Shown: in pieces, positions 1-57,058 of the stretch
How the letters are laid out: every line of letters starts with the position of its first letter
Position numbering within the stretch: the stretch's first letter is position 1
IMG/VR virus record: IMGVR_UViG_3300033146_005660
Coordinates: 1-57,058 of that record
DNA from: a virus
Taxonomy: Duplodnaviria > Caudoviricetes
DNA: 57,058 bases
Direction: 5' to 3' (one strand)
Made by a program: the position numbers and the translations under genes
Notes under the pieces: model-generated
Database searches by the model: none
The model's input: only the letters and a program-made list of their open reading frames with translations
What the model was told of the DNA's origin: nothing

Positions 1-267
1 GGCAACCTAATGCGTTAGCCGGTCTTGCACCGGTCCCTTCGCCATGTTGAGAGACAAGATTCTCTCCGGAGGCTCCATCACCTCGGCAGAAAAAGATGGG
101 TTCCGCGAAGAACTAAAACTAAGGGTTTCCCCGGGCCATAAATCCGGGGGGAGTTGGCCTCTCCCGAAAAAGGCTGCGTTATCTGCACGCGACGTCCTCT
201 GATGTCAAACGCAGCGTAATACCACGGGGAAGCACCGTGGCGCGCTCACCGGCGCGGACAATTGGTA

Positions 268-316
268 GTGCAACGCGACTCAGGGTCGCCATGCTGGTTC
301 AACTCCAGGTTGCACG
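268..316 (+). ncRNA. D-armless tRNA-like element (copy 1)
   Basis: Acceptor-like stem GTGCAAC/GTTGCAC, central hairpin GCGAC-TCAGG-GTCGC, T-arm CTGG-TTCAACT-CCAG. Confidence 0.5.
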
Positions 317-372
317 CAGCGTAATACCACGGGGAAGCACCGTGGCGCGCTCACCGGCGCGGACAATTGGTA

Positions 373-421
373 GTGCAACGCGACTCAGGGTCGCCATGCT
401 GGTTCAACTCCAGGTTGCACG
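373..421 (+). ncRNA. D-armless tRNA-like element (copy 2)
   Basis: Identical to 268-316, within the tandem duplication. Confidence 0.5.
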
Positions 422-524
422 ATAGAGGCCGAGCACATGGCAAGACGTTTGTTGTGTGCTCGTTGTCGCCCGAAAGGGCACGGTGGCCGTGACGTGTACG
501 GTCGTTCATCATACAGGAGGTGTG

Positions 525-725
525 ATGAGATATGAAATGGCTTCGCGGATGGTCGAAGCCATTTTCCAGGGCCGTCTCTGGACGGCGAAAGGTCAACGAG
601 ACCTTCGCCGCATCCTAGAGGCGGCCCGCCGGGAACGGCGGGAATTCGTAAATGAGTTCCCGCCGGATGAGCTCGACGAGCTCATCGAAGGCGCGGCGAG
701 CGCTCTCAGCGTTGTAAACGCTTAG
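525..725 (+). CDS. Hypothetical protein, 66 aa
   Basis: AGGAGG RBS just before ATG 525 (MRYEMASR...). Confidence 0.7.
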   Translation: MRYEMASRMVEAIFQGRLWTAKGQRDLRRILEAARRERREFVNEFPPDELDELIEGAASALSVVNA

Positions 726-835
726 AGCGCTCGCCGGGTTCATCCGGCCGTCACTCCCCGGTGACGTTAAACCATATGGGGCCCCGATCCGGGTGCAGGG
801 TTTGGCAACCCTGGATAGGATGGGCGTACAGCGCC

Positions 836-965
836 CTGAGCACACAGGTGGCATCGAGAGATGTCACCGGGGGTGTCTCAGATGAGGTGCGATAGCACCG
901 CGGGAGTCCCCCGCACGGTAGCCTATACCGGTCACGGAAACATAGGGAAGGCAATTAGATAGCCT
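836..965 (+). ncRNA. Structured repeat element, partial copy A
   Basis: Shares the GCATC-GAGA-(G/A)TGT hairpin, the GGTGC..GCACC stem and GCGGGAGTCCCCCGCACGG with copies at 2112-2337 and 3010-3252. Confidence 0.6.
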
Positions 966-1020
966 TCGCAGGGGCCCGAAGTGGAGCATCGACGGATGTA
1001 AAGCTCCGGGTTCCTGTAGG

Positions 1021-1066
1021 TTCCACTGTGGTCTTAACGGAGGTTCGATTCCTCCGGTGGAAATCA
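1021..1066 (+). ncRNA. tRNA minihelix-like element (acceptor stem + T-arm)
   Basis: TTCCACT/GGTGGAA stem, GGAGG-TTCGATT-CCTCC T-arm, 11-nt linker, 3' ATCA. Confidence 0.6.
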
Positions 1067-1399
1067 AAGGTGCCGCTGCTTCTGAGGCAGTGCTCCGGGT
1101 AGCACCCGGACGAGAGTCAGGCTCGCACCATGACCGTCGTACAGAGTGTTGCTGTACGTGCCTGACCAGTATCGAGGGCAACCGGGCCCCCCTGAGCGGC
1201 AAATCGCCGCTATCGAGCAAGTCCCCCGCGACACAGGGGACATCCGGTAGGGAGAGCACTCTCCCGACCTCGCTCTTAGGAGCGGGATGAGGCCATTGTG
1301 GCCGAAAACTCGACGACGGTGCCGTTGCTCCGCTGTCGTTGAGTCACTGGGCACCCCAAGCAGATAGGGGTGCTCGATGAGCAACAGAAAGGAGGCCTC

Positions 1400-1594
1400 A
1401 TGAAGGCTTCCAAGAATTTCCGTCGCCTGGACGGAGTGGGCTTCGCCGATCTCGGCGAAGCCCACTCCGTCCACGGGCGCGTCTCGGCGAAGGAGCCGAG
1501 ACGCGCCCGTGGGCATCAGCGGTCTCTCCCCTCGTGGGAGAGGCCGCTGTCGTCACTCGGTGACGCCCTCCGCGAGGCGGGCGTCACCAAGTAG
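1400..1594 (+). CDS. Hypothetical protein, 64 aa
   Basis: AAGGAGG RBS before ATG 1400 (MKASKNF...). Confidence 0.65.
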   Translation: MKASKNFRRLDGVGFADLGEAHSVHGRVSAKEPRRARGHQRSLPSWERPLSSLGDALREAGVTK

Positions 1595-1724
1595 CGACGG
1601 ACGAGCAGTAGCGCCATGACGCTGCTCGTCCACAACATCATGGCCCTTCAGTCGTTGGGGATCAACGACCTCCACCGTGCGGAGTAGAGCACGATAGAGC
1701 GCGAACGTGAGTTCGTGAACTCTT

Positions 1725-1790
1725 AACGTCGCTCACAGGGCGCACCGTTGTACGTTACAGGCGTACGAGGACGGGGCTCTGTGGGACCTT
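1725..1790 (+). repeat. 66-bp hairpin leader repeat, copy 1
   Basis: Identical to 2464-2529; folds CTCACAGGGC/GCTCTGTGGG with inner GTACG/CGTAC; lies just upstream of an RBS. Confidence 0.9.
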
Positions 1791-1807
1791 TACTGAAGGG
1801 AGGGCCT

Positions 1808-2095
1808 ATGGCCCGCCGCTGCGCGACGAAGCGCAGCTCCTTTCGTCGTCAGCTGGCGGCGAAACGCCTCAACGGTCTCATGGAAGACCGCGAGGCGGTC
1901 TACGCCGCCAGTAGCTGGCTGTCCCGCCAGGCGGTAATGTCGCCTGGCGGGCGCACCCGGTCGGCGGCGGAATCCGCAGCGTTCAGAACGGAGAACGCTG
2001 CGGAGTTCCGCCGCCTGAGGGTGCAGGCTGCAAAGCTGGAGAGGGAAATCTCAAACGCGCTGTTTGAGATCTCCCTCCTGGCCGGCAGCCGGTAG
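1808..2095 (+). CDS. Hypothetical basic protein, 95 aa
   Basis: GGGAGG RBS before ATG 1808 (MARRCATK...). Confidence 0.65.
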   Translation: MARRCATKRSSFRRQLAAKRLNGLMEDREAVYAASSWLSRQAVMSPGGRTRSAAESAAFRTENAAEFRRLRVQAAKLEREISNALFEISLLAGSR

Positions 2096-2111
2096 CCGGC
2101 AGACGGCGGGA

Positions 2112-2337
2112 CCCCTACGCCCGAGAGGGTGTAACTGCTGTGGATCGTAGATTCACAGCGGCGTAGGGGCGTATGGCACTAACGTAAGTGCTCGGCAAAC
2201 TACTGTCGTGAGCTGACAGGGAGCATCGAGAGGTGTTCCTGGGGCAGTGTAGAGTCAGGTGTTGTCACACCGCGGGAGTCCCCCGCACGGGCCATCCACC
2301 CGTCGACGAGAACTGGAGAGGGTCAACCAGATTGACC
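2112..2337 (+). ncRNA. Structured repeat element, copy B (candidate novel ncRNA)
   Basis: Colinear with 3010-3252; differences cluster as compensatory stem changes; GAGA/GTGA GNRA loops. Confidence 0.7.
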
Positions 2338-2339
2338 GG

Positions 2340-2376
2340 CGTCCCCGTACGAACTGTACGTGCGGGGACGTTTTTT
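2340..2376 (+). terminator. Intrinsic terminator-like hairpin + T6
   Basis: CGTCCCCGTAC...GTGCGGGGACG followed by TTTTTT. Confidence 0.75.
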
Positions 2377-2419
2377 CGCTGTGGTCTTGACGGAGGTTCG
2401 ATTCCTTCGGCGGAAATCA
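2374..2419 (+). ncRNA. tRNA minihelix-like element, copy 2
   Basis: TTTCGCT/GGCGGAA stem, GGAGG-TTCGATT-CCTTC T-arm, 3' ATCA; A-T to G-C covariation relative to 1021-1066. Confidence 0.6.
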
Positions 2420-2463
2420 TCCCGGCCGCAGTAGTGCGGCAACGGAGCTATCCGTGAATAGCA

Positions 2464-2529
2464 AACGTCGCTCACAGGGCGCACCGTTGTACGTTACAGG
2501 CGTACGAGGACGGGGCTCTGTGGGACCTT
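2464..2529 (+). repeat. 66-bp hairpin leader repeat, copy 2
   Basis: Identical to 1725-1790. Confidence 0.9.
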
Positions 2530-2567
2530 CGACGGCTCGCTCTCAAAGGAGCGGGCAGGAGACAAGC

Positions 2568-2990
2568 ATGACCATCAAGGTCATCGCCGAATCTCACGTC
2601 GACCACGGGATCGCCAAACCGGCGCTTCAGTGGCTCCTCGATCGGTTCGCCGATCGTGACGGTTTCTTCATTGAGACCGTGGAGCTACCGGAAGAGCTGG
2701 GGATGGTTCCTTGTGGGTTGCACGGACCGCTGATGGGTGATGAGCCCATCGCCGAGTCCGAAGTGACCTACAAGGCTCGTGGGGAGCGAGGGTACCCCTC
2801 TCGCCTAGCGGATCGTCCCGCGCGCCAAGTGCGCACGGTGACCGTCATCGCTGGGCCCGATGGGGACGAGCCCTGCGTGTTGTACACGGCCTTTGGTGGG
2901 CCGTTGACACCGCAGGAGCCCGGTGATCCGAGCTGTAAGGACTTGAAAGAGTCCCAGCAGTTCTGGTCAACCCACGCGCTTTCCGCGTAG
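2568..2990 (+). CDS. Hypothetical protein, 140 aa
   Basis: AGGAG RBS before ATG 2568 (MTIKVIAESHVDHG...); globular-looking sequence. Confidence 0.85.
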   Translation: MTIKVIAESHVDHGIAKPALQWLLDRFADRDGFFIETVELPEELGMVPCGLHGPLMGDEPIAESEVTYKARGERGYPSRLADRPARQVRTVTVIAGPDGDEPCVLYTAFGGPLTPQEPGDPSCKDLKESQQFWSTHALSA

Positions 2991-3009
2991 GTTCTCCGGA
3001 CCGACGGTT

Positions 3010-3252
3010 CCCTACGCCCGAGAGGGTGTAACTGCTTCGAGTCATAGACTCTAAGCGGCGTAGGGGCGTATAGCACTAACGTAAAGTGCTCGGCAGTCTG
3101 CTGTCGTGAGCTGACAGAGCTTACCGTGAGGTAAGTTCGGGGCAGTGCAGAGAAGAGGTGCAAAGGGTAGCCAATCCCGAAAGCACCGCAGGAGTCCCCT
3201 GCGCGGAGCAACTCTCCGGTCTTTGGAAAGAGTGAGGTTAACCAGATTGACC
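3010..3252 (+). ncRNA. Structured repeat element, copy C (candidate novel ncRNA)
   Basis: Colinear with 2112-2337, with compensatory changes. Confidence 0.7.
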
Positions 3253-3254
3253 GG

Positions 3255-3293
3255 CGCCCCCATGCGAACTGTACGCACGGGGGCGTTTTTTTT
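3255..3293 (+). terminator. Intrinsic terminator-like hairpin + T8
   Basis: CGCCCCC...GGGGGCG followed by TTTTTTTT; homologous to 2340-2376. Confidence 0.8.
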
Positions 3294-3379
3294 AATGTCC
3301 AGGAGTACCCGGGCCTGGAGCTCTGCTTGCAGAGAATAGTACGGGATTATGATAACCACCCACGGGAAGGAGAAACACC

Positions 3380-3433
3380 ATGGGTGACGTTGTCAAAGAG
3401 GCCGTTCGGATCATTATCCGGACGGGCTCGTAG
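3380..3433 (+). CDS. Possible 17-aa peptide MGDVVKEAVRIIIRTGS
   Basis: Strong GGAAGGAG RBS at canonical spacing; below the ORF-track cutoff. Confidence 0.4.
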   Translation: MGDVVKEAVRIIIRTGS

Positions 3434-3510
3434 AGACTTCCCGCGCCGAGCGGTCAACAATCGGCGCGGGTAGAGACTTCCCGCGCCGAGCGGTCAACAA
3501 TCGGCGCGGG
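3430..3510. repeat. Perfect tandem duplication of a hairpin, 40-bp period, 2 copies
   Basis: GTAGAGACTTCCCGCGCCGAGCGGTCAACAATCGGCGCGG twice; each copy has a CCCGCGCCGA/TCGGCGCGGG stem. Confidence 0.95.
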
Positions 3511-3515
3511 AACTC

Positions 3516-3584
3516 GTCTGCAGTCCAGGAGACCCTGAGCGTGCTGTTGCGCGAGCAGGTGAGGTTCGACACCTTATGCGGACA
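3516..3584 (+). ncRNA. Degenerate cloverleaf tRNA-like element
   Basis: GTCTGCA/TGCGGAC acceptor stem, CAGG/CCTG mini D-arm, CGTGC/GCGCG arm with non-canonical loop, TGAGG-TTCGACA-CCTTA T-arm; no CCA. Confidence 0.55.
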
Positions 3585-3675
3585 TTGTGTGCTCCACGGT
3601 GGAGTACATATTAACCAGGGTGCCCTTGGGTGCCCGTATTTGAGCCCGGATTAGATTCGGGCGAAGGAGGACATC

Positions 3676-5553
3676 ATGTCCAATCTTCAAACTTCCGCGC
3701 GCACCAACACCAACACCACCGCCAGCGCCAGCGCCGCGACGGCGGCGTTCCTGTTAGAGATGGCCGAGGAGTGGGGCTCGGCCAACCCGCGAGCGGTCGC
3801 GAGGTGGTCTAGGCCCCTCGCGGCCCCCGAGGTCGATCGGCCCAAGAGGCCGATGACAGAAAGGAGGTACGTCGCGGCCGTCCGCGACGTCCTCCGAAAT
3901 CTCCGCCGCGATGCGGAGTTCTCGGGGGACGACGCAAAGGCCGGTTATTACGACGGCCTGGCGGGCGAGGACGCCAGGCTGATCATCGGCCTGGGCCTCA
4001 ACCACATCCGGCCCCTTGACTGGGGTCGGATGGATCGGCGAGTCGACGGGGCGCTCGCCGAGTGGCATCGGCTGATGCCCCGATCTGGGGTTGTTGGGTC
4101 GACCAACAACCTCGACCCCGAGTTCTTATTTGCCCTCTACAGGGCGAAATGGACGCGGGGACTCCCGACGCCCGTCGGGGAGAAGCATTGGATTGACCTC
4201 GGGTCGGTCCAGTGGTTCCTCCAGAGGGCGTTCCGCCAACGCGACTGGCGGACCTTCCTCTGGATCTGGCGGAATCCAGAGGAGGCGGCGTTCGTCGGAG
4301 ACCGTTCCTACGGGAACCTCCGGCGAGTCGCCAAGGGCGGCCTCCGCATGAGGTGGGCAATCCGCTTCATGCGGAACCGCGCTCGGCACGAGCACGGTGG
4401 ATGCACCTCCTGGCTACAGAGCCAGGAGGTGCACTGGGAGGCCACCCTGGAGGAAATCCAGAGGGCCAGGGAGGCCCTCTGGGTCGAACTTGCTCGCCTT
4501 CTGCGTGGCGACGACTTCTGGGAGGTCGTCGCGCCAAAGAAGGCGACGTGGATCCGCTACCACCGGCGGATCCCAACCGGCGAACTCGGAGACTTCCTCG
4601 TCCGGGAGGTCCCCAAGTCGGAGATCAAGAACCTCGTGTGGAAGAAGTTCCACGAGGTGTTCCGGCATCTCCAAGACTTGGGGCTCCACCTGGAGGACGC
4701 CGCTAAGGGAGCCATTGCGCTCATCGGCGTCTTCGGTCCACGTTGGAAGACGTGGCTCCAGAGAATGGAGGCTCGGCACGTTGGCGCTCACAACGCCACG
4801 TACTGGCTCCCTGCGGCCACGCAGCCCGATCTGGGCGCGTGGTTGCTGCGTCACCTGGAGACCAACCAGGAGACGCTCCGGCTTGTGGTGAGCCGGTGGG
4901 AGGACCTCTCGGACGAGGACAGGAAACTCCCCACTGCGAAGATCGTCGCCGTGATCCGTGCGTCTGCGTACGGAAGCGAGGCGAGCCTCAACCGCGCTCT
5001 TGCCGAAGAGTGCGGCCGGTGGGGAGTCTCCAAGGAGAGGTTCTCGAAGTACGTTCGAAAGTACTCCGGGAGCCTCTCAGGCCTCAAGGAGGAGACCGTC
5101 CCTGGCTTTCCGCCGGTCAAGGACGGTGAGCTCACCGCATACCGTCTGGCGCGCGGTGATGTTCGGGGGCTTTTCCTCGGCGAGCACACGAACTGCTGTC
5201 AGTCCGTGGGAAACGTTGCCAAGTCATGCGCTTGGCACGGTGCCACGGGCCGCGACGGCGGGTTCGTGGTCGTCGAGCGCCAAGGCCAGATTGTGGCTCA
5301 GAGCTACGTCTGGCGCGACGGAGCTCACCTGGTGTTCGACTCGCTCGAATGCCTTGGTGAGCGGAAGAAGTTCCGCCCGATCATGCTGGCGGCGGCCAGG
5401 GAGATGGTCGGGCGACTCGGCGTCGGAGGCGTGTACGCCGGCGACGGATACGGCACGTCGGATGAACGGATTCGGAATCCGTTCATCCACAAGGCGATGT
5501 ACAGTGCGGACTCGGAGATGGTCCGCCTTGTCGCTGGAAAGGCGGTGAAATAA
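3676..5553 (+). CDS. 625-aa protein with a C-terminal PcfJ/GNAT-like domain
   Basis: AAGGAGG RBS; C-terminal LGEHTNCCQ..SCAWHG..GFVVV..IVAQSYVW..LVFDSLE pattern; family name is tentative. Confidence 0.6.
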   Translation: MSNLQTSARTNTNTTASASAATAAFLLEMAEEWGSANPRAVARWSRPLAAPEVDRPKRPMTERRYVAAVRDVLRNLRRDAEFSGDDAKAGYYDGLAGEDARLIIGLGLNHIRPLDWGRMDRRVDGALAEWHRLMPRSGVVGSTNNLDPEFLFALYRAKWTRGLPTPVGEKHWIDLGSVQWFLQRAFRQRDWRTFLWIWRNPEEAAFVGDRSYGNLRRVAKGGLRMRWAIRFMRNRARHEHGGCTSWLQSQEVHWEATLEEIQRAREALWVELARLLRGDDFWEVVAPKKATWIRYHRRIPTGELGDFLVREVPKSEIKNLVWKKFHEVFRHLQDLGLHLEDAAKGAIALIGVFGPRWKTWLQRMEARHVGAHNATYWLPAATQPDLGAWLLRHLETNQETLRLVVSRWEDLSDEDRKLPTAKIVAVIRASAYGSEASLNRALAEECGRWGVSKERFSKYVRKYSGSLSGLKEETVPGFPPVKDGELTAYRLARGDVRGLFLGEHTNCCQSVGNVAKSCAWHGATGRDGGFVVVERQGQIVAQSYVWRDGAHLVFDSLECLGERKKFRPIMLAAAREMVGRLGVGGVYAGDGYGTSDERIRNPFIHKAMYSADSEMVRLVAGKAVK

Positions 5554-5667
5554 TTAACCTGGAGCATCGATACCAGCACTGCTCCCGTTCATATACAACC
5601 GCGTTCCGAGCACAGAGCTGCACGGTCCGGAACGCAAACTCGCATGTGCAGCAGAAAGGAGGCCCAC

Positions 5668-6369
5668 ATGGCTTCCAAAACAGGAGGGGGGCTCAAGCCC
5701 CTCCCCGGCGTTGGCGTTAAGGCGCCGCGCCGGAACAAGCCTCGCGAGCGCGCGATGGCGAGCGAAGTGCGCTCGCGAGGCAATGCCTTGCCCGGGGAAA
5801 CCCGATCCCGCATGACGGGATTCCCCGGGCTTGTTGGGGCTCGAGTCGACTTCGAGCCCCAACTCATCGTCGCCGTCGGGGCGGCGGGTTCTGGACGACT
5901 GGCGTGGACGAACGCCGTCGTCGGGACCTGGCCGTCCCGACGGGAAGACTCTCGGGGCGCGTTGATCGTGGCGCGCCCCACAGATTTCTTCTCCGCGGAG
6001 GGCATCAAATACTCCGGGGAGAAGATGCGCGAGGCAGGCCAGTGGGCCTTGCGCGCAGTGATCGAGGGCGCGCGAGTCGGCCGCGACGTCCTCGCCGACG
6101 GTGGGACGGGAGCGTTCTCCGCGCTCTCGCCCATCGTTGAGATCGGCCTCGCGTATGGCCTGTCCATACGCGTGGTCATCTTCGTCTCTGACGTCCGCAC
6201 GTGCTCGTCCCGCGTGCGGACGTCAGATCGGGTCCTCGACCGCCAAGTGCGGCGTGTCGAGCGCCTTGTGGAGACCTGGCCAGGCTTCTGGCCAACTCCC
6301 GAGGTCCTCGACGTCCGCGAAGGCGGCGAGGACCTGAGACGCCTCCAGCAGTGGGGCGTCGACATCTAA
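5668..6369 (+). CDS. Degenerate P-loop kinase (AAA_33/PNK-like)
   Basis: AAAGGAGG RBS; LIVAVGAAGSGR Walker-A-like motif with K replaced by R; resembles 10523-10963. Confidence 0.6.
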   Translation: MASKTGGGLKPLPGVGVKAPRRNKPRERAMASEVRSRGNALPGETRSRMTGFPGLVGARVDFEPQLIVAVGAAGSGRLAWTNAVVGTWPSRREDSRGALIVARPTDFFSAEGIKYSGEKMREAGQWALRAVIEGARVGRDVLADGGTGAFSALSPIVEIGLAYGLSIRVVIFVSDVRTCSSRVRTSDRVLDRQVRRVERLVETWPGFWPTPEVLDVREGGEDLRRLQQWGVDI

Positions 6370-6421
6370 GCTGTTCACTCCGCCAGCCCACCGGAGTCTA
6401 AATATAGTGGGCAACCCACCG

Positions 6422-6454
6422 GGCGAGCACCATCCAAGGTGTTCGCCTTTTTTT
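6422..6454 (+). terminator. Intrinsic terminator
   Basis: GGCGAGCACC-ATCCAA-GGTGTTCGCC + T7. Confidence 0.8.
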
Positions 6455-6490
6455 ACTATCGGAGAAAGATACCGATCAAGGAGAACGACC

Positions 6491-6922
6491 ATGAACAACG
6501 CCAAGTCCTTCAAGCTCAAAGAGTTCAAGGTGGGCTGGCGAAACAACCCTTTGGTCATAAACGCCTGGGGTGGCGGGCACACGCATGAGACGGACCCCAC
6601 ACGCAAGGGGTGGCGCATCCAACCGGTCAAGGAGAACCGAAAGGGAGCCATTCTTTTCGGTCGGCCCGGGAAGCTCGGATGCTTTTCCGTGGTCTCCCTG
6701 TCGGATGGCGAGCTCGATGTCGCCATGTACGACGGGAAGCCCGAGGACGTTGCGGATTACCTGCGAACCGGACAGCACTGTGAAGGTTCGTGGGACCCCG
6801 ACTACCACGAGGCAAAGAACATCTCCGGATGGGCTATTGAGTTCGTCCAGGAGATCGAGAGCCGTGAGAAAAACGGATGGTTCGAGGACGTAGACATCAA
6901 TAATCATTGCGCACTTGTTTAG
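6491..6922 (+). CDS. Hypothetical protein, 143 aa
   Basis: AAGGAG RBS before ATG 6491 (MNNAKSF...). Confidence 0.8.
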   Translation: MNNAKSFKLKEFKVGWRNNPLVINAWGGGHTHETDPTRKGWRIQPVKENRKGAILFGRPGKLGCFSVVSLSDGELDVAMYDGKPEDVADYLRTGQHCEGSWDPDYHEAKNISGWAIEFVQEIESREKNGWFEDVDINNHCALV

Positions 6923-6946
6923 CCATCATCAATTCGCATTAAATAT

Positions 6947-6955
6947 GGCATAAGA
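6947..6955 (+). promoter_or_regulatory. GGCATAAGA motif (putative phage-RNAP promoter)
   Basis: One of five intergenic copies, each at the start of a plus-strand unit; AT-rich context. Confidence 0.65.
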
Positions 6956-7113
6956 TATCTATAGAAAACAAATACTTACATACGATTTAAGAATCAATAC
7001 AAATCAATACAAATCAATCAATAGATTATCAGCTCCATGGCAACCGGGCCCATGGGTCAACGCTGAACTTTGCCCGGAATGCACCCACTTAGATTGGGTG
7101 ACAAGGAGACGTT

Positions 7114-7638
7114 GTGGAAAAGAACGTCAAGACAGTTATGGAGATCGGAATCGGCATCCTCACGGACGACTCTGCAAACATGGAGTCCGTTAAGAACCTA
7201 AGGGACTCTTCAAGCAGGCTAACCACGGACTGGCCATGGGACTGTTCGGTCTACCTCTCCGAAATGATGAGATCCATCGAGCTCCTATTGGCACTCGTGT
7301 TCGATGAACACGGAGAAGACCGAGACAATGATGTCACTGTCATTGTCTCGAAATCGTTCGATGCCATGGCCATACGCGCCGCCGCCAGTTTCCTCGTTGC
7401 CAACGCGCGCCGCCAAGGGTTCTCGGGGAAGAATGTCGATCACGCTGAAAAGGTGATCGCCATGTCGAACACAATCATCAGCGGAGCCAAGTTGATTAGC
7501 ATCGAAGCGGAAAAGGAGGGGGTTTCCACGAGATGGTCCGAACTCGGAAGCTGGAAGAAAAAGTTCCTCGACTTCTCCAACTCCCCCCACGAGGAGCTCC
7601 GAAAATTCAGCAAGCTCCTGAAAGGAGAACGGAAATGA
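7114..7638 (+). CDS. Hypothetical protein, 174 aa
   Basis: AAGGAG RBS, GTG start, coupled to the next gene. Confidence 0.75.
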   Translation: MEKNVKTVMEIGIGILTDDSANMESVKNLRDSSSRLTTDWPWDCSVYLSEMMRSIELLLALVFDEHGEDRDNDVTVIVSKSFDAMAIRAAASFLVANARRQGFSGKNVDHAEKVIAMSNTIISGAKLISIEAEKEGVSTRWSELGSWKKKFLDFSNSPHEELRKFSKLLKGERK

Positions 7639-8474
7639 AACGCATTATCACACATGGTCGCAAGGCTCACCGTGATGACTTCCTGGCCGTGGCGCTCGCC
7701 CTGGCCATCTACGGGGTCATGCCGGTTTTCCGCCGGGACCCCACGGAAGAGGAGCTGGACGACCCCGAGGTTCTCGTGCTCGATGTCGGGGGACAACACA
7801 ACCCTGAACGCAACAACTTCGACCACCACCAATTCCACAAGTCGCACGAGCCCGAGTGCGCGCTCTCCCTGTTCGTGCGCGCACAAGACCTCGAGGACGA
7901 CTTCAAGCTGAGGCCCTGGTGGGAGTTCACCGTGGTCAAGGATGCCCAGGGTCCCAGAGCGGCAGCGAAGACTTTGGGTCTGGATTCCCTGCACGTGGGT
8001 CTCCAGAGTCCTGTGGAGAGCATCCTGCTTCATATGTTCTCCGGGAAGACATGGCTCAGCATCGAAATCACGGAGCTTATGAAAATGTTTGGCAAAGAGC
8101 TCCTCGAGTACACCAAACGGTACGCTCAAGATTACCGCGAGGTCCGTAGCCTCGTGGATATCCAGGAGATCGGAGGGGAGAAAACATTGGTAGCTCATAG
8201 GAGCACGGGGGGAACAATGAACGGTATCCTCGGGAGATACCATGAGCTCGAGCATCCCGACGCAGTGCTCAGCATATCCCCGAGCCCCGATAAAGGTGCC
8301 TCGTGGGCCATCTACCGGTTCGACAGAGCAGATGTCGATCTCTCTCATCTTGAGGGAAATAGCGATATCAAGTTTGCCCACCGAAGTGGGCATCTGGCTA
8401 TTCTCAGGAACGGCCTAAAACTTCAACGAGCCATCGATCTCGCCGAGCTCGCCATCATCTGGGATCGACAATGA
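7635..8474 (+). CDS. MYG1/UPF0160-family DHH-like exonuclease
   Basis: ITH..AHRDD, LDVGG, FDHHQ and FAHRSG motifs; ATGA overlap. Confidence 0.85.
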   Translation: MKRIITHGRKAHRDDFLAVALALAIYGVMPVFRRDPTEEELDDPEVLVLDVGGQHNPERNNFDHHQFHKSHEPECALSLFVRAQDLEDDFKLRPWWEFTVVKDAQGPRAAAKTLGLDSLHVGLQSPVESILLHMFSGKTWLSIEITELMKMFGKELLEYTKRYAQDYREVRSLVDIQEIGGEKTLVAHRSTGGTMNGILGRYHELEHPDAVLSISPSPDKGASWAIYRFDRADVDLSHLEGNSDIKFAHRSGHLAILRNGLKLQRAIDLAELAIIWDRQ

Positions 8475-9691
8475 ACCCGGAGCGACGGCGACGAGAGTAC
8501 GGAAATGCTCACGTGGCATGGTTACACACGGATACCATGTCACTACCGCTTCTCACCGCGTTCATCGGTGAGAAGAACAAGGAAATTTCCCCCCTGCAAC
8601 TCAAGGAGGTTCTCAGGGGGCAACCTCCAAGCGTTCCGGGAGACAAGTTCCTCTGGCAGATATCCATGCTCGTCGAGCACGAGAACCAGACAGAGGAATT
8701 TCTGGAGAGCGAAAACTCCACTTTCTGGAGCACCATGTTCCAGTCTGTCTTGACAGCCCTGGGTAGCACCTTGGCCGCAAGTGACACCCCGAAGTCCATG
8801 CTTAACCACGTGGCGGCCATGCATGTTCACAACACGCACATGAACTACATGGTTCGCAAGAGCGGCGGGCAGACGTTCATGCTCTCCCAGGGTCTCACTG
8901 ACCGACTCATGCTCACGGACGTCGGGCACGCCGACGTAGCGGACGTCCACCTTCCGTTCGACGCCTTTATCCTCCAGATTCCCCGGGGGATGTTCCAAAT
9001 CCGCGACGAGCGAACAGAAGAGCACGAGGTTGATTCGGTTCTGGTCTGCAAAGGCCATAGGCTCGACGGAGAGCGAAAGATCTCACTCCTCATTGGCGGC
9101 GCAGAAAACGAGAACAGCGTAAACATCGGGGATGAGGCCGTGTTCTACTCAAACGTTCTCATGGACAGCGGGACAATCCACGAGAACATTGAGAGGGGTA
9201 TCGACGAGTTCCAGGACGTCCCAGGTAACTACACAGCAGAGGAGGTTCTCAAAAACCTGAGGTCCGGTGAGGTCTCCGGACCGGACTCGTACAGGAAGAT
9301 CGTGAACTTCGTACTCGCCTCCATCCTGTACATCACGGATTTCCCCGAGGACCGCAAGAGGTACCTCGGAGACGAAATTGAAGCACTTGAAGAACGCCTG
9401 AAAAGAAAAGGCGGGAAGGGAAGAAAGAACGCGAAGGCAAAGCTTCGCAGGCTCCAGAGAAAATCCCACGCAGTGCAAATCGTGGGTGCGGACATCGAGG
9501 TGGACTCAAAAATGACGGAGGCTGCCCGTGAGTCCGTTCGTGAAATTAAGGTGTCCTCGTACGTTCGGGGACACCGGAAAATGCAACCCTACGGTCCAGA
9601 GCGTTCATTCAGGAAACCGATCTGGGTCCAACCATACTGGCGCAACCTCGGCAATGAGCCGGTGAAGCGTCCATATCACGTCCAAAAGTAG
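8471..9691 (+). CDS. Phage hypothetical protein, 406 aa
   Basis: Long coupled ORF; C-terminal VRGH..QPYGP..RK.IW.QPYW motif common in phage proteins. Confidence 0.8.
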   Translation: MNPERRRREYGNAHVAWLHTDTMSLPLLTAFIGEKNKEISPLQLKEVLRGQPPSVPGDKFLWQISMLVEHENQTEEFLESENSTFWSTMFQSVLTALGSTLAASDTPKSMLNHVAAMHVHNTHMNYMVRKSGGQTFMLSQGLTDRLMLTDVGHADVADVHLPFDAFILQIPRGMFQIRDERTEEHEVDSVLVCKGHRLDGERKISLLIGGAENENSVNIGDEAVFYSNVLMDSGTIHENIERGIDEFQDVPGNYTAEEVLKNLRSGEVSGPDSYRKIVNFVLASILYITDFPEDRKRYLGDEIEALEERLKRKGGKGRKNAKAKLRRLQRKSHAVQIVGADIEVDSKMTEAARESVREIKVSSYVRGHRKMQPYGPERSFRKPIWVQPYWRNLGNEPVKRPYHVQK

Positions 9692-9701
9692 GAGAAAAAC
9701 C

Positions 9702-10522
<821 letters not shown>

Positions 10523-10523
<1 letters not shown>

Positions 10524-10963
10524 TGGAGGTCATTATCCTCATGGGCATACGGGGTTCCGGGAAAACATCGTATGCCCAATCAAAGTTTCCCAAACACCTA
10601 AGGTGTTCCGCAGACGAGTGGTTCACTGACCGGCACGGAAAGTACAAGTTCCTCGAAGACCAGTTGCCCATCGCGAATGGGTACTGCTTCAGGAAATACT
10701 CACTGTCCGTGGGCCGAATGGATCTCGTTGTTGACAATCCAAACACCCGCCTATGGGAGGTTTCCCCGTACATCGCGTTGGCCGAGAGCTACTCGACCTT
10801 CGTGAAAGTCGTGTTCCTCGATGTCCCCCTGGAGCTTGCGCTGAAAAAAGCGGCGCATCTCCCAGAGCAGATCATCCGGGACCAACACGAACAAATACAA
10901 CAGTCCGTGGACGCATGGCCCGCGGAATTTCCGACACTCGAAATGGTGTCAACAGGAGAATGA
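10523..10963 (+). CDS. AAA_33/N4BP2-like polynucleotide kinase
   Basis: MGIRGSGKTS Walker A, SADEWF, LVVDNPN. Confidence 0.85.
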
Positions 10964-10964
10964 A

Positions 10965-11348
10965 ATGCCAAAAACAAACACAAACACAGACAAAAAATCT
11001 CTCGTCGCCTCGCTGCTCGGGGCATCATTGCTCGCCCTCGGTGCATCCGTCTACGGCATCTACCGCCTTAAGAAGGACAACGAGAAGCAGGTGAAGAAGT
11101 TCGTCAAGGACTACGACCGGCTCAGCGATGAACTCTCGCGGGTGGACATGGGGCGCAACGAGCTCCGCGACGAAGTCCGGGACCTCCGACATTTGCTCGA
11201 CAACGAGCGCCACCTGACCATAGGGGAATTGACAGACAAGATGTCGAACCTCGTTCTCCAGATGGAAGTGGAGAACGAGGTCTCCGAGAAGCGTCAAAAG
11301 GTCAAGGGCAAGATCTTGGAGTTCGTCTCCAAGATGAGCACCAAGTAG
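10965..11348 (+). CDS. Membrane-anchored coiled-coil protein
   Basis: AGGAG RBS; N-terminal hydrophobic helix followed by a heptad-rich region. Confidence 0.75.
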   Translation: MPKTNTNTDKKSLVASLLGASLLALGASVYGIYRLKKDNEKQVKKFVKDYDRLSDELSRVDMGRNELRDEVRDLRHLLDNERHLTIGELTDKMSNLVLQMEVENEVSEKRQKVKGKILEFVSKMSTK

Positions 11349-11370
11349 ACAGCTAGACCACGTCCTACAT

Positions 11371-11404
11371 GAAGAGCGTTAACCACACGCTCTTCTTTAG
11401 CTAT
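11371..11404 (+). terminator. Hairpin + TTTAGCTAT terminator motif
   Basis: GAAGAGCGT-TAACCAC-ACGCTCTTC-TTTAGCTAT. Confidence 0.7.
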
Positions 11405-13110
11405 CAGTATCTCCCTTGGGAAATCATCCCCGCCAAGCGAGAGTAGATCTGAGAGTGCATGGCGTCATCGGGCTGGTCGATGGGGTGATCGTAATACATG
11501 GTCTTCTGGCGCTCGTTGTAGTCGATGTACACGCCAAGCGTGTCCTTTGCGAACCTCGCGTACTCCTCCCATCTCGCGTACATGATCTGTTGATGCTTGA
11601 GGGCATCGATGTAGTTAGAGATCGCCATGGAACGGTTGACCTTGAAGTTGAAGGCCAGGTCGTCCCATTTGATGCGCTCGCGCATCTTCCCCACGTAGTT
11701 GAATTCCATCACGCGCTGACGACCAAGCTTATTGATCAGATGGCTATTCATCCCCCAGCCATGACCATAGTCGACGCCCAAGATTTTCACGTTGAACCGG
11801 TGGAACAGGCGAACGATGTCCTCCTTGACGAACTCCGGGTCAATCTCGGCCCCCTCATACTTTTTGATAAAAAACGGCCAGAAGAGGTCTTCATCGAGAA
11901 AAGTCCCGATCGTTAGGACCGTGAAGGATGCATGCCGCTTCTTCCCCCCGACAACCTTGCCCTCGGACCGACCCTCTCCCCAGTCGACACCGCCAAAGTT
12001 GTCACGTCCGAGGAGCTCGCGGTACGGCTCGAGAATAAGGTGCTCCGAGTCGATTCCGCTCTTCTTGTTGATAGGCCAGCAGCACTGCATGATTTCCGTC
12101 TGAGTAACAGGCTTCGATGCTTGGTCGTGGCTCTCCCCGAGGACCTCGTTATAAAAGACGGCTGGAGGCCAGTTGTCTCGCTTCCAGACAATGTCCTTTT
12201 TCCAGCGATCCCCGCCTTGCTTCCAGGGGACCATAAGCTGCGTAACATGGAATCCCGTGTACTCACCGCCCGGGTTGGTGACCACCCATCGACCTTCTTC
12301 GGGATGAATCCTGTTGCCGCACTTTCCGCAGATAAGTCCATCGTTCCCGATGTTATCGAGGCCCAGGACGTTCCAGTGGATTGGTGTGTGCATATTGCAG
12401 GGAATGGCCCACTCCATCTGGGTCGACCACTGCCAATACTCCTCGATGGTGTTGTCCAGCGTCTTGGGCGTTCCCGCGTAGAGTTCGTATGCGTACTCAG
12501 AGAAGCTCAGAGACTCCGCAATGACTTTGACGTTGTCCTTGAGTATGTCCTGTATCTCATCCAGGTAAAGCCTGTCAGCGGGGATACCACGCGCTCTGTC
12601 AGCGGACAGGAAGGCATAACGGAGGAAAATGTGCGCGGCGTTCGTGAACGTCTTCTCGTAGACCTGGTCAATGCACTTCTTGTCCGTGAAGTGGTCGTGA
12701 ACGATCGGAGAGTCATTGATAGTCGGCGTCAGCTTCTCATTGGAAAACTGGCGGGTCTGCATTGAGCTCGGGCTCACATACAAGGTCCTGAATGCCTCGT
12801 AGACAATGGACTCGGCCACCATGAGGTTGGCCAACGTGGTCGACTTGGCTACCTGCCTTCCACACTTGAGGATGGTGAGCTGCGTGCTCGAGTCATAGAC
12901 GGGGAGGAAGAACCTGTGCTGATCTAATCTTAAAGGCTTCCTACGGTGCACCAGGAGGGCCTGAGCCACGCTTGACCTTGTAGCGCTGATGATCGTCTTC
13001 TTCTTCCCCTTGTGCCTCCCAGTCCCGTGTATGACCTTCCTGCGAGCAGGAAACTTCCTCCCATCATCTTTTTTGTCAAATTCGGACTGATCTTGTAAAC
13101 TCATTTCCAT
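11404..13110 (-). CDS. terL: Terminase large subunit
   Basis: GRQVAKST Walker A, LYLDEIQD Walker B, GTPKT motif III, GVDWG and PDDAMH nuclease motifs. Confidence 0.9.
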   Translation of the reverse strand: MEMSLQDQSEFDKKDDGRKFPARRKVIHGTGRHKGKKKTIISATRSSVAQALLVHRRKPLRLDQHRFFLPVYDSSTQLTILKCGRQVAKSTTLANLMVAESIVYEAFRTLYVSPSSMQTRQFSNEKLTPTINDSPIVHDHFTDKKCIDQVYEKTFTNAAHIFLRYAFLSADRARGIPADRLYLDEIQDILKDNVKVIAESLSFSEYAYELYAGTPKTLDNTIEEYWQWSTQMEWAIPCNMHTPIHWNVLGLDNIGNDGLICGKCGNRIHPEEGRWVVTNPGGEYTGFHVTQLMVPWKQGGDRWKKDIVWKRDNWPPAVFYNEVLGESHDQASKPVTQTEIMQCCWPINKKSGIDSEHLILEPYRELLGRDNFGGVDWGEGRSEGKVVGGKKRHASFTVLTIGTFLDEDLFWPFFIKKYEGAEIDPEFVKEDIVRLFHRFNVKILGVDYGHGWGMNSHLINKLGRQRVMEFNYVGKMRERIKWDDLAFNFKVNRSMAISNYIDALKHQQIMYARWEEYARFAKDTLGVYIDYNERQKTMYYDHPIDQPDDAMHSQIYSRLAGMISQGRY

Positions 13111-13142
13111 TACTTTCCGTTTTTTTTTGTAATGTAGCTACG

Positions 13143-13239
13143 TCAAAAAATATATAAGCCTTCCAGTCTCAGATCTTTTCCACAGACACTCTCTCTCGTA
13201 GAAAACGCTCAGAAAACCAAACCTTATATATTTTTTTGA
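13143..13239. repeat. AT-rich inverted repeat in the intergenic region
   Basis: TCAAAAAATATATAAG (13143-13158) versus CTTATATATTTTTTTGA (13223-13239). Confidence 0.8.
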
Positions 13240-13367
13240 TTTTCGTTGAAATCATTGAACAACTACATATTCCGACATGTAGCATATGTGTTCCATCTTA
13301 CCTAAAAAGAGATGAAAGCAAGTGCTCACAACAGTAAAAAGTGAATACCCCCTAAAGTGGTATACTT

Positions 13368-14219
13368 TCAGTTCTCGGTGTCGGATAGTTCTTCCAATGT
13401 GGGGAACTGTGGTTCTGTAAAGTCGAACCGTAACTGCAACTCCTCATCGAGATCCATGTCCGAGTCATTGGTGAACCGAACCTTCTTCTCTCCGGCAACC
13501 ATGGCCATGGTCGCCCATCGTTGAGCCATTGGGTCCATTAGCGGGACGTCGACGAGGTTCTTGAACTTGTAGTAAGAGCTCACCATGATGTCGTTCAGGA
13601 TGGCCTCGTAGCTGATCGACGGGGTAACCCCTAACGTTTGCTCAATGAACTCCCTGGAGCCCCCCTCGCGCCCTATGAGGAGCTTGTTTCGCTCCTCCGG
13701 GGATACCCCCCTAAGAAGACCCCTCCAGTCCCGTGGGCTCATCTTCTTGAAGTTGAAGAAGTAGGCCTGCCCCCGCGTTATGACATCATGGTCGATCACC
13801 CGGCTGAATCTGGTGAGAAACGTTGACACGATGTCATCGTGGTCAAAGTCCCTCATCAGCAACAAGGACATGGCTGTCCGGTAGCGTGGGTCTGAGAAGA
13901 TATCAAACGCGTCTTGAAGCGCCTTTGAATCAGTCGTGAGGACCCTGTGGGATGTTTTTATGAACTCCGGCTGGAGCTCCCACATCTCCCTGATTCCGTG
14001 GGATTCGGTCCAGTCGATGAAAGCCTTCTTGGAAGCTATCTTGTCTGACTTGGATTTGAAGTAGGATCGAACGGCGGGGGGAAGGTTTCCGGAGAAGAGA
14101 TTCTTGGACAGAAGTTCATTCTCTGTTAGTTCCGGAAGTCCAAGGCTTTGTAGTGTCCCGTTGACATCGGCCTTTCTCGTAATGAGAAACGATATGAACA
14201 GGTCGTATGGGTAACGCAT
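13368..14219 (-). CDS. Hypothetical protein (possible terminase small subunit, by position only)
   Basis: 283-aa ORF directly upstream of terL. Confidence 0.7.
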   Translation of the reverse strand: MRYPYDLFISFLITRKADVNGTLQSLGLPELTENELLSKNLFSGNLPPAVRSYFKSKSDKIASKKAFIDWTESHGIREMWELQPEFIKTSHRVLTTDSKALQDAFDIFSDPRYRTAMSLLLMRDFDHDDIVSTFLTRFSRVIDHDVITRGQAYFFNFKKMSPRDWRGLLRGVSPEERNKLLIGREGGSREFIEQTLGVTPSISYEAILNDIMVSSYYKFKNLVDVPLMDPMAQRWATMAMVAGEKKVRFTNDSDMDLDEELQLRFDFTEPQFPTLEELSDTEN

Positions 14220-14228
14220 AGTAAGAAT

Positions 14229-14237
14229 ATTTTACCA
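14229..14237 (-). promoter_or_regulatory. Extended -10 element TGGTAAAAT
   Basis: TGn-TAAAAT ending about 10 nt upstream of ATG 14219. Confidence 0.4.
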
Positions 14238-14244
14238 TATTCTA

Positions 14245-16275
14245 CTAGTTGTCCACCCGGTCCATATGAAGTCCAATTCTCTTCAGTCCATCGATCACCT
14301 TGACGATCTCCCTGATGGCCGTCTTAGAAGAGCTTTCAGGGATATTGTTCATTCCGAGTCGTGAGGCAATCAGAAGCTTCGACAGGGCGCTCACCGTGCT
14401 CTTAAGTTTTGGTATGTACTTGATGAGCTTTCCTACGTTCTCCGGGTTGATGAAACCGAGGGAGAGAATGGCGTCAACCGTGTCGGCATCATCGAGGGCG
14501 GATGCCTCCTTGACCAGGTTTACACGGAGCGACCTGACGGCTTTGTCGAAAAGGGATGGTCCCTTCTCCGAGGCCACCTTGGGGAACTCAAGGCCGTGGA
14601 CTCTTCGAGTTCCGTTCTGCGGGATATCCAGGACATCGCCAATCCTTCCAAGGGGACAACCGAATGAGGCGAGAACGAACTTTGCGTCCTCGATACCGAG
14701 AGCATCGAAATCCATCTCAACGCCATTGACGGATTTGTAGGCGTCGAGTCCAGCGGCCTTAAAGATATACGACCCGTTGCTCTTCATGACACTCAGGGGA
14801 TTTGCACTCATTCTCCCAGATGCGAACTTGGCATGCTCGTCGGCCGATGTCGCAATAGCCTTCTCCGGGAAGAGCTCGATGAACTTCATCTTTTGCGGGA
14901 CCACGTAGATATTGGACACCGTGGGCATGGTCTTGGTGTCCTTGATCTTCGTGATGCCCTCGGCGACCGGGGAGAATGTGATCGCCGCGTCATTCCCCTT
15001 GAAGTCCTTGATCTTCAGGACCTCGTTGCTTTCCCCGAACACCGTGGATGCGATGACCCTGAAGGGCTCCGTGGACAACGCTTGGCCTTTATCGTTGATG
15101 TGCACGAGGATGCCCATCTTGCCGGGCTCCGGGCGAGTTTTGGGGAGTTCAAACTCGTCATCAGGCTGTGGCATACCAAAGATGTCCGGCTTGATCGAGG
15201 ACATGGAGCGACCCGCAAACACTTTGATGCTCGAGGGTTTTCCATCAAGCGTCACCACGTTCGGGAACACGAAACCCGTGCTTGACACGCCACCTGCATC
15301 ACGGACCTTGTAGAGACCGAACTTCTTTGCACTCACGGGGGCGAACTGGTCTTCTTTCGTGTCGAATAGGAGAACTTCCCCGTGAAGCCCAAGGCGGGTC
15401 TTAACGTCCGTGCTCCGCTTCTCGTCAGTCTTCTCGGATGGATGCTTGAGCATCACCTCCCCGTTATGATCAACGCGGCTCACGGCGTTCTGCTCAGCGT
15501 CCGCTGGTCCGACAACCGAGGCCACGAATTGGCGCATTGTCGGACGGTTCACGGTGCTCATGACCGGGTCGTACACGCCCTCGGGGTTTCCGAGGATGTT
15601 GTACTGGTTCCTCCCGAGCTTGCGAACCTGGATGACTGATTTTTTGGACGGACGACCCTTGGGCTTATCCTTTCCGGCAATCTTAGAGAGCGCGCTGAAG
15701 ACGTGGTACGTGCCGTTCCGGTGAGACGAGGCAAGAATCTCTTCTGAGCCCGCTGTCTTCCTGAACTCGTCAGCGTCGTCACTCCAGATGCTTGTCACGA
15801 TCTGTTGAAGAATTGAGTGATCATCGGAGGACTGGACATATCGCCCGCCGGCCATAGGGGGGAGCGTGCTGTTGTTTGATCCGGCGCCAAACGACGATGC
15901 CCCGTCCGTTCTCGAGATGAGCTCCTCGGAAATCCCTCCCCCTGAAAAGATCTCGGAGATCGTATTAGAGTTCAATGGGTACGCGTGGGCTCCGGACAGA
16001 ACGGTATCCAGCGGAGCAAGGTGCCACTGCTTAATGATCACAGGGATACCCACGGAGTCCTTTCCGGACCTGAGAACAACGGAGCCGACCCCATACCCCT
16101 TGCTGTCGTCGACCTTCTGCCAGTGGATCGATGGCTTGACGCCGAGCTCCACGGGGAGAACGGACGCGAGGATCCCGAGAATCTGCTCATCCCATTCGTT
16201 CACGTTGTCCGATAGCTTGTGATGGTGGGATTGTTGGAACGTCTGGTCTGTCGAAAAGATAATCTCAATGCCCAT
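14245..16275 (-). CDS. Putative virion/head protein, 676 aa
   Basis: Long ORF in the structural block; several K-x-A motifs (KTAG, KIAG, KFAS, KVAS, KEAS). Confidence 0.7.
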   Translation of the reverse strand: MGIEIIFSTDQTFQQSHHHKLSDNVNEWDEQILGILASVLPVELGVKPSIHWQKVDDSKGYGVGSVVLRSGKDSVGIPVIIKQWHLAPLDTVLSGAHAYPLNSNTISEIFSGGGISEELISRTDGASSFGAGSNNSTLPPMAGGRYVQSSDDHSILQQIVTSIWSDDADEFRKTAGSEEILASSHRNGTYHVFSALSKIAGKDKPKGRPSKKSVIQVRKLGRNQYNILGNPEGVYDPVMSTVNRPTMRQFVASVVGPADAEQNAVSRVDHNGEVMLKHPSEKTDEKRSTDVKTRLGLHGEVLLFDTKEDQFAPVSAKKFGLYKVRDAGGVSSTGFVFPNVVTLDGKPSSIKVFAGRSMSSIKPDIFGMPQPDDEFELPKTRPEPGKMGILVHINDKGQALSTEPFRVIASTVFGESNEVLKIKDFKGNDAAITFSPVAEGITKIKDTKTMPTVSNIYVVPQKMKFIELFPEKAIATSADEHAKFASGRMSANPLSVMKSNGSYIFKAAGLDAYKSVNGVEMDFDALGIEDAKFVLASFGCPLGRIGDVLDIPQNGTRRVHGLEFPKVASEKGPSLFDKAVRSLRVNLVKEASALDDADTVDAILSLGFINPENVGKLIKYIPKLKSTVSALSKLLIASRLGMNNIPESSSKTAIREIVKVIDGLKRIGLHMDRVDN

Positions 16276-16283
16276 GATGGCTC

Positions 16284-17444
16284 CTATTCAATAACTGCAG
16301 CCGGGATCGGCGTCGTCTTTTGTGTGGAAAAGAAATCTGAGAGGATGGCCTCTTTGATGGGTCCCATTGGCGTAAGGAAGGTTGTTTGCGCCGCCGTGAG
16401 GCTTGCAATGGACTTTCCTAGTACGGCAGCTACGGGGGCTCCTGCGGCCGTCATGGCGTTCGCAAGAATCAATATGGCTGCATTGTTCTGTGGTGGAGTT
16501 GGTGTCGCTGCTGCACTAGTTGCTCCGCCCCCCGCTGCTGTAAGTGCTGCCGTGTACGCCGTGAGTGCTGTCCTGATGGATGTCATTTCCTGGATGAGCT
16601 GCTTTGTGAGCGCAACAAGCTTGTTTCCGAGGACGACTGGTTCATCCGACATGTCACCGAAGTTGATGCTATGAACATTGTCAACATACCAGTTTCCGGA
16701 CTCATCGATATCCCAGGAGAACTCTCGAGTTCCCGTTGCCACGCCACCGGCCGTAACGAGCTTTTCTACCGCGAACCTATGGACCGTGGACCCGTCAACC
16801 TTTCCGTTTTTGACAACAACTTCCGTTCTTGACGGACCCACCTTGTTTTTGAATGTCTCTTCCGTGAGAGCATCCATGTTAACGCCGGCCTTTGTGGCCG
16901 TCCTTCCCGATTCTATACGATATGCATCAGTGAACGCTAGAAGGGTCTGGCTTTTTTGAATGATTCTCTCACCGTGCGGGTGGAGCGTGATTCCCGTAGC
17001 CCCCGTCGATCTGATGCGCACCACGCCCCCTCGTGTCACGGTAACCTCTCCGGTGACCGTGTCGTCATCAAGGGAATGCGGCCTCAGTTGGGCATCGCCC
17101 TCCGTTCCGATCGTTGTGGACTTGTCGTTCTCGGGTTCCCCGTCGTCCTTCCACGCATCTGTTACGGGGCGAACTCTTCCGAGGAGATACCCTTCGGCGT
17201 TGTACACGACGACAAACACGGCGATCCCCTTGGGGAACACGCTCTCTCCAACGCTTGAGACAGCCCTGCACGCAATAATTCTGTTGTCGTGAAGGGCAAC
17301 CTTGTAGTTCCCGTTCTTCATGACCTGACGGATCACGCCCTCTCCGACGTAGATTCCATCCTCTTTGTACAGGTCGGACATGATAACCGACGGGCTCTCC
17401 GAGTGACTCATATCCCCGAATAACGGGCTCTCCGACATGCTCAT
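16284..17444 (-). CDS. Baseplate central spike-like protein
   Basis: N-terminal OB-fold-like region, beta-rich middle, EPVVLGNKL motif, Ala/Thr-rich C-terminus. Confidence 0.6.
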   Translation of the reverse strand: MSMSESPLFGDMSHSESPSVIMSDLYKEDGIYVGEGVIRQVMKNGNYKVALHDNRIIACRAVSSVGESVFPKGIAVFVVVYNAEGYLLGRVRPVTDAWKDDGEPENDKSTTIGTEGDAQLRPHSLDDDTVTGEVTVTRGGVVRIRSTGATGITLHPHGERIIQKSQTLLAFTDAYRIESGRTATKAGVNMDALTEETFKNKVGPSRTEVVVKNGKVDGSTVHRFAVEKLVTAGGVATGTREFSWDIDESGNWYVDNVHSINFGDMSDEPVVLGNKLVALTKQLIQEMTSIRTALTAYTAALTAAGGGATSAAATPTPPQNNAAILILANAMTAAGAPVAAVLGKSIASLTAAQTTFLTPMGPIKEAILSDFFSTQKTTPIPAAVIE

Positions 17445-17462
17445 GTCTTGGGTCCTTTTTGT

Positions 17463-17471
17463 GCCATAAGA
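17463..17471 (+). promoter_or_regulatory. GCCATAAGA motif (putative phage-RNAP promoter)
   Basis: 1-mismatch copy at the start of a plus-strand island. Confidence 0.6.
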
Positions 17472-17516
17472 GAACTATTGTAGGGCGCATTTAGCGCAAA
17501 ATCTAAAGGAGAAGTC

Positions 17517-18545
17517 ATGCAAGGCATTTTAGCACCTGTGGCAGAGTTAGTCAGTGACCAGAGGGAGACGATTGAGGTCGAGGTTGAGAGCGACAGTCTC
17601 ATACCGAGCTTTACCGAGGATGCCGGAGATAGGAAGTTCTGGTTGACGTATGGGGACGACACGTATCCCGTCCTCAAAAAAGGATGGACAAGCTGGTCCT
17701 CCAAAGTCCTCAGACCCGAGTCGAGCAAGGGCAAAGAAAGAAGTCAATGGAGTGACGGGACCATTAGGAAGTTCCTGGACATGACACCCGTTGACCAGGC
17801 CAACAAAGTTGTTCGATCATGGTGGGAGGGGATGCCCCCAGAGACTTGGCATCTCATTAAGTATGTTGACAATGGATCGCGGGGAGACATCAGGTTCGTG
17901 GGAAGCAAGTCATATAAGCTATTTACGAACAAGATGTTCCTTGAGTCGCTGGATGCGGCAAACCTGTCAGACATGATTATTCGCCACAACTCAATTGGCG
18001 AAAACGGTCTCTCACTCCGCGTCACGGAAAAGAAATCCATGTTTCCAGGAAAGGTTGACAAGGATGAGCAGAACGGAAGCTATGAGATATCGATCAGACA
18101 CCTAATCTATGATCTCATCTGCACCAATGGTCTCATGATTATGTTCGGGAAGAACAACATGATTCGACAACGACACATCAACTTTGACATCAACAAGCTC
18201 TACGAGAAGATCGGTGCAGTGTCGGAGGGTTTGGCAAAGTTTCATGAGCTGTCGATGAAGATATTGGATGACATTATTCACATGGTTCCGATGTCAATCC
18301 ACGAAGTCGATGCGGTCATGAGCATGCTTGAGAAAAAGTACGGGGCGACAAAGAGTTTCGTCAATAAAATCTCAGAATCCCTCAAAGATGGACCAAAGAA
18401 TGTCTGGTCACTCATTTCCGACATCACGTACGCGGCAAGAAATCTTCCACTGGTGGATCGAATGCGGTATGAATCCAACGCTGGAAAAATCATGTTCGAC
18501 ATTGCGAAACGAACGCATCACAAGTTCTTGAAGGCGAGGGAATAA
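17517..18545 (+). CDS. DUF932-like protein
   Basis: AAGGAG RBS; LICTNGLM..RQRH motif. Confidence 0.7.
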   Translation: MQGILAPVAELVSDQRETIEVEVESDSLIPSFTEDAGDRKFWLTYGDDTYPVLKKGWTSWSSKVLRPESSKGKERSQWSDGTIRKFLDMTPVDQANKVVRSWWEGMPPETWHLIKYVDNGSRGDIRFVGSKSYKLFTNKMFLESLDAANLSDMIIRHNSIGENGLSLRVTEKKSMFPGKVDKDEQNGSYEISIRHLIYDLICTNGLMIMFGKNNMIRQRHINFDINKLYEKIGAVSEGLAKFHELSMKILDDIIHMVPMSIHEVDAVMSMLEKKYGATKSFVNKISESLKDGPKNVWSLISDITYAARNLPLVDRMRYESNAGKIMFDIAKRTHHKFLKARE

Positions 18546-18907
18546 TGTCAGACGGCGTGAACAAGGTCATTCTCCTTGGAAACCTTGGAGGTGACCCAGA
18601 GCTCCGTGAGACCAAGAGCGGAATATCTGTCTGCAACTTCAGGGTTGCCACGAACACAAGACACGGGCGAGACGACAAGAGGAGGACCCACACCGAGTGG
18701 CATAGCGTCGTCGCCTGGGGAAGAATTGCGGAAATGTGCGCCGAAGACCTCGTTTCGGGGTCCAAGGTCTATATTGATGGGCATCTCCAGACCAAGAAAT
18801 GGGAAGACAAAAGTGGGTCTGTGAGATTCAAAACAGAGGTTGTCGTGGACACGGTTGTGTTCCTTGACGATCACAGAAACTCAGAGGAGAAAGACGATGT
18901 TGAATAA
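18545..18907 (+). CDS. ssb: Single-stranded DNA-binding protein (lacks the C-terminal PF tip)
   Basis: VNKVILLGNLGGDPELR, TEWH, GSKVYIDGHLQTKKW. Confidence 0.95.
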   Translation: MSDGVNKVILLGNLGGDPELRETKSGISVCNFRVATNTRHGRDDKRRTHTEWHSVVAWGRIAEMCAEDLVSGSKVYIDGHLQTKKWEDKSGSVRFKTEVVVDTVVFLDDHRNSEEKDDVE

Positions 18908-19292
18908 GGTTCAGTTGATCGGAAATCTTGGTGCGGACCCGGAACTCAGGTCCACCGCAAGGGGAACCTCGGTGTGCAACGTCAACCTGGCGACGAGCCG
19001 CGTCTGGTACGACGACGACAAGGAGAAGCACGAGGAGACCGAGTGGCACAAGATCGTGATCTGGGGGAAACAGGCGGAGACTGTGAACCAGTACATGTCC
19101 AAGGGCTCCAAGATGTACGTTGAGGGTCGTCTGCAGACGCGCAAGTGGGAGGACAAAGAAGGAAATAACCGGTACACGACGGAGATCGTGGCGGAGCGTA
19201 CGCTGTTCTTGGATTCCAAGGGCTCCGGAGGAGGCGGTTCCAAATCCCGCGACACCCCGCCGCCCATTGGCGATGATCAACTCCCCTTCTAG
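18897..19292 (+). CDS. ssb: Single-stranded DNA-binding protein
   Basis: LNKVQLIGNLGADPELR, TEWH, GRLQTRKWEDK; ends DDQLPF. Confidence 0.95.
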   Translation: MLNKVQLIGNLGADPELRSTARGTSVCNVNLATSRVWYDDDKEKHEETEWHKIVIWGKQAETVNQYMSKGSKMYVEGRLQTRKWEDKEGNNRYTTEIVAERTLFLDSKGSGGGGSKSRDTPPPIGDDQLPF

Positions 19293-19300
19293 GTGACGCG

Positions 19301-19336
19301 GTGAGCAGGGGAGGTTGATACGCCTCCCCTGCTCAC
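19301..19336. other. Perfect 14-bp stem-loop after ssb
   Basis: GTGAGCAGGGGAGG-TTGATACG-CCTCCCCTGCTCAC; no U-tract. Confidence 0.75.
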
Positions 19337-19350
19337 TATGGAGTTTATAC

Positions 19351-19695
19351 ATGTACAGGAAAAACGATCTCAATTATACAGACAAGGTGTCTGATATACT
19401 TGGTACTGTAAAAGACACCAACATGATGGTGAGGCATAATCACATCCTCACGCCAGTGTTTGATCTTATAAAATGGACCGTAACCGGTGCCATGGGTGCT
19501 TCCGTTGTGGTGTTTTTGATCATGTCCATCGAAAGGTGCAACTTAAAGAGCGTCCAAGAATGCGCATACAAGTGCTCAAAGATATCCTCCAAGAAGGGAT
19601 CTCCATATCGCGTCATGTTGATAAACGAATCCAGGAGGGGTTGCTGGTGTAGGTCTGACAACAAGAGCGAGACCATATTGCCCGAGGAGAATTGA
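19351..19695 (+). CDS. Hypothetical membrane protein with a Cys-rich C-terminus
   Basis: GGAG RBS; one hydrophobic helix. Confidence 0.65.
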   Translation: MYRKNDLNYTDKVSDILGTVKDTNMMVRHNHILTPVFDLIKWTVTGAMGASVVVFLIMSIERCNLKSVQECAYKCSKISSKKGSPYRVMLINESRRGCWCRSDNKSETILPEEN

Positions 19696-20585
19696 TCAAG
19701 ATGGGAAGCCAATCAAAGATATCCTGGACGGACGCCACATGGAATACTGTTCGAGGTTGCTCCAAGGTTAGCAGGGGCTGCGAGAATTGCTACGCGGCGA
19801 GAATAGCCCACCGGTTCTCCGGTGAGGGCCAGCCGTACCATGGATACGTCAAGGATGAGATAGCCTGGGGAAAGCCGTATCCAACATGGAGTGGTCTGGT
19901 GTCTCCGATTGAGGACAAGCTTGAGGAGCCCCTCCGGTGGAAGCGTCCGAGAATGGTGTTCGTGAACAGCATGTCCGACACGTTTCATCCAAACGTTCCG
20001 TTCGTGTTCGTCGACAAGATAATGGACACGATCCGCCGGAGCCCCGCACACACGTTCCAGGTACTCACCAAGCGCGCGGACAGGATGCGTCACTATTTCG
20101 CGAGCAGGCCGAATATCCCGGACAACCTATGGATCGGTGTGACCGCGGAGGACAATGACACGTACGAAAGGAGAGTTCCGTTTCTCATGGAGATCGAGGC
20201 TCCCGTGAAATTCGTATCCATGGAGCCCCTCCTTGGTCTGATCGACATGGACAGATCTCAGATGAGGCCGGACTGGGTGATTGTTGGCGGTGAGTCCGGA
20301 CCGCACGCGCGTCCCATGCACCCGGACTGGGCAATAGGCGTTCTGAAGTCATGCAATCTCATGGGCATCCCTTTCTTTTTCAAGCAATGGGGCGCCTGGA
20401 AGCCAGTCGACTGGGATCCAGACAATCCGAGCCCGTCAAAGGCCAATGAGCGATATGTCAGCATTAAGGGCGGTAGCGGGTTTCACGGTTCAAGGGTTGT
20501 CAAGGTCGCAAAGTCCACTCCAAAGAAGAACGGGAACTGCTTGATTCTAGGAAAAACATACGAAGAGTTTCCAAGGGGAAAATAA
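19692..20585 (+). CDS. DUF5131 (phage Gp37/Gp68) family protein
   Basis: ISWTDATWN..GC.KVS.GCENCYA, FVNSMSD.FH, LTKR, WVIVGGESG, FFFKQWG. Confidence 0.92.
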   Translation: MIKMGSQSKISWTDATWNTVRGCSKVSRGCENCYAARIAHRFSGEGQPYHGYVKDEIAWGKPYPTWSGLVSPIEDKLEEPLRWKRPRMVFVNSMSDTFHPNVPFVFVDKIMDTIRRSPAHTFQVLTKRADRMRHYFASRPNIPDNLWIGVTAEDNDTYERRVPFLMEIEAPVKFVSMEPLLGLIDMDRSQMRPDWVIVGGESGPHARPMHPDWAIGVLKSCNLMGIPFFFKQWGAWKPVDWDPDNPSPSKANERYVSIKGGSGFHGSRVVKVAKSTPKKNGNCLILGKTYEEFPRGK

Positions 20586-20980
20586 TGGCTGCACCATCAC
20601 GAAGAAGTTTGAACAACGAAAAGGTATGCGAGAACTGCGGAAAAACCTTCTTGGCCAAGACGGCAATAACGCGGTTTTGCTACGATGACCGATGTCTCCG
20701 GGATCGAAACGCAAAACGGAAGAAGGTGTTCAAGGATGGCCTCCTTGCTCCGGCTCCGGCGAAGATGAAGATGAAGAAAAGAGATCTCAAGGAGTGGAAC
20801 AAGAACTTTCCGATTGGCACCCGTGTCATTCTAACGAAGGACACGGGAGAAGAGGTCCAGACGGTAATTCGGTCCAAGGGATGGCTGCTGGGGAATGGAA
20901 TGCCGCTTGTTCTCGTGGATGGGATTCGCGGAGGATACTCAATTTCGAGGATTAGGAAGGACAATCAGAATGCAAGTTAA
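20585..20980 (+). CDS. Hypothetical protein with an N-terminal zinc finger
   Basis: CENCGK..FC...RC. Confidence 0.7.
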   Translation: MAAPSRRSLNNEKVCENCGKTFLAKTAITRFCYDDRCLRDRNAKRKKVFKDGLLAPAPAKMKMKKRDLKEWNKNFPIGTRVILTKDTGEEVQTVIRSKGWLLGNGMPLVLVDGIRGGYSISRIRKDNQNAS

Positions 20981-21419
20981 GCTCAAGAAGGGTATCCCCC
21001 AAAAGTCCTATGGGCGAATGTCCTACAGGAAGCTCAGGGAGAGGGCATCGCAACAGCTTGCCAGCCTCTCGATGCAGCTTCGAGATCTCGTTCTCAAGGA
21101 CGGTCCCATGGAGGAAGAGGACATCGATGAGAACCTGAGAACCGGGAAGTTCCGGAACAGCATGTTCGTCCACGACGGGTTTACCGTGATGTTCACCGTG
21201 GAGAACCACGGGACAAGCGCGTACCAACACCTCTCGGTGTCCAGGAAAGAGCGGTATCCGTCATGGGACGAAATCGTGCTCTTCAGGTCGCTATTCTTCG
21301 AGGACGACGACGAGATCGTTCAGGTGATTCCAAAGGAAAGCGATTACGTGAACGTCCACGACAACTGCTTTCACATGTGGCTCGACATCTCGGGGCCACA
21401 CATGACCTGGCTGAGCTGA
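20970..21419 (+). CDS. Conserved phage hypothetical protein (DUF7694-like)
   Basis: HLSVS..RYPSWDEI..YVNVHDNCFHMW motif. Confidence 0.75.
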   Translation: MQVKLKKGIPQKSYGRMSYRKLRERASQQLASLSMQLRDLVLKDGPMEEEDIDENLRTGKFRNSMFVHDGFTVMFTVENHGTSAYQHLSVSRKERYPSWDEIVLFRSLFFEDDDEIVQVIPKESDYVNVHDNCFHMWLDISGPHMTWLS

Positions 21420-21425
21420 AAACTG

Positions 21426-21434
21426 GGCATAAGA
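21426..21434 (+). promoter_or_regulatory. GGCATAAGA motif (putative phage-RNAP promoter)
   Basis: Intergenic copy about 170 nt upstream of a TTTAGCTAT terminator. Confidence 0.6.
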
Positions 21435-21439
21435 GAAGT

Positions 21440-21605
21440 ATGTATGGGCGGTTTATCCACCACAGTGCACTTGCTAGGACTGTTGTGAATGACCGGACTA
21501 TCACCTTGGTGATGGCCGCCCTGAAGAAGAGGCAGGACCCCTCTTCGGGAACGCCATCGTCAAGGCCTACACGAGGGGGGTTATCCCCCTCTGTGTTTTA
21601 GCTAT
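21440..21605 (+). ncRNA. Candidate small structured RNA
   Basis: Lies between promoter and terminator motifs; long irregular hairpin at 21504-21565; no RBS-supported ORF. Confidence 0.45.
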
Positions 21606-22298
21606 GCGATCCCTGCCAAGGTGCATCATGGACTTGACGGACTCGTTCTTGCGCGCCAGGACGTCCATGGCCCGACCAATGCGTGTTTTCGACCCGGACA
21701 GGACGGGGTCCGCAACGTGCTGTCGGACATACTTGAGCTGCTTGATCACCGGGGCGTGCGGCCCTAAGTAGCGCGCGCCCGCGCCGATCAGACCCCCCGT
21801 TATGGCACCGGCTGCGATGGCTTTGACGGGGATATTCTTCCGACGACCCTTACCTGACTTGTATCCCTGGTATCCCCCGGCGACGGCTCCCATGTACGGC
21901 GCAGCCTTCAGGGACCCGGAGACCGCCGTGTCAGCGGCAGACAGGGCTTTGAATGGATGCGTAGCCCGGAGGACAGGAACCTTCTCCATCGTGCTACGGA
22001 CGGTCTGACCATACTTCCTGCCCACATCGTACATGTAGACGGCACTCGGGCTGATGACGGTCCCTATGGCCGTGGAGGCAACGGGTCCGATGGATTTGCC
22101 GGTCACGCCATGGCGGAATCCCGTGCTCATCATTTCGTCACCGGCGCGCGCGAGGAACTCTTTGACCTTCGGCGGGGACAGTCTCGTATTGATGAGAATG
22201 TGTCCCACGGCATTCGCCGTGAGTTTTCCGCCCAAGAACGCGAGGACGCCGGCCGTCTTTTGAAGTTCGTTGGCAAATCCGTTGAGAAAGTTGTTCAT
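21567..22298 (-). CDS. Putative internal virion protein with the shared leader
   Basis: Starts MNNFLNGFANELQKTAG; basic, with Gly/Ala-rich helices. Confidence 0.75.
   Translation of the reverse strand: MNNFLNGFANELQKTAGVLAFLGGKLTANAVGHILINTRLSPPKVKEFLARAGDEMMSTGFRHGVTGKSIGPVASTAIGTVISPSAVYMYDVGRKYGQTVRSTMEKVPVLRATHPFKALSAADTAVSGSLKAAPYMGAVAGGYQGYKSGKGRRKNIPVKAIAAGAITGGLIGAGARYLGPHAPVIKQLKYVRQHVADPVLSGSKTRIGRAMDVLARKNESVKSMMHLGRDRIAKTQRGITPLV
21573..21605 (+). terminator. Hairpin + TTTAGCTAT terminator motif
   Basis: GAGGGGG-GTTAT-CCCCCTC-TGTG-TTTTAGCTAT. Confidence 0.65.
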
Positions 22299-23258
22299 CT
22301 AAAGCTTCCTTGTCCCCAGACCGTTGAGTTCCCCGAGCATGTCCTGGTAGAACTTTCTCTTCGATGGGGGTGCCTGCGGTTCCGTCCCAGGTTTTCCTAT
22401 TTTACTCGTCTTGGGCTTGGGCGGCGAGGTGATCCAGCTCGATCTGGCGCTCTTGACCTTGGATCCCACGGCCTTCTTGGACGCCGTCTTCTCCTGCTTC
22501 TTCTCAGCGTAGTCCTTGACGGCTTTGGCTATCATGGGTGCCGTGAGCGCTGGAATGGCGCTGACCACGTAGGTCATGAACGCCGGCAACAGCGTGGCCA
22601 TGGATTTGATCGCCGCACGGTTTCCCTCGATCGCCCTGATTGCCCTTGTTCCATGGATTGACGCCCTGGCCTCCTCGAGAACGTCCGGAATATGAGGAGC
22701 CACCGAAACGAGAGGGGCATACTTGCTCACCGTGTCGTTATCCGACATGGCCATCCCGATTCCCGTTCCCATAAAGGCCGGTCTCGCCACGTCCCTTGCT
22801 TTGACGAGCGTGGACAGCGTGGAGATTGGCGATGGAACGTTGTGTCCAACCTCGTGGGCAATTGTCGCCGGGTTCCCGGAGCTCAGGAATATCCTTGGCT
22901 TGACGCGTTCGGCGAACTCCGATGTTTCCTTTCCGAAGATTTTCGGGTGGCCTTTCAGCGTCTCAATGGTTTGCCTTGGTATCGTGAGCGACTCTCCGCC
23001 AACTACCGTACTGACATGCGGGACATTCAGATACTCCTCGTATTGAAGCTTTCTCGCGAGGGCCTCAAAATCAACGGAGCCAAGCCATCTCCCGATGTCT
23101 TTTTTATCGTAAGATCCATGAATCGAATCGATGATATTTGAGAGGGGATCTATGATTGCCCTGGAGGCCCCTGTCTCGCTGGTGGCAACCCCGGACAGCG
23201 CTCCGTACATTCTCGGAAGCTGAGACCTGTTGATGTCAGAATTCTCATTGTCGCCCAT
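22299..23258 (-). CDS. Zincin metallopeptidase-like protein (Zn_peptidase_2/YugP-like)
   Basis: AHEVGH (HExxH), LEEARAS third-ligand motif, AFMTYV. Confidence 0.7.
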   Translation of the reverse strand: MGDNENSDINRSQLPRMYGALSGVATSETGASRAIIDPLSNIIDSIHGSYDKKDIGRWLGSVDFEALARKLQYEEYLNVPHVSTVVGGESLTIPRQTIETLKGHPKIFGKETSEFAERVKPRIFLSSGNPATIAHEVGHNVPSPISTLSTLVKARDVARPAFMGTGIGMAMSDNDTVSKYAPLVSVAPHIPDVLEEARASIHGTRAIRAIEGNRAAIKSMATLLPAFMTYVVSAIPALTAPMIAKAVKDYAEKKQEKTASKKAVGSKVKSARSSWITSPPKPKTSKIGKPGTEPQAPPSKRKFYQDMLGELNGLGTRKL

Positions 23259-26200
23259 CAGTATCTGCCCTTCTCTCCGGTTCCGAATTCAGCGCCATAT
23301 GCAAATGCGGGGACAGGGGAGTATCCGTGAATGTCCGACGTCCAGCCTTCTCCGGCGCCCTGCTGGATTGCCCTAGCAATGTGACCATATCCTAGCTGTG
23401 CCATCCAGTCTTTACTGAGAAGCGGAACCTGCTTGATTCCCTCCATGAACGGCTTGTGGACGATGGGCTCCGGGCCGATATGAACCTCGGTGTGACCAAG
23501 ATTCTTGAGGATATCAGCTACCCTCTTGGTGATCTCGGTTCCCTTTTTGACCGGGCCATAGGACCTGTGAAGTGTTTTCCCAAGGGCTTCACCGAGACCA
23601 ACTCGCCCGAGCGCCTTCTTGTTAAAAGACTCTGCAAGTGAATAGGGGATCACGTCTCCGAGGGTATAGGGGGAGCTCCCACCGTCGACAACTCTCGTTG
23701 TGTTCGAGACGGACTGAACGACTGTCTCGACGTTCTTCTTCAAGATGTTGAACCCCGTGTCCTTGTACGCCGAAACGATCTCGTCAACGAGGTACTTCTG
23801 TGCCGGAAGCATTCCCTTGAGGTCCACGAGCTCCCGGGGCTGAATGATTCCATCGGAGATCGGGTCTCCTTTTTTGATGGTTGAGCCGATCTTTACCTTG
23901 AGGGAGTTTCCCGGGGAAACAAAGTGCTTGGTTGATCCAATGAACACGTTTTTTCCGCCGGTCATGGCGTTTTCTATCGAGGTAACTTTTCCGTCATGGA
24001 GTGAAAGCGTCGCCTTGCCGGCGATAATCTTCGGCATCTTGATCAGTTTGTCGATCTTCTCGAAGCCCGTGACGTTCTTCGAGCCACTGACGCCACCGGA
24101 ATGCATGGTGTTCAGCGTCATCTGGGTCAGAGGCTCAGTCATCGACTGACCGGCGATGGCCCCGATGTTCGTACCGAGCTCAGGGAACTTGCCCGTGCTG
24201 TCCAGGCCATAACAGGATGAGCACACGCCATCGGACAGACCGCAGGTGAGCGGCGATGAACACTTGACCTTCTTGACCTTGTGCTTCCTGAACGTGGTCA
24301 CCATGTTAGGCGTGACGATGTCTCCCTGGCGGGCAAGGACCTTTCCTCTGGACTTGACGTCCTGAACGAGGACGCGGTCGTTTACGTTCGAGTCGTTGAT
24401 GTCGAAATCAAGTCCATTGTCCGTGTTGCACTTTTCCTGGGTGACAACAGATCGAACCACGGTGGCCATGAGGTCTTTGTTGAACTCGCCAGGCTTCGAG
24501 GTCTGTAGCTGCTTGTCGACAACGCCCTTGCGCGCACCGTACAGGCTGTTCCAGTAATCAGGGAGAGACATTCCCGTCGAGAAAGACCCCTCGATGGCTA
24601 TGGGAAGCGTGTTCCCGTTGACATCGTCGACGAGCAGCGGTGCGCTGACAATTTGCTTGAGCTGATTCATATCCCCGCGGGCACCGGATTGGACCATCTT
24701 GTACAGGTTGTTCCCCTGCTCCCCGAGGTCATGAGCAATCATCACTTTGAGCTTTTTGTCGACTTCCCGGTAAAGCTTCACCTTCTTGTCGTCGCTCATA
24801 TTCTTGGATGCACGACGCGCATCGTCCAGGAGCTTCTGTCTTCCCTTGATGACCGGCTGAACGTCGTCGATGCTCACCGTGAACCCCCGGGCAAACGCAT
24901 GCTCATTTCCGAGCTCCGTGAGCTTGTCAACGGTGTTCGCGTATTCTGCGGGGTTGTCGTTGGCGATCTCCGTGAGAAGCTTCTTGATCCCCGATTTATC
25001 AAGGAGACCGCTTCGACCGCGGTATTTCTCCGGGAGAACCGCGTCGATCAACATCCTTCCCGCCGTGGTGTTTTTCCCGGCGACCCTGACCATATCCTGG
25101 ATGTCGATGTCACCCTTCTCGAGTGATGTGCTCAGGGCCTCCGCGTTCTTGAAACTCTTCTTTGTCCTTTTCCCGCTCTTGCTCAGGAAGTAAAGACCTA
25201 TGGAGGATTCCTGTGACGGTGCCATCATGATCGCACCGGTACCTGGGTTGAACAGGTTGCGGGACGGCAACATCTTCTTGGCTTCTTCGACTGCCTTTGG
25301 CATGATGGGAACGTGTACGTGCATAGTGTCCCCGTCAAAGTCCGCATTGAAGCCCTTAACAATGAGCGGTGGAATCTTTATAGCCTTCCCGGCTATGAGC
25401 TTGGGGTTGAATGCCATTACATTGAACTTGTGAAGTGATGGAGCTCTATTCAGGAAGATGGGACGCTTGGCCATAACGGCTTCAAGGGCCTTGCGTGCCA
25501 CGAAGCTCTGGTTCTCGATTTCCTTGTCTGCGTCCGTCGCCTTGTAGCCCTGACCCACGAGCTCGCGCATCACGAATGGTTGGAATATGGTCCACGCCAT
25601 CTTCTCGGGAATCCCCGCCTCGTCGATTCCAAGCTTGGGCTCGGGAATGATCGTCCCGCGACCCACGAGATCCTGTTCCCGGCGAAGCACATGTTTCTGG
25701 AAGAAACCCGTCTTCGATCCTGCCCCCGCGTTTCCCTTGATCTCCTCAATGATCCCCCTGGGGCGTCTCTTCTTCGGATAGTACGTGATTGGATTCGACG
25801 AGATACCAGCAACGGCGGCCGCGCCCCTGTAGAGGTCTCTGCGTAGATCACTCTTGGCGTCCTCGGGCATGTACTCGAGCTTGTTGAAGGATCTAAGCTT
25901 ATCGCTGACGAGCCCAAGATCTCTGTACAGGAAGTTCACGGGAGACGTGTGGAGGTTCCCGTCGGGAAGCGCGTAAATAGGCCGGAAGGCCGGGGGAAGC
26001 ACGGGGACTCGATTTAGGATGTATGCATTCTGCGGTTTCAGGTTGAGCTTCTTGAGCGCCTCAAGGTAGCGGATGCCCTTGTTGGCGTTGTTGACCGTGG
26101 TCATCGACTTGGACTTGCGTGCCGATGTCTTGAAGGTCCTCATGGACTTTTCAACATCGAGCTCGGTCAGAAGCCTCAGGAAAGCATTCCCTCCCGTGAG

Positions 26201-29200
26201 TCCCTTCTCTTCGTTGATGTCCCCCTGCTCGTCGACGAACATCGAACCGTTCGTGATCCCATCGAATGTCTTCTTGTTGATGCCCAACAGTGATCGAACG
26301 GGCGCCTCGAACACGGGGTTAACGATGGGCTCCGCGAGCTCGATGTGAGACCACTTGGTTCCCCTGAGGCCCCCCGTTATGGTCTTGTCCATGAGGCCAC
26401 CACGGAGTTCCGCGAGGTCCTTGGCTCTCACGAACTGAGGATTCTTGATCTCCCCGTTGCTGAGCTTGGAGATCTCCTTGTCCGTCATGGGCGCTAGTGT
26501 GAGCTCGCTGCCGCTTTGCTTGACGTCGACGCCCGCGGCCTTCATGTACGAAATGAACTTGTTGTAGGCGAACGTTGGTTTCGGTGGAGGAAGGATGTCC
26601 CCGGTTTTCAGAGCGTACCAGAAGTCATCGTTTCTCGTTGCCTTGTGGGTCGCCATCTCCCGGAGGTTGTGACGAGCACCATGGGCGAGCATCGAGTAGA
26701 ACATGAGGAGGTCGACGGCTTTCGCCCCGGGCTCCCCGCCCTTGACGGGTTCATTGGTCGACTGGTTGTATTTCCATCCAGCACCCGCACCGCGGGCACT
26801 GAACTGGCTCTTCGCCTGCTTTTCGAGCTTCAGAACATACGTTTCTCCAACGGCGACCTGACCGAGCGACTTTCCGGACAGTGGGTCAAGGAGCTCCTCG
26901 GTGCCCTTCATTCCATTCTTCTTCAGGAGGTCCTTGATGGTCTTCGTGTAGTTTTCGTTCGAGAAGTTGTTGACGACGTACGTTGAGCCCGTCTTTTTGG
27001 CAACCTTCCCCGCGGCGTTCTCGAGAACCTGGCCAATGTTCATTCTCGTCACGATGCCATGCGGGTTGTACATGATGTCGACGGGGGTCCCGTCCTTCTC
27101 ATGTGGCGCCTGATCGACGGGAATGATCTTTGTGACAATCCCTTTGTTTCCGTAGCGTCCAACGAGCTTGTCACCAATTTTTGCTGGCTCCTCGGTGCGA
27201 ATGTAGACCTTGGTGTGCTTTCCCTTTCGGACGACGTCGACAACGCGCCCCTTGGTATCGCCTTCCCATTTGATGCTGTCGTCTTTCCAGGGTCGCATGA
27301 GGGAACGAGCGAGCTTGCCGAACACGATGTTCTCAGGGTCGATCTCGTCCTTCCGAAGCTTGGTGATCACGGGGTCACCTGGATTCAGAAGGGTACCCTT
27401 CTTGACGACACCGTCTTCACCGAGCTTGGAAACCTGGTCCTTTTTGTAGGCGTTCGGGTAGTGGGCTACGAACTTCTTCTTGTTTAAGACGGCTCTGTCG
27501 GACTCGGTCGCTGAGTCGATGTGCATGTGCTCCGACGTCAGTTTCTTGGCCGCCTCGTCGGTGATGACAATGCCGTCCTCGAAATTGTACCCCTTGTAGG
27601 GGATGTACGCTGTTCTCAGGTTCTTCCCGAGCGCGAGGACCCCGTCGTCCGTGAAGTTGGTGTCCGCGAGAACCTGCCCCTTCTTGACGATGTCCCCCTC
27701 CTTGATCTTTACGATCGAGTCGATGAAGGACTTCTGGTTCAAGGGGAAGTTATCGTACAGGTTGATTGTGTGTTTTGTACCCATATTGTCTTTGACGACA
27801 ATATGGTTTTTGGTGACCTTGCTGATGACACCTTTGGTTGGGGACCTGAAGGCAAATGCATCACCGAGGAGTCCCTCGAATGTTGTGTTTCCGCCCACTC
27901 GGGATTGCACGAGTGGTTTCTCCCGGTGCTTCAGGGACACAGCTTGTTCGGCGAGCTTTGAGGCGATGAGCGTTCGACCACCGTTGTTGTTCTGGATGAA
28001 CGGCGTGAGGTTCGTGGCCATCGAGAACACCTGCTTGGGGGATTGCAACGTGTAGTCAACGTCTTTTGCTTTGACGGTGACCGTTTTGTTGCCCTTCCCG
28101 AGGGCAATGATCTCCTTGGGGTCCTTCCATTTTTTTGCACGAGCATCGTATTGCCCCGGGAAGGCCACTACGGAATCAGCGAACTGCGCTGGGTCAATCT
28201 TTTCAAGGTCTCCGGTTCGCACGTTGATTGCCCGGGTGAGCAGTGTCTTGTCCTTGGAGTCCACGCCGACCGGAAGATGATAGACGATTCCAACCTTGTC
28301 GCTCTCCGGCGTGTGGACGGGGTCCACGAACCCAAGATGCGATGGATGAACGTTTCGCATGTCATCGGTGATCGTGTGCCTGTCGTTGATTCCCCCGGGT
28401 CCCATGATGGTCAGGAGTGTCGACGAGTTGTACATGTCCAGAGGGTTCAATTGTTTCGGAAGCTGATGGAGTTCCGGGAGGGCAAACACGGACTCGATAT
28501 GCGGTCCGATGACCGTTGAGTTGATGACTTCGTCAACGCCCTCTCTGGCACTCGAGTTCAGGTTGTTCGCGATCGTCTTCTTGATTTTCCCGCTGAATTC
28601 CCCCATGGAGAGACGTTCTTCAACGAGGTCCTGGATCGTCCGGTACTCCTTGAACTCGAGCGAGTTGCGATCGTGAGGCTCCTCCTCGCCCTTCATGACG
28701 TTGAGGAGTCTCCCTGACAGGTCGGCAAGGAACTGGCCAGTCATCTTGTTGTACTTGCCGCCCACGGTTCTGTCGTTGACCTTGGGGTCCATCTTCGTGC
28801 GCTCAACGAACTCCCTGATGTCCTTGGCGGCAGATTCCCCATCGGAATACGATTTCCCGGTCACAGACTTCGCAAAGCTCTTCAGGGAGCCCGCGAACTC
28901 CGAGGACTTCATCTGCTTGTTCGCCTCCAGAACGCCCTGGCCCCACTTCTTGGCCAAGAGGGAGTCGGATACCCCGAGGGCGCTGAGTATCGGGTAGAGG
29001 CGCTGCTTGGCCTGCCCGACGTTGATACGGAAGACGCCAGTCTCCTGGTTGGCTGTCATGCCAATCTGACCCGAGTAGCCTTTGGCGAGGTTGATTTGCC
29101 CCTTGACCAGTCCGTTCTGGGACTTGACCGTGTAGCCGGCAGGACGGAGCCGTAGCTGGTTGGCGATCTGGTGCTCGCTGCCCTTGATGATGTAGGAGAA

Positions 29201-29494
29201 CCTCGGGGTGAGCTTGGGGAGCGTGGCGAGACGGACTTTTTTCTTTTCGGAGACGACCTTCCCGTTCTTGTCCTTGATCTTGAATGAACCGTAAATGGGG
29301 ATCCCCCACGTGCGGTCCCCGACCTTCACCTTCCTCTGCGCGTTGTAATCCTCGACATCAAGATTGTCGTCGGCCCAAATGCTTGCGAGCTCCAAGGTCT
29401 TGTCCCGTCCATGAACGGGAAACAGGCCCTTGATGGACTTCACGGTTGTCTCGGATAACTCTTTTGACTGCTTCTCAATATTGAAATTATCCAT
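23258..29494 (-). CDS. rpoBC: Single-chain fused beta/beta' DNA-directed RNA polymerase
   Basis: Beta motifs HTPESDKVG, GYNFEDG, GDKLVGRYGNKG, NPHG..TRMNIGQ; beta' motifs LNRAPSLH, NADFDGD, SGARG, GQSMTEPLTQMTL..HSGG. Confidence 0.95.
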   Translation of the reverse strand: MDNFNIEKQSKELSETTVKSIKGLFPVHGRDKTLELASIWADDNLDVEDYNAQRKVKVGDRTWGIPIYGSFKIKDKNGKVVSEKKKVRLATLPKLTPRFSYIIKGSEHQIANQLRLRPAGYTVKSQNGLVKGQINLAKGYSGQIGMTANQETGVFRINVGQAKQRLYPILSALGVSDSLLAKKWGQGVLEANKQMKSSEFAGSLKSFAKSVTGKSYSDGESAAKDIREFVERTKMDPKVNDRTVGGKYNKMTGQFLADLSGRLLNVMKGEEEPHDRNSLEFKEYRTIQDLVEERLSMGEFSGKIKKTIANNLNSSAREGVDEVINSTVIGPHIESVFALPELHQLPKQLNPLDMYNSSTLLTIMGPGGINDRHTITDDMRNVHPSHLGFVDPVHTPESDKVGIVYHLPVGVDSKDKTLLTRAINVRTGDLEKIDPAQFADSVVAFPGQYDARAKKWKDPKEIIALGKGNKTVTVKAKDVDYTLQSPKQVFSMATNLTPFIQNNNGGRTLIASKLAEQAVSLKHREKPLVQSRVGGNTTFEGLLGDAFAFRSPTKGVISKVTKNHIVVKDNMGTKHTINLYDNFPLNQKSFIDSIVKIKEGDIVKKGQVLADTNFTDDGVLALGKNLRTAYIPYKGYNFEDGIVITDEAAKKLTSEHMHIDSATESDRAVLNKKKFVAHYPNAYKKDQVSKLGEDGVVKKGTLLNPGDPVITKLRKDEIDPENIVFGKLARSLMRPWKDDSIKWEGDTKGRVVDVVRKGKHTKVYIRTEEPAKIGDKLVGRYGNKGIVTKIIPVDQAPHEKDGTPVDIMYNPHGIVTRMNIGQVLENAAGKVAKKTGSTYVVNNFSNENYTKTIKDLLKKNGMKGTEELLDPLSGKSLGQVAVGETYVLKLEKQAKSQFSARGAGAGWKYNQSTNEPVKGGEPGAKAVDLLMFYSMLAHGARHNLREMATHKATRNDDFWYALKTGDILPPPKPTFAYNKFISYMKAAGVDVKQSGSELTLAPMTDKEISKLSNGEIKNPQFVRAKDLAELRGGLMDKTITGGLRGTKWSHIELAEPIVNPVFEAPVRSLLGINKKTFDGITNGSMFVDEQGDINEEKGLTGGNAFLRLLTELDVEKSMRTFKTSARKSKSMTTVNNANKGIRYLEALKKLNLKPQNAYILNRVPVLPPAFRPIYALPDGNLHTSPVNFLYRDLGLVSDKLRSFNKLEYMPEDAKSDLRRDLYRGAAAVAGISSNPITYYPKKRRPRGIIEEIKGNAGAGSKTGFFQKHVLRREQDLVGRGTIIPEPKLGIDEAGIPEKMAWTIFQPFVMRELVGQGYKATDADKEIENQSFVARKALEAVMAKRPIFLNRAPSLHKFNVMAFNPKLIAGKAIKIPPLIVKGFNADFDGDTMHVHVPIMPKAVEEAKKMLPSRNLFNPGTGAIMMAPSQESSIGLYFLSKSGKRTKKSFKNAEALSTSLEKGDIDIQDMVRVAGKNTTAGRMLIDAVLPEKYRGRSGLLDKSGIKKLLTEIANDNPAEYANTVDKLTELGNEHAFARGFTVSIDDVQPVIKGRQKLLDDARRASKNMSDDKKVKLYREVDKKLKVMIAHDLGEQGNNLYKMVQSGARGDMNQLKQIVSAPLLVDDVNGNTLPIAIEGSFSTGMSLPDYWNSLYGARKGVVDKQLQTSKPGEFNKDLMATVVRSVVTQEKCNTDNGLDFDINDSNVNDRVLVQDVKSRGKVLARQGDIVTPNMVTTFRKHKVKKVKCSSPLTCGLSDGVCSSCYGLDSTGKFPELGTNIGAIAGQSMTEPLTQMTLNTMHSGGVSGSKNVTGFEKIDKLIKMPKIIAGKATLSLHDGKVTSIENAMTGGKNVFIGSTKHFVSPGNSLKVKIGSTIKKGDPISDGIIQPRELVDLKGMLPAQKYLVDEIVSAYKDTGFNILKKNVETVVQSVSNTTRVVDGGSSPYTLGDVIPYSLAESFNKKALGRVGLGEALGKTLHRSYGPVKKGTEITKRVADILKNLGHTEVHIGPEPIVHKPFMEGIKQVPLLSKDWMAQLGYGHIARAIQQGAGEGWTSDIHGYSPVPAFAYGAEFGTGEKGRY

Positions 29495-29503
29495 GATTTT
29501 CTT

Positions 29504-29512
29504 GGCATAAGA
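29504..29512 (+). promoter_or_regulatory. GGCATAAGA motif (putative phage-RNAP promoter)
   Basis: Copy 10 nt from the RNAP start codon, facing the opposite way. Confidence 0.65.
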
Positions 29513-29548
29513 GGATTGTAAGAGAACAACCTAACCATGGAGATAATC

Positions 29549-29683
29549 ATGGCCACAGGACTCGAGACCGTCTCCGACCTTGAGTCGAGAGACGATTTGT
29601 TCGACGACGACTTCGATCCCCATTGGGGGGAAGAGGACGACGAAGAACCAGAGCAAGAAACTCAAGAATCCGAGGACGATTAG
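29549..29683 (+). CDS. 44-aa highly acidic peptide
   Basis: GGAG RBS; MATGLETVSDLESRDDLFDDDFDPHWGEEDDEEPEQETQESEDD; absent from the ORF track. Confidence 0.7.
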   Translation: MATGLETVSDLESRDDLFDDDFDPHWGEEDDEEPEQETQESEDD

Positions 29684-29749
29684 TTCTCACCCCCTGGCAG
29701 GTCCTCCTTCCTGCCAGGGGGCAACTTATTTTACACTGAGAGGAGCGGT

Positions 29750-29998
29750 ATGAGAACGTTCATCGACAGACTCATCTTATTTATGAGAGAGATCGTTCTC
29801 TTCGGAATGGATGCATTCATGGTCGCGGCCTCCCGTGAAGTCGCCAGAAGATTCTGGGAACGACTGTCAGGGAGAGGCGGGGCCATCGCAGCCATTTCCG
29901 AGGAGAGTGCCTCCGAGGGGAGGAAATCCGTTGTCTACTCGACATCAACGTCGGGCGGACAGAGGGAGCTTCCCTTCCTCGATGAATACAGGGACTGA
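29750..29998 (+). CDS. Hypothetical protein, 82 aa
   Basis: GAGGAG RBS. Confidence 0.7.
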   Translation: MRTFIDRLILFMREIVLFGMDAFMVAASREVARRFWERLSGRGGAIAAISEESASEGRKSVVYSTSTSGGQRELPFLDEYRD

Positions 29999-30024
29999 TA
30001 CGAGAACCGATACAAATACTGTAG

Positions 30025-30056
30025 AGGGGGAGTTTAGAACTCCCTTTTTTAGCTAT
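30025..30056 (+). terminator. Hairpin + TTTAGCTAT terminator motif
   Basis: GGGAGTT-TAG-AACTCCC-TTTTTTAGCTAT. Confidence 0.75.
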
Positions 30057-30517
30057 CGAGACACCTGGTCGGCGATCACGTACCCGGCAAAGGACGCCGT
30101 GACAACGACGGCCACCCCCCAGGCAATGTAGCTACCCCACTTGGGTTTTGCGATCTCGAGCTGAAGACGCCGGTCGGATTCGATGAGCTGTTTGGTGAGC
30201 TGATCGAGCCTCTTGGACAGCGTGTCCTTGCTGTTCTTCTCGAGCTCCGCGGCCTCTGTCATGTGCTCAACGGATGACCTCAACAGGAACACCTTGTCCA
30301 CGAGGAGCGGGATCTTCTGGCGGAGGAGCAGGAGCTCCGAGTCCGCCTTGTACAAGAGCTTGACCTGCTCGAGATCGTATGTGCATGCCCTGTGGTCTCC
30401 GCAAAGCTCGACCTTACACTTGGGAACCGCCCTGGGTTCATACTTGGGCTCCGCGCTCACGCGGGGTGCCAGGAGCAGAAGGAGCAGGCTAAATGTCGTC
30501 CCAGCCGCTAATCGCAT
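30053..30517 (-). CDS. Signal-peptide, coiled-coil, C-terminal TM protein (possibly spanin-like)
   Basis: Likely start MRLAAGTTFSLLLLLLA; coiled coil; hydrophobic C-terminus. Confidence 0.55.
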   Translation of the reverse strand: MRLAAGTTFSLLLLLLAPRVSAEPKYEPRAVPKCKVELCGDHRACTYDLEQVKLLYKADSELLLLRQKIPLLVDKVFLLRSSVEHMTEAAELEKNSKDTLSKRLDQLTKQLIESDRRLQLEIAKPKWGSYIAWGVAVVVTASFAGYVIADQVSR

Positions 30518-30884
30518 CGATGGCCTCCTTATCCTTCTGGTGGACCTTCTCAAGCTCCTCGATTTTCCCGTCGATGACGGCAATCTTGTTCTTGGACCTC
30601 GAGACGTCGAGCTTGAGTTCCGAGACCAGTTCATCGTTTTTTTCCACCTTGGAGGTGGCCACCTTGTTGGCGATCTCCAGGGATCTCACGTTCTTTTCGT
30701 GGCGGAGCTTCGCGAGCTCCCTAGACCTCCGGCTGGAGATCCAGGCGAACACGAACATGCCAACCAGGGAGACAAGGAAGAGCACAACCCCCGTTATGGC
30801 CCCGATGTGGCTGTCCTTGCCGTTCTTCTCTTTCTTCTTCGCCGAGAAAGACTTGAGGCTCTCAAGGAGTTTGGAGGGTTCCAT
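30489..30884 (-). CDS. TM + coiled-coil protein (possibly i-spanin-like)
   Basis: One TM helix, then a coiled coil; overlaps the downstream gene. Confidence 0.55.
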   Translation of the reverse strand: MEPSKLLESLKSFSAKKKEKNGKDSHIGAITGVVLFLVSLVGMFVFAWISSRRSRELAKLRHEKNVRSLEIANKVATSKVEKNDELVSELKLDVSRSKNKIAVIDGKIEELEKVHQKDKEAIDAISGWDDI

Positions 30885-31390
30885 TAGATAGCGCCAAGAC
30901 TCGAACCGGACAGGCCGCCAATGGCAGCCCCTCTGAGAATGCGACCGATCAGAGCCTCAAGGTCGTTGTGGTCATTGTCGGACGTTCCCGCTGCGATAGA
31001 CCCGCCGGCAATTGCTCCCGTGATGGCACCAGGGGCAACAAACGTCGACAATGTGGGTCGTATCTTTGGATCGTTAAAGCTTACGAACTTTGCGGCCCCT
31101 CCCGAGATCCCCGACGCGATGGCACCGCCAATCCCGCTACCAAGAAGGGCGCCCTTGGCCGCTCCGCGAATAGGATTTTCCCCATCCTTGGCTGCTCCAA
31201 TCGTGCCACCAATGATCCCACCAATGGCTGCGCCGGGAATACCAGATTCGAGGGCAACCGCCGTGGCGTTGACAGCGTTTGGCACCCTCTCGAAGGTATT
31301 CCAGGTTTTTTCAAGGTGGTCCATTGTCTCGCCGAGAAGCCCGCTGACCTTCTCGAGCTCATCACTGAATCCGTTGAGAAAATGGTTCAT
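30884..31390 (-). CDS. Glycine-zipper protein with the shared leader
   Basis: Starts MNHFLNGFSDELEKVSG; repeated GxxxGxxxG helices. Confidence 0.75.
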   Translation of the reverse strand: MNHFLNGFSDELEKVSGLLGETMDHLEKTWNTFERVPNAVNATAVALESGIPGAAIGGIIGGTIGAAKDGENPIRGAAKGALLGSGIGGAIASGISGGAAKFVSFNDPKIRPTLSTFVAPGAITGAIAGGSIAAGTSDNDHNDLEALIGRILRGAAIGGLSGSSLGAI

Positions 31391-31391
31391 T
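31341..31391. repeat. 51-bp direct repeat encoding the shared leader (second copy 31868-31918)
   Basis: CCGCTGACCTTCTCGAGCTCATCACTGAATCCGTTGAGAAAATGGTTCATT is identical at both sites. Confidence 0.95.
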
Positions 31392-31917
31392 ATTCCCCTG
31401 CCCTTTTGGCGCCTCTGCGCCATGCCTTGCTGTTTTCTCTTCTGTAGTAACGTGGTAGATATTTTTCTTGCATTCTCTGCATATAATATGGTTCTTGGAA
31501 TATATCAGTTTCCTTTGAATAACCTCTCTTTAATCTCCCGTGAACATCGAATTTGCTGAACCTTCTGTAGCCTTCTTTTATATCTCGACGTCTGACATCT
31601 TTACTCCCAATTCTCCGCCTGTCAGCACGAAGTGGGCGATGCGCTTTCTCGGCATCATTCTTGATTCTCTTTCTGTGACTGCCAAACAGATGTTTTGTCT
31701 CATCTCGTGTTGCAGTGAACTCCTCGGACTTAATTTTGCCGGGCTTGGTGATGCGCCTCTTGATGACCCCAGGACGCCTCCATGCACGTTCCTCGGCGCG
31801 TTCAACGACCTTCTTTGCCTTGGACGCAACACCAGATCTACGAACAAGTTTTGCGACATCTTTGAGTCCGCTGACCTTCTCGAGCTCATCACTGAATCCG
31901 TTGAGAAAATGGTTCAT
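31390..31917 (-). CDS. Highly basic protein with the shared leader
   Basis: Starts MNHFLNGFSDELEKVSG; the rest is very R/K-rich. Confidence 0.75.
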   Translation of the reverse strand: MNHFLNGFSDELEKVSGLKDVAKLVRRSGVASKAKKVVERAEERAWRRPGVIKRRITKPGKIKSEEFTATRDETKHLFGSHRKRIKNDAEKAHRPLRADRRRIGSKDVRRRDIKEGYRRFSKFDVHGRLKRGYSKETDIFQEPYYMQRMQEKYLPRYYRRENSKAWRRGAKRAGE

Positions 31918-31921
31918 TGCC

Positions 31922-32533
31922 CTACCCTTTGTGCTTCTGCGCCCGACCAAGGAGATCCATGAGCTCCCGTTCGGACTTCATGAGCTTCTTGCTACCCGCA
32001 AGGCGGCCGGCGAGACCGCGGCTGCCAACACCCCTTCGTGCCATTTGAATCGCCAGGGGAACGCCAGCACCGCCGACGCCAACACCGGCGCCAGCGACAG
32101 CACCTGCGAGATGTCCAACTCCCGGCGTCATCGCTCCGATCATGCCACCTGAAATAGCGCCTTCGGCTCCCAGGACAGGAGCTGCAATTGCTGGATATTT
32201 GTTCCAACCAAGCAACCTGGAAATCGGGAACTTGCGTTTGTCGAGGCCCCGGAACTTCCCGGCCTTCGCGTCGGACACGATCTTCTTGACCGTCTCGCGG
32301 ACGGCCGCACGGCTTGTCCCTTGCTGGGCAGCAAGAAGCTTCTCGAGAACCCTTCGGTCACTGCGCTTCAGAGAGCCCTTGAGGAGCCTTCCGGAGAGAC
32401 CTCGGCTCTCAATGTACCTGGGGAGTCCTCCGAGCATCATGGGGTTGTACCTGGACGTCATTGCCCGTGAAATAGAATTGAACTTACCGATCTTCTCGAG
32501 CTCGTCAGAAAATCCGTTGAGGAAGTAGCTCAT
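31922..32533 (-). CDS. Basic, Gly-rich protein with the shared leader
   Basis: Starts MSYFLNGFSDELEKIG. Confidence 0.75.
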   Translation of the reverse strand: MSYFLNGFSDELEKIGKFNSISRAMTSRYNPMMLGGLPRYIESRGLSGRLLKGSLKRSDRRVLEKLLAAQQGTSRAAVRETVKKIVSDAKAGKFRGLDKRKFPISRLLGWNKYPAIAAPVLGAEGAISGGMIGAMTPGVGHLAGAVAGAGVGVGGAGVPLAIQMARRGVGSRGLAGRLAGSKKLMKSERELMDLLGRAQKHKG

Positions 32534-32559
32534 TGGTCTCTCTCTCTCTCGAGGGTTGT

Positions 32560-33102
32560 TTAGGAGTGCGCTTTGCCGAGGATACCGCGTTTGACGAAGT
32601 CATTCGCGAAGGCCATGAACGGACCAGAGGTCAGGACGGCAATGGCAGCCTCCCAGCTCACTCCCCCACCGAACTTGGCGAGCAACATGGCGGCCATGCT
32701 CATGACGCCCACGGTGATGTACGCCCAGCGTCGACCCATCTTCTTGAAGAGCTTCAGGAGCTTCAGGATGAACATGATCAACCAGATGATTCCCGCGCTC
32801 ATGAGCCACCAGTTTTTGGCCTGGCCGGAACGGAACGTGCTCTTTGCCAGATCGACGGCCCCCGTGATGTCCTTGGGGACGCTTGAGGGGAGCGACGTGG
32901 GGGCAACCTTGACCTTCGGGTTCTTGACCGTGACCTTGGACGTTGCCTTGACGTCCTTTGCGGGCTTCGCGACAGCGGGCTTCGCGACAGCGGGCTTCGC
33001 GACCTTTGTCGCCGGTTTGACAACGGGCTCCGAGAGAGCAGGCGTTGCCCACCCGGTTATGGCCATGGCGATCACTGCGATGTAAAAACGTTTCATCTTC
33101 AT
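32560..33102 (-). CDS. Membrane protein (signal peptide, AKPAV repeats, about 3 TM; possibly holin-like)
   Basis: AGGAG RBS; start MKMKRFYIAVIAMA. Confidence 0.65.
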   Translation of the reverse strand: MKMKRFYIAVIAMAITGWATPALSEPVVKPATKVAKPAVAKPAVAKPAKDVKATSKVTVKNPKVKVAPTSLPSSVPKDITGAVDLAKSTFRSGQAKNWWLMSAGIIWLIMFILKLLKLFKKMGRRWAYITVGVMSMAAMLLAKFGGGVSWEAAIAVLTSGPFMAFANDFVKRGILGKAHS

Positions 33103-33109
33103 TCTCCTG

Positions 33110-33412
33110 TTATTTGTGAAAAGATCCCTCTGGCGGGTCTGTCTCTCTGTCTTCTTTGTCCCACCAGGATACCACAATGAACCACTGATCGGTCCTGACC
33201 GATGAGCCGTCCTCTTCACGCACCTCAGTGGTTTCCGTGAGGTCGTGAATGTTCTCAATCGTAATACCGCTTCCGCGCATGTTCGACTTCGTTCGAAGAC
33301 TCTCGTACTTGATTCGATCCTCGTTGTGGGAAATATTGAACTTCTTGATATGAAAAGTTCCCAGGAACACACCCGGCGTCGGAATACGCAGGGGGCTTAC
33401 TTTTGCTGCCAT
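33110..33412 (-). CDS. Hypothetical protein, 100 aa
   Basis: Fills the gap between portal and the next gene, same strand. Confidence 0.7.
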   Translation of the reverse strand: MAAKVSPLRIPTPGVFLGTFHIKKFNISHNEDRIKYESLRTKSNMRGSGITIENIHDLTETTEVREEDGSSVRTDQWFIVVSWWDKEDRETDPPEGSFHK

Positions 33413-33421
33413 CGTATTTTC

Positions 33422-35422
33422 CTAGACTGGAGAGTTTTCTCTTCGTGGTGGTAGTTTCTCAGGAAGAGGCTTCATGGCGTCAGCCGCCGCACCACCTGGT
33501 GGTGTCATCCCGATGTATTGCATGACCACGCGGTGCATGTTCGGCATTCGCGACTGGAGATCGGCCATAACGGAGGACCTCTGCTGCGGGCCCATGCCCA
33601 TGAGCTTGGTGGCCCAGCGCTTTGCGATCTTGTCCACGTCCAAGCTCACCACGTTCGCTTGCTGTGATGTCGCTTGCGCATCTTGAGGAACCTGGTCATT
33701 GGTGCTCTGAGCTGAGGCCTGTTGGGCCATTTCACGTTCCGCGCCCTGCTGCCCCTGTTGAGGTGGCTGGCCGCCCTGCTGCTCCTGGGGCTGTCCTGGT
33801 CCCTGCTGACCCTGGGGTTGACCCTGGGGTTGACCTTGTTGCTGCCCTTGCTGTTGCTGTTCCTGGGTCTGGACGCCGCTGGCGTTGAGCTGCTCTTGCA
33901 TCTGCTGCTGAGCCTTCGCCTGAGCCTCCTGCGCCTTCACCTGATACTTTGCGGAGGCAATCTGAGACTCGCCCTGGGCCTGGGCCTGCGCCTTCATCTG
34001 GAGCTCCTGAAGCTCCATCTGTTGTTCGATCTCGGAACGAATGATCTTCTGCTCCTTGTCGTGATCGAAACCGAGCTCCGTGAGCAATGTCTTTGTCGAG
34101 ATCTTTTGTGCGGCGTTGAGCTGGATGACAAGCTGCTTTCGCTGCACGTCATCCGCCATCTTGAATTCGGTGAACTTGAGGTCAATGTTCGGGATGTTGA
34201 ACTGGGTGACAATGTGCTTCTTGACGAAGTTGACGAACCGCATCAACAGCCGTCGGTACATCAGAAAATGGTTCTCAAGGGTTCGCAGGGAAATGCTCGA
34301 ACCACTCCAGCTCAGGCCACCAAACACGAACTCGATGGGAACCCCCATGCCTCCCGTGACCTCTTTGTTGGTGATCTCTATCTCCGGTCCTAGCATGAGC
34401 GCCCGACCGTCACCGCCGAGCCTCTCGAAGCCCAGGGGTACGGGAACCACGGAGATGTAGTTCGGGTCCGTCTTCCACTTGCCGATTTCCCCCTGAATCC
34501 TCTCGGACCAGGTGTGGAGGTTGACGTGTTGGTACGGGTCCTGGCTCGAGTTGCTCTGGGGGAAGATGAACTCCAGGGGCAAGATGCGCTGGAGGGCAAT
34601 GGCTTCCTGGGCACGCCTGAGGACATATAGATAAAAAAGACGCTTCATGGAGTGCAAGATCAAGGGTTTCCCCCACCCCTGGTCCTGCTCGGCGAGCGTT
34701 GGCCTCTTGAAGTGAAAGAGGTTCTTTTTGCTGAGGATGATGTCCTTGTTTTCCTTGACCGCCTTGATGAAGATCCACGGCGTATCCGCGACGATGTCAC
34801 TCTTTCCCTGCTGAATGGACCTTCGAACCTTGTTGGGGACCCTATAACGGTATTTCGATCGTCCGGTCATCGGGTGGAATTGGATGTCTATATTCTTCGG
34901 GTCCCATCGGATGAAGTTCATCTCGTTGATGTTCTTCACCGGAACATCATGGACCTTCCCCTGGACCTGCTCCTTGCAGGATGGGCATGAGTAGTTGAAT
35001 GCGTAGTTTTTGAACTTGTACTTGATGCTCTTGACATCACACTTGTGACCGCATTCCGGGCATTCGAGGATGCGCTTGAACGGCATGTTGATGGAGATGA
35101 AAGCGTTGCCGAACGTGAAAAAGTCGAGACCAATCTCTATCAAGAACGGCTTGATATCCAACGTCTCCTCAAGGATGTCTTTCCACTTGTTCCGAACGTT
35201 CTCATCCTCGTCGTTGTACACAAAGTCCGTGACCGGATACTCGGCGATCTTGTAGACAACGGAGCCAATCAACGGGTCCGTGTAAAAAAAGTATGCACAC
35301 CACTTGAGGAGTTCCTTAACGGTCGGCGGCATGTAGCTTTGTGCTACGTCAAAGAACGGGGACGGATAGATGAGCCCCCTTCTCCGGTCGTGACCGCCTT
35401 GGGGCGTTGTGGGATCTGCCAT
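33422..35422 (-). CDS. Portal protein with a zinc-ribbon insertion and Q-rich tail
   Basis: Portal-like pattern (FGNAFI, RWDPKNI, FHFKR..GWGKPLI, GMGVPIEFVFG); CPECG..CPSC insert. Confidence 0.8.
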   Translation of the reverse strand: MADPTTPQGGHDRRRGLIYPSPFFDVAQSYMPPTVKELLKWCAYFFYTDPLIGSVVYKIAEYPVTDFVYNDEDENVRNKWKDILEETLDIKPFLIEIGLDFFTFGNAFISINMPFKRILECPECGHKCDVKSIKYKFKNYAFNYSCPSCKEQVQGKVHDVPVKNINEMNFIRWDPKNIDIQFHPMTGRSKYRYRVPNKVRRSIQQGKSDIVADTPWIFIKAVKENKDIILSKKNLFHFKRPTLAEQDQGWGKPLILHSMKRLFYLYVLRRAQEAIALQRILPLEFIFPQSNSSQDPYQHVNLHTWSERIQGEIGKWKTDPNYISVVPVPLGFERLGGDGRALMLGPEIEITNKEVTGGMGVPIEFVFGGLSWSGSSISLRTLENHFLMYRRLLMRFVNFVKKHIVTQFNIPNIDLKFTEFKMADDVQRKQLVIQLNAAQKISTKTLLTELGFDHDKEQKIIRSEIEQQMELQELQMKAQAQAQGESQIASAKYQVKAQEAQAKAQQQMQEQLNASGVQTQEQQQQGQQQGQPQGQPQGQQGPGQPQEQQGGQPPQQGQQGAEREMAQQASAQSTNDQVPQDAQATSQQANVVSLDVDKIAKRWATKLMGMGPQQRSSVMADLQSRMPNMHRVVMQYIGMTPPGGAAADAMKPLPEKLPPRRENSPV

Positions 35423-35437
35423 AATGTGTTCCCGTTC

Positions 35438-36994
35438 TTAGATGATGGGCTTGTCCATGACCGCTCTCTGGGTCACGAACGCGCCGCCGGCGTACATGTA
35501 GATTTTTCGTTTTTCTGCAGGGGACAAGGCGTCCCATCCGCCGCTCGACCACTTGTCATGAATGGAGCCCAGGGATGGCTTGTTGGCGATGTCACCGGGT
35601 GTCGTGCCCTTCGGGGGACTCTGGGGGTCCCTGTGCGGCGGCGGGGTTCCCGGATTCTTCTGGTTCTGGATTCCCTTGGGATCGTACTTTGCCGACTCTC
35701 CCGCCGAAGCAGCGTTTCCGCTCTGACCCTTTGCGGCCTTGCGGGCTCCAACGTCTTTTTGTTCCTCGATGGTTTTCAGGATACTCTTGCCGTCTCGGCG
35801 TATTCTCTGGTTGTTGTAGCCGCGCGTGTGCTCCATGATCGCCTTATGTTCCGGCATGGAATGAGCTTTAGCGGCAGCTTCAGACTGGGTCATTGTCGGC
35901 GTTCCAGACGACCGACCCGCTTCTGCTTCACCCCGTGCTTCACTCATGTTGCTTTTCGGAACGTTTGATTTTTGCGTACTTTTATTCGGTTGAGGCGTGT
36001 TTGTCGTCTCATCGACCTTCGGCTTCGGTGGTGCCTTGGTCTCGATTTTTCTGGTCCCCCCATGCTCACCGTACATCTTATGGAGCTTGCCAGTATGTCT
36101 TTCCTCGATACGCTTGAGGTCCGCGATGTTCTTCTCGGTCGCCTCGGCCTGTGCACCAAGGCGAATTCGTCGGGGATCCGTATTGCTCAGGGGTGCGAGC
36201 TTTTTGTTGATCTTCGCCAGCTCCGCCTCGTTCCTGGCGATACCCGCCTGCGCGCGACTTACAGAACGCGTGACATCCCGGGCGATCGGTGCGTTGTAAC
36301 GACCTTTGATCTGGCGACCAATGGAGCCAACGCCTGTCTTTATGCCGTGAAAAAATCCACCTTCTCTCCCTGATTTTCGTCCTTCCCTGATTGCGCGACG
36401 AACACCAGATCCTACCGGTGTGCGCCCATGGACTTTGAGTGCTCTGATGTGCGAATAATTTTTCGAGGCACCGTTGGCGCCGACTTCAATATCTCTCAGT
36501 CTTTTGAGTTTACTTCCGGAGATTGAAGAAACTCGGGCGCCTGTCCGGAAACCGCTTGCAAGACTCCCAACGCCCTTGCCAATCCTCTTTAGGCCCGTGA
36601 GCGCCCGTCCAATCGCAGAGACGTTGACCGCTTCTTTGCCGAACGATGGATTCAGGAGGTCAGCGGAGATGGAGTCCGTAAGCAACTGAACCTGACTGTC
36701 ATCCTGGGGTTCCGTGGCGTTGATGTAGGCCACGGCGACCTTGGTCATCCCTGCAGGCTCGTTCTCGGCCATGACCGCCATGGACTCCAAGAGGCCCTCG
36801 TAGGAATCGGCGCTCTGAATGTCAGACGCAGTCTTCTCGAGGTCCCCGGGGCGCTCGTTGATGATCAAGTACGCGAGCTTCTCGTGAAACGAGAACTCAG
36901 CAAGGTCCCTCTCGTTGTTGACAGGAAGCACGTCAGAGAAGAACGTCTCGCTCTCCTCTTCAACCAGATATCTGAAAGCCCCTAGCTTACCCAT
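35438..36994 (-). CDS. Putative internal head protein (acidic N-terminus, basic remainder)
   Basis: EKLAY, EKTAS, TKVAV and GKEAV motifs in the acidic N-terminal region. Confidence 0.7.
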   Translation of the reverse strand: MGKLGAFRYLVEEESETFFSDVLPVNNERDLAEFSFHEKLAYLIINERPGDLEKTASDIQSADSYEGLLESMAVMAENEPAGMTKVAVAYINATEPQDDSQVQLLTDSISADLLNPSFGKEAVNVSAIGRALTGLKRIGKGVGSLASGFRTGARVSSISGSKLKRLRDIEVGANGASKNYSHIRALKVHGRTPVGSGVRRAIREGRKSGREGGFFHGIKTGVGSIGRQIKGRYNAPIARDVTRSVSRAQAGIARNEAELAKINKKLAPLSNTDPRRIRLGAQAEATEKNIADLKRIEERHTGKLHKMYGEHGGTRKIETKAPPKPKVDETTNTPQPNKSTQKSNVPKSNMSEARGEAEAGRSSGTPTMTQSEAAAKAHSMPEHKAIMEHTRGYNNQRIRRDGKSILKTIEEQKDVGARKAAKGQSGNAASAGESAKYDPKGIQNQKNPGTPPPHRDPQSPPKGTTPGDIANKPSLGSIHDKWSSGGWDALSPAEKRKIYMYAGGAFVTQRAVMDKPII

Positions 36995-37191
36995 TTCGGA
37001 CCTCTTCCTCTTCCGCGCGTTGGATCGAGCTCGTAGATGCGGTCTGCGTCCTTGTCGAGCTTCTTCATGGCCTCATTCAGGAGGTTATCACGCGAGTTCA
37101 GTGCGGACACGTAGATGTTCCTTGCGCAATCCAGGCAAACCGGTGGAACGCCGACAATGACGCCATCCTTACCGCAAATGCTGCACTTCAT
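36982..37191 (-). CDS. Small zinc-finger protein
   Basis: CSICG..CLDC. Confidence 0.65.
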   Translation of the reverse strand: MKCSICGKDGVIVGVPPVCLDCARNIYVSALNSRDNLLNEAMKKLDKDADRIYELDPTRGRGRGPKWVS

Positions 37192-38051
37192 TTTTTAGCC
37201 CTGAGGAGCTCCTTCTTTACCCGAAGGTACTCTTGGATGACCAGCATTCTCGAGACATAGACCTGAACGGGGTCTTCCTCGTTGAGCTTCGCATCCGACA
37301 GGTCTGCGTTCTTGTCCTTAATCACCTTCCAGGCCGCTGAGAAGTCCGGAACGGTCTCGACGGTCTGATTCTGCTTGTCAACGAGAGACTGCACGGGACC
37401 GAACCAGTTTGATGGCGCGTAGACAATCCCGTTCGACAGACACACGGATGCAATGTACCCGAGCACCTCGTCGGAGAACTTGACTGGATCGATATCCCTG
37501 GAGGCGTTGATTTTCTTGAGAATCTCGATTGTGAACGCGGTCTCGTGGGGGTCGAGAGGTTGCATTTGCCCGAACACGGGGACGGTGTCGTTCAGCGCCC
37601 GCCCAACGTTCTCGAACGTCGTCCAATCCTTCCACGGGAAGTCCGTAGAGAGCGCCACGGAGAGCGCTTGGACCTTGTTCTTGTTCACCTCGCTGATAGC
37701 CCCAACGTCTTGGCGGACAGCCTGCCATAACGTTTCGGGGAGCCATTCGGTCCAGTCGTCGTCGTACAAGGATTTCAGGTAGGCCAAGAGCGCTAGGGGG
37801 TGAATGTCGTCCCTGGAAAACGTATTGCTTGGAACCTCGATGACCGTGGACTTTGTTGAGTTCAGGACCTTTCGCGTACGGACGGGTTCCCGGGGCTGCC
37901 CCTCCTGCTCCTCGACTGGAGCCTGCGCAGCCTGCTCCTCAAGCGTGTCAAGGCTATCAGGCCTCTCCACCTCGAGCGCAGCAATGCTCTCAGGGCTCAG
38001 CTCGGAGCCCTTGAACATGCCCTCCAGGAACAGCCTGTCCGCGGCGTTCAA
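37188..38051 (-). CDS. Hypothetical protein, 287 aa
   Basis: Coupled ORF in the head module. Confidence 0.8.
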   Translation of the reverse strand: MNAADRLFLEGMFKGSELSPESIAALEVERPDSLDTLEEQAAQAPVEEQEGQPREPVRTRKVLNSTKSTVIEVPSNTFSRDDIHPLALLAYLKSLYDDDWTEWLPETLWQAVRQDVGAISEVNKNKVQALSVALSTDFPWKDWTTFENVGRALNDTVPVFGQMQPLDPHETAFTIEILKKINASRDIDPVKFSDEVLGYIASVCLSNGIVYAPSNWFGPVQSLVDKQNQTVETVPDFSAAWKVIKDKNADLSDAKLNEEDPVQVYVSRMLVIQEYLRVKKELLRAKK

Positions 38052-39163
38052 ATCTGACCCTTGGCAATCTGCTTGACGACCACCTTGTCGGGGTCCGGAA
38101 GGCTATTGAAGATCTCGATAGCGTGCGCCTTGAACTGATTCTGGAACGCCTCGCCGAAGTGACTTCGAAGCTTGTCGGAGTTCGCGGCACTCTTGAGGTC
38201 ATCCCCCGTTATGGTCTCCCCGTCAACGTCCTCGTTCCACATGGCCGTCTTCTGGGGGGCCATCGAGCTCTCCCATGGGTCCGTGATGTGCTTTCCGTAT
38301 TGTCCATCGAGACCCGCTTGCTTGTCGAACTCGTAGAGGGCGCTCGCGAACGTGTCGGGGTCCGTGCTCTCCGCGAGTTCCGCGAGCTTGTCGAGAACGC
38401 CAAGAGCCTCGTTGCTTCCATCGAGGAGGGTTCGTCGTTCGTTCAGGTGATAGGAGAGACCCTGGTTCCATCCACCGGATGCCCATTTCTGGAGATACGA
38501 AGTGTCGAGGTCGACATTGAGCTCGCCGGCGCGGCGAATTACGTTCTCGGCGAACATGTGCCGGTGTTCCGGGGACAGGTCACGTGCGTACTTCTTGAAG
38601 TACGAGGCTGCGATCTTCACATGACTTTCATCGGGCATTCCATACTTCCGAATGGTCTCGCCCTCGTTGTCGAGCAATAGCGCGTACTGGTCATCCGGAA
38701 CCTCCATACGCGCGCTGATGTCCCGAGAAGCCTCTTTGGTCATCTCGAGCTCTGCGTACTTCTCGTACTCGTTCCTGACGCCCTCTTCGACGATATTGCT
38801 GAAGAAGCCATTGGCAGCATACTTGGAGATCGCCGGATCGGCCTCGATCTCGTAGGCATCGCAGGCCTCTCTGATGTGCGTCGCGGCGCATACCCGTTCG
38901 GCGGCCGACAGGTTCTCGTTGGCCTCCTCGAAGTACATCGAGGCCAACTTGATATGCGCCTCGTCGTGAAGCGGAAACTTGCGAATTTTCCCCGCTGTCT
39001 TCGTGATGACAACGAGAGCAAAATCCTCGTCCAAGAGATCGTTCACCTGCCCAGGGGACAGGACTTCGGCGCTCCTCCATGGTCCGAGATCTTGGGCCAT
39101 CTTCTTCAGATAGCGCCTGTCAGAGTCATCGTAGAAATCAACAACGTGTCCAGGAATCGGCAT
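38048..39163 (-). CDS. Putative head morphogenesis protein with two DUF6582-like repeats
   Basis: IRKFPLHDEAHIKLA and IRKYGMPDESHVKIA internal repeats; GAGGTG RBS; 13 K-x-A motifs. Confidence 0.7.
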   Translation of the reverse strand: MPIPGHVVDFYDDSDRRYLKKMAQDLGPWRSAEVLSPGQVNDLLDEDFALVVITKTAGKIRKFPLHDEAHIKLASMYFEEANENLSAAERVCAATHIREACDAYEIEADPAISKYAANGFFSNIVEEGVRNEYEKYAELEMTKEASRDISARMEVPDDQYALLLDNEGETIRKYGMPDESHVKIAASYFKKYARDLSPEHRHMFAENVIRRAGELNVDLDTSYLQKWASGGWNQGLSYHLNERRTLLDGSNEALGVLDKLAELAESTDPDTFASALYEFDKQAGLDGQYGKHITDPWESSMAPQKTAMWNEDVDGETITGDDLKSAANSDKLRSHFGEAFQNQFKAHAIEIFNSLPDPDKVVVKQIAKGQI

Positions 39164-39187
39164 GTTTCACCTCTTGCGGATGCGATG

Positions 39188-39217
39188 AGGGTATCAAGTT
39201 TGAACCATAAACGTCAA
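39188..39217 (-). promoter_or_regulatory. Sigma70-like promoter
   Basis: TTGACG-N18-TACCCT with TGn extension, upstream of the head operon. Confidence 0.45.
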
Positions 39218-39246
39218 GCATTTCGCGCGTTTTTACGGGTTTTTTG

Positions 39247-39255
39247 GGCATAAGA
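39247..39255 (+). promoter_or_regulatory. GGCATAAGA motif (putative phage-RNAP promoter)
   Basis: Copy at the start of a two-gene plus-strand island. Confidence 0.65.
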
Positions 39256-39313
39256 TAAGTACTGAAAAACATCAAGATATTGTAGATTTCAAACGAAAGG
39301 AGAAATAACACAA

Positions 39314-39577
39314 ATGATAAAAGCTGAGCTGAACCACCGGGAGGAGTTCAGCGAGTACATAGAAAGACTCCCGTACTTCGATGAGACTGACATGCTCGAC
39401 GAAGTGAAGAACATAGAAGAGGGCGGCCAGACGCCTCGGTCAAAAATCTGGCCCTACGTTGCCGCGGGTGCCGCCGGCTTCGTAGTGCACTGGGCGATTT
39501 CGTTCACTGCAAGACAAATTACAAGCGGAACCAAAAACGCGCTGGGAAGCGCAGCACTCCCGAGACTGGGAGTGTAA
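39314..39577 (+). CDS. Small membrane-associated protein
   Basis: AAGGAG RBS; hydrophobic segment. Confidence 0.75.
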   Translation: MIKAELNHREEFSEYIERLPYFDETDMLDEVKNIEEGGQTPRSKIWPYVAAGAAGFVVHWAISFTARQITSGTKNALGSAALPRLGV

Positions 39578-39587
39578 GGAGGAAATC

Positions 39588-39857
39588 ATGTCTAACGCCA
39601 ACGCCAACGCCAACAACGCCGCCACCGCCAACAACGCCCCCGAGAAAAAGGGGTGGCTGAAACGAAATCAGACCGCCATCATAACCGGCGCCGCGGGAGC
39701 GGCTGCCGGTTATGGGGCGAAGATGGCAGTGGATCATTTCGCCAAGGAGGCAGCTGACACTGCCGCCATGGCGATCGCCAGGGGAAACCTGGCGGTCTTC
39801 GCCGAGGGCGCCAGGGGCGCCATCGAAGCCGGAAAGGTTCCGTCGTTTAAGTTCTAG
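39588..39857 (+). CDS. Small Ala-rich protein
   Basis: AAGGAGG RBS; NANANANN N-terminus. Confidence 0.75.
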   Translation: MSNANANANNAATANNAPEKKGWLKRNQTAIITGAAGAAAGYGAKMAVDHFAKEAADTAAMAIARGNLAVFAEGARGAIEAGKVPSFKF

Positions 39858-39863
39858 ACGTTT

Positions 39864-39923
39864 CCCCCGGTTCCATCCCATTGCGGGGTGGGACCGGGGG
39901 CGTCCATGATGTCCTTTAGCTAT
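39864..39923 (+). terminator. Hairpin(s) + TTTAGCTAT terminator motif
   Basis: Long stem CCCCCGGTTCCATCCC/GGGGTGGGACCGGGGG; TTTAGCTAT at 39915-39923. Confidence 0.65.
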
Positions 39924-39945
39924 TGAAGAATGTCCGTGAGACACA

Positions 39946-40503
39946 TCAGAGGAGCGTGGTAATCTCAGCGCTTGCGCTGTCAGGAACAGTGATCTCCGCG
40001 TCGAGATTGATTTTGGGAATGACAATGTGAACCACGGCCTCCCGAATGACATCGATCTCCCAGTAGCCGTTGTCGTCTGTGAACGCCTCGACGGGCACCG
40101 AGGTCACGCCATCCGTTCCCACGAATTGGCCTTCCTTGGTCTTCTTCACATTGTCGATGAACACCTGAACCTGGGCCTCGGTCTCGGGGTCCCCGTTGGC
40201 CATCAGCACCGTCCCGTGAAGAACGCAGATTGACGGAAGGGGCGGTCCGGCCTGCTTGGAGACCGTGAACGCCGACAGGTTTCCCGCACCATCGAATGCC
40301 CGAATCTTGTACCAGTGGACCGCGGTCCCCGTGGGGTCCTCCCAGTAGAACCGTCCGATCGACGTGTCGAACACCGCGGGGTCCGTCAGGTCATGATCAA
40401 CGAGGACCTGTTGCGTGAAGTTGATGTTGTCATCGGCCCTCCACACTTGATATCCGTCGACACCCGTATCTTCGTTTGGGAGCCATGTAAGCTTGATGGT
40501 CAT
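39946..40503 (-). CDS. Virion protein, FN3/Ig-like plus beta-sandwich domain
   Basis: LTW..GYQVWR..YKIRAFDGAGNLS FN3-like pattern; C-terminal domain similar to 53343-53969. Confidence 0.65.
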   Translation of the reverse strand: MTIKLTWLPNEDTGVDGYQVWRADDNINFTQQVLVDHDLTDPAVFDTSIGRFYWEDPTGTAVHWYKIRAFDGAGNLSAFTVSKQAGPPLPSICVLHGTVLMANGDPETEAQVQVFIDNVKKTKEGQFVGTDGVTSVPVEAFTDDNGYWEIDVIREAVVHIVIPKINLDAEITVPDSASAEITTLL

Positions 40504-40814
40504 GGGGTGTCCTCAACGACGAGTCCATGCGGTGGAAAAAGACCCAGCTCCTCGACGACGAGCGACATGGGTTTCCGGAGTTCCGCGTGTCCCTCAACGA
40601 AGAGACCACGCGGAGTCGACATTGTAGCAAGAACTGCATCCACGGAGAACCCCGATGGACTTGCAGGAAGAACGGAGCCGGAAACCTCGAACCCGCCGGG
40701 CCTCCCAAGAAGGAGCTCGACATCGAACTTCAAGATTGGGCAAAACGGGTTCGGTGGCGTAGGCCGTGAACCGCGTCCGCAGAGAACCCCCTTGGTCGCC
40801 AGGCAGAGTGTCAC
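40500..40814 (-). CDS. Hypothetical protein, 104 aa
   Basis: 4-nt overlaps with both neighbours. Confidence 0.6.
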   Translation of the reverse strand: MTLCLATKGVLCGRGSRPTPPNPFCPILKFDVELLLGRPGGFEVSGSVLPASPSGFSVDAVLATMSTPRGLFVEGHAELRKPMSLVVEELGLFPPHGLVVEDTP

Positions 40815-41539
40815 TCTCTGGTCACTTTGTAGGTCTTGGCCAAACCGTCCAACGGGGCGGCTTCAGGCTCGGTAACGATGTTGAATGAGGCAAGTTCCCC
40901 TTCCCCGGCGCCACCGTCGGTTGCGAGGTCGGTGTCACCCTTGGTTGGAAAGATTCGGATCCGTCCGGCAACGAGAAGCCCCTGGGCGTTGTACGAGGTT
41001 CCGTCGAGGAAAAAATTATTCTGGACAAGACCAAGAATAAGAGAAAGGGCCCCAGAAGTAGGGCTATCGTTTGGAGTGCCTGTGCCAGTAATCCCCAGGA
41101 CAGCCTTGAGTTCTGTTCTCTCGTTTTGTGTGAAGTCCGGGATGTCATCGACGTACGACCCTACTTTGACCTCCCCAATCAAGGGAAGATTGCTTGCCTC
41201 GCCCCCGGGGGGCTGATCTACGGTAAATTCGTATATATCATCGTCTTCAGGGTTCGTCACGGACATGGTGTCAAACCCGTTGACGTGATCAACGGTGTTC
41301 AGCTTGTATTCCCCAGGGCATCGAATGGGATCAATTTCCGACAGGGCCTGCTCGAGCTGCGAGACCGACGATGGCGTCTTGAATGAGTTGTCCGACCAAT
41401 CGTACATCGCATTGTCAGATTGCCGCCGGATTTTCAAAAGAATATTAGATCCTCCTGATAGGGGATCTCCGTGGATGTCGAGAACAAGAACCTCAACAGG
41501 CTCTTTGCCGCCCGTCTGTATTCTTGACGGTCCGGTCAT
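40811..41539 (-). CDS. Putative virion protein, 242 aa
   Basis: Coupled ORF; N-terminal domain similar to 53343-53969. Confidence 0.7.
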   Translation of the reverse strand: MTGPSRIQTGGKEPVEVLVLDIHGDPLSGGSNILLKIRRQSDNAMYDWSDNSFKTPSSVSQLEQALSEIDPIRCPGEYKLNTVDHVNGFDTMSVTNPEDDDIYEFTVDQPPGGEASNLPLIGEVKVGSYVDDIPDFTQNERTELKAVLGITGTGTPNDSPTSGALSLILGLVQNNFFLDGTSYNAQGLLVAGRIRIFPTKGDTDLATDGGAGEGELASFNIVTEPEAAPLDGLAKTYKVTRE

Positions 41540-41883
41540 TATTCGGCCAGTTTGACGGCGACCGCAGGGTATCCTTGGCCGGTAACTTTTTTAGCCTTGC
41601 TCATGGCGATCTCTCTCCGCTTATTGACCTGCCTCTTTCGATACGAGGCGATGTCGGAGATGGCCATGGCCTGCTCATGCTTGTATCCGCTTGACAGACC
41701 CTCTTGGGCCGCCTGAGCAATCTCGATTTGTTCCGGAGTGCAGATTCCGTTGACTACCAAGAGGTTCGCAAGTCTTTGCTCGATGCTTGAATTCTCCTGC
41801 TCGTCAATGGCGTTGCATAATTGCTTATTGGTGATGGCTCCCATTTTTACTAGAACCTCACCAAGGGTTGATCTGCTCATCAC
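41539..41883 (-). CDS. Stand-alone MshEN-like domain protein
   Basis: TLGEVLVKMGAITNKQLCNAIDEQ and RLANLLVVNGICTPEQIEIAQAAQ match the tandem RLGxxLxxxGxIxxxQLxxALxxQ motif. Confidence 0.7.
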   Translation of the reverse strand: MMSRSTLGEVLVKMGAITNKQLCNAIDEQENSSIEQRLANLLVVNGICTPEQIEIAQAAQEGLSSGYKHEQAMAISDIASYRKRQVNKRREIAMSKAKKVTGQGYPAVAVKLAE

Positions 41884-42131
41884 ATTCTCCTGTCGAGAGT
41901 CTTTTCTAACATCTCGATGGACTTTGCGTGGTTGATGTCGGCGCGTATCGACTCGTTTGAGAGCTCGATAAGCTTCTCCGAAAGCTTATCGTTCCTTGAA
42001 CGTTCCTCGGCAATAGATTTGCCATGAGACCTCCTATCGAGCACGTACAAGATAACGAAAATGGCCGCAACGAGAAATCCCCCACCATACTGAGCGAGAG
42101 CCCCGACAGTCTTAACAAGGGCTGTTTCCAT
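41880..42131 (-). CDS. Small single-TM protein (holin-like)
   Basis: N-terminal TM followed by a charged coiled coil. Confidence 0.55.
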   Translation of the reverse strand: METALVKTVGALAQYGGGFLVAAIFVILYVLDRRSHGKSIAEERSRNDKLSEKLIELSNESIRADINHAKSIEMLEKTLDRRM

Positions 42132-42146
42132 AAGGGGTTCGTCTTT

Positions 42147-42431
42147 CTATCTAAGGGAGTCGATGTAATCGACGTCATGGATCACATTCCAGCAAAGTTT
42201 TAATTCAGCATCGTATAGCGCGTCGATGTCCTCTCTGCTTATGCTTTTAATGTCATCAAGGCTCATACCTCTCGATCCTGCAATCTCTTTAACAAGATCG
42301 ATCTGGGTTTCCATTCTCTTGTCAAGGTTGTCGATCATTGGGCATCTCTGGTAGCATCTCCTGAGGTATTTTATTCGTCCCTCGACATCAGGTGGCGGAA
42401 CGCACCTCAGCGATGCAAACTCGCTAGTCAT
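42147..42431 (-). CDS. Hypothetical protein
   Basis: Likely start MTSEFAS, overlapping the upstream stop. Confidence 0.6.
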   Translation of the reverse strand: MTSEFASLRCVPPPDVEGRIKYLRRCYQRCPMIDNLDKRMETQIDLVKEIAGSRGMSLDDIKSISREDIDALYDAELKLCWNVIHDVDYIDSLR

Positions 42432-42951
42432 TGTCAACACCAACGACCTTGAAAGCACTCGCCTTGCCTATGATCTTGAACAAATCCCCTGGAGATGTGG
42501 TTTCTGGATCGATATCCGTAACATACGGAGATCCGGCTTCCTGAAGAAATCTCACAACGGCCTCTGAACACATGAGCTTCTTGGGTGTTCTCGAGGGCCG
42601 CAACGTGAATTTCGACGATATCCATTTGGACACCCACCTCTTTATTCCGGAAAGACCGGCACTGAACCAATCATACCGCTTGCCAATACTTTTGGCCATA
42701 CTGCGTAAGGGGGCAGACATGTCGAGATCGGTCTCGAATTCTGCTACGAGTATGTTTTCCGAGATCCATCGGTGCCATGGTCTGATCTCGTATCCCCACC
42801 ATTCGGCCTGCATGACCATCTTCATCTCAAGCGTCTCGTCATAGAACGATATCCAGGCATGACTGCATCGCGCTCCAGTCACCCAGCGTATGACTCGGCT
42901 CATGAATTTCCCGGTCGTCGAGAATCCAACAGTTATGGCAATTTTATCCAT
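42424..42951 (-). CDS. Permuted papain-like NlpC/P60 (YiiX/YebB-type) amidase
   Basis: IRWVT..SHA, GKRYD, CSEAV and SPGDL motifs (His before Cys). Confidence 0.8.
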   Translation of the reverse strand: MDKIAITVGFSTTGKFMSRVIRWVTGARCSHAWISFYDETLEMKMVMQAEWWGYEIRPWHRWISENILVAEFETDLDMSAPLRSMAKSIGKRYDWFSAGLSGIKRWVSKWISSKFTLRPSRTPKKLMCSEAVVRFLQEAGSPYVTDIDPETTSPGDLFKIIGKASAFKVVGVDND

Positions 42952-43225
42952 TGGGCAGGTTCCCTGAAATCTTTGCGATCTCTTCGTGGAATCCGACGAG
43001 AAACGAGTTTTTCTCGAGACGATTTTCCATCTTCTCAAGGGCGGTGTAGTAGCTCGGGTGCTCCTCGAGGTGGTCTTTTGCGATTTCCTTGGCTGTCCTT
43101 TTGGACGATGTGTGCTCGCGCTCGACACGAATCCCCCGTCGAAGCTGTTTACGAGGATATTGACCGTCAGGCTTGCCATCAGCAAGGCCGCCCATGATAG
43201 CCTCCGGCCTTTTCCTCAAGATCAT
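42944..43225 (-). CDS. DUF5661-like protein
   Basis: GIRVEREH..AKEIAKDHLEE.P.YYT.L motif. Confidence 0.75.
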   Translation of the reverse strand: MILRKRPEAIMGGLADGKPDGQYPRKQLRRGIRVEREHTSSKRTAKEIAKDHLEEHPSYYTALEKMENRLEKNSFLVGFHEEIAKISGNLPNG

Positions 43226-43512
43226 TTGGATCGTCCTTTTGACCATCGACCAACAAGAGCACCTGTAATCCATCCTATCCCATTCGATATAGGGTCGACC
43301 ACCCATGCATTGAGATCGCACTCAACAACAACCCATGCGTCTGTAAAATGACGTTGGAGGAAATACTCAACGCCCTCCCAGCCGTAGGACATCCCCACCC
43401 AAAGAAGAACATGGATCCACCACCTGGGTTCCCACTTGGAGTGAATCACCGATGCCAAGAAAAGAAAAAACGCAACATGTGGAAGAATCCACCAATCGAA
43501 TACGGAACTCAC
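43222..43512 (-). CDS. Small membrane protein
   Basis: About 3 hydrophobic segments with H..F, WE..E and D...N..G pattern. Confidence 0.7.
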   Translation of the reverse strand: MSSVFDWWILPHVAFFLFLASVIHSKWEPRWWIHVLLWVGMSYGWEGVEYFLQRHFTDAWVVVECDLNAWVVDPISNGIGWITGALVGRWSKGRSK

Positions 43513-44282
43513 ACTTCCACCTCGGCGTAGACAGCAAAATGATCTGAGAGATCGTACATCCTCATCACGGCGGTTCGGTTACATGTGACATCCGTTGATG
43601 CCATAATGTAATCCATTCTCCCCTCGGCCTGATCGCTTGACCTCTTGTTGGACTTGTCCAGTGTGTAACCGGGGTCGGTCGACTCCTCTCGGTATAGGTC
43701 CCTGAGGTCCATGAGTCTCATCATTCGAAGATACTCGGCCGTCGGAGTTCCGGGATCTTCTTCTGCGAGAATGTTCATGTCCCCCATAACGAGGGTTGGG
43801 TATGGCTGGTAGGATGAGACAGCAGCAAGCTTGGATACCTGCTTTCGTCTGATCTCGCTGTATTCCCCCTCGTCCCCGTAGTCAGCCTGCAGGTGCGTAT
43901 TCAGCACGTAGATGATGTCACCCTGGACATCTATCGTCACGCCAACCACGCCCTTCTGCGCCAAGGAATCTGCGCCCGAGCTATTCAGGTAGGGGACAAA
44001 CCTTTGGGAGTTTACCGGGTACTTGGATGCCAGGAATAACCCGCTGTCTTGGCGAATACTCCATGGTACATCCCCTTTGTCCACGATGTACCCGTAGGTC
44101 ATCGACAGATAATGGAAAAGTGCATCGCGAATGTCCTCGTCGAACACCTCCTGGAGACACACGATGTCAGGGTCGAGCTCGACGATTGCCTCGGAGATTC
44201 CCTTGGCCCGGAGAAGATCGCTGGACCCCCCGCCTATTGGACCGGGAAGCATCTTCACGTTCCATGTGAGAACGCTAATCAT
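43509..44282 (-). CDS. EEP-superfamily hydrolase, sphingomyelinase C-like
   Basis: TWNV, LQEVF, DSGLFLASKYP, DSLAQKG, NTHLQA, GDMN, RMDYI, SDH. Confidence 0.85.
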   Translation of the reverse strand: MISVLTWNVKMLPGPIGGGSSDLLRAKGISEAIVELDPDIVCLQEVFDEDIRDALFHYLSMTYGYIVDKGDVPWSIRQDSGLFLASKYPVNSQRFVPYLNSSGADSLAQKGVVGVTIDVQGDIIYVLNTHLQADYGDEGEYSEIRRKQVSKLAAVSSYQPYPTLVMGDMNILAEEDPGTPTAEYLRMMRLMDLRDLYREESTDPGYTLDKSNKRSSDQAEGRMDYIMASTDVTCNRTAVMRMYDLSDHFAVYAEVEV

Positions 44283-45388
44283 GGTGTCACGTAGTCCGGG
44301 TCGTCTACTTCCCGGCAATAGCACGTGACGGTCCCGAACTCCCCGTCAACGGGAATGTCCCGGTGGATAGACACGCGGAGTTCAGCCTGCAAGGACGACG
44401 GCAGGGGCTTGTTTGAAAGGTAATCAAACGGGAATACAGACGCAGGATAGCGGAGCCCTCGTTTGGTTCCACCGATGGCCTGCACGGTGCCCGTTCCTCT
44501 GTTTCCTTCATTGAGGAAGTCCTTCATGTGCTTGTAGATAACCGTCTCACCTGGGATCGGCATCCAACTGTACACGGGATGATTAATCCATGGTGCAAAC
44601 TTAATGTCCTCAATCATGATAATGCCCTGAGAAAACTGGATTTCCGTGTCGGAGATAAGAAGAGTCTTCCCCGGAGTTGGTCGCATGTACCATGTCGACC
44701 CGTTGGCATAATTGTAGGTAGCAGTGACGACGGCGCTTGCCCCCACGGACCCCATGCCGACATCATGGTCACAGTTGTAGTAGTTTGGCCACGAAAGGGA
44801 TATTTCTCCGTGAACGTAGTCAACAATGTAGTCAACGCCCTCCACCTTTGAAATGCCATCAACCTTCACGTCGACAGTAAATGGTCCATTTGGCCACATG
44901 GCTACATTGTGAACAATGTCGTTTTCTCGTGTGACCCGACCGTGTGTAAGGTCGATCCAATACTTGAAGTCGGAGCGAAAATGAATGCCATCATTCAATG
45001 GACACCCAAGGACCTCGTTGATAACCCGTTTTGAATCTCCATACCAGGTCGTTGGGTCACAGAAGTCATGACTGGCCTTGATGAGCCCGCCACCCGTTGG
45101 CTTGAGGGTCTCCACGGGAATGTTCCCCATGACCGACAAGGGCATCTGCTTGAAATACCCACGAACGAGGTCAATGGCGTCCGTAACCGAAAGGTCGTTG
45201 GTTCCGTCATTGAGGACGTACTTGTCCGTCCCTTTCCCAAGGGCTTCAACAAGCTGGGAGCTTGATCCTATTTGGGAGCTTGACCACGACGTTGCAATAT
45301 CAAATTCGTCGCTTGCCGGAATGGAAATTCCAGGGTCTTGGTCGTCGAGCTTGAGTTCCGATGACGTGAGGTTTTTTAGTAGTCTCAT
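44279..45388 (-). CDS. Putative virion protein, 369 aa
   Basis: Coupled ORF in the tail/decoration block. Confidence 0.75.
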   Translation of the reverse strand: MRLLKNLTSSELKLDDQDPGISIPASDEFDIATSWSSSQIGSSSQLVEALGKGTDKYVLNDGTNDLSVTDAIDLVRGYFKQMPLSVMGNIPVETLKPTGGGLIKASHDFCDPTTWYGDSKRVINEVLGCPLNDGIHFRSDFKYWIDLTHGRVTRENDIVHNVAMWPNGPFTVDVKVDGISKVEGVDYIVDYVHGEISLSWPNYYNCDHDVGMGSVGASAVVTATYNYANGSTWYMRPTPGKTLLISDTEIQFSQGIIMIEDIKFAPWINHPVYSWMPIPGETVIYKHMKDFLNEGNRGTGTVQAIGGTKRGLRYPASVFPFDYLSNKPLPSSLQAELRVSIHRDIPVDGEFGTVTCYCREVDDPDYVTP

Positions 45389-45399
45389 TGACGTGTGTC

Positions 45400-45603
45400 C
45401 TACGCGCTGAATTTGTTGTTTGTCCTGCCGGGGTGCTCCCAGGCAGACAATCTCTTGTGAGCTAGATCGAGCTGTTTCTCGGACTCCTCGAGCTTCTTTC
45501 TCAGATCGTCAATTTCACCGGACATCTCCGAGGCCGCCCGTATGGTTGCGACGAGCTGACCCTCGGTTACCCACCTACCTGGCCGCATCAGTCGATTCAT
45601 CAC
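45400..45603 (-). CDS. Small coiled-coil protein
   Basis: Overlaps the upstream stop. Confidence 0.6.
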   Translation of the reverse strand: MMNRLMRPGRWVTEGQLVATIRAASEMSGEIDDLRKKLEESEKQLDLAHKRLSAWEHPGRTNNKFSA

Positions 45604-46928
45604 GCTCGACCTCCGATGATTTCAACCCAGTCCAGGTACGTGTACCTATTAGAGCTTCCGCCCGTTGTCTCCTGGTAGAAAGCGACCTCGAGTGAATTGG
45701 ACGGAATGTTCGTTGTGATCGTGGCGACGAGGGTGTCATCGATATAGAACTTCACCTGTCCGGATACGGCCTCAATCCTGTACGTGTGCCAGTTGGAGTC
45801 CGCGGAAACTCCCGTGTCTACCGTTGTATCTGTACCTCCGTCCTTGGCGATGGCCTGCCAGTTACCCGAGGCGCTTCGCGAGAGCATGACGTAGTCGTCG
45901 TTCGACCAATACGCAAGACCAAGCTCCGTGTAGGAGTTTGTCAAATCCGAGCACTTGACACGGGTCTCGAACTCGAAGCCCGAGGACACAGCCAACTGGC
46001 GTCTTCCGCCGAGGTAGAGATCGCAGGATCTTCCGTTAGAGGACCCGGAGCGTATGCGGAGCTGACCACCGATGTAGTTTCCGCTCGGTATGGCCACGGA
46101 GGACCCTGGGCCGCTCGTCGACGTTTTCCAGATGCGATTGTCTATCCGGTATCCCTCGAAGTCGTCCCATAGATAGAACTTGCTCTTGTCCCTTCGAACA
46201 TGGAGGTGAAACTGGTCAACGTCGTCATCCTGGTCACCATCCAGAAGGATATCCAGGTGGGCATCCGACCTCGATCCGCCCACCGTAAGCATCGAAGGGG
46301 AGTGTTTCTCGTTGCCATGGATGGCCGTACCGCCCGTGTCCGATCTCCAGACCCACGGTGCCGAGCTCGCATACTGAATCCATTGAACGCCATCCTCTTT
46401 GTTCGTTGTCGTTAACCCGTCCGCGGGGGAACTGAACGACCACGCCGATTCGTCGTATTCAGCGATCTCGCCATCGTGTCCAACGAAAACGCCAGTCGGA
46501 GTTCCGTAAACAAGAACGCGACAACCGCTATCAGGAGAGCTTGGCGGGCCGGCTTGCACGTGGTCCACAGGCTCGGCCCACGACTTGTTCGACGTCGCAG
46601 CATCGAGCTCTGACCTCTTGACGGGAGGGTCGCCCGGCTCGATAGAGGCCGTAGAGACCGCCGCACTCTCCGAAGGAGAAAGCTCTCCTGCATACATCCC
46701 GGGAGCACTAAAGATCTGTATTCTCCCGCTCTCCGTACTCGTCAGGTGTACCGTCAATGAGTTCAAAGGGTCCGACTTGTCCAGAACGATGCTCTCCACG
46801 TACTCATCGGCAACTTCTGAATCGACAATGACTTGGACGAAAACGCGCCTTCCCTGACTGTGAATCACGTTGACGATGTCGGAGTCAAAGAACTCATGGA
46901 CATACAAAAGGCCTGGTGCAAAAGCCAT
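45600..46928 (-). CDS. Tail fibre-like protein (DUF2793-like plus ConA/LamG-like domain)
   Basis: PPSSP..TG.F.GHDGEIAEY...W.F pattern; C-terminal WHTYRIE..VKFYIDD. Confidence 0.7.
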   Translation of the reverse strand: MAFAPGLLYVHEFFDSDIVNVIHSQGRRVFVQVIVDSEVADEYVESIVLDKSDPLNSLTVHLTSTESGRIQIFSAPGMYAGELSPSESAAVSTASIEPGDPPVKRSELDAATSNKSWAEPVDHVQAGPPSSPDSGCRVLVYGTPTGVFVGHDGEIAEYDESAWSFSSPADGLTTTNKEDGVQWIQYASSAPWVWRSDTGGTAIHGNEKHSPSMLTVGGSRSDAHLDILLDGDQDDDVDQFHLHVRRDKSKFYLWDDFEGYRIDNRIWKTSTSGPGSSVAIPSGNYIGGQLRIRSGSSNGRSCDLYLGGRRQLAVSSGFEFETRVKCSDLTNSYTELGLAYWSNDDYVMLSRSASGNWQAIAKDGGTDTTVDTGVSADSNWHTYRIEAVSGQVKFYIDDTLVATITTNIPSNSLEVAFYQETTGGSSNRYTYLDWVEIIGGRA

Positions 46929-49900
46929 TATGCGTGACCTCCCTGTGTCCACATAACACCAATAACTTCGAAGGATACGACAACCGGGTTAGCGTTGTCG
47001 GGTCCATCGTTGTCCATCTCTAAACGAAGCATCATCATGTCCCCCTCGTAGTAGTCGCTGACATCAAAAGGCCCAAAGGTGAGTTCCTGTAACTTCCCCA
47101 GAACCTGATCAACGTTGAGCTCCGAACTCGTCTGTGCCGCCTTCGCCGTTACAGCCTCCGTATTAGAGAGCGACCGCGCAACAGGCGTCTCTCCGCCAGA
47201 CGGGTCAGCCTCCAAAACACCGGACACCTCTACCGGAAGGAAGCTGCACAGCCAATCAATATCCTGTGCGGTCTTGTCGCCGTAGTACGTAAACTTAATG
47301 TACCAAGGACAGCTCGTGCACACCCCCCTGGGAAGGGAAAACTGAATATAGATCCCGTCACCATTCCCATCAAAACGGCTGTTCTTGACCTTATGTGACC
47401 ACCCATCAGGAGCTGTACCTGATCCCACATTGAAGCTCCCGTTGCTTACGCCGCCTGACTCACCAAACACATTTCCGGCCGCTACAACTGTTTGCGTAAA
47501 TCTGGCAACTCCATGGAGCTCCGTGTGCCCGTCAGACATGATCTCCAGTCTGCTGGGAGATATCTTAAACTGCTCAAATACCGGAGCAGTAGTTAGCGCC
47601 GTCTTGATACGCAGACGCAACCAATAACACTGCGAACCGGATATGGACTTCTTAGTCCACGAGAACACAGAAGGATCCTTGTTTATCCCAAAACGCAGGT
47701 GTTCGAGAGAATTAGCACGGAGGAAGATCTCATTCGCATACCTGTAGTGTTCTTCTACGCTAGTGGCGAACGATCCAATCTCGGTCCAATCCGTCCCATC
47801 CCAATACTCTACGGCAAAGCTATCGTGGGTGTGCCCAGCAGAGACCGCCGCTGCAGTAGTCTGCTTAACCATCAGACCAAACCACTTTAGTCTATCGGCC
47901 CCGTCTGTAAGTACTGAACCTATCAAGATGGAATAGCCTACGCCCGTTCCCTGAAACGTAAAAGTCGATCCTGATGCGCTAGCGGCATCATCCGTCACGC
48001 TGGTTATGTTTCCTCCATCGGCAGTAGAGGACGTGAAGCTATTCGTAGTGAATACCCGCATCCCACGCGTATAAGCATCGCCCTCCCCTAAAGAAGATCT
48101 CCTACCTAGCTCAGGTATTCCTACGTGGAGAGAAGTCTGTACCTCTAGCGCGGAGTTCTCCTCTTCCTCATCCTGCACAACTAAATTTATGTTAGACCAC
48201 CCCAGGGCGTACACTCGATCTTTACGAATCCTCCCGCCATTTATGACGATCTCAGAATTAGCGTCCATTTGTCGAATGTCGAAGGTAGAGGAATTACGGC
48301 ACTCTAAGGACGTGCCAGTTATCTTAGTCCCAGAGTCGTTAACCTGGACGCCGTACGTAACGCCGTCCAGGGTCACTCCCATGAAATAGATCTTTCCTCC
48401 GCTTTGTGCTTCCAGGCCATTGGAACAGTTGGCAGCACCTGAGTTGTGCAGCCACAACTCGCCGTTGTTGGAGTACGCAAAATGCAACGCATAGGATAGC
48501 ATGCCCGACGCATTCACCTTTCCGGTTCCCGCAGCATACAGGGCGTACGTTACCGTACTCTCCGCCTTACAGCTCTCCACGATCAAGTTACCCGAGCCAT
48601 ACATACAGGCAAAGGCCCTATTGACGTTTCTGGCCGTTACACCAGAAACATAGGCAGGACCTACAGACGTGTAGATCCCGCTCGTGTGAAGCGGACCGTC
48701 CACCGTAAGATCGCTCACCCTCGAGTTAGCCACGCACTGGATGTTGTACGTATTCCAGTCCCCAGAAGCCTGGATTACGACGGACTTCTCTTCCACACCC
48801 CTCAACTCAACGTACGACTTCATTACTATGGCGGACTCTACGTACACCCCGGGGTACACCAAGATCGTGTAAGGCTTAGACACCGTTGCGTCTGTTATTG
48901 ACGAGATGGCAGAAACGACGCTAGTGAAATCGGCGACCGTGACTACTTGCGCCGGGGCGCCCGGCGTTCCTCCAACAACGGTCGTTCCACTTCGTCTGAG
49001 AAATTGACCGTCGGAGATGGAACCGAGAGTGAGAAGAGTAGGACCAGAAGTCTCGCGAAGGCCTCTAACATCAGGATCAGGGTAGGTACCACCAAGCTGA
49101 CCAGCAGCAGATCCCGATGGCGGAAACGACGTTGGGAGTTGATGCGCATGGTCAGACCTTGACAGCGTGGACGCCGATCCCTCCTGGTTTGTTCCACCAG
49201 CAGCGAGGGTGATAGGCGCCGCCGTTGTAATATCGTGTTTATGGTCCGCCCTGGCGGCCTCAGACGCTGCTCCGACAGCCGCCGTGGCTTTTGTGACATC
49301 CTGTGGTGCAGAGCTCGTGAGCGGTGTATTTGTCGCGTTGTCGGCAATCCCGTCGAGCTTTGCTCCGTCAACAGAGAGATCGCGCCCATCGACAGTACCC
49401 GATGTGGCAATGTTTCCGGAGTCATCAATAGTGACCGAGGAATCTTGGACAACTTTTCCCGTGGTTCCATCGAACCGTACAACCGCGTTGTCCGTCGAAC
49501 TACCCGGACCCGTGACATCACCCGTCCCCGTTGGATACTGGTACCACGATGTCCCATCGTAGATCCAATGCGATCCGTCGTCCGTCTGAATCGCCTCGTC
49601 GCCCTCCTGCACTGTTAACGCAAGTCGCGCCGCGGCGTCGGCAACAACGTGCACTTCAGGGAGTGCCGATGCAGGTATCTGAGCCGTGGGAACCTTTCCA
49701 GACGCATCCAGGGAGGCCACGCCGTTGGCGGCTCCCTTTTCGGATGACTGGATCGCACCATCGATCTTGGCCTTGTCCGCTGCGCTCGCAAACCCGGCCG
49801 AGGATGTCGTAGCAACAGAGTGGAGAGAACCTCCAGACCTAGATCCGTGGGTAGAATCAGAGACTTCAGACGACGCGTCAAGTCCTGCATAACCGTTGGC

Positions 49901-50206
49901 AGCACCCTTCTCGGTGCGGAGTTGATATTGAGTGTGGTCGTCGTCTAACAGCCCCGAGAGGGTCCCATGATCTACGGACGAGGCATCGACACCAACGGAG
50001 TCCCATGCGGTGTTTCCGGTGTTCCTCTTGTAGAGGATCATGGTGTCCGTTCGAAGGAACAGCTCGTCGGCCTCTGGCGAGGCTGGAAACGATGTGCCAA
50101 ACGGAATGCTAAGAACACCCCCGTTGTCCCTATCGAAGTACCACGCCCCCGTTATGGTCTTGTCTGAGCTGTCCTCGACGTAAACTACGGACACACCTGA
50201 TGTCAT
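46928..50206 (-). CDS. Tail fibre/tailspike with a beta-helix-like domain, 1092 aa
   Basis: EKGAANG.A.LDAS twice, STDNAVVRFDGTTG, ILVYPGVYVE preceding pectin-lyase-like repeats. Confidence 0.75.
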   Translation of the reverse strand: MTSGVSVVYVEDSSDKTITGAWYFDRDNGGVLSIPFGTSFPASPEADELFLRTDTMILYKRNTGNTAWDSVGVDASSVDHGTLSGLLDDDHTQYQLRTEKGAANGYAGLDASSEVSDSTHGSRSGGSLHSVATTSSAGFASAADKAKIDGAIQSSEKGAANGVASLDASGKVPTAQIPASALPEVHVVADAAARLALTVQEGDEAIQTDDGSHWIYDGTSWYQYPTGTGDVTGPGSSTDNAVVRFDGTTGKVVQDSSVTIDDSGNIATSGTVDGRDLSVDGAKLDGIADNATNTPLTSSAPQDVTKATAAVGAASEAARADHKHDITTAAPITLAAGGTNQEGSASTLSRSDHAHQLPTSFPPSGSAAGQLGGTYPDPDVRGLRETSGPTLLTLGSISDGQFLRRSGTTVVGGTPGAPAQVVTVADFTSVVSAISSITDATVSKPYTILVYPGVYVESAIVMKSYVELRGVEEKSVVIQASGDWNTYNIQCVANSRVSDLTVDGPLHTSGIYTSVGPAYVSGVTARNVNRAFACMYGSGNLIVESCKAESTVTYALYAAGTGKVNASGMLSYALHFAYSNNGELWLHNSGAANCSNGLEAQSGGKIYFMGVTLDGVTYGVQVNDSGTKITGTSLECRNSSTFDIRQMDANSEIVINGGRIRKDRVYALGWSNINLVVQDEEEENSALEVQTSLHVGIPELGRRSSLGEGDAYTRGMRVFTTNSFTSSTADGGNITSVTDDAASASGSTFTFQGTGVGYSILIGSVLTDGADRLKWFGLMVKQTTAAAVSAGHTHDSFAVEYWDGTDWTEIGSFATSVEEHYRYANEIFLRANSLEHLRFGINKDPSVFSWTKKSISGSQCYWLRLRIKTALTTAPVFEQFKISPSRLEIMSDGHTELHGVARFTQTVVAAGNVFGESGGVSNGSFNVGSGTAPDGWSHKVKNSRFDGNGDGIYIQFSLPRGVCTSCPWYIKFTYYGDKTAQDIDWLCSFLPVEVSGVLEADPSGGETPVARSLSNTEAVTAKAAQTSSELNVDQVLGKLQELTFGPFDVSDYYEGDMMMLRLEMDNDGPDNANPVVVSFEVIGVMWTQGGHA

Positions 50207-50652
50207 GACTTCACCCTGGTAATCGACGACACTCGACGCGAACCACCGATATACGTGAATGTCTCTGTGAGCGTTTGAACAACAGACCCTGAAGCATCAT
50301 ACTGGCGGGTAACGGCCTGTGTAAGCCTTGAGCCGGTGTAGGTCATGGCTATCTCGCGGATCTTCAAAGTCTTAGAGGAATCCGTCCACGTCGTTACGTT
50401 GACGATGCGTCGACCAGACCGAGTGATCTCGTCGTAAGATGACTCGTTTATGTCGTGAACGAGAGTGTCAAGCGTTTCGTGCTCGGGTTCTGTGATTCCG
50501 CTCGAGCTTGCCGTGAGGCTGTGCACCGCACCGTTTATAAACACGACAAGATCGTTGTTGTGCTTCCGGACCTGACCCTCGTTCGAAGGATCTCCCGCTG
50601 TCTCGGGGTCTAAGAAGAGAAGATCTCGTACAGTCTCATCCCTGACACTCAT
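50203..50652 (-). CDS. Putative virion protein, 149 aa
   Basis: Coupled ORF. Confidence 0.7.
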   Translation of the reverse strand: MSVRDETVRDLLFLDPETAGDPSNEGQVRKHNNDLVVFINGAVHSLTASSSGITEPEHETLDTLVHDINESSYDEITRSGRRIVNVTTWTDSSKTLKIREIAMTYTGSRLTQAVTRQYDASGSVVQTLTETFTYIGGSRRVSSITRVKS

Positions 50653-51264
50653 CTATTTATTGCCGACCTTTCTTGTGCGCGCCTTTTTCTGGACGGCCTT
50701 CTTCTTGGCGGGTTTGGTCGCGGTCTTCGTTGACTTAGCTTCTTCCCGTCGTTCGGAGAGCGATCCATTTGCCATTCTTGCGGCCTCGGCAGCCGTTCTT
50801 GGAATGTCCTCGGGCTCATTGCCGGTCACCTCCGCGTCCTGGGTGCCGTGTTTGTTTTTGACCTTGTCGAGCATGGACATGACGGCCTGAATCTTTTTGG
50901 TCTCCTGATCGCGGACCTTCTTAACAATCTCCATGGCCTCTCTTAGGCCGTCAGACCTTCCGCTCTGAGTGATTGCCTTTTGTTGTTCCACGTCGCTCAA
51001 GTGTGACAGATACTCGCCGACCCGACCAAGGTACTTCTTGACCAGTCCGCGAACCTCCGTGGCCTCCATGCCATCCCGGAAAGATTCGTCATCGTCTGCC
51101 TTTGCTGCAAGGTCCGTCGGAACCTTCCTGGCAGCTTGCTTAAGCGCCGAGGATGCACCAGCAAGTTCGTGCGCCGTCCTCATCGAACCCTCAAGCCTGT
51201 CTTCGATAGAGGCCCCCAGGTTGTTGGCGATCAAATTCTTCATCTGTGATTTTTCGATGTTCAT
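50653..51264 (-). CDS. Hypothetical helical protein with a K-rich tail
   Basis: GGAG RBS before MNIEKSQM. Confidence 0.7.
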   Translation of the reverse strand: MNIEKSQMKNLIANNLGASIEDRLEGSMRTAHELAGASSALKQAARKVPTDLAAKADDDESFRDGMEATEVRGLVKKYLGRVGEYLSHLSDVEQQKAITQSGRSDGLREAMEIVKKVRDQETKKIQAVMSMLDKVKNKHGTQDAEVTGNEPEDIPRTAAEAARMANGSLSERREEAKSTKTATKPAKKKAVQKKARTRKVGNK

Positions 51265-51303
51265 TATTGCTCCCGAGTATGGTTGTTGAGCCCAGATCAT
51301 ATG

Positions 51304-51337
51304 AAAAAGCCCCGCCAACCTCAAGGACTGGCGGGGC
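51304..51337 (-). terminator. Intrinsic terminator
   Basis: GCCCCGCCA..TGGCGGGGC + T5 on the minus strand. Confidence 0.75.
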
Positions 51338-51372
51338 GGTATTAAACCGGAGAATCCCCGGTACTGCTATCG

Positions 51373-52992
51373 CTAGCTACCCCAGACAATCATGGTAAGC
51401 TGATCTGGGCGGAAGGCGTTTCCACGGAGGCGCATCTCAAACTTGAGCATGCCCTGCGAAGGCGTTGTCCCAGGATACACGTCCTCGTTCGCCGCAGCGT
51501 TCGCCCCGTTTCGAAGAAGCTCGCCGTTCAGGAACACATCCACATCGTCGACAAACGATCCGACACTCGAGTAGTCCGGGAGATCTACATCGAGGTTTCC
51601 AGAGGTCGTGGCGTCAACGTCAGTGTTCGGTGCAACGTTATTCTGTAACGTGGCCGCGCCCTTGGTTCTCGAAGAGTTCTTCTTCGCTTGGACGATGGCG
51701 TTCAAGAGGGAGACCTCACCAAACTCCGTCTCGAAATCGTCCCATTCCACTGTCGTTTCCGACAGCTTAATGGACGATGCTGCCCACGTGGACCCCGTTC
51801 GGTTGGTGTCGTCAAAGAGAACCTCTCCGCCGACCGAATCAACCTTCAAGTCCCCAGATCCACCTGTGGAGACCGTGAGGGCACCGCCACTGTCAATCTG
51901 GTTCGCTGTGACACCCACATTGATGGTCGTTCCCGCAGCGCCCGTGTCAATGCTCATGCCATTCAGGAAGTCGGACGTCACGGCGTCGACATCGAACTCG
52001 TCAACATCGTCCTCGACAGCAACCTTCGACGTTCCACCGGAAGAGCCCTCAATGACCCTGAACAGAATCGCCTCAAGGTCATCGCGAACCGACCACTCGA
52101 GGCCCGCACCCTCGAGATCGAGAGTTGCATTTGAGGTGAGATCAACGGCGGTTGTTCCCTGGTTGTCGTACGCGGTTTGGCGGTCGATAGTCCCAGAACC
52201 GCTACCAACGTCAACGACGGCACCACGGAGGAAGTCTGCCTCGTTGAGATCCTCGAGGCGAACACGCTCGCGCGAGGTGTAGTTGACGGTTTTCCCCTGG
52301 ATGTCCGCGGCGGGACACAGCTCGAGGTCGTCGAATGCAGAGTTCGGGCGCACGAAAGAGATCTGAACGCGGTTGGCCGTTGTCGCCGTTATGGTGCTGC
52401 CATCCGTGGAGCTCTCGGACTGAAAGAGACCCCAGATCTTTCGACCACTCGAAAGGATGGGATCGCCAGTGGAGGCGTCAACGATCTCCATGAGGTTCTT
52501 GGGGTTCAGCGCGTGAGGCCCGGAGACCTCGCTCATTGCGTGCGTTCCGAAGGTTCCACCGTGAGCCGCGAGGACTGTTCCAAGCGTTGTGACGGCGCCA
52601 ATGGCAGCCGTCGTCTGTGAAGGGAGCTCGCCAGCCCCGAGGATGACGAAGTTGTCTGTGGCGCCCACGGAGATGTCGGCTCCAACATTCGTGACGTCCC
52701 TGAGAATCCGCTTCTTCTCGACGGCATGAATCGCGGCGTTTACAGCGTCGATACCGCGCTGGGTTCCCGCTTCAAGGGTCGTGGGCGCCGTGAGGTCGTC
52801 ATACCAGTTCCCAGCCGGGAACGAGGCGCCGTTGCGATTCAGGAAGTTCTGAGCCTGGGACCTCAGGTGATTGAGGTTGTCCTCGATATTTGCAGGGTTC
52901 GTCTCGAAGTTCGCAAGATTTGGCTGCACGGTATCGTCATAGGTTTCCGATTCGCGGAGCTGTGTCTCTTGCCGTAAAAAGCTTCTGCCCAT
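51373..52992 (-). CDS. Acidic virion structural protein, 539 aa
   Basis: GGAG RBS; DVFLNGELLR motif; followed by a terminator. Confidence 0.75.
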   Translation of the reverse strand: MGRSFLRQETQLRESETYDDTVQPNLANFETNPANIEDNLNHLRSQAQNFLNRNGASFPAGNWYDDLTAPTTLEAGTQRGIDAVNAAIHAVEKKRILRDVTNVGADISVGATDNFVILGAGELPSQTTAAIGAVTTLGTVLAAHGGTFGTHAMSEVSGPHALNPKNLMEIVDASTGDPILSSGRKIWGLFQSESSTDGSTITATTANRVQISFVRPNSAFDDLELCPAADIQGKTVNYTSRERVRLEDLNEADFLRGAVVDVGSGSGTIDRQTAYDNQGTTAVDLTSNATLDLEGAGLEWSVRDDLEAILFRVIEGSSGGTSKVAVEDDVDEFDVDAVTSDFLNGMSIDTGAAGTTINVGVTANQIDSGGALTVSTGGSGDLKVDSVGGEVLFDDTNRTGSTWAASSIKLSETTVEWDDFETEFGEVSLLNAIVQAKKNSSRTKGAATLQNNVAPNTDVDATTSGNLDVDLPDYSSVGSFVDDVDVFLNGELLRNGANAAANEDVYPGTTPSQGMLKFEMRLRGNAFRPDQLTMIVWGS

Positions 52993-53007
52993 CTGTCCTT
53001 CTCCTTG

Positions 53008-53310
53008 CTAGGATGCGATCATGTAATCAGCAGTGATCCGCTCCCATGAGTTTGGTGCAACTGCAAGAACTACAGTATCAAATCCAGCACCAGGGCCGCC
53101 ACTTTCTAACACTGTGAAATCGTCTAATGCCCCCTCGTGGAGTCTCTGGCCGTTTGTGTGAACGCGGATCTTCATTCCGTTGTCGTTGATGAACTTAGCG
53201 AACGATGGAAGCTTGAAGATGGTATTTACGCCGTTTTTCTGTCCTACGAGCTCTACGTCCCATCGAAGCCTGAAAAGTCCTCCAGATGTGGCATGTGATT
53301 GTAGGCGCAT
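53008..53310 (-). CDS. Small virion protein
   Basis: G.KNGVN.IF, V..NGQRL..DDF pattern. Confidence 0.7.
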   Translation of the reverse strand: MRLQSHATSGGLFRLRWDVELVGQKNGVNTIFKLPSFAKFINDNGMKIRVHTNGQRLHEGALDDFTVLESGGPGAGFDTVVLAVAPNSWERITADYMIAS

Positions 53311-53342
53311 ATCCTATTTCCACCGACAGGCTTTCTGCCGGC

Positions 53343-53969
53343 CTACAGATCTGCAAAGTTTGCCGAGGGAGCATCTGGGATGACGATTTTCCTGTCATAG
53401 CCGAGTGAGGGGATCTGAAGTCTCGCGGTAAGCCCTCGGACAATGCTCATGGAGAATGCCCCGTTTTTGTCCGTGAACGTGTCGACGCGGTCCGTGGTTA
53501 CGCCGGGCTTTGATCCCGTGGTCAAGAGGGTATTCGGGATGATCGAGAGACGAACGGTGTCGTTGACGGCCGGCTGGCCATCGGCCTTGATAGCCGATCC
53601 GTAGAGAAGACACTCATCCAGGGAGCTCGCGGTCCTCATGGGTCCGAAGGCGATTGGGGTGAATTCTGATCGCGGCGTGGCCCCAGGGTTGGTCGTAAGC
53701 ACCTCGAATAGCTCGGACCCCGTTGTGTCCTCGGAATGATCGAATTCGTACCCGTAGAGCCCGGGAAGGTTAACGGAGTCCAGCTCGGCCATGGTTCCCG
53801 TTGCCGGGGTGGCCGTGAACCTGGAACCGGACGCAAGTGAGTCATCGTAGAAGGCACTGTCGGATACACGCCGAATGGTGATCGTTGGCGCTTGACCGGT
53901 AACCCCAACTCCCGCTTCGACGATCCTCATGTAAAGATTTGCCATGGATGCTATGGGGTACCTATCCAT
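53343..53969 (-). CDS. Two-domain virion protein
   Basis: Domains shared with 40811-41539 and 39946-40503. Confidence 0.7.
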   Translation of the reverse strand: MDRYPIASMANLYMRIVEAGVGVTGQAPTITIRRVSDSAFYDDSLASGSRFTATPATGTMAELDSVNLPGLYGYEFDHSEDTTGSELFEVLTTNPGATPRSEFTPIAFGPMRTASSLDECLLYGSAIKADGQPAVNDTVRLSIIPNTLLTTGSKPGVTTDRVDTFTDKNGAFSMSIVRGLTARLQIPSLGYDRKIVIPDAPSANFADL

Positions 53970-54366
53970 TCGGAATCACCTTCCTGTTCTCGAAGTCGAG
54001 AACGTAGGAACCATCCTGTACGTCACTCATCGAGACAATGGCCTCGACATGCTTGTCGAACTCCATCTTGAACGCATCCAGCAGGGACCTGGCCGACACG
54101 AGCTCCATGGTTGATTGCTCATGAACTCGACTATCCGATTCGGCGCTCACCGTGAGCTTGCCGATTTTTTCGAATATCCCTCTTGTGGGTTCTTCGTCGG
54201 TCATCGACTTGTCTATTTCTTTCATAAGCTGGAACTTCGTGCTCTTGGCAGAGGATTTGGCATGCTCCGAGATCATATAGAGCTCACCTATCCTCGACGT
54301 GAATGCGTCAACGGCATTTTTCGCGCTAGAGGCTCGTTCCCATGCTGTGTCGATATCGTCGGTCAT
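53962..54366 (-). CDS. Hypothetical protein, 134 aa
   Basis: Coupled ORF. Confidence 0.7.
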   Translation of the reverse strand: MTDDIDTAWERASSAKNAVDAFTSRIGELYMISEHAKSSAKSTKFQLMKEIDKSMTDEEPTRGIFEKIGKLTVSAESDSRVHEQSTMELVSARSLLDAFKMEFDKHVEAIVSMSDVQDGSYVLDFENRKVIPNG

Positions 54367-54370
54367 TGTG

Positions 54371-57058
54371 TTACCTTATGTTGGTTAGTCGTGTTGGCAT
54401 GTGGAAACCGATCTCTATCCCATATATAATAAGATTTGACGAACCACCTGTGTACATGGAAATCCTGTATGTGTTTTGCTGCCTGTCTATTGTTTTGGTT
54501 GGACTTATCGTTGCTGAATATATCGTTCTTGAGCTGCTCGCCGTCGCTGTGATTGTTACGATGAGGTTGGATGCTGGAGCCGCGGCACCGAAGAGGTCGT
54601 TTGAATCGAGTTTAACGATGTCACCGGCTTGCCCTGGGGCCCAGTCGACACGCATCGAATCAATTATGGCTCCGTCCGGAATAATCCCGTTTAACGATTT
54701 GTATGCCGCGCCGGAAGACGATGACGATTCGATATATCTGCCACCGGATTCAACGGTAAACCCGTCAAGCACACCCAATGGATCAACAACAACTACAAGC
54801 CCGTCGGACTGATCAACAAAGTTTCCATGTCCATCAATGCAACCAGCGAGATCGCCGTTCCTTTTAATTGTGGATAGGCCGTACCCGTCCTGGTCATTGT
54901 CGTTTACGCCGAGTTCGATACCACCCCTGTTGTCATATCCCCCGGAGATTACAACGTGCGTTGACCTGTCGTTCTCAACGCCAATCGTTGTTCCCCGGTA
55001 GAAAACAACCGTCCCGGTTTCCGACGAAGCGGCGATGTCCTTTGTTTTTTGATATAAGCGACCAACTTTGATTTTGGTCGATGACACGATTTCTACTATT
55101 CGAAGAATTCCTGAATACGACGTCATCCCGGAAAACACACACAACATGCCGGGTCGAAGGGATATCGTGTTAACGCCCGTCCTGGTAAGAGTGAGCTCGT
55201 CACTTCCATTCACGGAAGATATCGGCTCTCCGGATGCTTGTATTTCCGTCAAGTGCTTGTGGACAGAACCGATGAAATTGATTCTATGCCCGTTTGGACC
55301 ACCAACTGATGCGATTCCCGGCTGATGAGTAACCGCTGCGGGCCATCCGCCAGAGGACTTTGACAATATAGACATGTCGTCAAAGTCGAGAGGAGACAGA
55401 CCCGTAAGATGGTCAGTCTCTGACAGGATTTTGGATGACGAAATGTCCCACCGATTTGACGAACTGCCGAGCTTGTTCTTGTCCGTAAACGGGTGCATAT
55501 CCCCGTCAATGTGGCCCAGCTTGGCTTGATTGAGTTTAATCTTCTGGGCGAACAGCGTAGCAGAGTCACCCCAGTCCGTTATGGAATCAAACGATACGCC
55601 AGAAACGGTCCCGCCATTGTTTGTCCAGACCGGAACGTCGGTAACATTGGAGATGTTCCAGGACATTCTTGATGTCGATCCGGAAACGCGAAGCTTCTCG
55701 AATCCGTGAGATTGTCCTATCTCAACTGGTCCACCGTTGAATTCGCAATCCACAAGGGATGTCCCGTAATCCAACATGATTCCGTACGAGTCTCCGTCGA
55801 GATCGAGAGGAACCGATGCGTCTATCTCGGACGACGCGATTCTTGTTCTTCGACACGACCTGATGGAAAGCCCGGCGCTCGCCGTAGTGGACCTTGCGGA
55901 AACCTTAAGATTAAGATCTGCGGCAAAGATTGCTTCTATGACATTCCTGGACACCCCTCGATTGTCAACGATGTCCACGTTTTGTATGGAACATCCCGTT
56001 GCAAACCACGCGGCCATAGGGAAGGTCATCGACATCACGTCCGCTGAGGCGTCGACGCTAAGGGCAATCTCCGTCTCCGACAGCACTCTGGTTATCACGC
56101 CCTCGCTAACCAATGTTCCGCTGTCGCTTGTCACCGGCTTAGTGCTGGCGTCATCATAGAACATGACAACGTCTCCGGGTCTCGCGCCGCCCGAGATGAA
56201 CTTCGATCCAGAAAATGAATATATCTGGTTCGTAAAATCCGCAGCAGTAAGTGTCATTCCAGCGGAACCGGCAATGCGAAATGCGGGTGACGATGATTCA
56301 ATTCCGACGAGATCGATGTAGCACGAATTTGTTCCGATAATTTGTATTCCACTCCACAGTCTAATTGGATGGGTGACTCTGGAGTATCCTTCTCGAACAA
56401 GAACCTTTCCGCCAATTCCCTTCAACGAGTCAACGGCATCTTGGATCGAGACATATCCACCATGCTCTCCGTCCTCCCCGACAACAACGGCTCCATCCCC
56501 GTTCCCCCAGGGGCGCTTAGAGGTGACCGTGTGGCCTCCAACGTCCAGCACGTTGGACGTTCCTCCCTTGCCGTGCGAAATGGATGAGATGTACGAGTCC
56601 CTCGGGTGAACCAGAGATGCTCCGTTGCCCTCTCCCCCGAGAATTCTCTGGGATGTCCAGCGAGAATGATCAACGGAGGAACCCAAGAGGGCTACGGATT
56701 GAATGCTTCCATCAGCGTCAAGACATGCGTAAAATCCAGACATGCGTAAAATCCGTTGTCGCCATAGCCTACGCCAGTTACGGATACGAGGTTCTTCCTG
56801 GAACCTGATTGAAGATTAAAGGATAAGATGTCTCCGTCTATGGATATACCATTGGACATGATTGTCGGGGAGAACTTGAACGAGTAAACACTCGATCCGC
56901 CTCCCGTCGTGTCCTCGACAACCGTAACAACATGAAGCGACCCGACATCGTCGATCATCGTCGAAAGGGAATGAATCTCATCCACGTGCGCCGGGAGGCT
57001 CATGAGCTGCTCGACCTCGACGGAATCGAAGCCAGTTCGCTCCTTGAGTCCTCTCTCG
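54371..57058 (-). CDS. Large tailspike-like protein, 5'-truncated and frameshifted by a 17-bp duplication
   Basis: ORFs 56692-57003 and 54371-56743 both contain GFYACLD; the upstream frame is open to the window edge; SIQDAVD..GGKVLV..G beta-helix cap. Confidence 0.7.
56721..56754. repeat. 17-bp tandem duplication
   Basis: AGACATGCGTAAAATCC twice. Confidence 0.95.

Follow-up and report, generated by a model that had tools for sequence, protein, structure and literature searches.

Two gene units in the first ~3.6 kb of the window, by which we mean the whole 57,058-nt stretch of phage DNA analysed, were found to share one layout, a leader hairpin, a ribosome-binding site (RBS) with an ORF, a structured 3' RNA and a predicted intrinsic terminator, around ORFs that are unrelated to each other, and one such unit is present or absent between natural strains. 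We regard it as somewhat probable that these repeats are RNA modules bounding moron-like expression units at their 5' and 3' ends, that the first ~3.6 kb is an accessory, hyperplastic region of the phage fragment, and that the modules also serve as handles for homologous recombination. In large phages the genes that change fastest lie in hyperplastic regions, and it is only partly understood how new genes are inserted there without breaking expression. T4-type phages use short promoter/terminator repeats for slotting in genes, the PeSL (promoter-early stem-loop) cassettes (Arbiol et al. 2010, PMC2839356; Comeau et al. 2014, PMC4122927), and the present units suggest the same logic in an unrelated phage with much larger RNA-level modules, namely a perfectly conserved 5' hairpin, a candidate new folded RNA of ~250 nt, and tRNA-like punctuation marks.

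The record represents about 31% of the expected genome of an uncultured phage of the ~180-kb class that is unrelated to the T4-type phages. The GC content was 0.60 to 0.65 across the first 6 kb in comparison to about 0.54 in the remainder, 22 of 32 perfect hairpins fell within the first 6.3 kb, and all five T-loop-like motifs were located in 296-3573 on the + strand. A blastn search of 1-4200 against GenBank phages returned no match. Table 1 lists the features of the region, which is dense in further structured and tRNA-like RNAs besides the copies of the 3' element. The first-pass annotation had described a layout common to 1725-2376 and 2464-3293, and this was borne out by the repeats at both ends, the terminators and the unrelated ORFs; the full layout is limited to these two units, with a third element copy after the ORF at 525-725.

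Table 1. Features of the repeat-bearing region, by position in the window
Feature	Position	Strand	Description
Tandem tRNA-like units	209-418	+	Two identical 105-nt units; 5' context of the first unit
ORF66	525-725	+	Shine-Dalgarno; nearly all consecutive long hairpins
Element copy C	818-978	+	Full core; different 5' domain; no intrinsic terminator
Minihelix 1	1021-1066	+	Acceptor-like stem, 12-nt connector, T-arm with TTCGATT loop, then A-TCA
ORF64	1400-1594	+	Shine-Dalgarno; array of perfect hairpins with 21- and 18-bp stems
Leader copy 1	1725-1790	+	66-nt hairpin; ends 17 nt 5' of the ORF95 start codon
ORF95	1808-2095	+	Unit 1 payload; saturated with hairpins
Element copy A	2096-2337	+	RNA of several hairpins with GNRA-type loops; homologous to B from 7 nt past the ORF95 stop
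Unit 1 predicted intrinsic terminator	2338-2376	+	14-pair stem (9 G-C), then T6
Minihelix 2	2374-2419	+	5' strand overlaps the T-run of the unit 1 terminator
Leader copy 2	2464-2529	+	Identical to copy 1; 38 nt 5' of the ORF140 start codon
ORF140	2568-2990	+	Unit 2 payload; widespread conserved family of unknown function
Element copy B	2991-3252	+	One hairpin enlarged by an 18-nt insertion; homologous to A from 9 nt past the ORF140 stop
Unit 2 predicted intrinsic terminator	3253-3293	+	13-pair stem, then T8
Cloverleaf-like tRNA-like element	3516-3586	+	90 nt 5' of ORF625; T-loop-like motif at 3563

The 3' element, which is 240 to 260 nt long in the full units, showed 75% identity between A (2096-2376) and B (3010-3291) over 264 nt (E 2e-47) and 77% identity between A and C (837-918; E 5e-11), and a 23-nt core pattern occurred three times in the window and in none of 100 shuffles. 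The fold z-scores were -4.5 for A, -4.7 for B and -6.1 for C (fold of 737-1070). The fold has good covariation support: A and B have 80 pairs in common, 11 of which are changed on both sides, and in the three-way core of 37 pairs 94.6% of the 111 cells were paired and 14 pairs were changed on both sides, which none of 500 shuffles equalled, slid controls giving 0 to 3 such pairs. These compensatory changes point to long-term selection on the pairs of the element. The covariance model recovered exactly three copies at 142 to 163 bits, the next match reaching 9.3 bits. The copy after ORF66 had been called partial in the first-pass annotation; its core proved complete, scoring 153 bits across all 151 positions of the model in comparison to 163 and 142 bits for the other two copies, and what stood of that description is the differing 5' domain and the missing terminator. 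Copy A folded at -132 kcal/mol on the + strand in comparison to -109 kcal/mol on the - strand, B and C likewise folded better on the + strand, and this preference together with the many G-U pairs argues for RNA rather than a DNA cruciform. Because A and B start 7 to 9 nt past a stop codon, while the following start codon may be as near as 83 nt or as far as 422 nt, the element behaves like a 3' UTR element. The 5' domain of A and B has two mutually exclusive pairings, one giving a local hairpin with a GAGA loop and the other a distal helix of 10 bp. There were no matches in Rfam 15 at the gathering score for the whole window, and the 26 matches at E ≤ 10 for 1-4200 included none at its gathering score; the element is a candidate new RNA motif absent from Rfam. 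Two coding explanations were rejected: read-through of the stop codon into the element, since A and B do not enter the conserved sequence in the same frame, and TAG recoding, since TAG is simply the commonest stop (28 of 59 crude gene calls).

At the other end of the units, 1714-1790 and 2453-2529 were 94% alike over 77 nt, the final 66 nt being identical. The leader folds into a long hairpin enclosing an inner hairpin, in which 10 of 37 pairs are G-U, with a folding energy of -36 kcal/mol on the + strand in comparison to -24 kcal/mol on the - strand. The leaders are 100% identical, whereas the copies of the 3' element are 75% to 88% alike, which could be due to recent conversion or to strict constraint. 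A shared N-terminal coding extension was rejected as the role of the leader, given that a TAA at 1724-1726 closes that frame in unit 1 and homologues of ORF140 begin at the same methionine, and a search for long-range pairing between leader and element found nothing specific or conserved. A sigma-70 consensus scan of 1600-1810 and 2377-2570 found no promoter in or near the leader; this consensus may not be that of the host, and separate transcription of each unit is an assumption. The intrinsic terminators predicted at both unit ends are strong, and in the unit 2 stem two pairs differ from those of A on both sides in a compensatory manner.

The tRNA-like elements were analysed for the same region. 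Each of the 105-nt tandem units ends in a tRNA-like acceptor stem, hairpin and T-arm (fold of 262-320), with T-loop-like motifs at 296 and 401. The two minihelices are 89% alike, and the acceptor stem of the second is kept despite A-U to G-C and C-G to U-G changes relative to the first; both are without an anticodon arm and end in TCA, not CCA. ARAGORN reported no tRNA genes at standard settings, the tandem units included, and gave just low-threshold or scattered calls when relaxed (3516-3586 only at the 80% threshold), and tRNA in Rfam gave no match. It had been stated beforehand that element copies A and B are each followed by the same minihelix, which is true of the first and second copies in genome order and is not true after 2991-3293. 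RNA may plausibly be processed at the minihelices and leader.

The ORFs of the region differ greatly in their relatives. ORF95 and ORF140 aligned in BLASTP with an E value of just 7.4, which agrees with the first-pass claims that the payloads are unrelated and, along with the repeats and the covarying fold, that the conserved flanks are RNA-level structures framing unrelated ORFs. ORF95 is an orphan for which two protein searches returned itself alone (fold z-score -12.7; GC by codon position 0.62/0.57/0.81). ORF140, on the other hand, belongs to a family with 589 or more members (of 642 candidates, 589 passed E ≤ 0.001), its best non-self match is 70% identical, and its AlphaFold2 model has a pLDDT of 94; searches found no Pfam or NCBIfam family, one weak PHROG match and no PDB sequence match, and the predicted structure had no Foldseek match at E ≤ 0.001. 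In one distant phage this family lies in a tight operon without these flanks. ORF66 (GC by codon position 0.70/0.43/0.66; fold z-score -12.9) had no Pfam family and one weak PHROG match (E 0.047), and ORF64 had a fold z-score of -12.0. Downstream, ORF625 has homologues that are 82% identical on an 8.9-kb JGI contig and 92% identical on a 4.4-kb NCBI contig, the two contigs on which alternative payloads would most probably appear, and weak leads to a PcfJ-like cluster at 0.80 and to a GNAT-like fold over residues ~480-623 (TM 0.56 to 0.60 by target). Neither ORF625 nor the terminase had relatives in IMG/VR, and a scan of genome contigs with ORF625 gave just distant C-terminal matches in cyanobacterial MAGs, with dissimilar flanks.

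For the comparison of strains, contigs from four public runs (X1 to X4) were used, and an uncovered stretch was taken as evidence only where a contig joined across it. Records 1 and 2 of X1 and record 8 of X2 span ORF95/A and A/minihelix/leader 2/ORF140 at 94% to 99.6% identity, and misassembly of the repeats, which had been named as a possible refutation, is excluded by such contigs from other runs bridging the repeat junctions. Three structural differences were seen among near relatives, all within 3.6 kb. In X4 a contig joins 2368 to 3284, skipping 915 nt, which equals the repeat spacing and removes exactly one unit in register; the depth was zero in all three bins covering 2404-3204, and the junction is carried by one 151-nt contig at depth 2. 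The crossover lies in the final 8 shared letters of the terminator, the longest identical runs being 27 nt, a site that would be unusual for RecA-type recombination and would suit a site-specific or a replication-slippage event equally. Record 18 of X3 is an A/B mosaic, B-like over 3139-3320, in which the preceding 16 nt match the A hairpin at 15 of 16 positions (by eye), and a joint from 1316 to 1558 in X1 deletes most of ORF64. The direction of these events, gain or loss, is presumed in our wording. The crossovers of the two recombinants do not coincide, as would be expected of general recombination, by homology or microhomology, and not of a fixed site. The proposal that the flanks act as recombination handles thus gained support from the in-register unit loss and the A/B mosaic in natural strains. 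The companion proposal of swappable payloads did not: no relative with a different ORF between the same flanks was found, and the ~95%-identical strain, the only such strain covering the junctions, keeps the ORF order. No circle junctions were seen in the contigs of X1 to X4, which cannot exclude one.

A dedicated exchange system had also been envisaged, and the searches did not support it. The absence of a visible recombinase was confirmed for tyrosine and serine recombinases across the whole 57-kb record; PF00589 (IntI-type tyrosine recombinase) had no match in this record, which is a genome fragment, while the control matched in 14 of 14 genomes. An attC site consists of an inverse core (RYYYAAC) and a core (GTTRRRY) 45 to 150 nt apart at the cassette 3' end; no such pair was found in 401-3700, where single sites of the two types numbered 2 and 1 and lay away from the unit edges. 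In IMG/VR, exact or degenerate patterns representing the leader, the minihelix, the 5' domain of the element and its core, with and without a gap, gave either 0 matches or 3 chance matches with no wider similarity, and the core pattern gave one chance match in a metagenome scan, on an unrelated contig with ordinary long ORFs. With the covariance model R1 there was no match in Salmonella phage Arash, in Vibrio phage D69 or in the record behind L004, a weakly informative result. The element family was found in no other phage searched, so that the two full units are a small sample.

The units would, in the reading that we favour, be small and independently bounded, reusing one set of RNA modules, with the order minihelix, 66-nt leader, own RBS and ORF, 3' RNA domain and terminator on the + strand. 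They would probably be transcribed, processed and stabilised as follows. The terminator would set the 3' end of the unit transcript and the folded 3' domain would shield it; the minihelix may mark read-through transcripts for processing by tRNA-maturation enzymes; and the leader hairpin may cap and stabilise the 5' end, or bind a regulator. As a side effect of evolutionary consequence, the direct-repeat modules would be substrates for homologous or microhomology recombination, which could delete, duplicate or shuffle whole units, as PeSL cassettes do.

Several other explanations were weighed. The element could be a free-standing ncRNA gene family with a function in trans (protein sponge, anti-defence decoy or ribozyme) that multiplied locally, its place after ORFs being incidental and the leader an unrelated duplicated regulatory site. 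We consider this unlikely, though deserving of some weight: the fold packs several helices compactly, has GNRA-type loops and covaries strongly, the copies diverged to 74% to 88% yet kept their pairs as expected for a selected RNA, the element has its own terminator and matches no known family, and many further structured or tRNA-like RNAs lie close together in this region. However, all three copies lie directly after a stop codon (7 to 9 nt for A and B) with no promoter-like site 5' of any of them, copy C is without a terminator, and element and leader co-occur in the same two units. The missing terminator of copy C likewise speaks against the element and terminator being a 5' attenuator or riboswitch of the downstream gene instead of the tail of the upstream one. 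This is quite improbable, since the downstream start codons lie at distances of 192, 83 (or 379) and 422 nt with the upstream stop close, no antiterminator pairing is evident and no Rfam riboswitch was matched, even though the 5' domain of A and B has mutually exclusive pairings and a strong terminator 3' of a long folded RNA is the usual riboswitch layout.

A historical accident, that is, one local unit duplication followed by ORF replacement with functionless repetition, would account for there being only two full units with leaders identical as after recent duplication or conversion. We regard this, together with an assembly artefact, as improbable: the compensatory changes mean long-term selection on the element pairs, a third, older copy exists, the clean replacement needs explaining given that homology ends 7 to 9 nt from the stops and 17 to 38 nt before the starts, and contigs of other runs span all repeat junctions, which excludes the artefact. 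The exact unit edge of the X4 junction, in register within the shared last 8 letters of the terminator so that the lost segment runs from one terminator end to the next as one unit, would suit a dedicated site-specific or RNA-mediated, integron-like cassette system with a fixed site at the terminator end, and its enzyme could be encoded in the rest of the genome, the record covering about 31%. Such a system is nevertheless the least probable of these explanations, as the X3 crossover falls inside the element and not at a unit edge, the leader hairpin needs G-U pairs and hence forms neither in DNA nor from the opposite strand, neither alternative payloads nor circle junctions appeared in the contigs, and the recombinase and core-pair searches in 57 kb and in 401-3700, respectively, were negative. 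Hardly more probable are RNA-defined gene cassettes reaching from U-tract end to U-tract end, so that cassette and transcript would share their edges, each with a minihelix and the invariant leader 5' and the folded RNA 3', and moved whole between phage genomes by a dedicated site-specific or RNA-copy mechanism; if they were real, the ~250-nt element would be a new functional RNA class, both a 3' protective domain and a recognition handle. For the boundary modules as we prefer to read them, the occurrence of a unit in some public metagenomes and not in others provides a natural setting in which to test how regulatory RNA repeats double as recombination handles, and the leader and 3' element may become portable expression or stability parts if their function is confirmed.

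Among known systems, integron arrays consist of same-direction cassettes, in which unrelated ORFs each precede a folded attC of imperfect conservation. The present units are similar in their common direction, in unrelated ORFs followed by a folded element, and, for one unit, in presence or absence between strains; they differ in that the record has no integrase and no core/inverse-core sites, the 3' element has an RNA-type fold of four times the typical attC length with a transcription terminator, and in one recombinant the crossover falls within the element. Morons, which occur in lambdoid and other phages, are one-gene units with their own start signals and a factor-independent terminator, which sit between other genes and often deviate in base composition. 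Self-contained one-gene units with a terminator are also found here, at a GC content of 0.61 in comparison to 0.55; to our knowledge no description of morons has different genes set between identical flanks, whereas a shared set of flanks and no identified promoter characterise the present units. Punctuation by RNA is known from RNase III sites between T7 early genes, the tRNA punctuation of mitochondrial transcripts and the mascRNA 3'-end signal of MALAT1, and by analogy host RNases could cut at the hairpins and tRNA-like structures that separate the ORFs, leaving separately stable mRNAs with structured ends. None of these systems is homologous to the features here, and the minihelices have no anticodon arm and a TCA end instead of CCA.

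In Cluster K mycobacteriophages, the start-associated sequences (Pope et al. 2011, PMC3203893) are the SAS of 13 bp and the ESAS of two 17-bp inverted repeats, at a dozen or more genes per genome and with no paired 3' element. Like the leader, these are conserved, partly inverted repeats just 5' of the start codons of unrelated genes, of unknown function and thought to be related to expression; the leader differs as a 66-nt hairpin at two genes only, with a paired 3' element. The closest likeness is to the PeSLs, which flank ORFans in hyperplastic regions and recombine to give indels and mini-circles (PMC2839356; PMC4122927). Both are repeated regulatory motifs of large phages, found in hyperplastic regions beside small genes that are often orphans, and both have a stem-loop terminator and end at the RBS of the next gene. 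Whole genes are lost or gained when neighbouring PeSLs recombine, as is probably the case for the present repeats, the X4 junction mirroring the loss of ORFan192 from RB49 to phi1 (PMC2839356). The stem-loops correspond here to the two predicted terminators, and the variable region with ORFans to the orphan ORF95 and the three structural differences in 3.6 kb; no sigma-70-like promoter was seen in the consensus scan of 1600-1810 and 2377-2570. A PeSL is a single intergenic motif of ~100 bp with a sigma-70 promoter and a simple stem-loop, in about 50 copies per genome in comparison to 2 to 3 here, whereas the present modules are separate and far larger, a 66-nt 5' hairpin and a ~250-nt 3' RNA with terminator, and are accompanied by tRNA-like minihelices. 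The logic of the unit resembles that of the PeSL, and the RNA motif underlying it is a candidate new one.

The layout that the first-pass annotation had described for two neighbouring units holds in both, each consisting of an identical leader, a ribosome-binding site with an ORF unrelated in sequence to that of the other unit (ORF95 and ORF140), a homologous 3' element (copies A and B) and a terminator. The leader is exactly the same over 66 nt, is embedded in a 77-nt repeat that is 94% alike, and is predicted by RNA folding to form one long hairpin with an inner hairpin, while the gap between leader and ORF (17 nt for ORF95 and 38 nt for ORF140) is unit-specific and contains a Shine-Dalgarno motif. 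Homology between the units restarts 7 nt past the stop codon of ORF95 and 9 nt past that of ORF140, and the element then runs for about 240 to 260 nt to an intrinsic terminator. On balance we favor the reading that these are moron-like expression units with both ends set by reusable RNA modules, whose direct repeats permit whole-unit recombination. The leader as a common coding extension was rejected, since in unit 1 that frame runs into a stop and the methionine at which ORF140 starts is also that of its homologues, and a sigma-70 scan of 1600-1810 and 2377-2570 found no promoter consensus by the leaders, the consensus used being possibly not that of the host. A 16-nt motif occurs twice with 88% likeness, once directly 3' of the tandem tRNA-like units and once 20 nt 5' of leader 1, and may be a common processing or promoter signal. 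A CTGTGG..CTT motif common to the leader 3' end (1776-1790) and the 5' parts of both tRNA-like minihelices (1024-1038 and 2377-2391) may be due to chance.

Features of the left-end stretch and their positions
Feature	Position	Strand	Remark
Tandem tRNA-like units	209-418		two identical 105-nt units
16-nt motif, copy 1	417-432
ORF66	525-725		followed by element copy C
Minihelix 1	1021-1066		3' of first element copy
16-nt motif, copy 2	1689-1704
Leader 1	1725-1790		unit 1
ORF95	1808-2095	+	payload, unit 1
Terminator, unit 1	2338-2376	+	intrinsic, T6
Minihelix 2	2374-2419		3' of second element copy
Leader 2	2464-2529		unit 2
ORF140	2568-2990	+	payload, unit 2
Terminator, unit 2	3253-3293	+	intrinsic, T8
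Tandem 40-nt repeats	3430-3509		two identical, each a 10-bp hairpin
Cloverleaf-like element	3516-3586		about 70 nt
ORF625	3676-5553

The third element copy (C), which had been taken as partial, was matched over its full core length by a covariance model of the three cores at 153 bits, in comparison to 163 and 142 bits for the other copies and 9.3 bits for the next-best match within the window; its 5' domain does differ, and it lacks a terminator. Of the 80 pairs predicted for A and B, 11 were altered on both sides with pairing kept. The three-way core comprises 37 pairs in seven helices, with 94.6% of the 111 cells paired and 14 pairs altered on both sides. These core values were reached by none of 500 shuffles, and sliding the partners by 1 to 3 columns gave 0 to 3 double-changed pairs, controls that are indicative rather than conclusive given that there are three sequences and the structure was derived from the same three. 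Several hairpins of the element are capped in the predicted folds by GNRA-type loops (GAGA, GUGA and GAUA). For the leader and all three copies, folding is more favourable on the + strand than on the - strand, with many G-U pairs, and the structures are therefore + strand RNA rather than DNA cruciforms. Judged from these alignments, selection has acted on the RNA fold of the 3' element.

Related strains were sought in four public sequencing runs (X1 to X4) from three studies, which contain parts of the stretch at small shares, with contigs aligned at 80% likeness or more; the strain evidence comes from short contigs throughout. X1 and X2 derive from one hydrothermal-vent sample, and their contigs span ORF95 and A (1909-2376, 15 differences and 4 gaps), A, minihelix, leader 2 and ORF140 (2347-2935, 32 differences), and A to leader 2 (2252-2505, 1 difference), with the same unit order as in the window. 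Since these contigs bridge the repeat junctions, the misassembly that the first-pass annotation had considered is excluded. In X4, where the flanking contigs are identical to the window, depth is zero in three bins over 2404-3204, and a single low-depth record (one contig of 151 nt, depth 2) connects 2368 with 3284. The skip of 915 nt equals the repeat spacing, with the crossover within the last 8 letters common to both terminators, and what this strain is missing is minihelix 2, leader 2, ORF140 and element B, no more and no less. An X3 contig from sediment matches B at 3139-3320, preceded by 16 letters that agree by eye with the GNRA hairpin of A at 15 of 16 positions; by this match it is an A/B mosaic, as exchange between copies at an internal point would give. 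The crossover positions in the X4 and X3 recombinants differ. In addition, an X1 contig joins 1316 to 1558, so that the start and most of ORF64 are missing. Close relatives thus carry three structural variants within 3.6 kb, and the region is therefore hyperplastic. The proposal that the flanks serve as recombination handles gains from the unit loss and the mosaic, but no alternative payload between the same flanks was seen in the contigs of the four runs. Further to the right, another X1 contig returns from 6890 to 6357 across 1,139 letters of other sequence, and the related strain is therefore rearranged or carries an insertion at 6357-6890.

For ORF140, 589 of 642 candidates were homologues at E ≤ 0.001, with a top identity of 70% and lengths of mostly 136 to 144 aa, and on this conservation it is a genuine gene; its AlphaFold2 model is confident (pLDDT 94), with no family assigned and no relative found among solved structures. 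A 52%-identical homologue on a distant phage contig lies in a compact series of overlapping genes that lacks all of the unit flanks. The family is common in phage and metagenome contigs, its fold is new-looking, and S9, H10, D12, H13, C49, C103, E117, D120 and H136 are invariant among 24 aligned members; the protein is probably a metal-dependent enzyme. For ORF95, a search of 5.8 billion clustered and 1.84 billion representative proteins returned only itself. ORF66, ORF64 and ORF95 each have a good ribosome-binding site, and GC3 is coding-like in ORF64 (0.82) and ORF95 (0.81), while in ORF66 it is 0.66, less than GC1 (0.70). All three, the smallest of the ORFs at 66, 64 and 95 aa, consist almost entirely of back-to-back long hairpins, often perfect (fold z -12.9, -12.0 and -12.7, respectively). 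They may be translated genes whose RNA structure is under strong selection, or else structured RNAs in which a reading frame is open by chance. Their hairpins (505-765, 1380-1700 and 1790-2100), with stems of up to 21 bp, are far more extreme than the structured elements. Among the differences listed for ORF95 in the roughly 96%-identical strain, one stem pair is changed on both sides (1978/1999), three loop changes (2058-2060) alter codons, and some further stem changes have no listed partner. Hairpins are compatible with coding here, because ORF625, which is clearly coding, also carries perfect ones of 10 to 14 bp, such as those at 4402-4433 (14-bp stem) and 5460-5488 (13-bp stem). ORF625 has homologues 92% and 82% identical on short metagenome contigs of 4.4 kb and 8.9 kb, respectively, its C-terminal 250 aa or so share 31 to 38% identity with ORFs in cyanobacterial and Obscuribacterales MAGs, and its fold leads are weak (PcfJ-like or GNAT-like); a low-complexity stretch at 3700-3740 draws unrelated contigs and gives a depth spike.

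The window is an entire IMG/VR virus record, linear and 57,058 b long, with a completeness estimate of about 31%. Its terminase and portal share only about 30% identity with those of the closest isolates, Salmonella phage Arash (181 kb) and Vibrio phages D69, D148 and D181 (187 kb), so that the window is probably part of a phage of about 180 kb from an unstudied lineage; the majority of its genes match no family. The left 6.4 kb or so is compositionally distinct, with a GC content of 0.60 to 0.65 in comparison to about 0.54 in the remainder, and 22 of the 32 perfect hairpins with stems of at least 9 bp fall within the initial 6.3 kb. The mean GC-corrected folding z was -1.4 for windows starting before 3,500 and +0.1 for those starting at or beyond 3,700. 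Elsewhere, neighbouring genes on the minus strand carry at their 5' ends four copies of a 54-nt segment (22246-22299, 31338-31391, 31865-31918 and 32481-32534; 63 to 98% alike) and look like a small family of paralogues in which the N-terminus is conserved.

The tRNA-like minihelix said to follow the element was found after the first and second copies in genome order and not after the third. It is made up of an acceptor stem, a T-arm with a TTCGATT loop and then A-TCA. The window has five T-loop-like motifs, all of them on the + strand within 296-3573 and at a distance of 44 to about 330 nt 5' of an ORF or its leader. The ends of the tandem 105-nt units form an acceptor-like stem, an anticodon-like hairpin and a T-arm (GGTTCAACTCC), and ARAGORN did not accept these units as tRNA. 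The cloverleaf-like element, 90 nt 5' of ORF625, has a 7-bp acceptor stem, three arms and a T-loop-like GGTTCGACACC, and was called by ARAGORN solely at a relaxed threshold with an 'anticodon' of 4 nt. Just 5' of the tandem 40-nt repeats (fold z -6.6 over 3430-3520) is an ORF of 18 codons that has a promoter-like site at 3390-3417. An ORF at 10523-10960 has similarity to a PHROG ATPase family (E 5e-18) and weak similarity to a polynucleotide kinase family (E 3e-4), possibly of interest given the many tRNA-like RNAs nearby.

The sequence features, the fold and the polymorphism are what the analysis shows; for termination, shielding, processing and the leader we infer the following steps. The terminator would stop transcription of each unit, and the folded domain 5' of it could impede 3' exonucleases or serve as a binding site for a factor. 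Where transcription reads through or the transcript is longer, RNase P and 3' tRNA-processing enzymes could plausibly act on the minihelix, and its processing would separate adjacent messages; the invariant leader hairpin would then stand at or near a new 5' end, where it may shield the message or be recognised by a regulator. As direct repeats, the modules would also let recombination remove or add entire expression-ready units.

Other explanations were weighed against this moron-like reading. The element lies tightly behind the upstream stop whereas its distance to the next start varies from 83 to 422 nt, and it is therefore of the 3' UTR type; its reading as a read-through extension of the ORF was rejected, as the frame differs between A and B. 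Beside this spacing, a free-standing ncRNA family, with the compact, covarying fold on its side, appears unlikely, and an attenuator of the downstream gene, with a terminator at the end of A and B, has very little probability. A plain history of duplication would account for the identical leaders, has the compensatory changes in the element against it, and is improbable. A dedicated cassette mechanism, which the X4 junction at the unit edge would suit, we regard as the least probable: the search for tyrosine and serine types bore out the earlier observation that no recombinase is encoded in the record, no attC-like core-site pairs were found at 401-3700, and no circle junctions were seen in the contigs of the four runs. 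The units thus differ from integron cassettes in two defining features, the recombinase and the attC-like sites.

The units work in a manner similar to morons and to the promoter-early stem-loop cassettes (PeSLs) of T4-type phages, which are the subject of the only relevant papers returned by a literature search on tRNA-like minihelices and intergenic repeats; for PeSLs, repeat recombination removing or adding whole units is demonstrated (PMC2839356, PMC4122927). Membership in the PeSL family was rejected on the basis of the missing promoter consensus, the split 5' and 3' modules and the large covariation-supported 3' RNA. In comparison to the start-associated sequences (SAS/ESAS) of Cluster K mycobacteriophages (PMC3203893), the leader is alike in position only. 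The feature is real, and represents regulatory-repeat-mediated modular shuffling in a new form together with a new structured RNA motif, matched by no family in Rfam 15.

Follow-up and report, generated by a model that had tools for sequence, protein, structure and literature searches.

A structured RNA repeated between early-gene cassettes of a phage with a fused beta-beta' RNA polymerase: a candidate conditional terminator

ON riboswitches of the adenine-sensing pbuE type are arranged so that the 3' strand of the closing helix is also the 5' arm of a terminator, and a stabilized fold leads to read-through. The nut RNAs of lambda and the put RNAs of HK022 are cis-acting parts of phage early transcripts that govern the passage of polymerase over downstream terminators; they consist of one or two hairpins near the promoter, with small GNRA-type hairpins as recognition elements. 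The RNase III sites of the T7 early operon are single irregular hairpins between the early genes of one transcript, and GOLLD and ROOL are complex multi-helix phage RNAs often found beside tRNA genes. PeSLs, finally, are elements of roughly 50-70 bp that combine a sigma-70 promoter with one stem-loop. Arbiol et al. (2010, PMC2839356) present the PeSLs of T4-like phages as promoter and terminator stem-loop cassettes that drive modular shuffling, and their description resembles the present locus in several respects: short repeated intergenic cassettes, a plastic early region, small and often ORFan genes, an effective terminator stem-loop, and deletion or replacement of genes through recombination between copies.

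The element described here lies in a phage fragment that encodes a fused beta-beta' RNA polymerase (57,058 nucleotides, hereafter the window), where three copies occur on the plus strand: A at about 779-1017, B at 2110-2376 and C at 3007-3293. The units are 240-290 nt long and share a common fold of 11-13 helices. A BLAST search of 2100-2380 against its own record returned 3010-3291 (75% identity, E 2e-47) and 837-918 (77%, E 5e-11), and repeat families D2, D4, D6, D7 and D8 in the repeat listing of the window also map the copies. When copies B and C were used to build a covariance model, which was then run over 57,058 bases on both strands with filters off, C came first of the 33 matches listed (291.8 bits), followed by B (278 bits) and A (83.1 bits, E 4e-27), and the best of the rest had 10.3 bits. 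BLAST and the covariance model together confirm the repeat positions reported in a first-pass annotation of this DNA, with units longer than it had stated; identity between copies is 75-84%. The extent of B is supported by a terminator scan, its model score and the helix table, and that of C, which has the helices of B plus an inserted extension of Pb (3157-3187), by its model score and the helix table. Copy A has the 3' domain in common with B and C and a divergent 5' part; the model aligned a long hairpin of A (692-736) to P1/P2, with an unstable placement that started at 692 in one run and at 729 in another.

All units lie between consecutive same-strand ORFs. Copies B and C begin 16-19 nt past the stop codon of a small ORF, namely ORF3 (1808-2095, plus strand, 95 aa, an ORFan; stop codon 16 nt before B) and ORF4 (2568-2990, plus strand, 140 aa, a widespread conserved family; stop codon 18-19 nt before C). 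The next start codon follows 190-380 nt downstream of the unit ends; such a position, just after one ORF and that far ahead of the next, is unusual for a riboswitch. The cassettes run in the order conserved leader (D3), variable small ORF, structured RNA and terminal hairpin. The hairpin-rich region has 62% GC, and perfect hairpins are dense throughout 1-6.3 kb.

The fold is genuine, and it is that of a plus-strand structured RNA. Copy B has a 5' domain with P1 (2113-2119/2162-2168), P1a (2120-2122/2127-2129) and P2 (2135-2146/2150-2161), followed by a 3' multi-helix domain with helices P3, P4, Pout, Pa, Pb, Pc, Pd and Pe. In copy A the plus strand forms P4 (822-826/832-836), Pout (841-843/873-875), Pa (847-855/860-868), Pb (886-890/895-899), Pc (900-904/910-914), Pd (916-920/926-930) and Pe (947-952/962-967). 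The core carries three GNRA loops, G-U pairs, conserved unpaired junction nucleotides and an invariant pentaloop. Its most conserved piece is hairpin Pc (2272-2286 in B, plus strand, family D8), a 5-bp stem with an invariant AGTCC loop; its equivalents are at 900-914 in A and at 3188-3202 in C, the latter with one G-C to A-T compensation. Among 83 hand-mapped pairs in 13 helices, 53 are invariant, 5 show a change on one side, 23 have changed on both sides and still pair, and 2 are broken in one copy. All six compensations that the first-pass annotation had named are present in the helix table: GCTG/CAGC to GCTT/AAGC and GGATC/GATTC to GAGTC/GACTC in P2, the changes in the GNRA-capped helix Pa, CTAC/GTAG to CTGC/GCAG, GGTGT/ACACC to GGTGC/GCACC, and GCGGG/CCCGC to GCAGG/CCTGC around the invariant AGTCC loop. 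The GNRA loops and G-U pairs from which it had argued for a plus-strand RNA are likewise there, and the strand itself is borne out by folding: in each copy the minus strand folds less well than the plus strand, by 17-22 kcal/mol.

In a model-fitted three-row alignment the paired share of cells is 96.5% (shuffles 83.2 +/- 2.1), and 22 of 63 pairs show two-sided changes, against 8.0 +/- 2.2 (none of 500 shuffles reaches the observed count), a test biased in favor of these sequences since alignment and structure were both derived from them; slid controls of the same alignment give 37-48% paired and 0-2 two-sided pairs. As an independent check, the MFE fold of B alone mapped on C breaks 11 pairs where 27.5 +/- 3.4 would be expected from randomly placed substitutions, and the reverse mapping of the C fold on B breaks 5 where 25.4 +/- 3.4 would be expected; 0 of 10,000 simulations reached either observed value. 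The MFE z-scores are -5.4 for B and -4.5 for C, with 0 of 200 shuffles equally stable. The element is so far confined to one phage lineage, and the covariation therefore comes from three paralogues, not from phylogeny. Thus the earlier proposal of a novel non-coding RNA family holds for a structured RNA with compensation, and is narrowed by its confinement to one lineage and by the possibility that it is a cis-acting part of an mRNA.

Copies B and C end in intrinsic terminators, each a GC-rich hairpin of 14 bp, with 6 T behind it in B and 8 in C. On the plus strand of B the terminator scan found the hairpin at 2338-2372 with a T-run at 2371-2376; in C the helix table places it at 3253-3287 (13 of 14 pairs) with a T-run at 3286-3293. 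Copy A has a terminal hairpin (968-978/1007-1017) that lacks a T-run, so that two of the three copies have an intrinsic terminator. In B, the terminator's 5' arm (2338-2351, plus strand) would be common to two mutually exclusive structures, as it contains the 3' strand of a proposed closing helix, P-close, whose 5' strand (2166-2172, pairing with 2339-2345) overlaps the 3' strand of P1. Equivalents of P-close are present at 3063-3069/3254-3260 in C and 779-785/971-977 in A, with 7 of 7 standard pairs in each copy, and its letters in A (GGGCCCC/GGGGCCC) differ from those in B and C. A local GNRA hairpin is a further option for the 5' strand of P1. The pairing and duplex analysis bears out the three alternative partners that the first-pass annotation had assigned to the 5' TACGCCC.

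Thermodynamics and one post hoc conservation test support these alternative pairings. Duplex energies in B and C are -11.8 kcal/mol for the local hairpin, -23.0 and -20.3 for P1, -17.7 and -21.3 for the segment that pairs with the terminator arm, and -27.5 and -25.8 for the terminator. Enforcing P-close costs 4.1 kcal/mol relative to the MFE in C, 4.5 in A and 12.7 in B, where the terminated state is favored by that amount. When C is folded stepwise, P-close exists while the transcript ends at 3271-3283, and the terminator takes over at full length; in the stepwise MFE of B the 7-bp register of P-close never appears. The local hairpin and P1 alternate during growth of both transcripts. Between B and C the segments with several partners differ at 2 of 47 positions, against 40 of 223 elsewhere (Fisher p 0.015, post hoc), and both differences fit every proposed pairing: a C-G to U-G change in P1, and a G-U to G-C change in P-close that is compensated in the terminator. 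Because P1, P-close and the local hairpin are constant between B and C, they are not provable by covariation. The near-invariance of the multi-partner segments and the link of P-close to the terminator in all three copies lend some support to the earlier description of the element as switch-like.

Overall, we lean towards a conditional terminator of a riboswitch-like kind, by which read-through from one early-gene cassette to the next would be gated and whose repeats would also be substrates for cassette shuffling, a tentative reading to which we would give somewhat less than an even chance. The unit would be the structured 3' module of an early-gene cassette, acting as RNA on the plus strand. 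Its core would comprise P3, P4, Pout-Pa, Pb, Pc, Pd and Pe, with GNRA-capped helices and the invariant AGUCC loop, and P-close would shut this multi-helix domain, its 3' strand doubling as the 5' arm of the terminal hairpin. On the 5' side P-close would compete with the 3' strand of P1, whose 5' strand might then go to the local GNRA hairpin. Such a design would resemble ON riboswitches or attenuators that depend on a factor. A small molecule, a protein or even the polymerase might stabilize the domain, in which case P-close would hold, the terminator arm would be sequestered, and transcription would read through into the next cassette; if the domain were not stabilized, P1 and the terminator would form and transcription would stop. 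As DNA, the repeated units would offer homologous sites for the loss or exchange of cassettes; a single-contig joint between the two terminators, described below, speaks for this.

In keeping with a riboswitch or attenuator, a sensor-type domain backed by covariation is present (two-sided changes at 23 of 83 pairs, from three paralogues), and a terminator stands directly 3' of it in two of the three copies. The layout of closing helix and terminator predicted here from sequence is that of the pbuE type. In contrast to that type, the units follow an ORF and lie far from the next start, they have an extra upstream competitor (P1 against the local hairpin), one copy lacks a terminator, and there is no Rfam riboswitch match, known ligand or gene association; with only one phage lineage, no gene association can point to a ligand. 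Copy A retains the core and lacks the T-run, so termination control is not the whole function. Like the nut and put RNAs, the element would act in cis on phage early transcripts and has small GNRA-capped hairpins; compared with them, it is several times larger and lies directly against its own terminator. If the switching model is true, the element represents a new aptamer or attenuator fold, and a phage lineage with its own beta-beta' polymerase would be programming early transcription by serial RNA gates, not by protein antiterminators.

It is possible, if doubtful, that the element is instead a stable non-coding RNA, derived from a 3'UTR or made independently, which works in trans or gives a phage or host factor a scaffold, and whose 3' end is set by the terminator (B and C) or by RNase P cleavage at a tRNA-like minihelix (A and B). 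This minihelix (family D9, plus strand, 89%) lies at 2372-2419, starting within the T-run of the B terminator, with a sister at 1019-1066 after copy A; it has an acceptor-like stem and a canonical T-arm, lacks D and anticodon arms, and matches a tmRNA model by the T-arm alone (7-11 bits). In favor of a stable RNA, the minihelix stands behind the copy that has no T-run (A), B combines T-run and minihelix, and the three paralogues have kept one ornate core, invariant in its junctions and loop, despite their divergence. A variant contig over 1909-2376 also favors this idea: all 12 of its listed differences fall upstream of the RNA (1968-2083), and up to 3 unlisted differences could fall in the 265-nt unit. 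Weighing against it, the minihelix is little more stable than its shuffles (z -1.6 and -1.7) and is missing after C; a promoter scan of 1-6000, for sigma-70 type sites with phage-specific promoters outside its scope, found two sites, none in or beside a unit or D3; and no target or partner can be named.

The conditional terminator that we favor could also be put more boldly, as a novel class of large regulatory RNAs peculiar to phages with their own multisubunit RNA polymerase. An ornate sensor of a metabolite, a phage protein or the polymerase would time early expression by opening serial terminators, with the three specialized paralogues as successive gates and the minihelices as RNase P-dependent end markers. 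We regard this extended form as unlikely.

We also think improbable a simple PeSL-like cassette for regulation and recombination, in which the RNA structure would be terminator and mRNA 3' stabilizer alone and the repeats would persist because they mediate the shuffling of ORFan genes. PeSL-type features are evident in the repeated intergenic cassettes that flank small variable genes (one of them an ORFan), in units that end in terminators, in the hairpin-dense setting and in gene loss linked to recombination. Contigs of four runs were compared over 700-3700, parts without contig cover being uninformative. In one contig, from another run, 2368 is fused to 3284, so that exactly one cassette between the two terminators is lost (a single contig of depth 2, its shorter side 62 letters long); a second cassette-sized deletion joins 1316 to 1558 (depth 6.6, a single contig); and one contig from another run carries a recombinant B-type/C-type copy. 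However, one hairpin is enough for a terminator or stabilizer, whereas here 23 double compensations preserve 11-13 helices together with conserved junctions, three GNRA loops and an invariant pentaloop, and recombination substrates would be expected to be homogenized, not diverged to 75-84% identity with compensation. In contrast to PeSLs, moreover, the units are 240-290 nt long with 11-13 compensated helices, and no sigma-70-like promoter was found in or beside them. Whichever reading holds, the cassette layout and the deletions elsewhere illustrate how a phage distant from the T4-like group, in which PeSLs were described, can exchange its ORFan genes.

We consider it very unlikely that the element's role is to have a polycistronic early transcript cut between cassettes, either as a self-cleaving ribozyme of a new kind or as a dedicated site of RNase processing. 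The intergenic, same-strand units that start 16-19 nt after stop codons would suit such a role, as would a complex fold with conserved unpaired junction nucleotides, and the nearby tRNA-like elements suggest punctuation of the RNase P type; yet no known ribozyme class in Rfam matches, nothing in the sequence points to a cleavage site, and the transcripts are already separated by terminators. The T7 RNase III sites are alike in being repeated structured RNA between early genes, and differ in that the units here have a branched domain and a terminator.

The three-copy RNA matches no known family and has so far been seen in one phage lineage. With Rfam 15 models that covered riboswitches, ribozymes, introns, GOLLD, ROOL, HEARO, raiA, phage pRNA, tmRNA and others, there were no matches at gathering thresholds over 57,058 bases; at E up to 10, in stretches of 331 to 57,058 bases, hits overlapping the units score 7-19 bits against thresholds of 40-95. 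The first-pass annotation had recognized no known riboswitch, ribozyme or intron and had proposed this search as a check on novelty; no strong match turned up, and even permissive thresholds gave none. Hammerhead-like, T-box-like, group I/II intron, RNase P, SRP, phi29 pRNA and IscB/TnpB guide-RNA readings were each dropped, since the Rfam models give no score and their partner genes are missing. The element is like GOLLD and ROOL as a multi-helix phage RNA with adjacent tRNA-like elements; it does not score on their Rfam models, is much smaller, and occurs as three paralogous copies in tandem cassettes of one lineage. Covariance models do lose sensitivity for distant or large RNAs, and a very divergent member of a known family could be missed by them, but the best Rfam hits on the units reach 16-19 bits against thresholds of 42-95, and ARAGORN found no tRNA or tmRNA genes in the window, which makes this explanation highly improbable. 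Last, chance hairpins in GC-rich, hairpin-filled DNA or a protein-coding repeat are barely credible: copy C is open in one minus-strand frame, but all six frames contain stops in A and in B, no frame is open throughout the copies, one-base indels separate B and C, pairs are broken far less often (11 and 5) than the roughly 26 expected, and the strand asymmetry is marked.

Searches of IMG/VR, of JGI metagenomes, of GTDB genomes, of four records of related phages and of 22 loci with ORF4 relatives gave no homologue of the RNA; its only further occurrences are near-identical variants in contigs of three other metagenome studies. The Pc motif has no matches in viral contigs, and 2 in genome contigs and 18 in metagenome contigs, none with flanking likeness or a model score above 11.6 bits; the minihelix motif has no matches in viral contigs; and a gapped junction pattern found 3 viral and 6 genome loci, none of which scores with the model or resembles the element by eye. 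Three viral records carry relatives of the RNA polymerase at 35-41% identity, and none of these three whole records, nor that of L006, matches the model; the closest (G002, 113 kb) lacks a hairpin-rich or GC-rich region. Among the 5 runs listed as containing the element, none is of RNA. A survey of candidate RNAs in IMG/VR v3, with covariance models in its supplement, gives candidates 29-151 nt long, which might include a fragment of the element (PMC10690425). Restriction to one lineage is the main limit on the importance of the element. Whatever its function, its 11-13 helices, its invariant loop and the conservation of its junctions define it well enough to make it a suitable subject for structure probing, termination assays and ligand screens.

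The genes of the cassettes differ in their distribution. ORF3 has no relatives among 5.8 billion clusters, and the variant contig keeps its frame with 5 residue changes; its arginine-rich N-terminus brought to mind an N-like antiterminator, a mere idea that was dropped, arginine being common through GC-rich coding. ORF4 has 589 relatives, the closest listed at about 52-70% identity. A protein search with ORF4 found one viral locus (a tight ORF array without the RNA) and none in genome contigs; of 23 loci with ORF4 relatives found, 22 were searched (L038, a duplicate of L006, was left out), and in these viral loci the RNA is absent, with no model matches. A protein search with TerL and a 625-aa ORF returned no relatives, and Pfam and PHROGs gave no match for ORF1-3 or the 625-aa ORF. 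Atlas places the neighboring proteins in unnamed clusters, with a weak PcfJ lead at 0.80. The predicted structure of ORF4 has a pLDDT of 94, and its best PDB match, a hypothetical protein (E 3e-3), is uninformative. The 66-nt leader element D3 lies on the plus strand upstream of ORF3 (1724-1790) and of ORF4 (2463-2529), 94% identical between these, its only two sites in the window, and forms a stem of about 10 bp with G-U pairs (z -2.7 and -4.1).

We consider it very likely that the three diverged units designated copies A (~779-1017), B (2110-2376) and C (3007-3293) form a genuine, selected RNA structure on the plus strand. A BLAST search of 2100-2380 against the window returned 3010-3291 (75%, E 2e-47) and 837-918 (77%, E 5e-11), and a 63-pair covariance model derived from B and C was then scanned over both strands of the entire window with filters off. 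Three of the 33 matches at E up to 10 were judged real, namely C (3007-3257, 291.8 bits), B (2110-2342, 278 bits) and A (83.1 bits, E 4e-27), and the fourth-ranked match scored 10.3 bits. Across 13 helices, 83 pairs were mapped by coordinate in each copy: 53 are invariant, 5 change on one side, 23 change on both sides and still pair, and 2 are broken in one copy. The first-pass annotation had proposed a novel structured RNA family from six quoted compensations, and all six are present among these pairs.

In the three-copy alignment fitted to the model, whose structure derives from the same sequences, 96.5% of cells pair against 83.2 +/- 2.1 in shuffled alignments, and 22 of the 63 pairs show two-sided change against 8.0 +/- 2.2, a count reached in none of 500 shuffles; sliding the partners by 1-3 columns lowered pairing to 37-48%, with 0-2 two-sided pairs. 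Because of that shared derivation, we added an independent test in which the minimum free energy (MFE) fold of one copy was transferred to the other. The fold of B alone breaks 11 pairs when placed on C, as opposed to 27.5 +/- 3.4 for random substitutions, and the fold of C breaks 5 pairs on B, as opposed to 25.4 +/- 3.4; in both directions, none of 10,000 simulations was as low. The plus strand folds more stably than the minus strand by 17-22 kcal/mol in A, B and C; z-scores against shuffles are -5.4 for B and -4.5 for C. Since every reading frame of A and of B contains a stop codon, and B and C differ by single-base indels, the element operates at the level of RNA rather than as coding sequence.

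Copies B and C begin 16 nt past the stop codon of ORF3 (1808-2095) and 18-19 nt past that of ORF4 (2568-2990), respectively. The 5' domain is a three-way junction composed of helix P1 (7-8 bp), a GNRA-capped 3-bp stub and the 12-bp hairpin P2, which covaries in its distal half. The 3' domain starts with P3 and P4 and continues with a short helix around Pa, which is GNRA-capped and covaries at 6 of its 9 pairs, the directly adjoining hairpins Pb, Pc and Pd, a purine-rich linker and Pe; Pc has an invariant AGUCC loop and is the best-conserved piece of the element. Both copies end in GC-rich 14-bp hairpins followed by 6 (B) and 8 (C) T residues. That of B was picked up by a terminator scan, that of C carries one A-C mismatch, and two pairs of these stems covary between them. 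Copy A shares P4 through Pe and the terminal hairpin, has a different 5' part and lacks the T-run.

The element is a new, well-defined structured RNA motif, unexplained by known families, within a cassette system. Its claimed novelty held up against Rfam, where no model reached its gathering threshold and the matches at E up to 10 amounted to noise, and ARAGORN found nothing. The motifs described in a published IMG/VR survey of structured RNA candidates (PMC10690425) are 29-151 nt long, and a fragment of this element may be among them. Scans for motifs across IMG/VR, JGI metagenomes and GTDB genomes gave chance matches only. The element is absent from four whole records, comprising three polymerase-related phages (35-41% identity) and a record with an ORF4 relative (L006), and the 113-kb record G002 contains neither the element nor a comparable hairpin-rich region. 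The distribution of the motif is narrow.

The IMG/VR virus record is linear, coincides with the window and is 31% complete according to CheckV. Its coding regions include a terminase large subunit (11404-13110, minus strand; phrog_675, E 2e-58), a weak portal match (33422-35422) and, on the minus strand at 23258-29494, a 2078-aa ORF in which beta-type (Rpb2_6, E 1e-60) and beta'-type (Rpb1_5, E 8e-28) domains lie in one chain. This ORF is a fused beta-beta' multisubunit RNA polymerase, with full-length relatives at 35-41% identity on three IMG/VR contigs. GC content is 62-65% in the first 6 kb against 50-58% in the remainder. Downstream of C, a 625-aa ORF (3676-5553) found no match in Pfam or PHROG searches; its nearest Atlas neighbours are unnamed clusters, with a PcfJ-like lead scoring just 0.80. 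A 313-aa ORF (7533-8474) matches the MYG1 exonuclease family at its N-terminus (E 2e-9).

ORF3 had no relative in the protein collection searched. ORF4 belongs to a large, widespread and well-conserved family of ~138-aa hypothetical proteins (589 hits), in which S-H-x-D-H close to the N-terminus and a C-terminal H-A-L are invariant; the closest relatives among the matches listed, all called hypothetical, have ~52-70% identity. Its structure model is confident (pLDDT 94) and gave a single weak and uninformative fold match, to a hypothetical protein. The RNA element is missing at 22 further viral loci that carry relatives of ORF4, and at one inspected locus the gene sits within a tight ORF array, so ORF4 looks like cargo and the RNA like part of the cassette frame. 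Each of the two ORFs is preceded by D3, a 66-nt repeat found at only these two sites in the window (1724-1790 and 2463-2529), near-identical with an identical core and folding into a ~10-bp stem containing G-U pairs; we regard it as a candidate leader or recognition site for the phage polymerase.

Several segments of the element have more than one potential partner. The 5' strand of P1 can instead form a local 7-bp GNRA hairpin (-11.8 kcal/mol, versus -23.0/-20.3 for P1), and stepwise folds of growing transcripts show the two taking turns. A proposed 7-bp helix, P-close, would close the whole 3' domain; its 5' strand overlaps the G-rich 3' strand of P1, and in all three copies its 3' strand doubles as the terminal hairpin's 5' arm. 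All 7 pairs of P-close are standard in each copy, and the letters in A are not those of B and C; folds forced to include the helix lie above the MFE by 4.1 kcal/mol in C, 4.5 kcal/mol in A and 12.7 kcal/mol in B. In the stepwise fold of C it appears just ahead of terminator completion and is then displaced; in that of B its register is absent. The multi-partner segments differ between B and C at 2 of 47 positions, against 40 of 223 elsewhere (Fisher p 0.015, post hoc), and both differences fit every proposed pairing.

Our favoured but tentative reading, drawn from these modelled folds, is a putative conditional terminator. In such an ON-type transcriptional switch, the junction domain would be closed by a helix sharing a strand with the intrinsic terminator, to which an upstream competitor pairing would be added. 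We favour it because of this architecture, because the multi-partner segments are unusually conserved, and because the units separate successive early ORFs in a phage that encodes a polymerase of its own. At the same time, the missing T-run in copy A, the lack of B/C covariation in the key helices, the energetic cost of the closed form of B and the unusual placement after an ORF all count against it.

The main rival, somewhat unlikely in our estimation, is a stable RNA whose ends would be defined either by the terminator or by RNase P acting at a tRNA-like minihelix. Two such minihelices, each built from an acceptor-like stem of 7 bp, a linker of 11 nt and a canonical T-arm, follow A (1019-1066) and B (2372-2419), the latter beginning within the T-run of the B terminator. 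They are separated by one compensatory change in the acceptor stem, were not called by ARAGORN, and may be RNase P or CCA-enzyme substrates. Elsewhere, a perfect tandem duplication of 105 nt (209-418), possibly an assembly artefact, contains in the 3' half of each unit (~268-315) an acceptor-like stem of 7 bp, a short hairpin and a T-like arm, resembling a tRNA without a D arm.

More doubtful is a plain terminator and recombination cassette like the PeSLs, the mobile promoter and terminator stem-loop cassettes of T4-like phages, which the present system resembles in logic as they are described in PMC2839356. This would account for the layout and deletions, but it leaves the elaborate conserved fold unexplained. 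The deletions come from contigs that cover parts of 700-3700 in four runs from three studies, which are labelled hydrothermal vent or sediment or carry no label. In one (depth 2), 2368 is joined to 3284, the loss of exactly one cassette between the two terminators; in another (depth 6.6), 1316 is joined to 1558. A further contig starts with a B-type Pa bearing a different GNRA loop and runs into C-type sequence, and is therefore a recombinant copy. The repeats may also act at the level of DNA, in the loss and exchange of cassettes; support for this comes from single contigs, and it is compatible with all functional readings. A processing ribozyme, finally, is improbable.

Among the same contigs, two runs share changes at 3209 and 3211, both in the Pd loop. 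The contig over 1909-2376 differs at 15 letters; the 12 listed all fall at 1968-2083 within ORF3, where they leave the frame intact with 5 residue changes, and up to 3 of the 15, those beyond the listing, could fall in the RNA.

Perfect hairpins of 8-21 bp crowd 500-6300, with ~30 in the first 6.3 kb and nearly none in 12-57 kb, and some lie inside ORFs (1400-1594, 1808-2095 and the 625-aa ORF). Upstream of the last of these, directly after a 17-codon ORF (3380-3433), is a perfect 40-nt tandem (3430-3509), each unit of which is a 10-12-bp hairpin. The 22-bp hairpin at 1428-1473 in ORF2 still pairs in a contig of run X2, where two of its pairs are doubly compensated (1436/1465 and 1437/1464), two other changes are wobble-compatible and the indels add up to multiples of three. 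Of the pairs in the ORF3 hairpin at 1963-2015, 1 is compensated, 1 has become a wobble and 3 are broken in run X1. Coding and hairpin constraints appear to act together on these two hairpins.

Follow-up and report, generated by a model that had tools for sequence, protein, structure and literature searches.

A conserved GnYATAAG element as a candidate phage-specific promoter in tailed phages encoding a cell-like RNA polymerase

How does a tailed phage that encodes its own multisubunit RNA polymerase mark the genes that are to be transcribed? The question is raised by a 57,058-nt viral record from IMG/VR (hereafter 'the window', meaning this whole stretch of DNA; a genome fragment with a CheckV completeness of 31%), which carries a gene for a fused beta/beta' enzyme and in which a first-pass annotation had picked out the 9-mer G(G/C)CATAAGA as a candidate promoter of that enzyme. 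The gene content of the window, which has portal, terminase and capsid genes besides the polymerase, agrees with the description of the mReC (multisubunit RNA-polymerase-encoding Caudovirales; Weinheimer and Aylward 2020)—metagenomic tailed-phage contigs with cell-like beta and beta', the polymerase of which has served as a deep phylogenetic marker (passages of PMC7481178). Among 7999 candidates scored, 2190 polymerase homologues were found at E <= 0.001; homologues at 62–69% identity exist, and most of the 120 listed are ~2000–2100 amino acids long. The words 'promoter' and 'sigma' do not occur in the mReC paper (PMC7481178), and among the papers listed by literature searches with the motif words all were unrelated, with no account of how the enzyme of this clade finds its genes.

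Working through the window, we see that GSCATAAGA (S being G or C) occurs exactly five times, on the plus strand only, against 0.42 copies expected; none of 100 shuffled sequences reached five. All five copies fall into gaps between the ORFs called in this analysis, gaps that make up 11.8% of the window, the chance of such a placement being ~2e-5. Allowing one or two mismatches brings no enrichment (102 copies, against 114.6 by expectation), which marks GSCATAAGA as a sharply defined word, and the looser GNYATAAG is present six times on the plus strand and not at all on the minus strand. The intergenic, co-oriented distribution that had been described from the letters alone, and put forward as a check, is thus borne out, as is the T- or AT-rich run that precedes the motif (seen at positions -7 to -1 before its first base). 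Conservation also extends downstream, through K-A-A-n-T-R, such that ~16 bp are strongly conserved across the five sites; counting the first G as offset 0, offset 13 is T and offset 14 a purine in every one of them.

Table 1. Positions of the promoter cores and neighbouring features in the window
Feature	Positions	Strand	Remarks
P1 core GGCATAAGA	6947..6955	+	read as -14 to -6; predicted start 6961
Hairpin, then TTT	11371..11395	+	end of P1 unit
P2 core GCCATAAGA	17463..17471	+	predicted start 17477; heads unit 17517-21419
TACAAT box	17477..17482	-	faces gene 16284-17444; candidate -10, overlaps P2 start region
P3 core GGCATAAGA	21426..21434	+	predicted start 21440, the A of an ATG
Terminator-like hairpin, then T-run	21573..21591	+	closes P3 unit; within 3' end of minus-strand gene 21567-22298
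Fused beta/beta' multisubunit-type RNA polymerase, 2078 aa	23258..29494	-	Pfam Rpb2_6 1.4e-60, Rpb1_5 8e-28, Rpb1_2 5e-24, others
P4 core GGCATAAGA	29504..29512	+	predicted start 29518; divergent, 9 nt from polymerase start codon
TACAAT box	29515..29520	-	~20 nt upstream of polymerase start codon; overlaps P4 start region
Terminator-like hairpin, 12 pairs	29690..29721	+	after first ORF of P4 unit
P5 core GGCATAAGA	39247..39255	+	predicted start 39261
TACAAT box	39279..39284	-	upstream of gene 38048-39163
Possible weak sixth copy GATATAAG, after T-run	55051..55058	+	antisense within minus-strand gene 54371-56743

Each of the five copies opens a plus-strand unit that ends in a hairpin. The P1 unit begins with a 153-nt leader containing three AATCAATACAA repeats, followed by ORFs 7114–11348; that of P2 includes a single-strand binding protein (SSB; 18840–19292) and a DUF5131 protein (19692–20585), the SSB orthologue of one relative (L001) being likewise headed by the same promoter type. 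The P3 unit spans only ~160 nt (fold z = -3.3) and may be either a small RNA with secondary structure or a 53-aa ORF without a leader, whilst P4 heads a very acidic 48-aa ORF (29537–29683) and P5 a pair of ORFs (39314–39577 and 39588–39857) with a hairpin behind them (39864–39900). With an SSB, a small acidic protein and the RNA or ORF of P3 amongst these units, the suggestion that the motif drives early genes is plausible. The broader statement that it heads every plus-strand island has to be narrowed: every copy does open a hairpin-ended unit, but the plus-strand coding region 1–6922 has none, and the copy at 6947 sits within a plus-strand block. The sixth, weaker copy is doubtful as a promoter because it lacks a pyrimidine–purine step (Y-R) at offsets 13/14. 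ARAGORN finds no tRNAs in the window, and Rfam, run over its full length, no family at its gathering score; region 1–3700 yielded nothing beyond weak hairpin look-alikes.

If transcription begins, as we infer, at the purine that follows the conserved T, 14 nt past the first G, then the motif is laid out like a -10 or extended -10 element of bacteria: G at -14, S at -13, CATAAG at -12 to -7 (YATAAG in its general form), A at -6, and T-1/R+1. The first-pass annotation had held that the motif matches neither sigma-70 nor sigma-54 spacing. As regards geometry this has to be refined, the arrangement being that of the sigma-70 family; what stands is the departure from the canonical form, with C or T at -12, an invariant G at -7 and, in the window, no -35 element and no sigma-54 GC. 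In detail, the hexamer ends in G at all five window sites (canonical sigma-70 promoters have T there), no conserved columns appear at -35, and sigma-70 scans of 1–7200, 6000–25000 and 28500–41000 list no plus-strand promoter-like site at the five positions; a canonical sigma-70 promoter, with a -35 hexamer 16–18 nt ahead of the -10 hexamer, was rejected on these grounds. Of the T-G that marks an extended -10 element, the G (-14) is present in all five sites and the T in three. A sigma-54 promoter consists of GG and GC elements whose first bases lie 12 nt apart. GG is found at offsets 0–1 in four of the five sites, and offsets 12–13, where the -12 element would fall, read CT, CT, GT, TT and GT, never GC, so that this class too was rejected. 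No gene for a single-subunit, T7-type polymerase is present among the window proteins scanned, the record being a 31%-complete fragment; promoters of that type have a conserved word of ~20 bp across the start, as compared with the ~16 bp strongly conserved here.

To place the motif amongst relatives, the word had to be relaxed, the exact 9-mer giving no matches in the first three relative loci. In a 113-kb IMG/VR relative whose polymerase is 41% identical (G001), GGSAAAA-N14-GKTATAAG occurs seven times, always opposite the polymerase strand and never forward (controls, zero); one of these copies diverges from the polymerase gene and another heads the SSB orthologue. Of 40 relatives, 18 have GnYATAAG on the opposite strand in the 300 bp that precede the polymerase start, and none has it there on the same strand; near the polymerase gene of the other 22 the exact word is missing, and two relatives (L002 and L003) have no copy of the window 9-mer and show a different intergenic word. 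Y-R occupies offsets 13/14 in 18 of 19 such polymerase-upstream sites; the further offsets that were compared give 0–7 of 19. When 44 loci are taken together, the bias in strand is a moderate one (53 opposite versus 19 same; controls 27 and 19). The uncultured relatives with the word range from 35 to 69% G+C, and the window shares their arrangement, with five copies opposite and none on the polymerase strand, P4 being the divergent one. De novo k-mer counting in the relatives at first brought up start-codon contexts, for instance CATGGCTAAG, which were dismissed as coding artefacts. Megablast of 17000–30000 against the phage collection found no near-identical relatives, and IMG/VR, JGI metagenomes and GTDB genomes, when scanned, gave relatives at no more than 45% identity, or none.

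Two cultured phages, Salmonella phage Arash and Vibrio phage D181, whose enzymes are 31% identical to that of the window (and in Arash split over two genes, rather than fused), carry the same core. GnYATAAG is found in Arash 32 times in reverse orientation, opposite the polymerase strand, versus once forward (controls 5 and 3); GGTATAAG alone accounts for 30 reverse copies and one forward. The corresponding counts in D181 are 32 reverse, opposite the polymerase gene, and 4 forward (controls 6 and 8). Sites take the form GGTATAAG-N5-TR in Arash and G(T/C/G)TATAAG-N5-YR in D181, sharing with the window both G-n-Y-A-T-A-A-G and the Y-R at 13/14, often with identical flanks (Arash GGTATAAGAGAAGTG, window GGCATAAGAGAAGTA); the window differs in that -12 is C, not T, and -6 is A without exception. 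At the 30 Arash GGTATAAG sites, offset 13 is T in 26 and a pyrimidine in 29, and offset 14 a purine in all. All six copies between 56.5 and 70 kb of Arash lie 20–155 nt upstream of co-oriented genes (five CDS, one tRNA), and one copy precedes each of three islands that lie on the reverse strand next to the polymerase genes; DNA-metabolism and tRNA genes are also headed by promoters of this type. In all three phages the copies oppose the polymerase and structural genes and head small islands beside the polymerase gene. The original promoter reading draws strong support from where the copies lie, how they are oriented, the Y-R dinucleotide at the predicted start and the recurrence of the element in relatives, and GnYATAAG-N5-YR is very probably a promoter core common to phages with this polymerase. 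Our literature search found neither a description of the Arash and D181 promoter words nor a transcript study of any clade member, and 'promoter' does not occur in the Arash paper (PMC10585845). Among sequencing runs listed for the window none was of RNA, and the one DNA run contained 6% of the sampled words.

What, then, would read such an element? Arash gp10 has an above-cut-off match (9e-9) to Pfam Sigma70_r3; matches to this family are found in four of five relative records searched, both 100% complete ones included, the ORFs under the best match in each record align with one another, and Arash and D181 each possess a second sigma-like gene. In the window no sigma gene was found by gp10 tblastn/phmmer, six-frame Pfam r2/r3 searches or a four-sequence profile, a result that is uninformative for ~31% of a genome. 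According to passages of PMC10585845, polymerase beta is the most-detected protein of the Arash virion, with beta' and gp10 also detected, though its authors note that polymerase in virions may reflect carry-over of abundant proteins.

Our preferred explanation, which we rate as moderately probable when taken as a whole, is that the motif is a phage-specific promoter read by a phage sigma-family factor together with the phage polymerase. Each promoter would drive a few non-structural genes in a short plus-strand unit, set within the structural and polymerase blocks of the minus strand and divergent from them, and GnYATAAG-N5-YR would be used in this way throughout the clade with the cell-like, often fused, enzyme. 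For the reading enzyme, its factor and the timing we infer from the relatives: the reader would most likely be a phage-encoded sigma-70-family protein on the phage polymerase, and that enzyme may be borne by the virion, in which case these units would be transcribed first and without the host enzyme. Conservation of the motif across the clade and its hosts, a sigma gene in the complete relatives, and the presence of polymerase and sigma in Arash virions make the link to the fused beta/beta' enzyme plausible, though indirectly so.

Phages of the phiKZ/AR9 type, which have both virion and non-virion enzymes, also encode relatives of beta and beta', carry a polymerase in the virion for early genes, and use promoters that are, like those of the window, short, close to the start site and devoid of a -35 element (passages of PMC7824862). 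In the same passages, however, their subunits are split and no sigma-family factor is present, whereas the window has a single fused 2078-aa gene, relatives in its clade carry a sigma-70-family gene, and the promoter keeps classical sigma-70 geometry; we therefore set aside a phiKZ/AR9-type system for the window, given its fused gene and the sigma-family genes of its relatives.

Because the geometry is usable by any sigma-70-family holoenzyme, and TG stands at -15/-14 in three of five sites, the host core, and even host sigma-70, must be considered as readers. The first of these would have host core RNA polymerase directed to the motif by a phage sigma (gp10-like), as for T4 gp55 or SPO1 gp28, leaving the phage polymerase to serve another class. 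T4 late promoters are a single extended -10-type element of ~8–9 bp, with no -35, read by gp55, a minimal sigma; the window promoters resemble them in having one -10-type element, no -35 and, presumably, a divergent phage sigma-family protein. T4, though, uses the host core with gp33 and a sliding clamp at an all-A/T consensus, whereas the window phage has its own beta/beta'. The architecture typical of sigma-70-family holoenzymes (-10 hexamer, G-14, start 7 nt past -7) and the conservation of sigma genes across the clade would suit the host core, and the second sigma-like gene of Arash and D181 fits a sigma cascade on one core. Against this, a complete beta/beta' enzyme is encoded and conserved alongside the motif, beta, beta' and gp10 occur together in Arash virions (as reported in parts of PMC10585845), and a host core that sufficed would leave the phage polymerase without an evident template class—although a candidate for such a class does exist, as TACAAT here and TAAAATA in Arash. 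Overall we consider reading by the host core unlikely.

A reading as an ordinary, if well conserved, extended -10 promoter for host sigma-70 strikes us as decidedly improbable. YATAAG does agree with the scan's TATAAT consensus at four to five of six positions, and T-G is found at -15/-14 in 18 of 30 Arash sites as well as in the window. Thymines at -7 and -12 are, though, among the best-conserved sigma-70 contacts; here G-7 and G-14 are invariant (5/5 in the window, 30/30 in Arash), as is C-12 in the window, the window sites have no -35 element and escape the sigma-70 scan, and the same unusual word recurs in Salmonella and Vibrio phages and in uncultured relatives of widely differing G+C. 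Least credible of all is a signal other than a promoter (a site bound by a regulator, a processing or stability signal in a longer RNA, or a mark on one DNA strand, for instance a nick site). Every copy does lie on one strand, as nick sites do, and a second strand-specific 12-mer, CCCCCGTTATGG, is present in the same genome; but only 9 nt (29504) and 18 nt (17463) separate copies from a divergent start codon, leaving no space for an upstream promoter, and two features are those of promoters, the fixed Y-R at offsets 13/14 and the distance of 20–60 nt to a start codon, ribosome-binding site or the 5' end of a tRNA.

Returning to the phage-specific promoter that we favour, its interest lies in the abundance of these phages in metagenomes: the motif would provide a concrete, conserved promoter with predicted starts, and it would give the clade enzyme a sigma-family partner of the sort that phiKZ-type enzymes lack, a question testable in two cultured systems, Arash and D181. 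It is also of practical use for annotation, flagging in clade genomes where units start, small RNAs and the promoters of tRNAs, and polymerase, sigma and promoter could become an orthogonal set for synthetic biology.

The minus strand of the window may have a promoter class of its own, TACAAT (Table 1); TAAAATA is the second candidate class in Arash. The 12-mer CCCCCGTTATGG was rejected for this role: its copies lie within genes, away from block heads, and lack Y-R at the matching offset. A more far-reaching picture, which we put forward tentatively and would not ourselves expect to hold in full, is that the clade, large and for the most part uncultured, runs its own complete bacterial-type transcription system, in which packaged and injected beta/beta' plus sigma would start the non-structural genes at GnYATAAG, G-7 would represent a new sigma specificity, and the TACAAT/TAAAATA class, overlapping or abutting at divergent junctions, would form an early-to-late switch. 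In the relatives, portal, terminase and other conserved structural-module genes lie on the strand of the polymerase gene.

Across the 57,058 bases of the window, GSCATAAGA (that is, G(G/C)CATAAGA) is found exactly five times, at 6947, 17463, 21426, 29504 and 39247, with all five copies on the plus strand; the expectation is 0.42, and five copies were reached in none of 100 shuffles. Judged against our own ORF calls, which leave 11.8% of the window intergenic, each of the five lies between genes (chance ~2e-5), bearing out the intergenic, co-oriented set of sites described in the first-pass annotation. Allowing one or two mismatches brings no enrichment (102 copies versus 114.6 expected), so that the motif is a sharply defined word. 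Alignment of the five sites reveals a T- or AT-rich run on the 5' side, as had also been noted, and K-A-A-n-T-R on the 3' side, where all five have T at offset 13 (counted from the first G) and a purine at offset 14; the window's own version is written GGCATAAGA. The looser GNYATAAG occurs six times on the plus strand and never on the minus; its sixth copy, at 55051, lies antisense within a gene, lacks T-R and is doubtful as a promoter site.

The window is the entire record, a linear fragment that CheckV rates as 31% complete. Its fused beta/beta' polymerase (2078 aa, 23258-29494, identified with Pfam) is encoded on the minus strand, as are the large terminase, a portal-like protein and tail-fibre-like proteins. 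One copy of the motif stands ahead of each of the five plus-strand units listed in the table; the earlier statement that it heads 'every' plus-strand island therefore holds for these units, but not for the plus-strand coding region 1-6922, which has no copy in this fragment and belongs to the same plus block in which the 6947 copy sits. Three copies occupy divergent gaps, just 9, 18 and 84 nt from the minus-strand start codons, leaving no space for another upstream promoter. The unit from 21440 would be either a small RNA or a leaderless 53-aa ORF, since transcription is predicted to begin on the A of an ATG. Three tandem, iteron-like AATCAATACAA repeats (~7005-7045) lie within the 153-nt leader just 3' of the 6947 site. 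Separately, a 257-bp AT-rich gap upstream of the terminase gene (13111-13367) contains an inverted repeat holding TATAAG in both directions (13153, plus; 13228, minus) without a G at -14; this may represent a pair of variant promoters, or a site tied to an origin or to packaging.

Plus-strand units, TACAAT boxes and repeats of the window
Feature	Position	Strand	Remarks
Plus unit	7114-11348	+	contains ATPase/kinase-like protein
Plus unit	17517-21419	+	SSB and DUF5131 protein
Plus unit	21440 to about 21600	+	~160 nt, strongly structured (z = -3.3), terminator hairpin at end
Plus unit	from 29537	+	very acidic 48-aa ORF, then 12-pair terminator hairpin
Plus unit	39314-39857	+	two small ORFs, then hairpin
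TACAAT box	17477-17482	-	divergent gap, faces minus-strand block
TACAAT box	29515-29520	-	divergent gap, faces polymerase-gene block
TACAAT box	39279-39284	-	divergent gap, faces minus-strand block
Tandem duplication	209-418		perfect, 105 nt
Tandem duplication	3430-3509		perfect, 40 nt
Repeated structured segments	837-1066, 2102-2419, 2999-3291		up to three diverged copies

A protein search of a phage collection with the window polymerase identified Vibrio phages D181, D148 and D69 (30.7% identity over 98% of the query) and Salmonella phage Arash (31% identity); the cultured relatives have genomes of 180-187 kb, and in D181 the polymerase gene is broken up by homing-endonuclease genes. In both Arash and D181 the polymerase gene is on the forward strand; the word GNYATAAGNNNNNYR is found 32 times on the reverse strand and once on the forward strand of Arash (controls 5 and 3), and 32 and four times, respectively, in D181 (controls 6 and 8). 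The most repeated 12-mer of the Arash genome is the reverse complement of the motif. Taken by itself, GGTATAAG has 30 reverse copies and one forward copy in Arash; the reverse copies carry T at offset 13 in 26/30 and a purine at offset 14 in 30/30 (consensus tGGTATAAGtAaagTGTAaa), with some nearly identical to window sites (e.g. GGTATAAGAGAAGTG versus GGCATAAGAGAAGTA). Between 56.5 and 70 kb of Arash, all six copies lie 20-155 nt upstream of co-oriented genes in the deposited annotation, one of these genes being a tRNA whose 5' end is located six bases past the predicted start. Copies are likewise positioned 35-55 nt ahead of each of gp203c, gp211c-207c and gp214c, the reverse islands beside the two Arash polymerase genes.

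By homology, the polymerase belongs to a very large family, with 2190 proteins at E <= 0.001 among the 7999 candidates scored. Most of the best 120 homologues listed are about 2000-2100 aa in length, some with inteins, and P0002-P0004, P0007 and P0008 are 62-69% identical to the window polymerase; many homologues of the fused enzyme, among them P0005, P0006, P0009 and P0070, reach 2400-2950 aa, with intein or LAGLIDADG domains (PF14890, PF14528). At the DNA level we compared relatives with polymerase identities of 45% or less, and the exact 9-mer has zero copies in the first three of their loci searched. One IMG/VR relative (G001, 113 kb, with a polymerase of 41% identity) contains seven copies of GGSAAAA-N14-GKTATAAG, always on the strand opposite the polymerase gene and never forward (reversed control, 0); one copy is divergent to the polymerase gene, matching 29504, and another precedes the SSB orthologue, matching 17463 ahead of the window's SSB unit. 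For a wider view, 40 relatives with at least 150 bp before the polymerase start were used (41 listed, with L038 dropped as having no upstream sequence); left out were L051-L052, L054-L062 and L064-L095 (partial or of low identity), and L003 and L005-L009 as duplicates. Within 300 bp of the polymerase start, GnYATAAG lies on the opposite strand in 18/40 and on the same strand in 0/40, with Y-R at offsets 13/14 in 18 of 19 such sites (T-R in 17) as against 0-7 at the neighbouring offsets examined; the exact word is absent near the polymerase gene in the other 22/40. Pooled over 44 loci (1.01 Mb), the full pattern, GnYATAAG with Y-R five bases later, gives 53 matches opposite the polymerase versus 19 on its strand (reversed controls, 27 and 19), the opposite strand being richer in 24 loci, poorer in eight and equal in 12. 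The signal in the relatives is thus clear but not universal. In the more distant loci L002/L003, which lack the motif near the polymerase gene, TAGTAAT(A/TT)AGAGTAAA is present at 9958-9975 and 17815-17838, both intergenic, with one copy immediately ahead of the polymerase gene and co-oriented with it; this may be a promoter variant of their own.

Very probably, then, the motif functions as a promoter. With YATAAG set as -12 to -7, the invariant first G falls at -14 and T-R at -1/+1; T precedes G-14 in 3/5 window sites and 18/30 Arash sites. The geometry is that of the sigma-70 family, matching a -10 or extended -10 promoter whose predicted start lies seven bases after -7. The sequence differs from that of the host's housekeeping sigma: G is invariant at both -7 and -14, and C occupies -12 in the window phage; the best-conserved sigma-70 contacts include T at both -12 and -7. 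A sigma-70 scan lists none of the five window sites, and their alignment contains no -35 element, so they resemble '-10 only' promoters, a look they have in common with T4 late promoters; G001 has a word at the -35 position (GGCAAAA) and Arash a weak one. The motif is not a canonical sigma-70, sigma-54 or phiKZ/AR9-type promoter, and probably not a T7-type one. The first-pass verdict of 'neither sigma70 nor sigma54 spacing' is accordingly right as regards the canonical forms, but a sigma-70-family -10 geometry does fit. The motif belongs to a class defined here from Arash, D181 and the metagenomic relatives, and would work like a sigma-dependent -10 promoter.

That one unusual word recurs in Salmonella and Vibrio phages, and in uncultured relatives spanning 35 to 69% G+C, argues for a phage-encoded reader. 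A gp10-like protein is our candidate: Arash gp10 matches Pfam Sigma70_r3 above cut-off (and r2 weakly), and Sigma70_r3 matches were obtained in four of the five records searched (Arash, D181 and two 100%-complete IMG/VR relatives); three of these four carry their best match on the polymerase strand, ~11-12 kb from the start of the record; the ORFs beneath these matches align with one another. No sigma gene was found in the window, though about two thirds of the genome, some 125 kb as CheckV estimates it, is missing from the record; the sigma gene, like the bulk of the motif-driven strand, probably lies in that missing part. A second sigma-like protein (sigma-70 region 2) is encoded in Arash (W01:120974-121165, plus) and D181 (W02:133683-133856, minus; on the motif-driven strand); this would fit a cascade of sigma factors.

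In all relatives the polymerase gene shares the strand of the portal, terminase and other conserved structural-module genes, as expected for a virion component; N4 and crAss-like phages carry their polymerase as such. According to the available text of the Arash paper (PMC10585845), the polymerase beta subunit gp206 was the protein most detected by LC-MS of virions (3516 spectra), with beta' gp216 at 1210 spectra and gp10 at 467 spectra and 100% coverage; its authors put forward either a role as infection begins or carry-over. In the mechanism we favour, which taken as a whole we consider reasonably likely, the phage sigma-family factor would sit on the phage enzyme, the two would possibly be injected together, and they would start the non-structural units at the motif; start sites, reader and timing are here as we infer them. 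Host core enzyme bearing the phage sigma at the motif would leave the same sequence picture.

There is also a possible second class of promoter. TACAAT occurs only seven times in the window, always on the minus strand, and three copies occupy the divergent gaps (see table); no TACAAT accompanies the two motif sites that have no divergent gene. In Arash, TAAAAT(A) is found on the structural strand beside the motif at four divergent junctions. These observations suggest a separate -10-like class, perhaps late, serving the strand of the structural and polymerase genes. The box at 17463 and at 29504 coincides in part with the conserved start region of the plus promoter (T-1 R+1 T A in Arash), and hence may partly be a by-product; should the class be real, the two promoters would overlap head to head, each potentially blocking the other.

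Promoters that are specific to a phage and serve transcription machinery of its own are already known; the novelty lies in the consensus, in how it is conserved across a large, mostly uncultured clade, and in the pairing proposed for beta/beta' and a sigma-family factor. Polymerase-encoding jumbo phages of group 1 are described, in the available text of PMC7824862, as having no sigma factor, whereas the clade here would pair a cell-like beta/beta' with one. The words 'promoter' and 'sigma' are absent from the available text of the paper on multisubunit RNA-polymerase-encoding Caudovirales (PMC7481178), as is 'promoter' from that of PMC10585845. Among the matches listed, literature hits to the two motif words were unrelated, and nothing on this clade was found by topic in the literature searched.

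Other repeats are present in the window. The 12-mer CCCCCGTTATGG (RCCATAACGGGGG on the minus, coding strand) occurs exactly at 21794, 26371, 30788, 38203 and 50146, five times on the plus strand and zero times on the other, with a degenerate copy near 15458. All five lie within unrelated minus-strand genes in one shared reading frame, encoding (A/T)-I-T-G-x; in the polymerase, it coincides with the conserved ITGG close to where beta and beta' join. The 12-mer does not stand at the heads of blocks, shows no Y-R at the promoter offset and is without an Arash counterpart; it may act as a signal in the DNA or RNA, for instance as a pause or nick site. The region 200-3510 is G+C-rich (0.60-0.65) with low coding potential, and returned no tRNA by ARAGORN and no family by Rfam; two of its structured segments end in a tRNA T-arm-like element (1021-1066, 2374-2419), and hairpin-plus-T-run terminators are located at 2338-2372 and near 3250-3291. 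Repeat families D1 and D4 (30489-32533, 22246-22299) correspond to a conserved 5' end common to four small minus-strand genes, which by this likeness form a paralogue family; the first of the four (30489-30884) also holds a copy of CCCCCGTTATGG.

Follow-up and report, generated by a model that had tools for sequence, protein, structure and literature searches.

The window, a stretch of 57,058 nucleotides of Caudoviricetes DNA analysed at its full length, carries plus-strand units that run opposite to its structural and RNA polymerase genes, and a nine-base sequence, TTTAGCTAT, lies where these units face convergent minus-strand genes. An earlier note on this DNA had proposed that a hairpin followed by this sequence forms a sequence-specific terminator, a dedicated stop signal for the phage RNA polymerase. 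This raises the question of whether the nine bases act in termination, by themselves or as part of an ordinary terminator, or mark these boundaries for another reason.

The nine-base motif at the convergent junctions of the window

The plus strand of the window carries four exact copies of TTTAGCTAT, at positions 11396, 21597, 30048 and 39915, and the minus strand none. Dinucleotide shuffles of the window gave a mean of 0.06 copies, and none of 100 shuffles reached four. This count, which the earlier note had suggested as a check, bears out the positions that it listed, including that of a variant, TTTAGCCAT, at 6918. The exact copies are located at all four clear convergent junctions of the window (plus/minus gene ends at 11348/11404, 21419-21601/21567, 29998/30053 and 39857/39946), each with a hairpin upstream, and the described order of stem, motif and convergent minus-strand gene holds for all of them. 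The fold energies upstream of the four copies were, in the order of their positions, −17.4, −22.4, −15.1 and −36.0 kcal/mol, with hairpin z-scores of −4.7, −3.7, −2.2 and −4.0. The T's preceding AGCTAT number 3, 4, 6 and 3, so two copies do have only three, as had been noticed; the motif itself is 7/9 A/T.

The first putative terminator module (11371–11404, plus strand) consists of the hairpin GAAGAGCG-loop-CGCTCTTC at 11371–11395, followed directly by TTTAGCTAT at 11396–11404. It would end the unit begun at 6947, and the TGA stop of the minus-strand terminase gene overlaps the final T of the motif. In the second (21569–21605, plus strand), a hairpin at about 21569–21596, with the core GAGGGGG-TTAT-CCCCCTC, precedes TTTAGCTAT at 21597–21605, at the predicted end of the unit from 17463 and 21426; this module is read through by a minus-strand ORF at 21567–22298 (ATA GCT AAA, encoding I A K). 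The third (30028–30056, plus strand), which would close the unit from 29504, is composed of the hairpin GGGAGTT-TAG-AACTCCC (30028–30044), six T's and AGCTAT, with the motif at 30048–30056, and the minus-strand gene at 30053–30634 uses the motif's CTA as its stop codon. The fourth (39864–39923, plus strand), at the putative end of the unit from 39247, comprises a 16-bp hairpin (39864–39900), a 14-nt spacer and TTTAGCTAT at 39915–39923.

The variant TTTAGCCAT (6918–6926, plus strand) had no significant hairpin upstream in the fold test (z = −0.8). A plus-strand ORF ending at 6922 has its stop codon in the TAG of this variant, which lies 20 nt 5' of the promoter motif at 6947 and may be either a degenerate module or a match by chance. 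Among the terminators of the window that had been called classical, the one at 51337–51309 lies on the minus strand and is without an AGCTAT-type tail. The one at 6421–6448, an intrinsic-type terminator (6421–6459, plus strand; −27.0 kcal/mol, z −5.8), carries a shortened tail, TTTTTTTACTAT, at 6448–6459, which lacks one base. The remaining two, at 2338 and about 3255, are both copies of another repeated element.

Conservation of the motif and anatomy of the tail

The distribution of the motif was then analyzed in 123 related sequences (1.70 Mb), in which 39 unique exact copies of TTTAGCTAT were identified on the strand opposite the terminase gene (the early strand). In a subset made up of 62 TerL-linked viral loci, a complete relative of 182 kb (G001) and the window itself, to which 58 metagenome loci were added for the count of 39, there were 30 unique exact copies opposite the TerL strand and 5 on it. 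The mean minimum free energy (MFE) of the 48 nt upstream (45 nt plus the TTT of the motif) in this subset was −17.4 kcal/mol for copies opposite TerL, compared to −8.8 kcal/mol for those on the TerL strand and −9.2 kcal/mol (sd 4.8) for 600 random positions. G001 has seven exact copies linked to a hairpin, every one of them on the early strand, and two on the other strand that lack a hairpin.

The motif is conserved in phages spanning 35–69% G+C, and phages whose terminases are just 40–50% identical and whose G+C is very different share the exact 9-mer. Since the hairpin sequences differ from copy to copy, the copies are not recent duplicates. Relatives carry non-palindromic tail variants in the same position (ACCTAT, ATCTAT, AGTTAT, ACCCAT); AGCTAT, ACCTAT, ACCCAT and AGCTAA vary by subclade, and several variants occur side by side in the G001 genome. 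One G001 hairpin bears the tail on both sides, and in the locus L095 the motif is present as three tandem 19-nt repeats. The motif is thus strand-specific and conserved in sequence, anatomy and tail position across a large clade of ~180-kb phages. Its recurrence on one and the same strand in many distantly related phages suggests an element that this clade has added to ordinary terminators.

A by-product of compact convergent genes, in which the TAGCTA palindrome supplies a TAG stop on both strands, or a chance or compositional repeat, would be a simpler origin. CTA does close a late-strand frame of at least 50 codons in 12/39 copies, including several terminase genes and the window gene at 30053–30634, and in 4/39 the TAG ends a frame on the early strand, again of at least 50 codons. 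However, stop overlap accounts for at most 16 of the 39 copies, and about one-third is expected by chance from a stop fixed in one frame among tightly packed genes. Neither stop closes a frame of at least 50 codons in the other 23, so that stop codons are not the sole explanation; had they been, the proposal would have been refuted by the earlier note's own criterion. Moreover, the variants of the relatives are non-palindromic and some are without a stop on one strand, and chance is excluded by the shuffles, the strand bias and the control in unrelated viral contigs described below. This origin, already disfavoured, is barely credible.

An upstream MFE of −12 kcal/mol or lower was found in 32 of the 39 early-strand copies, the remaining seven being without such a hairpin. 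AGCTAT starts at a median of 7 nt past the last G-C pair of the stem (5–10 nt in 23 of the 32 hairpin-linked copies), while the distance from hairpin to motif ranges from 3 to 14 nt across copies. In most relatives, 5–8 T's precede the tail (by eye), and the consensus is roughly T(3-8)-A-[G/C]-[C/T]-T-A-[T/C]. When the search was anchored on hairpin + T-run candidates, AGCTAT followed the T-run in 15 of 336 on the early strand, none of 241 on the late strand and none of 124 from unrelated viral contigs; the degenerate tail was found in 23, 1 and 1 of the same candidates, respectively. With stricter hairpins, the early strand alone showed a base preference after the T-run, namely A (0.64), T (0.58, position 4) and A (0.46, position 5).

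The tail is neither necessary nor sufficient. In G001, about 11 of about 18 strong early-strand hairpin + T terminators lack it (by reading of listings), as do most of those of the cultured Salmonella phage Arash, where an AGGAG ribosome-binding site often follows the T-run. The hairpin in most copies and the 5–8 T's in most relatives indicate intrinsic-type terminators with a conserved tail, and the sequence-specific terminator of the earlier note is not supported as a stand-alone signal. A hairpin-independent signal of the T7 class II type was also rejected, given the hairpin at 32/39 copies and the multisubunit β/β' type of the only polymerase found. In some tandem arrangements of G001, the ribosome-binding site of the next gene lies at most ~20 nt past the motif with no visible promoter, which suggests leaky or regulated termination.

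From anatomy alone, we infer that transcription terminates at the hairpin + tail sites. On balance, we consider it somewhat more likely than not that early/middle-type units end at a factor-independent terminator module whose 3' tail is the motif, with the tail acting as a cis element near the release point.

Alternatively, a trans-acting phage factor could bind or cleave at the motif. This might be a DNA-bound, orientation-dependent roadblock or termination protein (stoperator-like, or poxvirus-like if RNA UUUAGCUAU is read), or else a protein that defines the stable 3' ends of mRNAs past the hairpin, either an endoribonuclease or one that binds 3' ends. The motif is asymmetric, strictly orientation-dependent and conserved in sequence, not structure; it may lie as far as 12–14 nt from the hairpin (39915; L095), and it is tandemly repeated three times in L095. 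The variation of the tail by subclade is what co-evolution with a phage protein would produce, and an upstream AGCTAG or TAGCTA is able to pair with the motif in some copies (e.g., 11350–11404). However, no candidate for such a factor was identified, the near-constant hairpin + T-run makes an extra factor unnecessary, and the several tail variants within the G001 genome are easier to reconcile with a tolerant cis element than with a site for a specific protein. We regard such a factor as unlikely.

Promoter-like motif, candidate polymerase and cassette boundaries

A second motif, GGCATAAGA, is present at 6947, 21426, 29504 and 39247, in all four cases on the plus strand (shuffle mean 0.40 in the window). 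By position, these putative promoters head (i) the unit at 7114–11348 (motif at 6947–6955), (ii) the two-ORF unit at 29537–29998 (29504–29512), and (iii) 39314–39857 (39247–39255), while the copy at 21426–21434 is internal to a unit, with an ATG 5 nt downstream and a possible 53-codon ORF at 21440–21601. The island at 17517–21419 is headed by GCCATAAGA, a plus-strand match with one mismatch (17463–17471), 46 nt 5' of the start codon at 17517. The earlier proposal that the stop motif pairs with a promoter motif to delimit units agrees with this arrangement: 6947 (preceded by 6918) to 11396, 17463 (with 21426 internal) to 21597, 29504 to 30048, and 39247 to 39915. Its claim that the motif marks the 3' ends of plus-strand units is likewise supported by position. 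These units encode SSB, an ATPase/kinase-like protein, a MYG1-like exonuclease, DUF5131 and small ORFs. In the clade, GGCATAAGA was found 23 times on the early strand vs 2 on the late, and GG[C/T]ATAAG 132 vs 16 times. No shared −35 element was detected upstream of the five window promoters, and a consensus sigma70 scan gave no match at these sites.

The tail is located 4–21 nt 5' of GG[C/T]ATAAG or GTTATAAG in L160 (two sites), L178, L125 and L109, as well as at 6918/6947 in the window, while the terminator at convergent junctions stands alone. It could be argued that the motif is an upstream element of the next promoter (−35-like or UP-like for GGCATAAGA), or a promoter itself, with the hairpins merely insulating. 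TTTAGCYAT does lie 20–21 nt 5' of the promoter motif in the window (6918/6947), L125 and L109, and in G001 one copy is followed after ~20 nt by a start codon, the interval holding no other promoter. However, the spacing from motif to promoter is variable (4, 5, 9, 20, 21 or 27 nt), the other four window promoters have no such upstream element, and the four exact window copies face the 3' end of an opposite-strand gene, with no same-strand gene downstream. A promoter role is therefore very improbable.

A plausible candidate reader of both signals, by analogy, is encoded on the late/structural strand of the window: a fused β/β' multisubunit-type RNA polymerase of 2078 aa (23258–29494, minus strand), with Pfam Rpb2 domains 3 and 6 followed by Rpb1 domains 1–5. 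A sigma factor was not detected in the window, G001 or G004 (Pfam Sigma70_r2; tblastn with Arash gp196). Given this result, and with the window amounting to ~31% of a genome, the link from motif to phage polymerase is drawn by analogy. Virions of Arash are reported to contain RNA polymerase β and β' subunits and a sigma factor, as identified by mass spectrometry (PMC10585845).

Both motifs were also sought in cultured phages. In Arash, the GG[C/T]ATAAG-type strand bias was evident (GGTATAAG, 30 vs 1), and TTTTTAGC occurred 14 vs 0 times, with about 5 of the 14 after a hairpin (by eye) and the others looking coding. The tails at the three convergent Arash junctions examined were TTTTTAGCTGG, TTTTTAGCCAAT and TTTTTAGTCAT. 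The Arash tail is more degenerate, TTTTTAGC[C/T]. The signal in Vibrio phage D181 was weak (TTTTAGCY 12 vs 3, controls 4 and 3; GGYATAAG 10 vs 2, controls 8 and 6).

Finally, the tail (with its T-run) and the promoter motif may be mainly linkers of mobile regulatory cassettes, in which recombination homogenises the boundaries and the tail adds little to termination. The PeSL elements of T4-type phages, reported as a stem-loop terminator beside an early promoter and as flanking accessory genes interspersed among core genes, are a precedent (PMC2839356, PMC4122927). All sequence pairs of at least 88% identity were surveyed for indels of at least 150 bp, and four were found. L178 and L181 (98% identical) differ by a 1339-bp one-gene cassette whose ends share a 15-nt T-run + AGCTAT repeat, and L083 and L171 by a 480-bp one-gene cassette between GCGGGCATAAGAA repeats; the other two indels are away from these motifs. 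The frequent spacing of just 4–21 nt between tail and promoter would suit a linker, as would the terminase-facing convergent region, in which L160, a relative 70% identical to the window, differs from it wholly. However, within-genome homogenisation cannot explain a 9-mer shared at 40–50% terminase identity and very different G+C, the cassette-end repeat is just 13–15 nt, and the fixed position of the tail beside the predicted release point is in keeping with a role in transcription. Both roles could coexist, and the issue is only which is primary; that it is the linker role seems improbable to us.

Proposed function and comparison with known systems

In the terminator module that we favor, early/middle-type units would start at G[G/C]CATAAGA promoters and end at a GC-rich hairpin, a T-tract and A-[G/C]-[C/T]-T-A-[T/C] (AGCTAT in the window), in this order. 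At intrinsic terminators, bacterial-type polymerases release RNA about where the tail begins. The tail would thus sit at or just 3' of the release point and may strengthen pausing or release; in copies with three T's it could be a U/A-rich stand-in for part of the U-tract (UUUAGCUAU is 7/9 A/U). Such a module would prevent antisense transcription of the convergent late genes from the early units. The reader may be the phage's own bacterial-type polymerase, rather than the host enzyme only, because the motif is kept at 35–69% G+C and a packaged polymerase and sigma factor have been reported for Arash. With the same short motifs at every unit boundary, they may also provide microhomology for the gain and loss of single-gene cassettes.

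A broader reading, which is possible but rather doubtful, joins these elements. A widespread, mostly uncultured clade of ~180-kb phages would deliver a bacterial-type polymerase with the virion, start early transcription at the −10-only GG[C/T]ATAAG and stop it at a T-tract + AGCTAT read by the phage enzyme or a phage factor, not the host enzyme. Sequence-dependent termination would then have evolved as a bacterial-virus counterpart of the poxvirus early signal, and the marks would double as joints for the exchange of early-gene cassettes.

If the tail matters for termination, it would be a rare sequence-specific addition to hairpin terminators, tied to a single class of genes in a single phage lineage. 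In combination, the tail and the promoter motif would make early units readable straight from the sequences of uncultured phages, and accessory-gene cassettes recognisable. The tail would also offer a way to test in what respects the bacterial-type RNA polymerases of phages depart from those of their hosts, the relative Arash being cultured. If the tail is irrelevant to termination, ordinary intrinsic terminators and a PeSL-type recombination linker remain.

Several known systems resemble parts of this arrangement. The stoperators of cluster A mycobacteriophages, repressor-binding sites of temperate phages that are not tied to hairpin + T terminators, are also asymmetric short intergenic sites in one orientation relative to transcription, but no repressor or lysogeny module is evident here. 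The class II signal of the single-subunit T7 RNA polymerase and the poxvirus early signal TTTTTNT both work without a hairpin. The poxvirus polymerase is multisubunit and packaged in the virion, and its signal, located 20–50 nt upstream of the RNA end, is read in the RNA by way of a termination factor. As in these two systems, a short oriented T-rich sequence would end early units in a virus with its own polymerase, but here 32/39 copies have a hairpin.

The PeSLs are likewise short repeated modules that combine a stem-loop and an early promoter in one intergenic element; indels between close relatives break inside the PeSL modules, as two of the four indels found here do in theirs. The phages described here are an unrelated group, and a conserved element follows their stem-loop. 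Their promoter is a single −10-like GG[C/T]ATAAG with no −35 box, in contrast to the sigma70-like −35/−10 promoters of PeSLs, and shuffling is backed by only two of four indels.

The closest likeness is to intrinsic (Rho-independent) terminators, with a GC-rich stem-loop at the putative 3' ends of units, followed by 5–8 T's in most relatives and by 3–6 in the window copies, in one of them past the 14-nt spacer. Telesnitsky and Chamberlin (1989) reportedly found that the sequence just past the release site modulates the efficiency of T3/T7 early terminators with E. coli polymerase. To our knowledge, no conserved motif of this kind is known downstream of intrinsic terminators. The terminators described here differ from these in their conserved 6-nt element, which follows the T-tract or, in copies with three T's, partly replaces it, and which is restricted to a single gene class and a single phage clade.

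Motif copies and predicted transcription units in the window

The nine-base terminator-tail motif TTTAGCTAT (T residues followed by AGCTAT) occurs four times in the 57,058 bases of the window, at 11396, 21597, 30048 and 39915, exclusively on the plus strand. Dinucleotide-preserving shuffles contained a mean of 0.06 copies, and four or more were reached in 0 of 100. The genome-wide count proposed in the earlier note thus speaks for a genuine signal, with genome-wide referring to these 57 kb, since the window is an entire linear IMG/VR record with an estimated completeness of 31%. Permitting Y at position 7 of the motif added one site, a variant at 6918, and allowing one mismatch yielded just two extra sites, both unrelated.

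Each exact copy is preceded by a hairpin (z of -4.7, -3.7, -2.2 and -4.0, respectively, for folding versus shuffled sequence); the fold upstream of the 6918 variant was no better than that of shuffled sequence (z -0.8). AGCTAT is preceded by 3, 4, 6 and 3 T residues, respectively, with 14 nt separating the motif at 39915 from its main hairpin. All four exact copies lie in a short gap where a plus-strand block converges on the 3' end of a minus-strand gene.

The minus strand carries the genes for the terminase large subunit (TerL; 11404-13110) and a portal-like protein (33422-35422) and further large ORFs. The plus-strand blocks code for SSB, an ATPase/polynucleotide-kinase-like protein, a MYG1-like exonuclease, a DUF5131 protein and small ORFs, with an additional weak HNH match. 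On the basis of this gene content, not of expression, the plus strand is referred to as early and the terminase strand as late.

The promoter-like motif GGCATAAGA is also present in four copies, all on the plus strand, and a one-mismatch form, GCCATAAGA, is found on the same strand at 17463, in the 73-bp divergent gap heading block 17517-21419. The order of these signals delimits four plus-strand units: from the promoter motif at 6947 (preceded by the 6918 variant) to the terminator at 11396; from 17463 to 21597, with an internal promoter motif at 21426; from 29504 to 30048; and from 39247 to 39915.

Several other elements were observed in the window. In the RNA, an AGCUAGA segment (11351-11357) is able to pair with the motif at 11396-11402, so that a longer stem would enclose the terminator hairpin, and UAGCUAU near position 5819 of G001, a complete 182-kb relative, could pair likewise; as judged by eye, such upstream segments accompany only a few copies. 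An unusually long (~160 nt) AT-rich leader, 6956-7113, extends from the promoter motif at 6947 to the first ORF, with copies of AATCAATACAAATC at 6992 and 7002. The first ORF of unit 29504-30056, within 29537-29721, encodes a very acidic peptide of ~48 aa (MEIIMATGLETVSDLESRDDLFDDDFDPHWGEEDDEEPEQETQESEDD); between it and an 82-aa ORF lies a 12-bp GC hairpin without a proper T-run (29690-29721), which may serve as an internal attenuator or processing site. An element comprising AACCAGATTGACCGGCG, a long hairpin and a T-run is repeated on the plus strand of the left 3.6 kb, at 2325-2378 and 3240-3296. The two stems differ by compensatory changes, and their T-runs are followed by CGCTGT and AATGTC instead of AGCTAT; the element looks like a second terminator class or a small-RNA-like element. 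Upstream of a 625-aa ORF at 3676, a perfect 41-nt direct repeat (3430-3510, plus strand; copies from 3430 and 3470) contains the inverted repeat CCCGCGCCGA...TCGGCGCGGG in each copy.

Predicted terminator tails on the early strand of related phages

Terminase alignment-based scans retrieved 64 viral-contig and 58 metagenome loci (identity mostly 30-53%, two at 70-72%). G001 was added, and the direction of the terminase gene set the orientation of every sequence. Within the first set (the window, G001 and 62 terminase-linked viral loci), 30 unique exact copies were located on the early strand versus 5 on the late strand; inclusion of the metagenome loci brought the early-strand copies to 39. 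The mean upstream MFE of the early copies was -17.4 kcal/mol, compared to -9.2 (sd 4.8) at 600 random positions, and 13 of the 30 fell below the 5th percentile of the control. Structure upstream of the five late-strand copies was background-like. The early strand of G001 carries all seven of its hairpin-linked exact copies; the two copies on the opposite strand have hairpin-free surroundings.

The hairpins of different copies are unrelated in sequence, the tail alone being common to them. In relatives the T-tract usually comprises 5-8 residues (by eye), and in other subclades related tails occupy the same position: ACCTAT, ACCTAC, ATCTAT, AGTTAT, ACTTAT, AGCTAA, AGCTGT and ACCCAT. A rough consensus is T(3-8)-A-[G/C/T]-[C/T]-T-A-[T/C]. 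Since these variants include non-palindromic tails, the palindrome TAGCTA is not what is conserved. At G001 136782-136851, a single hairpin carries a tail on either strand (TTTTTTAGCTAT one way, TTTAGTTAT the other; AGCTAT and AGTTAT), an arrangement that we read as a bidirectional version of the terminator module. In another related locus, L095 (2855-2901, minus strand of the locus), one hairpin terminator is followed by three tandem 19-nt units, TTTTTAGCTATGCAGGAAG.

A separate search started from hairpins and therefore did not presuppose the motif. Candidates were defined by a perfect stem of at least six pairs, at least four of them G-C, a loop of 3-9 and a T-run of at least 3. The T-run was immediately followed by AGCTAT in 15 of 336 candidates on the early strand of the clade, 0 of 241 on its late strand and 0 of 124 in control unrelated viral contigs; for the degenerate tail the same sets gave 23, 1 and 1. 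These fractions are lower bounds, because many candidates are certainly no terminators. With stricter hairpins, base preferences past the T-run were confined to the early strand: A at position 1 (0.64), T at position 4 (0.58) and A at position 5 (0.46). By reading of the listing, AGCT follows ~7 of the ~18 intergenic early-strand hairpins of G001, where the tail occurs at both convergent and tandem junctions with no preference for the former.

The position of the tail was measured in the 32 copies, of 39, whose upstream MFE was at most -12. The distance from the final G-C pair of the stem to the A of AGCTAT had a median of 7 nt and was 5-10 nt in 23 of the 32. Bacterial-type polymerases release RNA 7-9 nt past the stem. 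Where the T-tract is long, the tail therefore coincides with the predicted release point or lies slightly beyond it. At 11396 and in the related locus L160, with only three T's, the position of the U-tract is occupied by the 9-mer itself.

The best-supported explanation is that the motif belongs to an intrinsic-type terminator module with a clade-conserved tail after the T-tract. Such a module would close early/middle units begun at GG[C/T]ATAAG promoters and would shield the convergent late genes, and the tail may act in pausing or release. The earlier proposal of a sequence-specific terminator for the phage RNA polymerase is partly borne out: the signal is genuine and specific and lies at the ends of units, but its tail rides on ordinary hairpin terminators, is not obligatory there, and has the phage enzyme as a candidate reader.

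Stop codons, promoter elements and mobile ends

Overlapping stop codons could have accounted for the motif on their own. Among the 39 copies, CTA closes a late-strand frame of at least 50 codons in 12 and TAG an early-strand frame of that length in 4. In 23, neither stop is used, and this objection, raised in the earlier note, was rejected. In the window, CTA serves as a stop once (gene 30053-30634) and TAG perhaps once, in a doubtful 53-codon ORF (21440-21601). The ATG of this frame lies 5 nt past the internal promoter motif at 21426. The frame continues across the terminator hairpin as far as the motif's TAG; it may represent a small gene without a leader, or may be meaningless.

A role as the -35 element of a fixed bipartite promoter was rejected because of the variable spacing to the next promoter motif (4, 5, 9, 20, 21 or 27 nt). 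None of the four exact window copies has a same-strand gene downstream, and the window promoters other than that at 6947 have no tail element upstream. A palindrome bound by a dimeric protein, or a restriction-like site, was rejected in view of the non-palindromic variants and the strict orientation. Ends of the IS200/IS605 or integron attC type were set aside, as the hairpins differ wholly from copy to copy; no transposase or integrase was found among the 42 window proteins scanned, and Rfam gave no known RNA family at the gathering threshold.

A scan of viral contigs for TTTAGCYAT-N(5-35)-GGCATAAGA returned 69 loci. In the multi-copy loci inspected (L007, L014, L050, L053 and L070), the sequence was AT-rich and the motif lay in coding-like sequence with no hairpins; for this reason, the set was attributed to chance and kept as an unrelated control only. 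Literature matches to both motif strings, among those listed, were unrelated primers or barcodes. Listed matches on phage multisubunit polymerases, virions, sigma factors and terminators covered AR9, phiKZ and P23-45 and mentioned no such motif.

Polymerase, promoters and gene cassettes

The closest cultured phages, at ~30% protein identity, are Salmonella phage Arash (181 kb) and Vibrio phages D181, D148 and D69 (187 kb); the cultured phages gave no megablast match to window positions 20000-31000. In Arash, opposite-strand islands break up the structural genes in the same mosaic as in the window. The minus strand of the window encodes a fused RNA polymerase beta-beta' of 2078 aa (23258-29494; Rpb2 domains 3 and 6, Rpb1 domains 1-5). 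The polymerase is apparently a single polypeptide in the Vibrio phages too (in D181 and D148, a homing endonuclease interrupts the match) and is split in Arash into two genes, gp206 and gp216, 5 kb apart. According to its published description, the Arash virion proteins include RNAP beta, beta' and a sigma factor (PMC10585845). Pfam Sigma70_r2 detected no sigma factor in the window or in the relatives G001 and G004, nor did tblastn with Arash gp196, and ARAGORN predicted no tRNAs. Conservation of the signal in phages of 35-69% G+C, together with the Arash virion proteome, suggests that the phage's own polymerase may read it.

Promoter motifs were counted in 123 sequences (1.70 Mb). GGCATAAGA was found 23 times on the early versus 2 times on the late strand, and the broader GG[CT]ATAAG 132 versus 16 times; 65 of these 132 early copies have a Shine-Dalgarno-like site and a start codon within 60 nt. 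In Arash, the strand counts were 30 versus 1 for GGTATAAG and 14 versus 0 for TTTTTAGC (0 and 0 for reversed-pattern controls). By eye, ~5 of the 14 TTTTTAGC copies follow hairpins, the remainder being apparently coding. Three convergent junctions examined in Arash have the tails TTTTTAGCTGG, TTTTTAGCCAAT and TTTTTAGTCAT; elsewhere in this phage, an AGGAG ribosome-binding site often follows the T-run. The biases in Vibrio phage D181 point in the same direction and are weak relative to controls.

A separate sequence, [C/T]TACAAT, was noticed six times on the minus (late) strand of the window and never on the plus strand (17477, 29515, 39279, 40621, 44711 and 53298). The copies at 17477, 29515 and 39279 lie in three divergent intergenic regions, directly upstream of minus-strand operons and 3-23 nt from a plus-strand promoter motif. 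It is a candidate -10 element of late/structural promoters.

Comparison of closely related loci uncovered cassette-like differences. L178 and L181 are 98% identical apart from a 1339-bp segment confined to L178. The only ORF of this segment is accompanied by the promoter-like GTTATAAGT, a hairpin and TTTTTTTTAGCTAT. There is a 15-nt overlap between the alignment blocks, corresponding to the T-run plus AGCTAT found at both segment ends. L083 and L171 differ by a 480-bp segment bounded by GCGGGCATAAGAA repeats, in which a single ORF is accompanied by a promoter, GGGCATAAGAA, and by hairpins bearing the tail TTTCTTACCCAT. Across all pairs with at least 88% identity, four indels of at least 150 bp were found, two bounded by the motif and two away from motifs. 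The plus-strand block converging on the terminase gene has no detectable similarity between the window and L160, and the next 9 kb are syntenic.

The PeSL of T4-type phages are composite terminator/promoter elements for which similar cassette behavior has been described (PMC2839356, PMC4122927). The clade described here is unrelated to the T4-type phages, and its promoter differs in lacking a -35 box.
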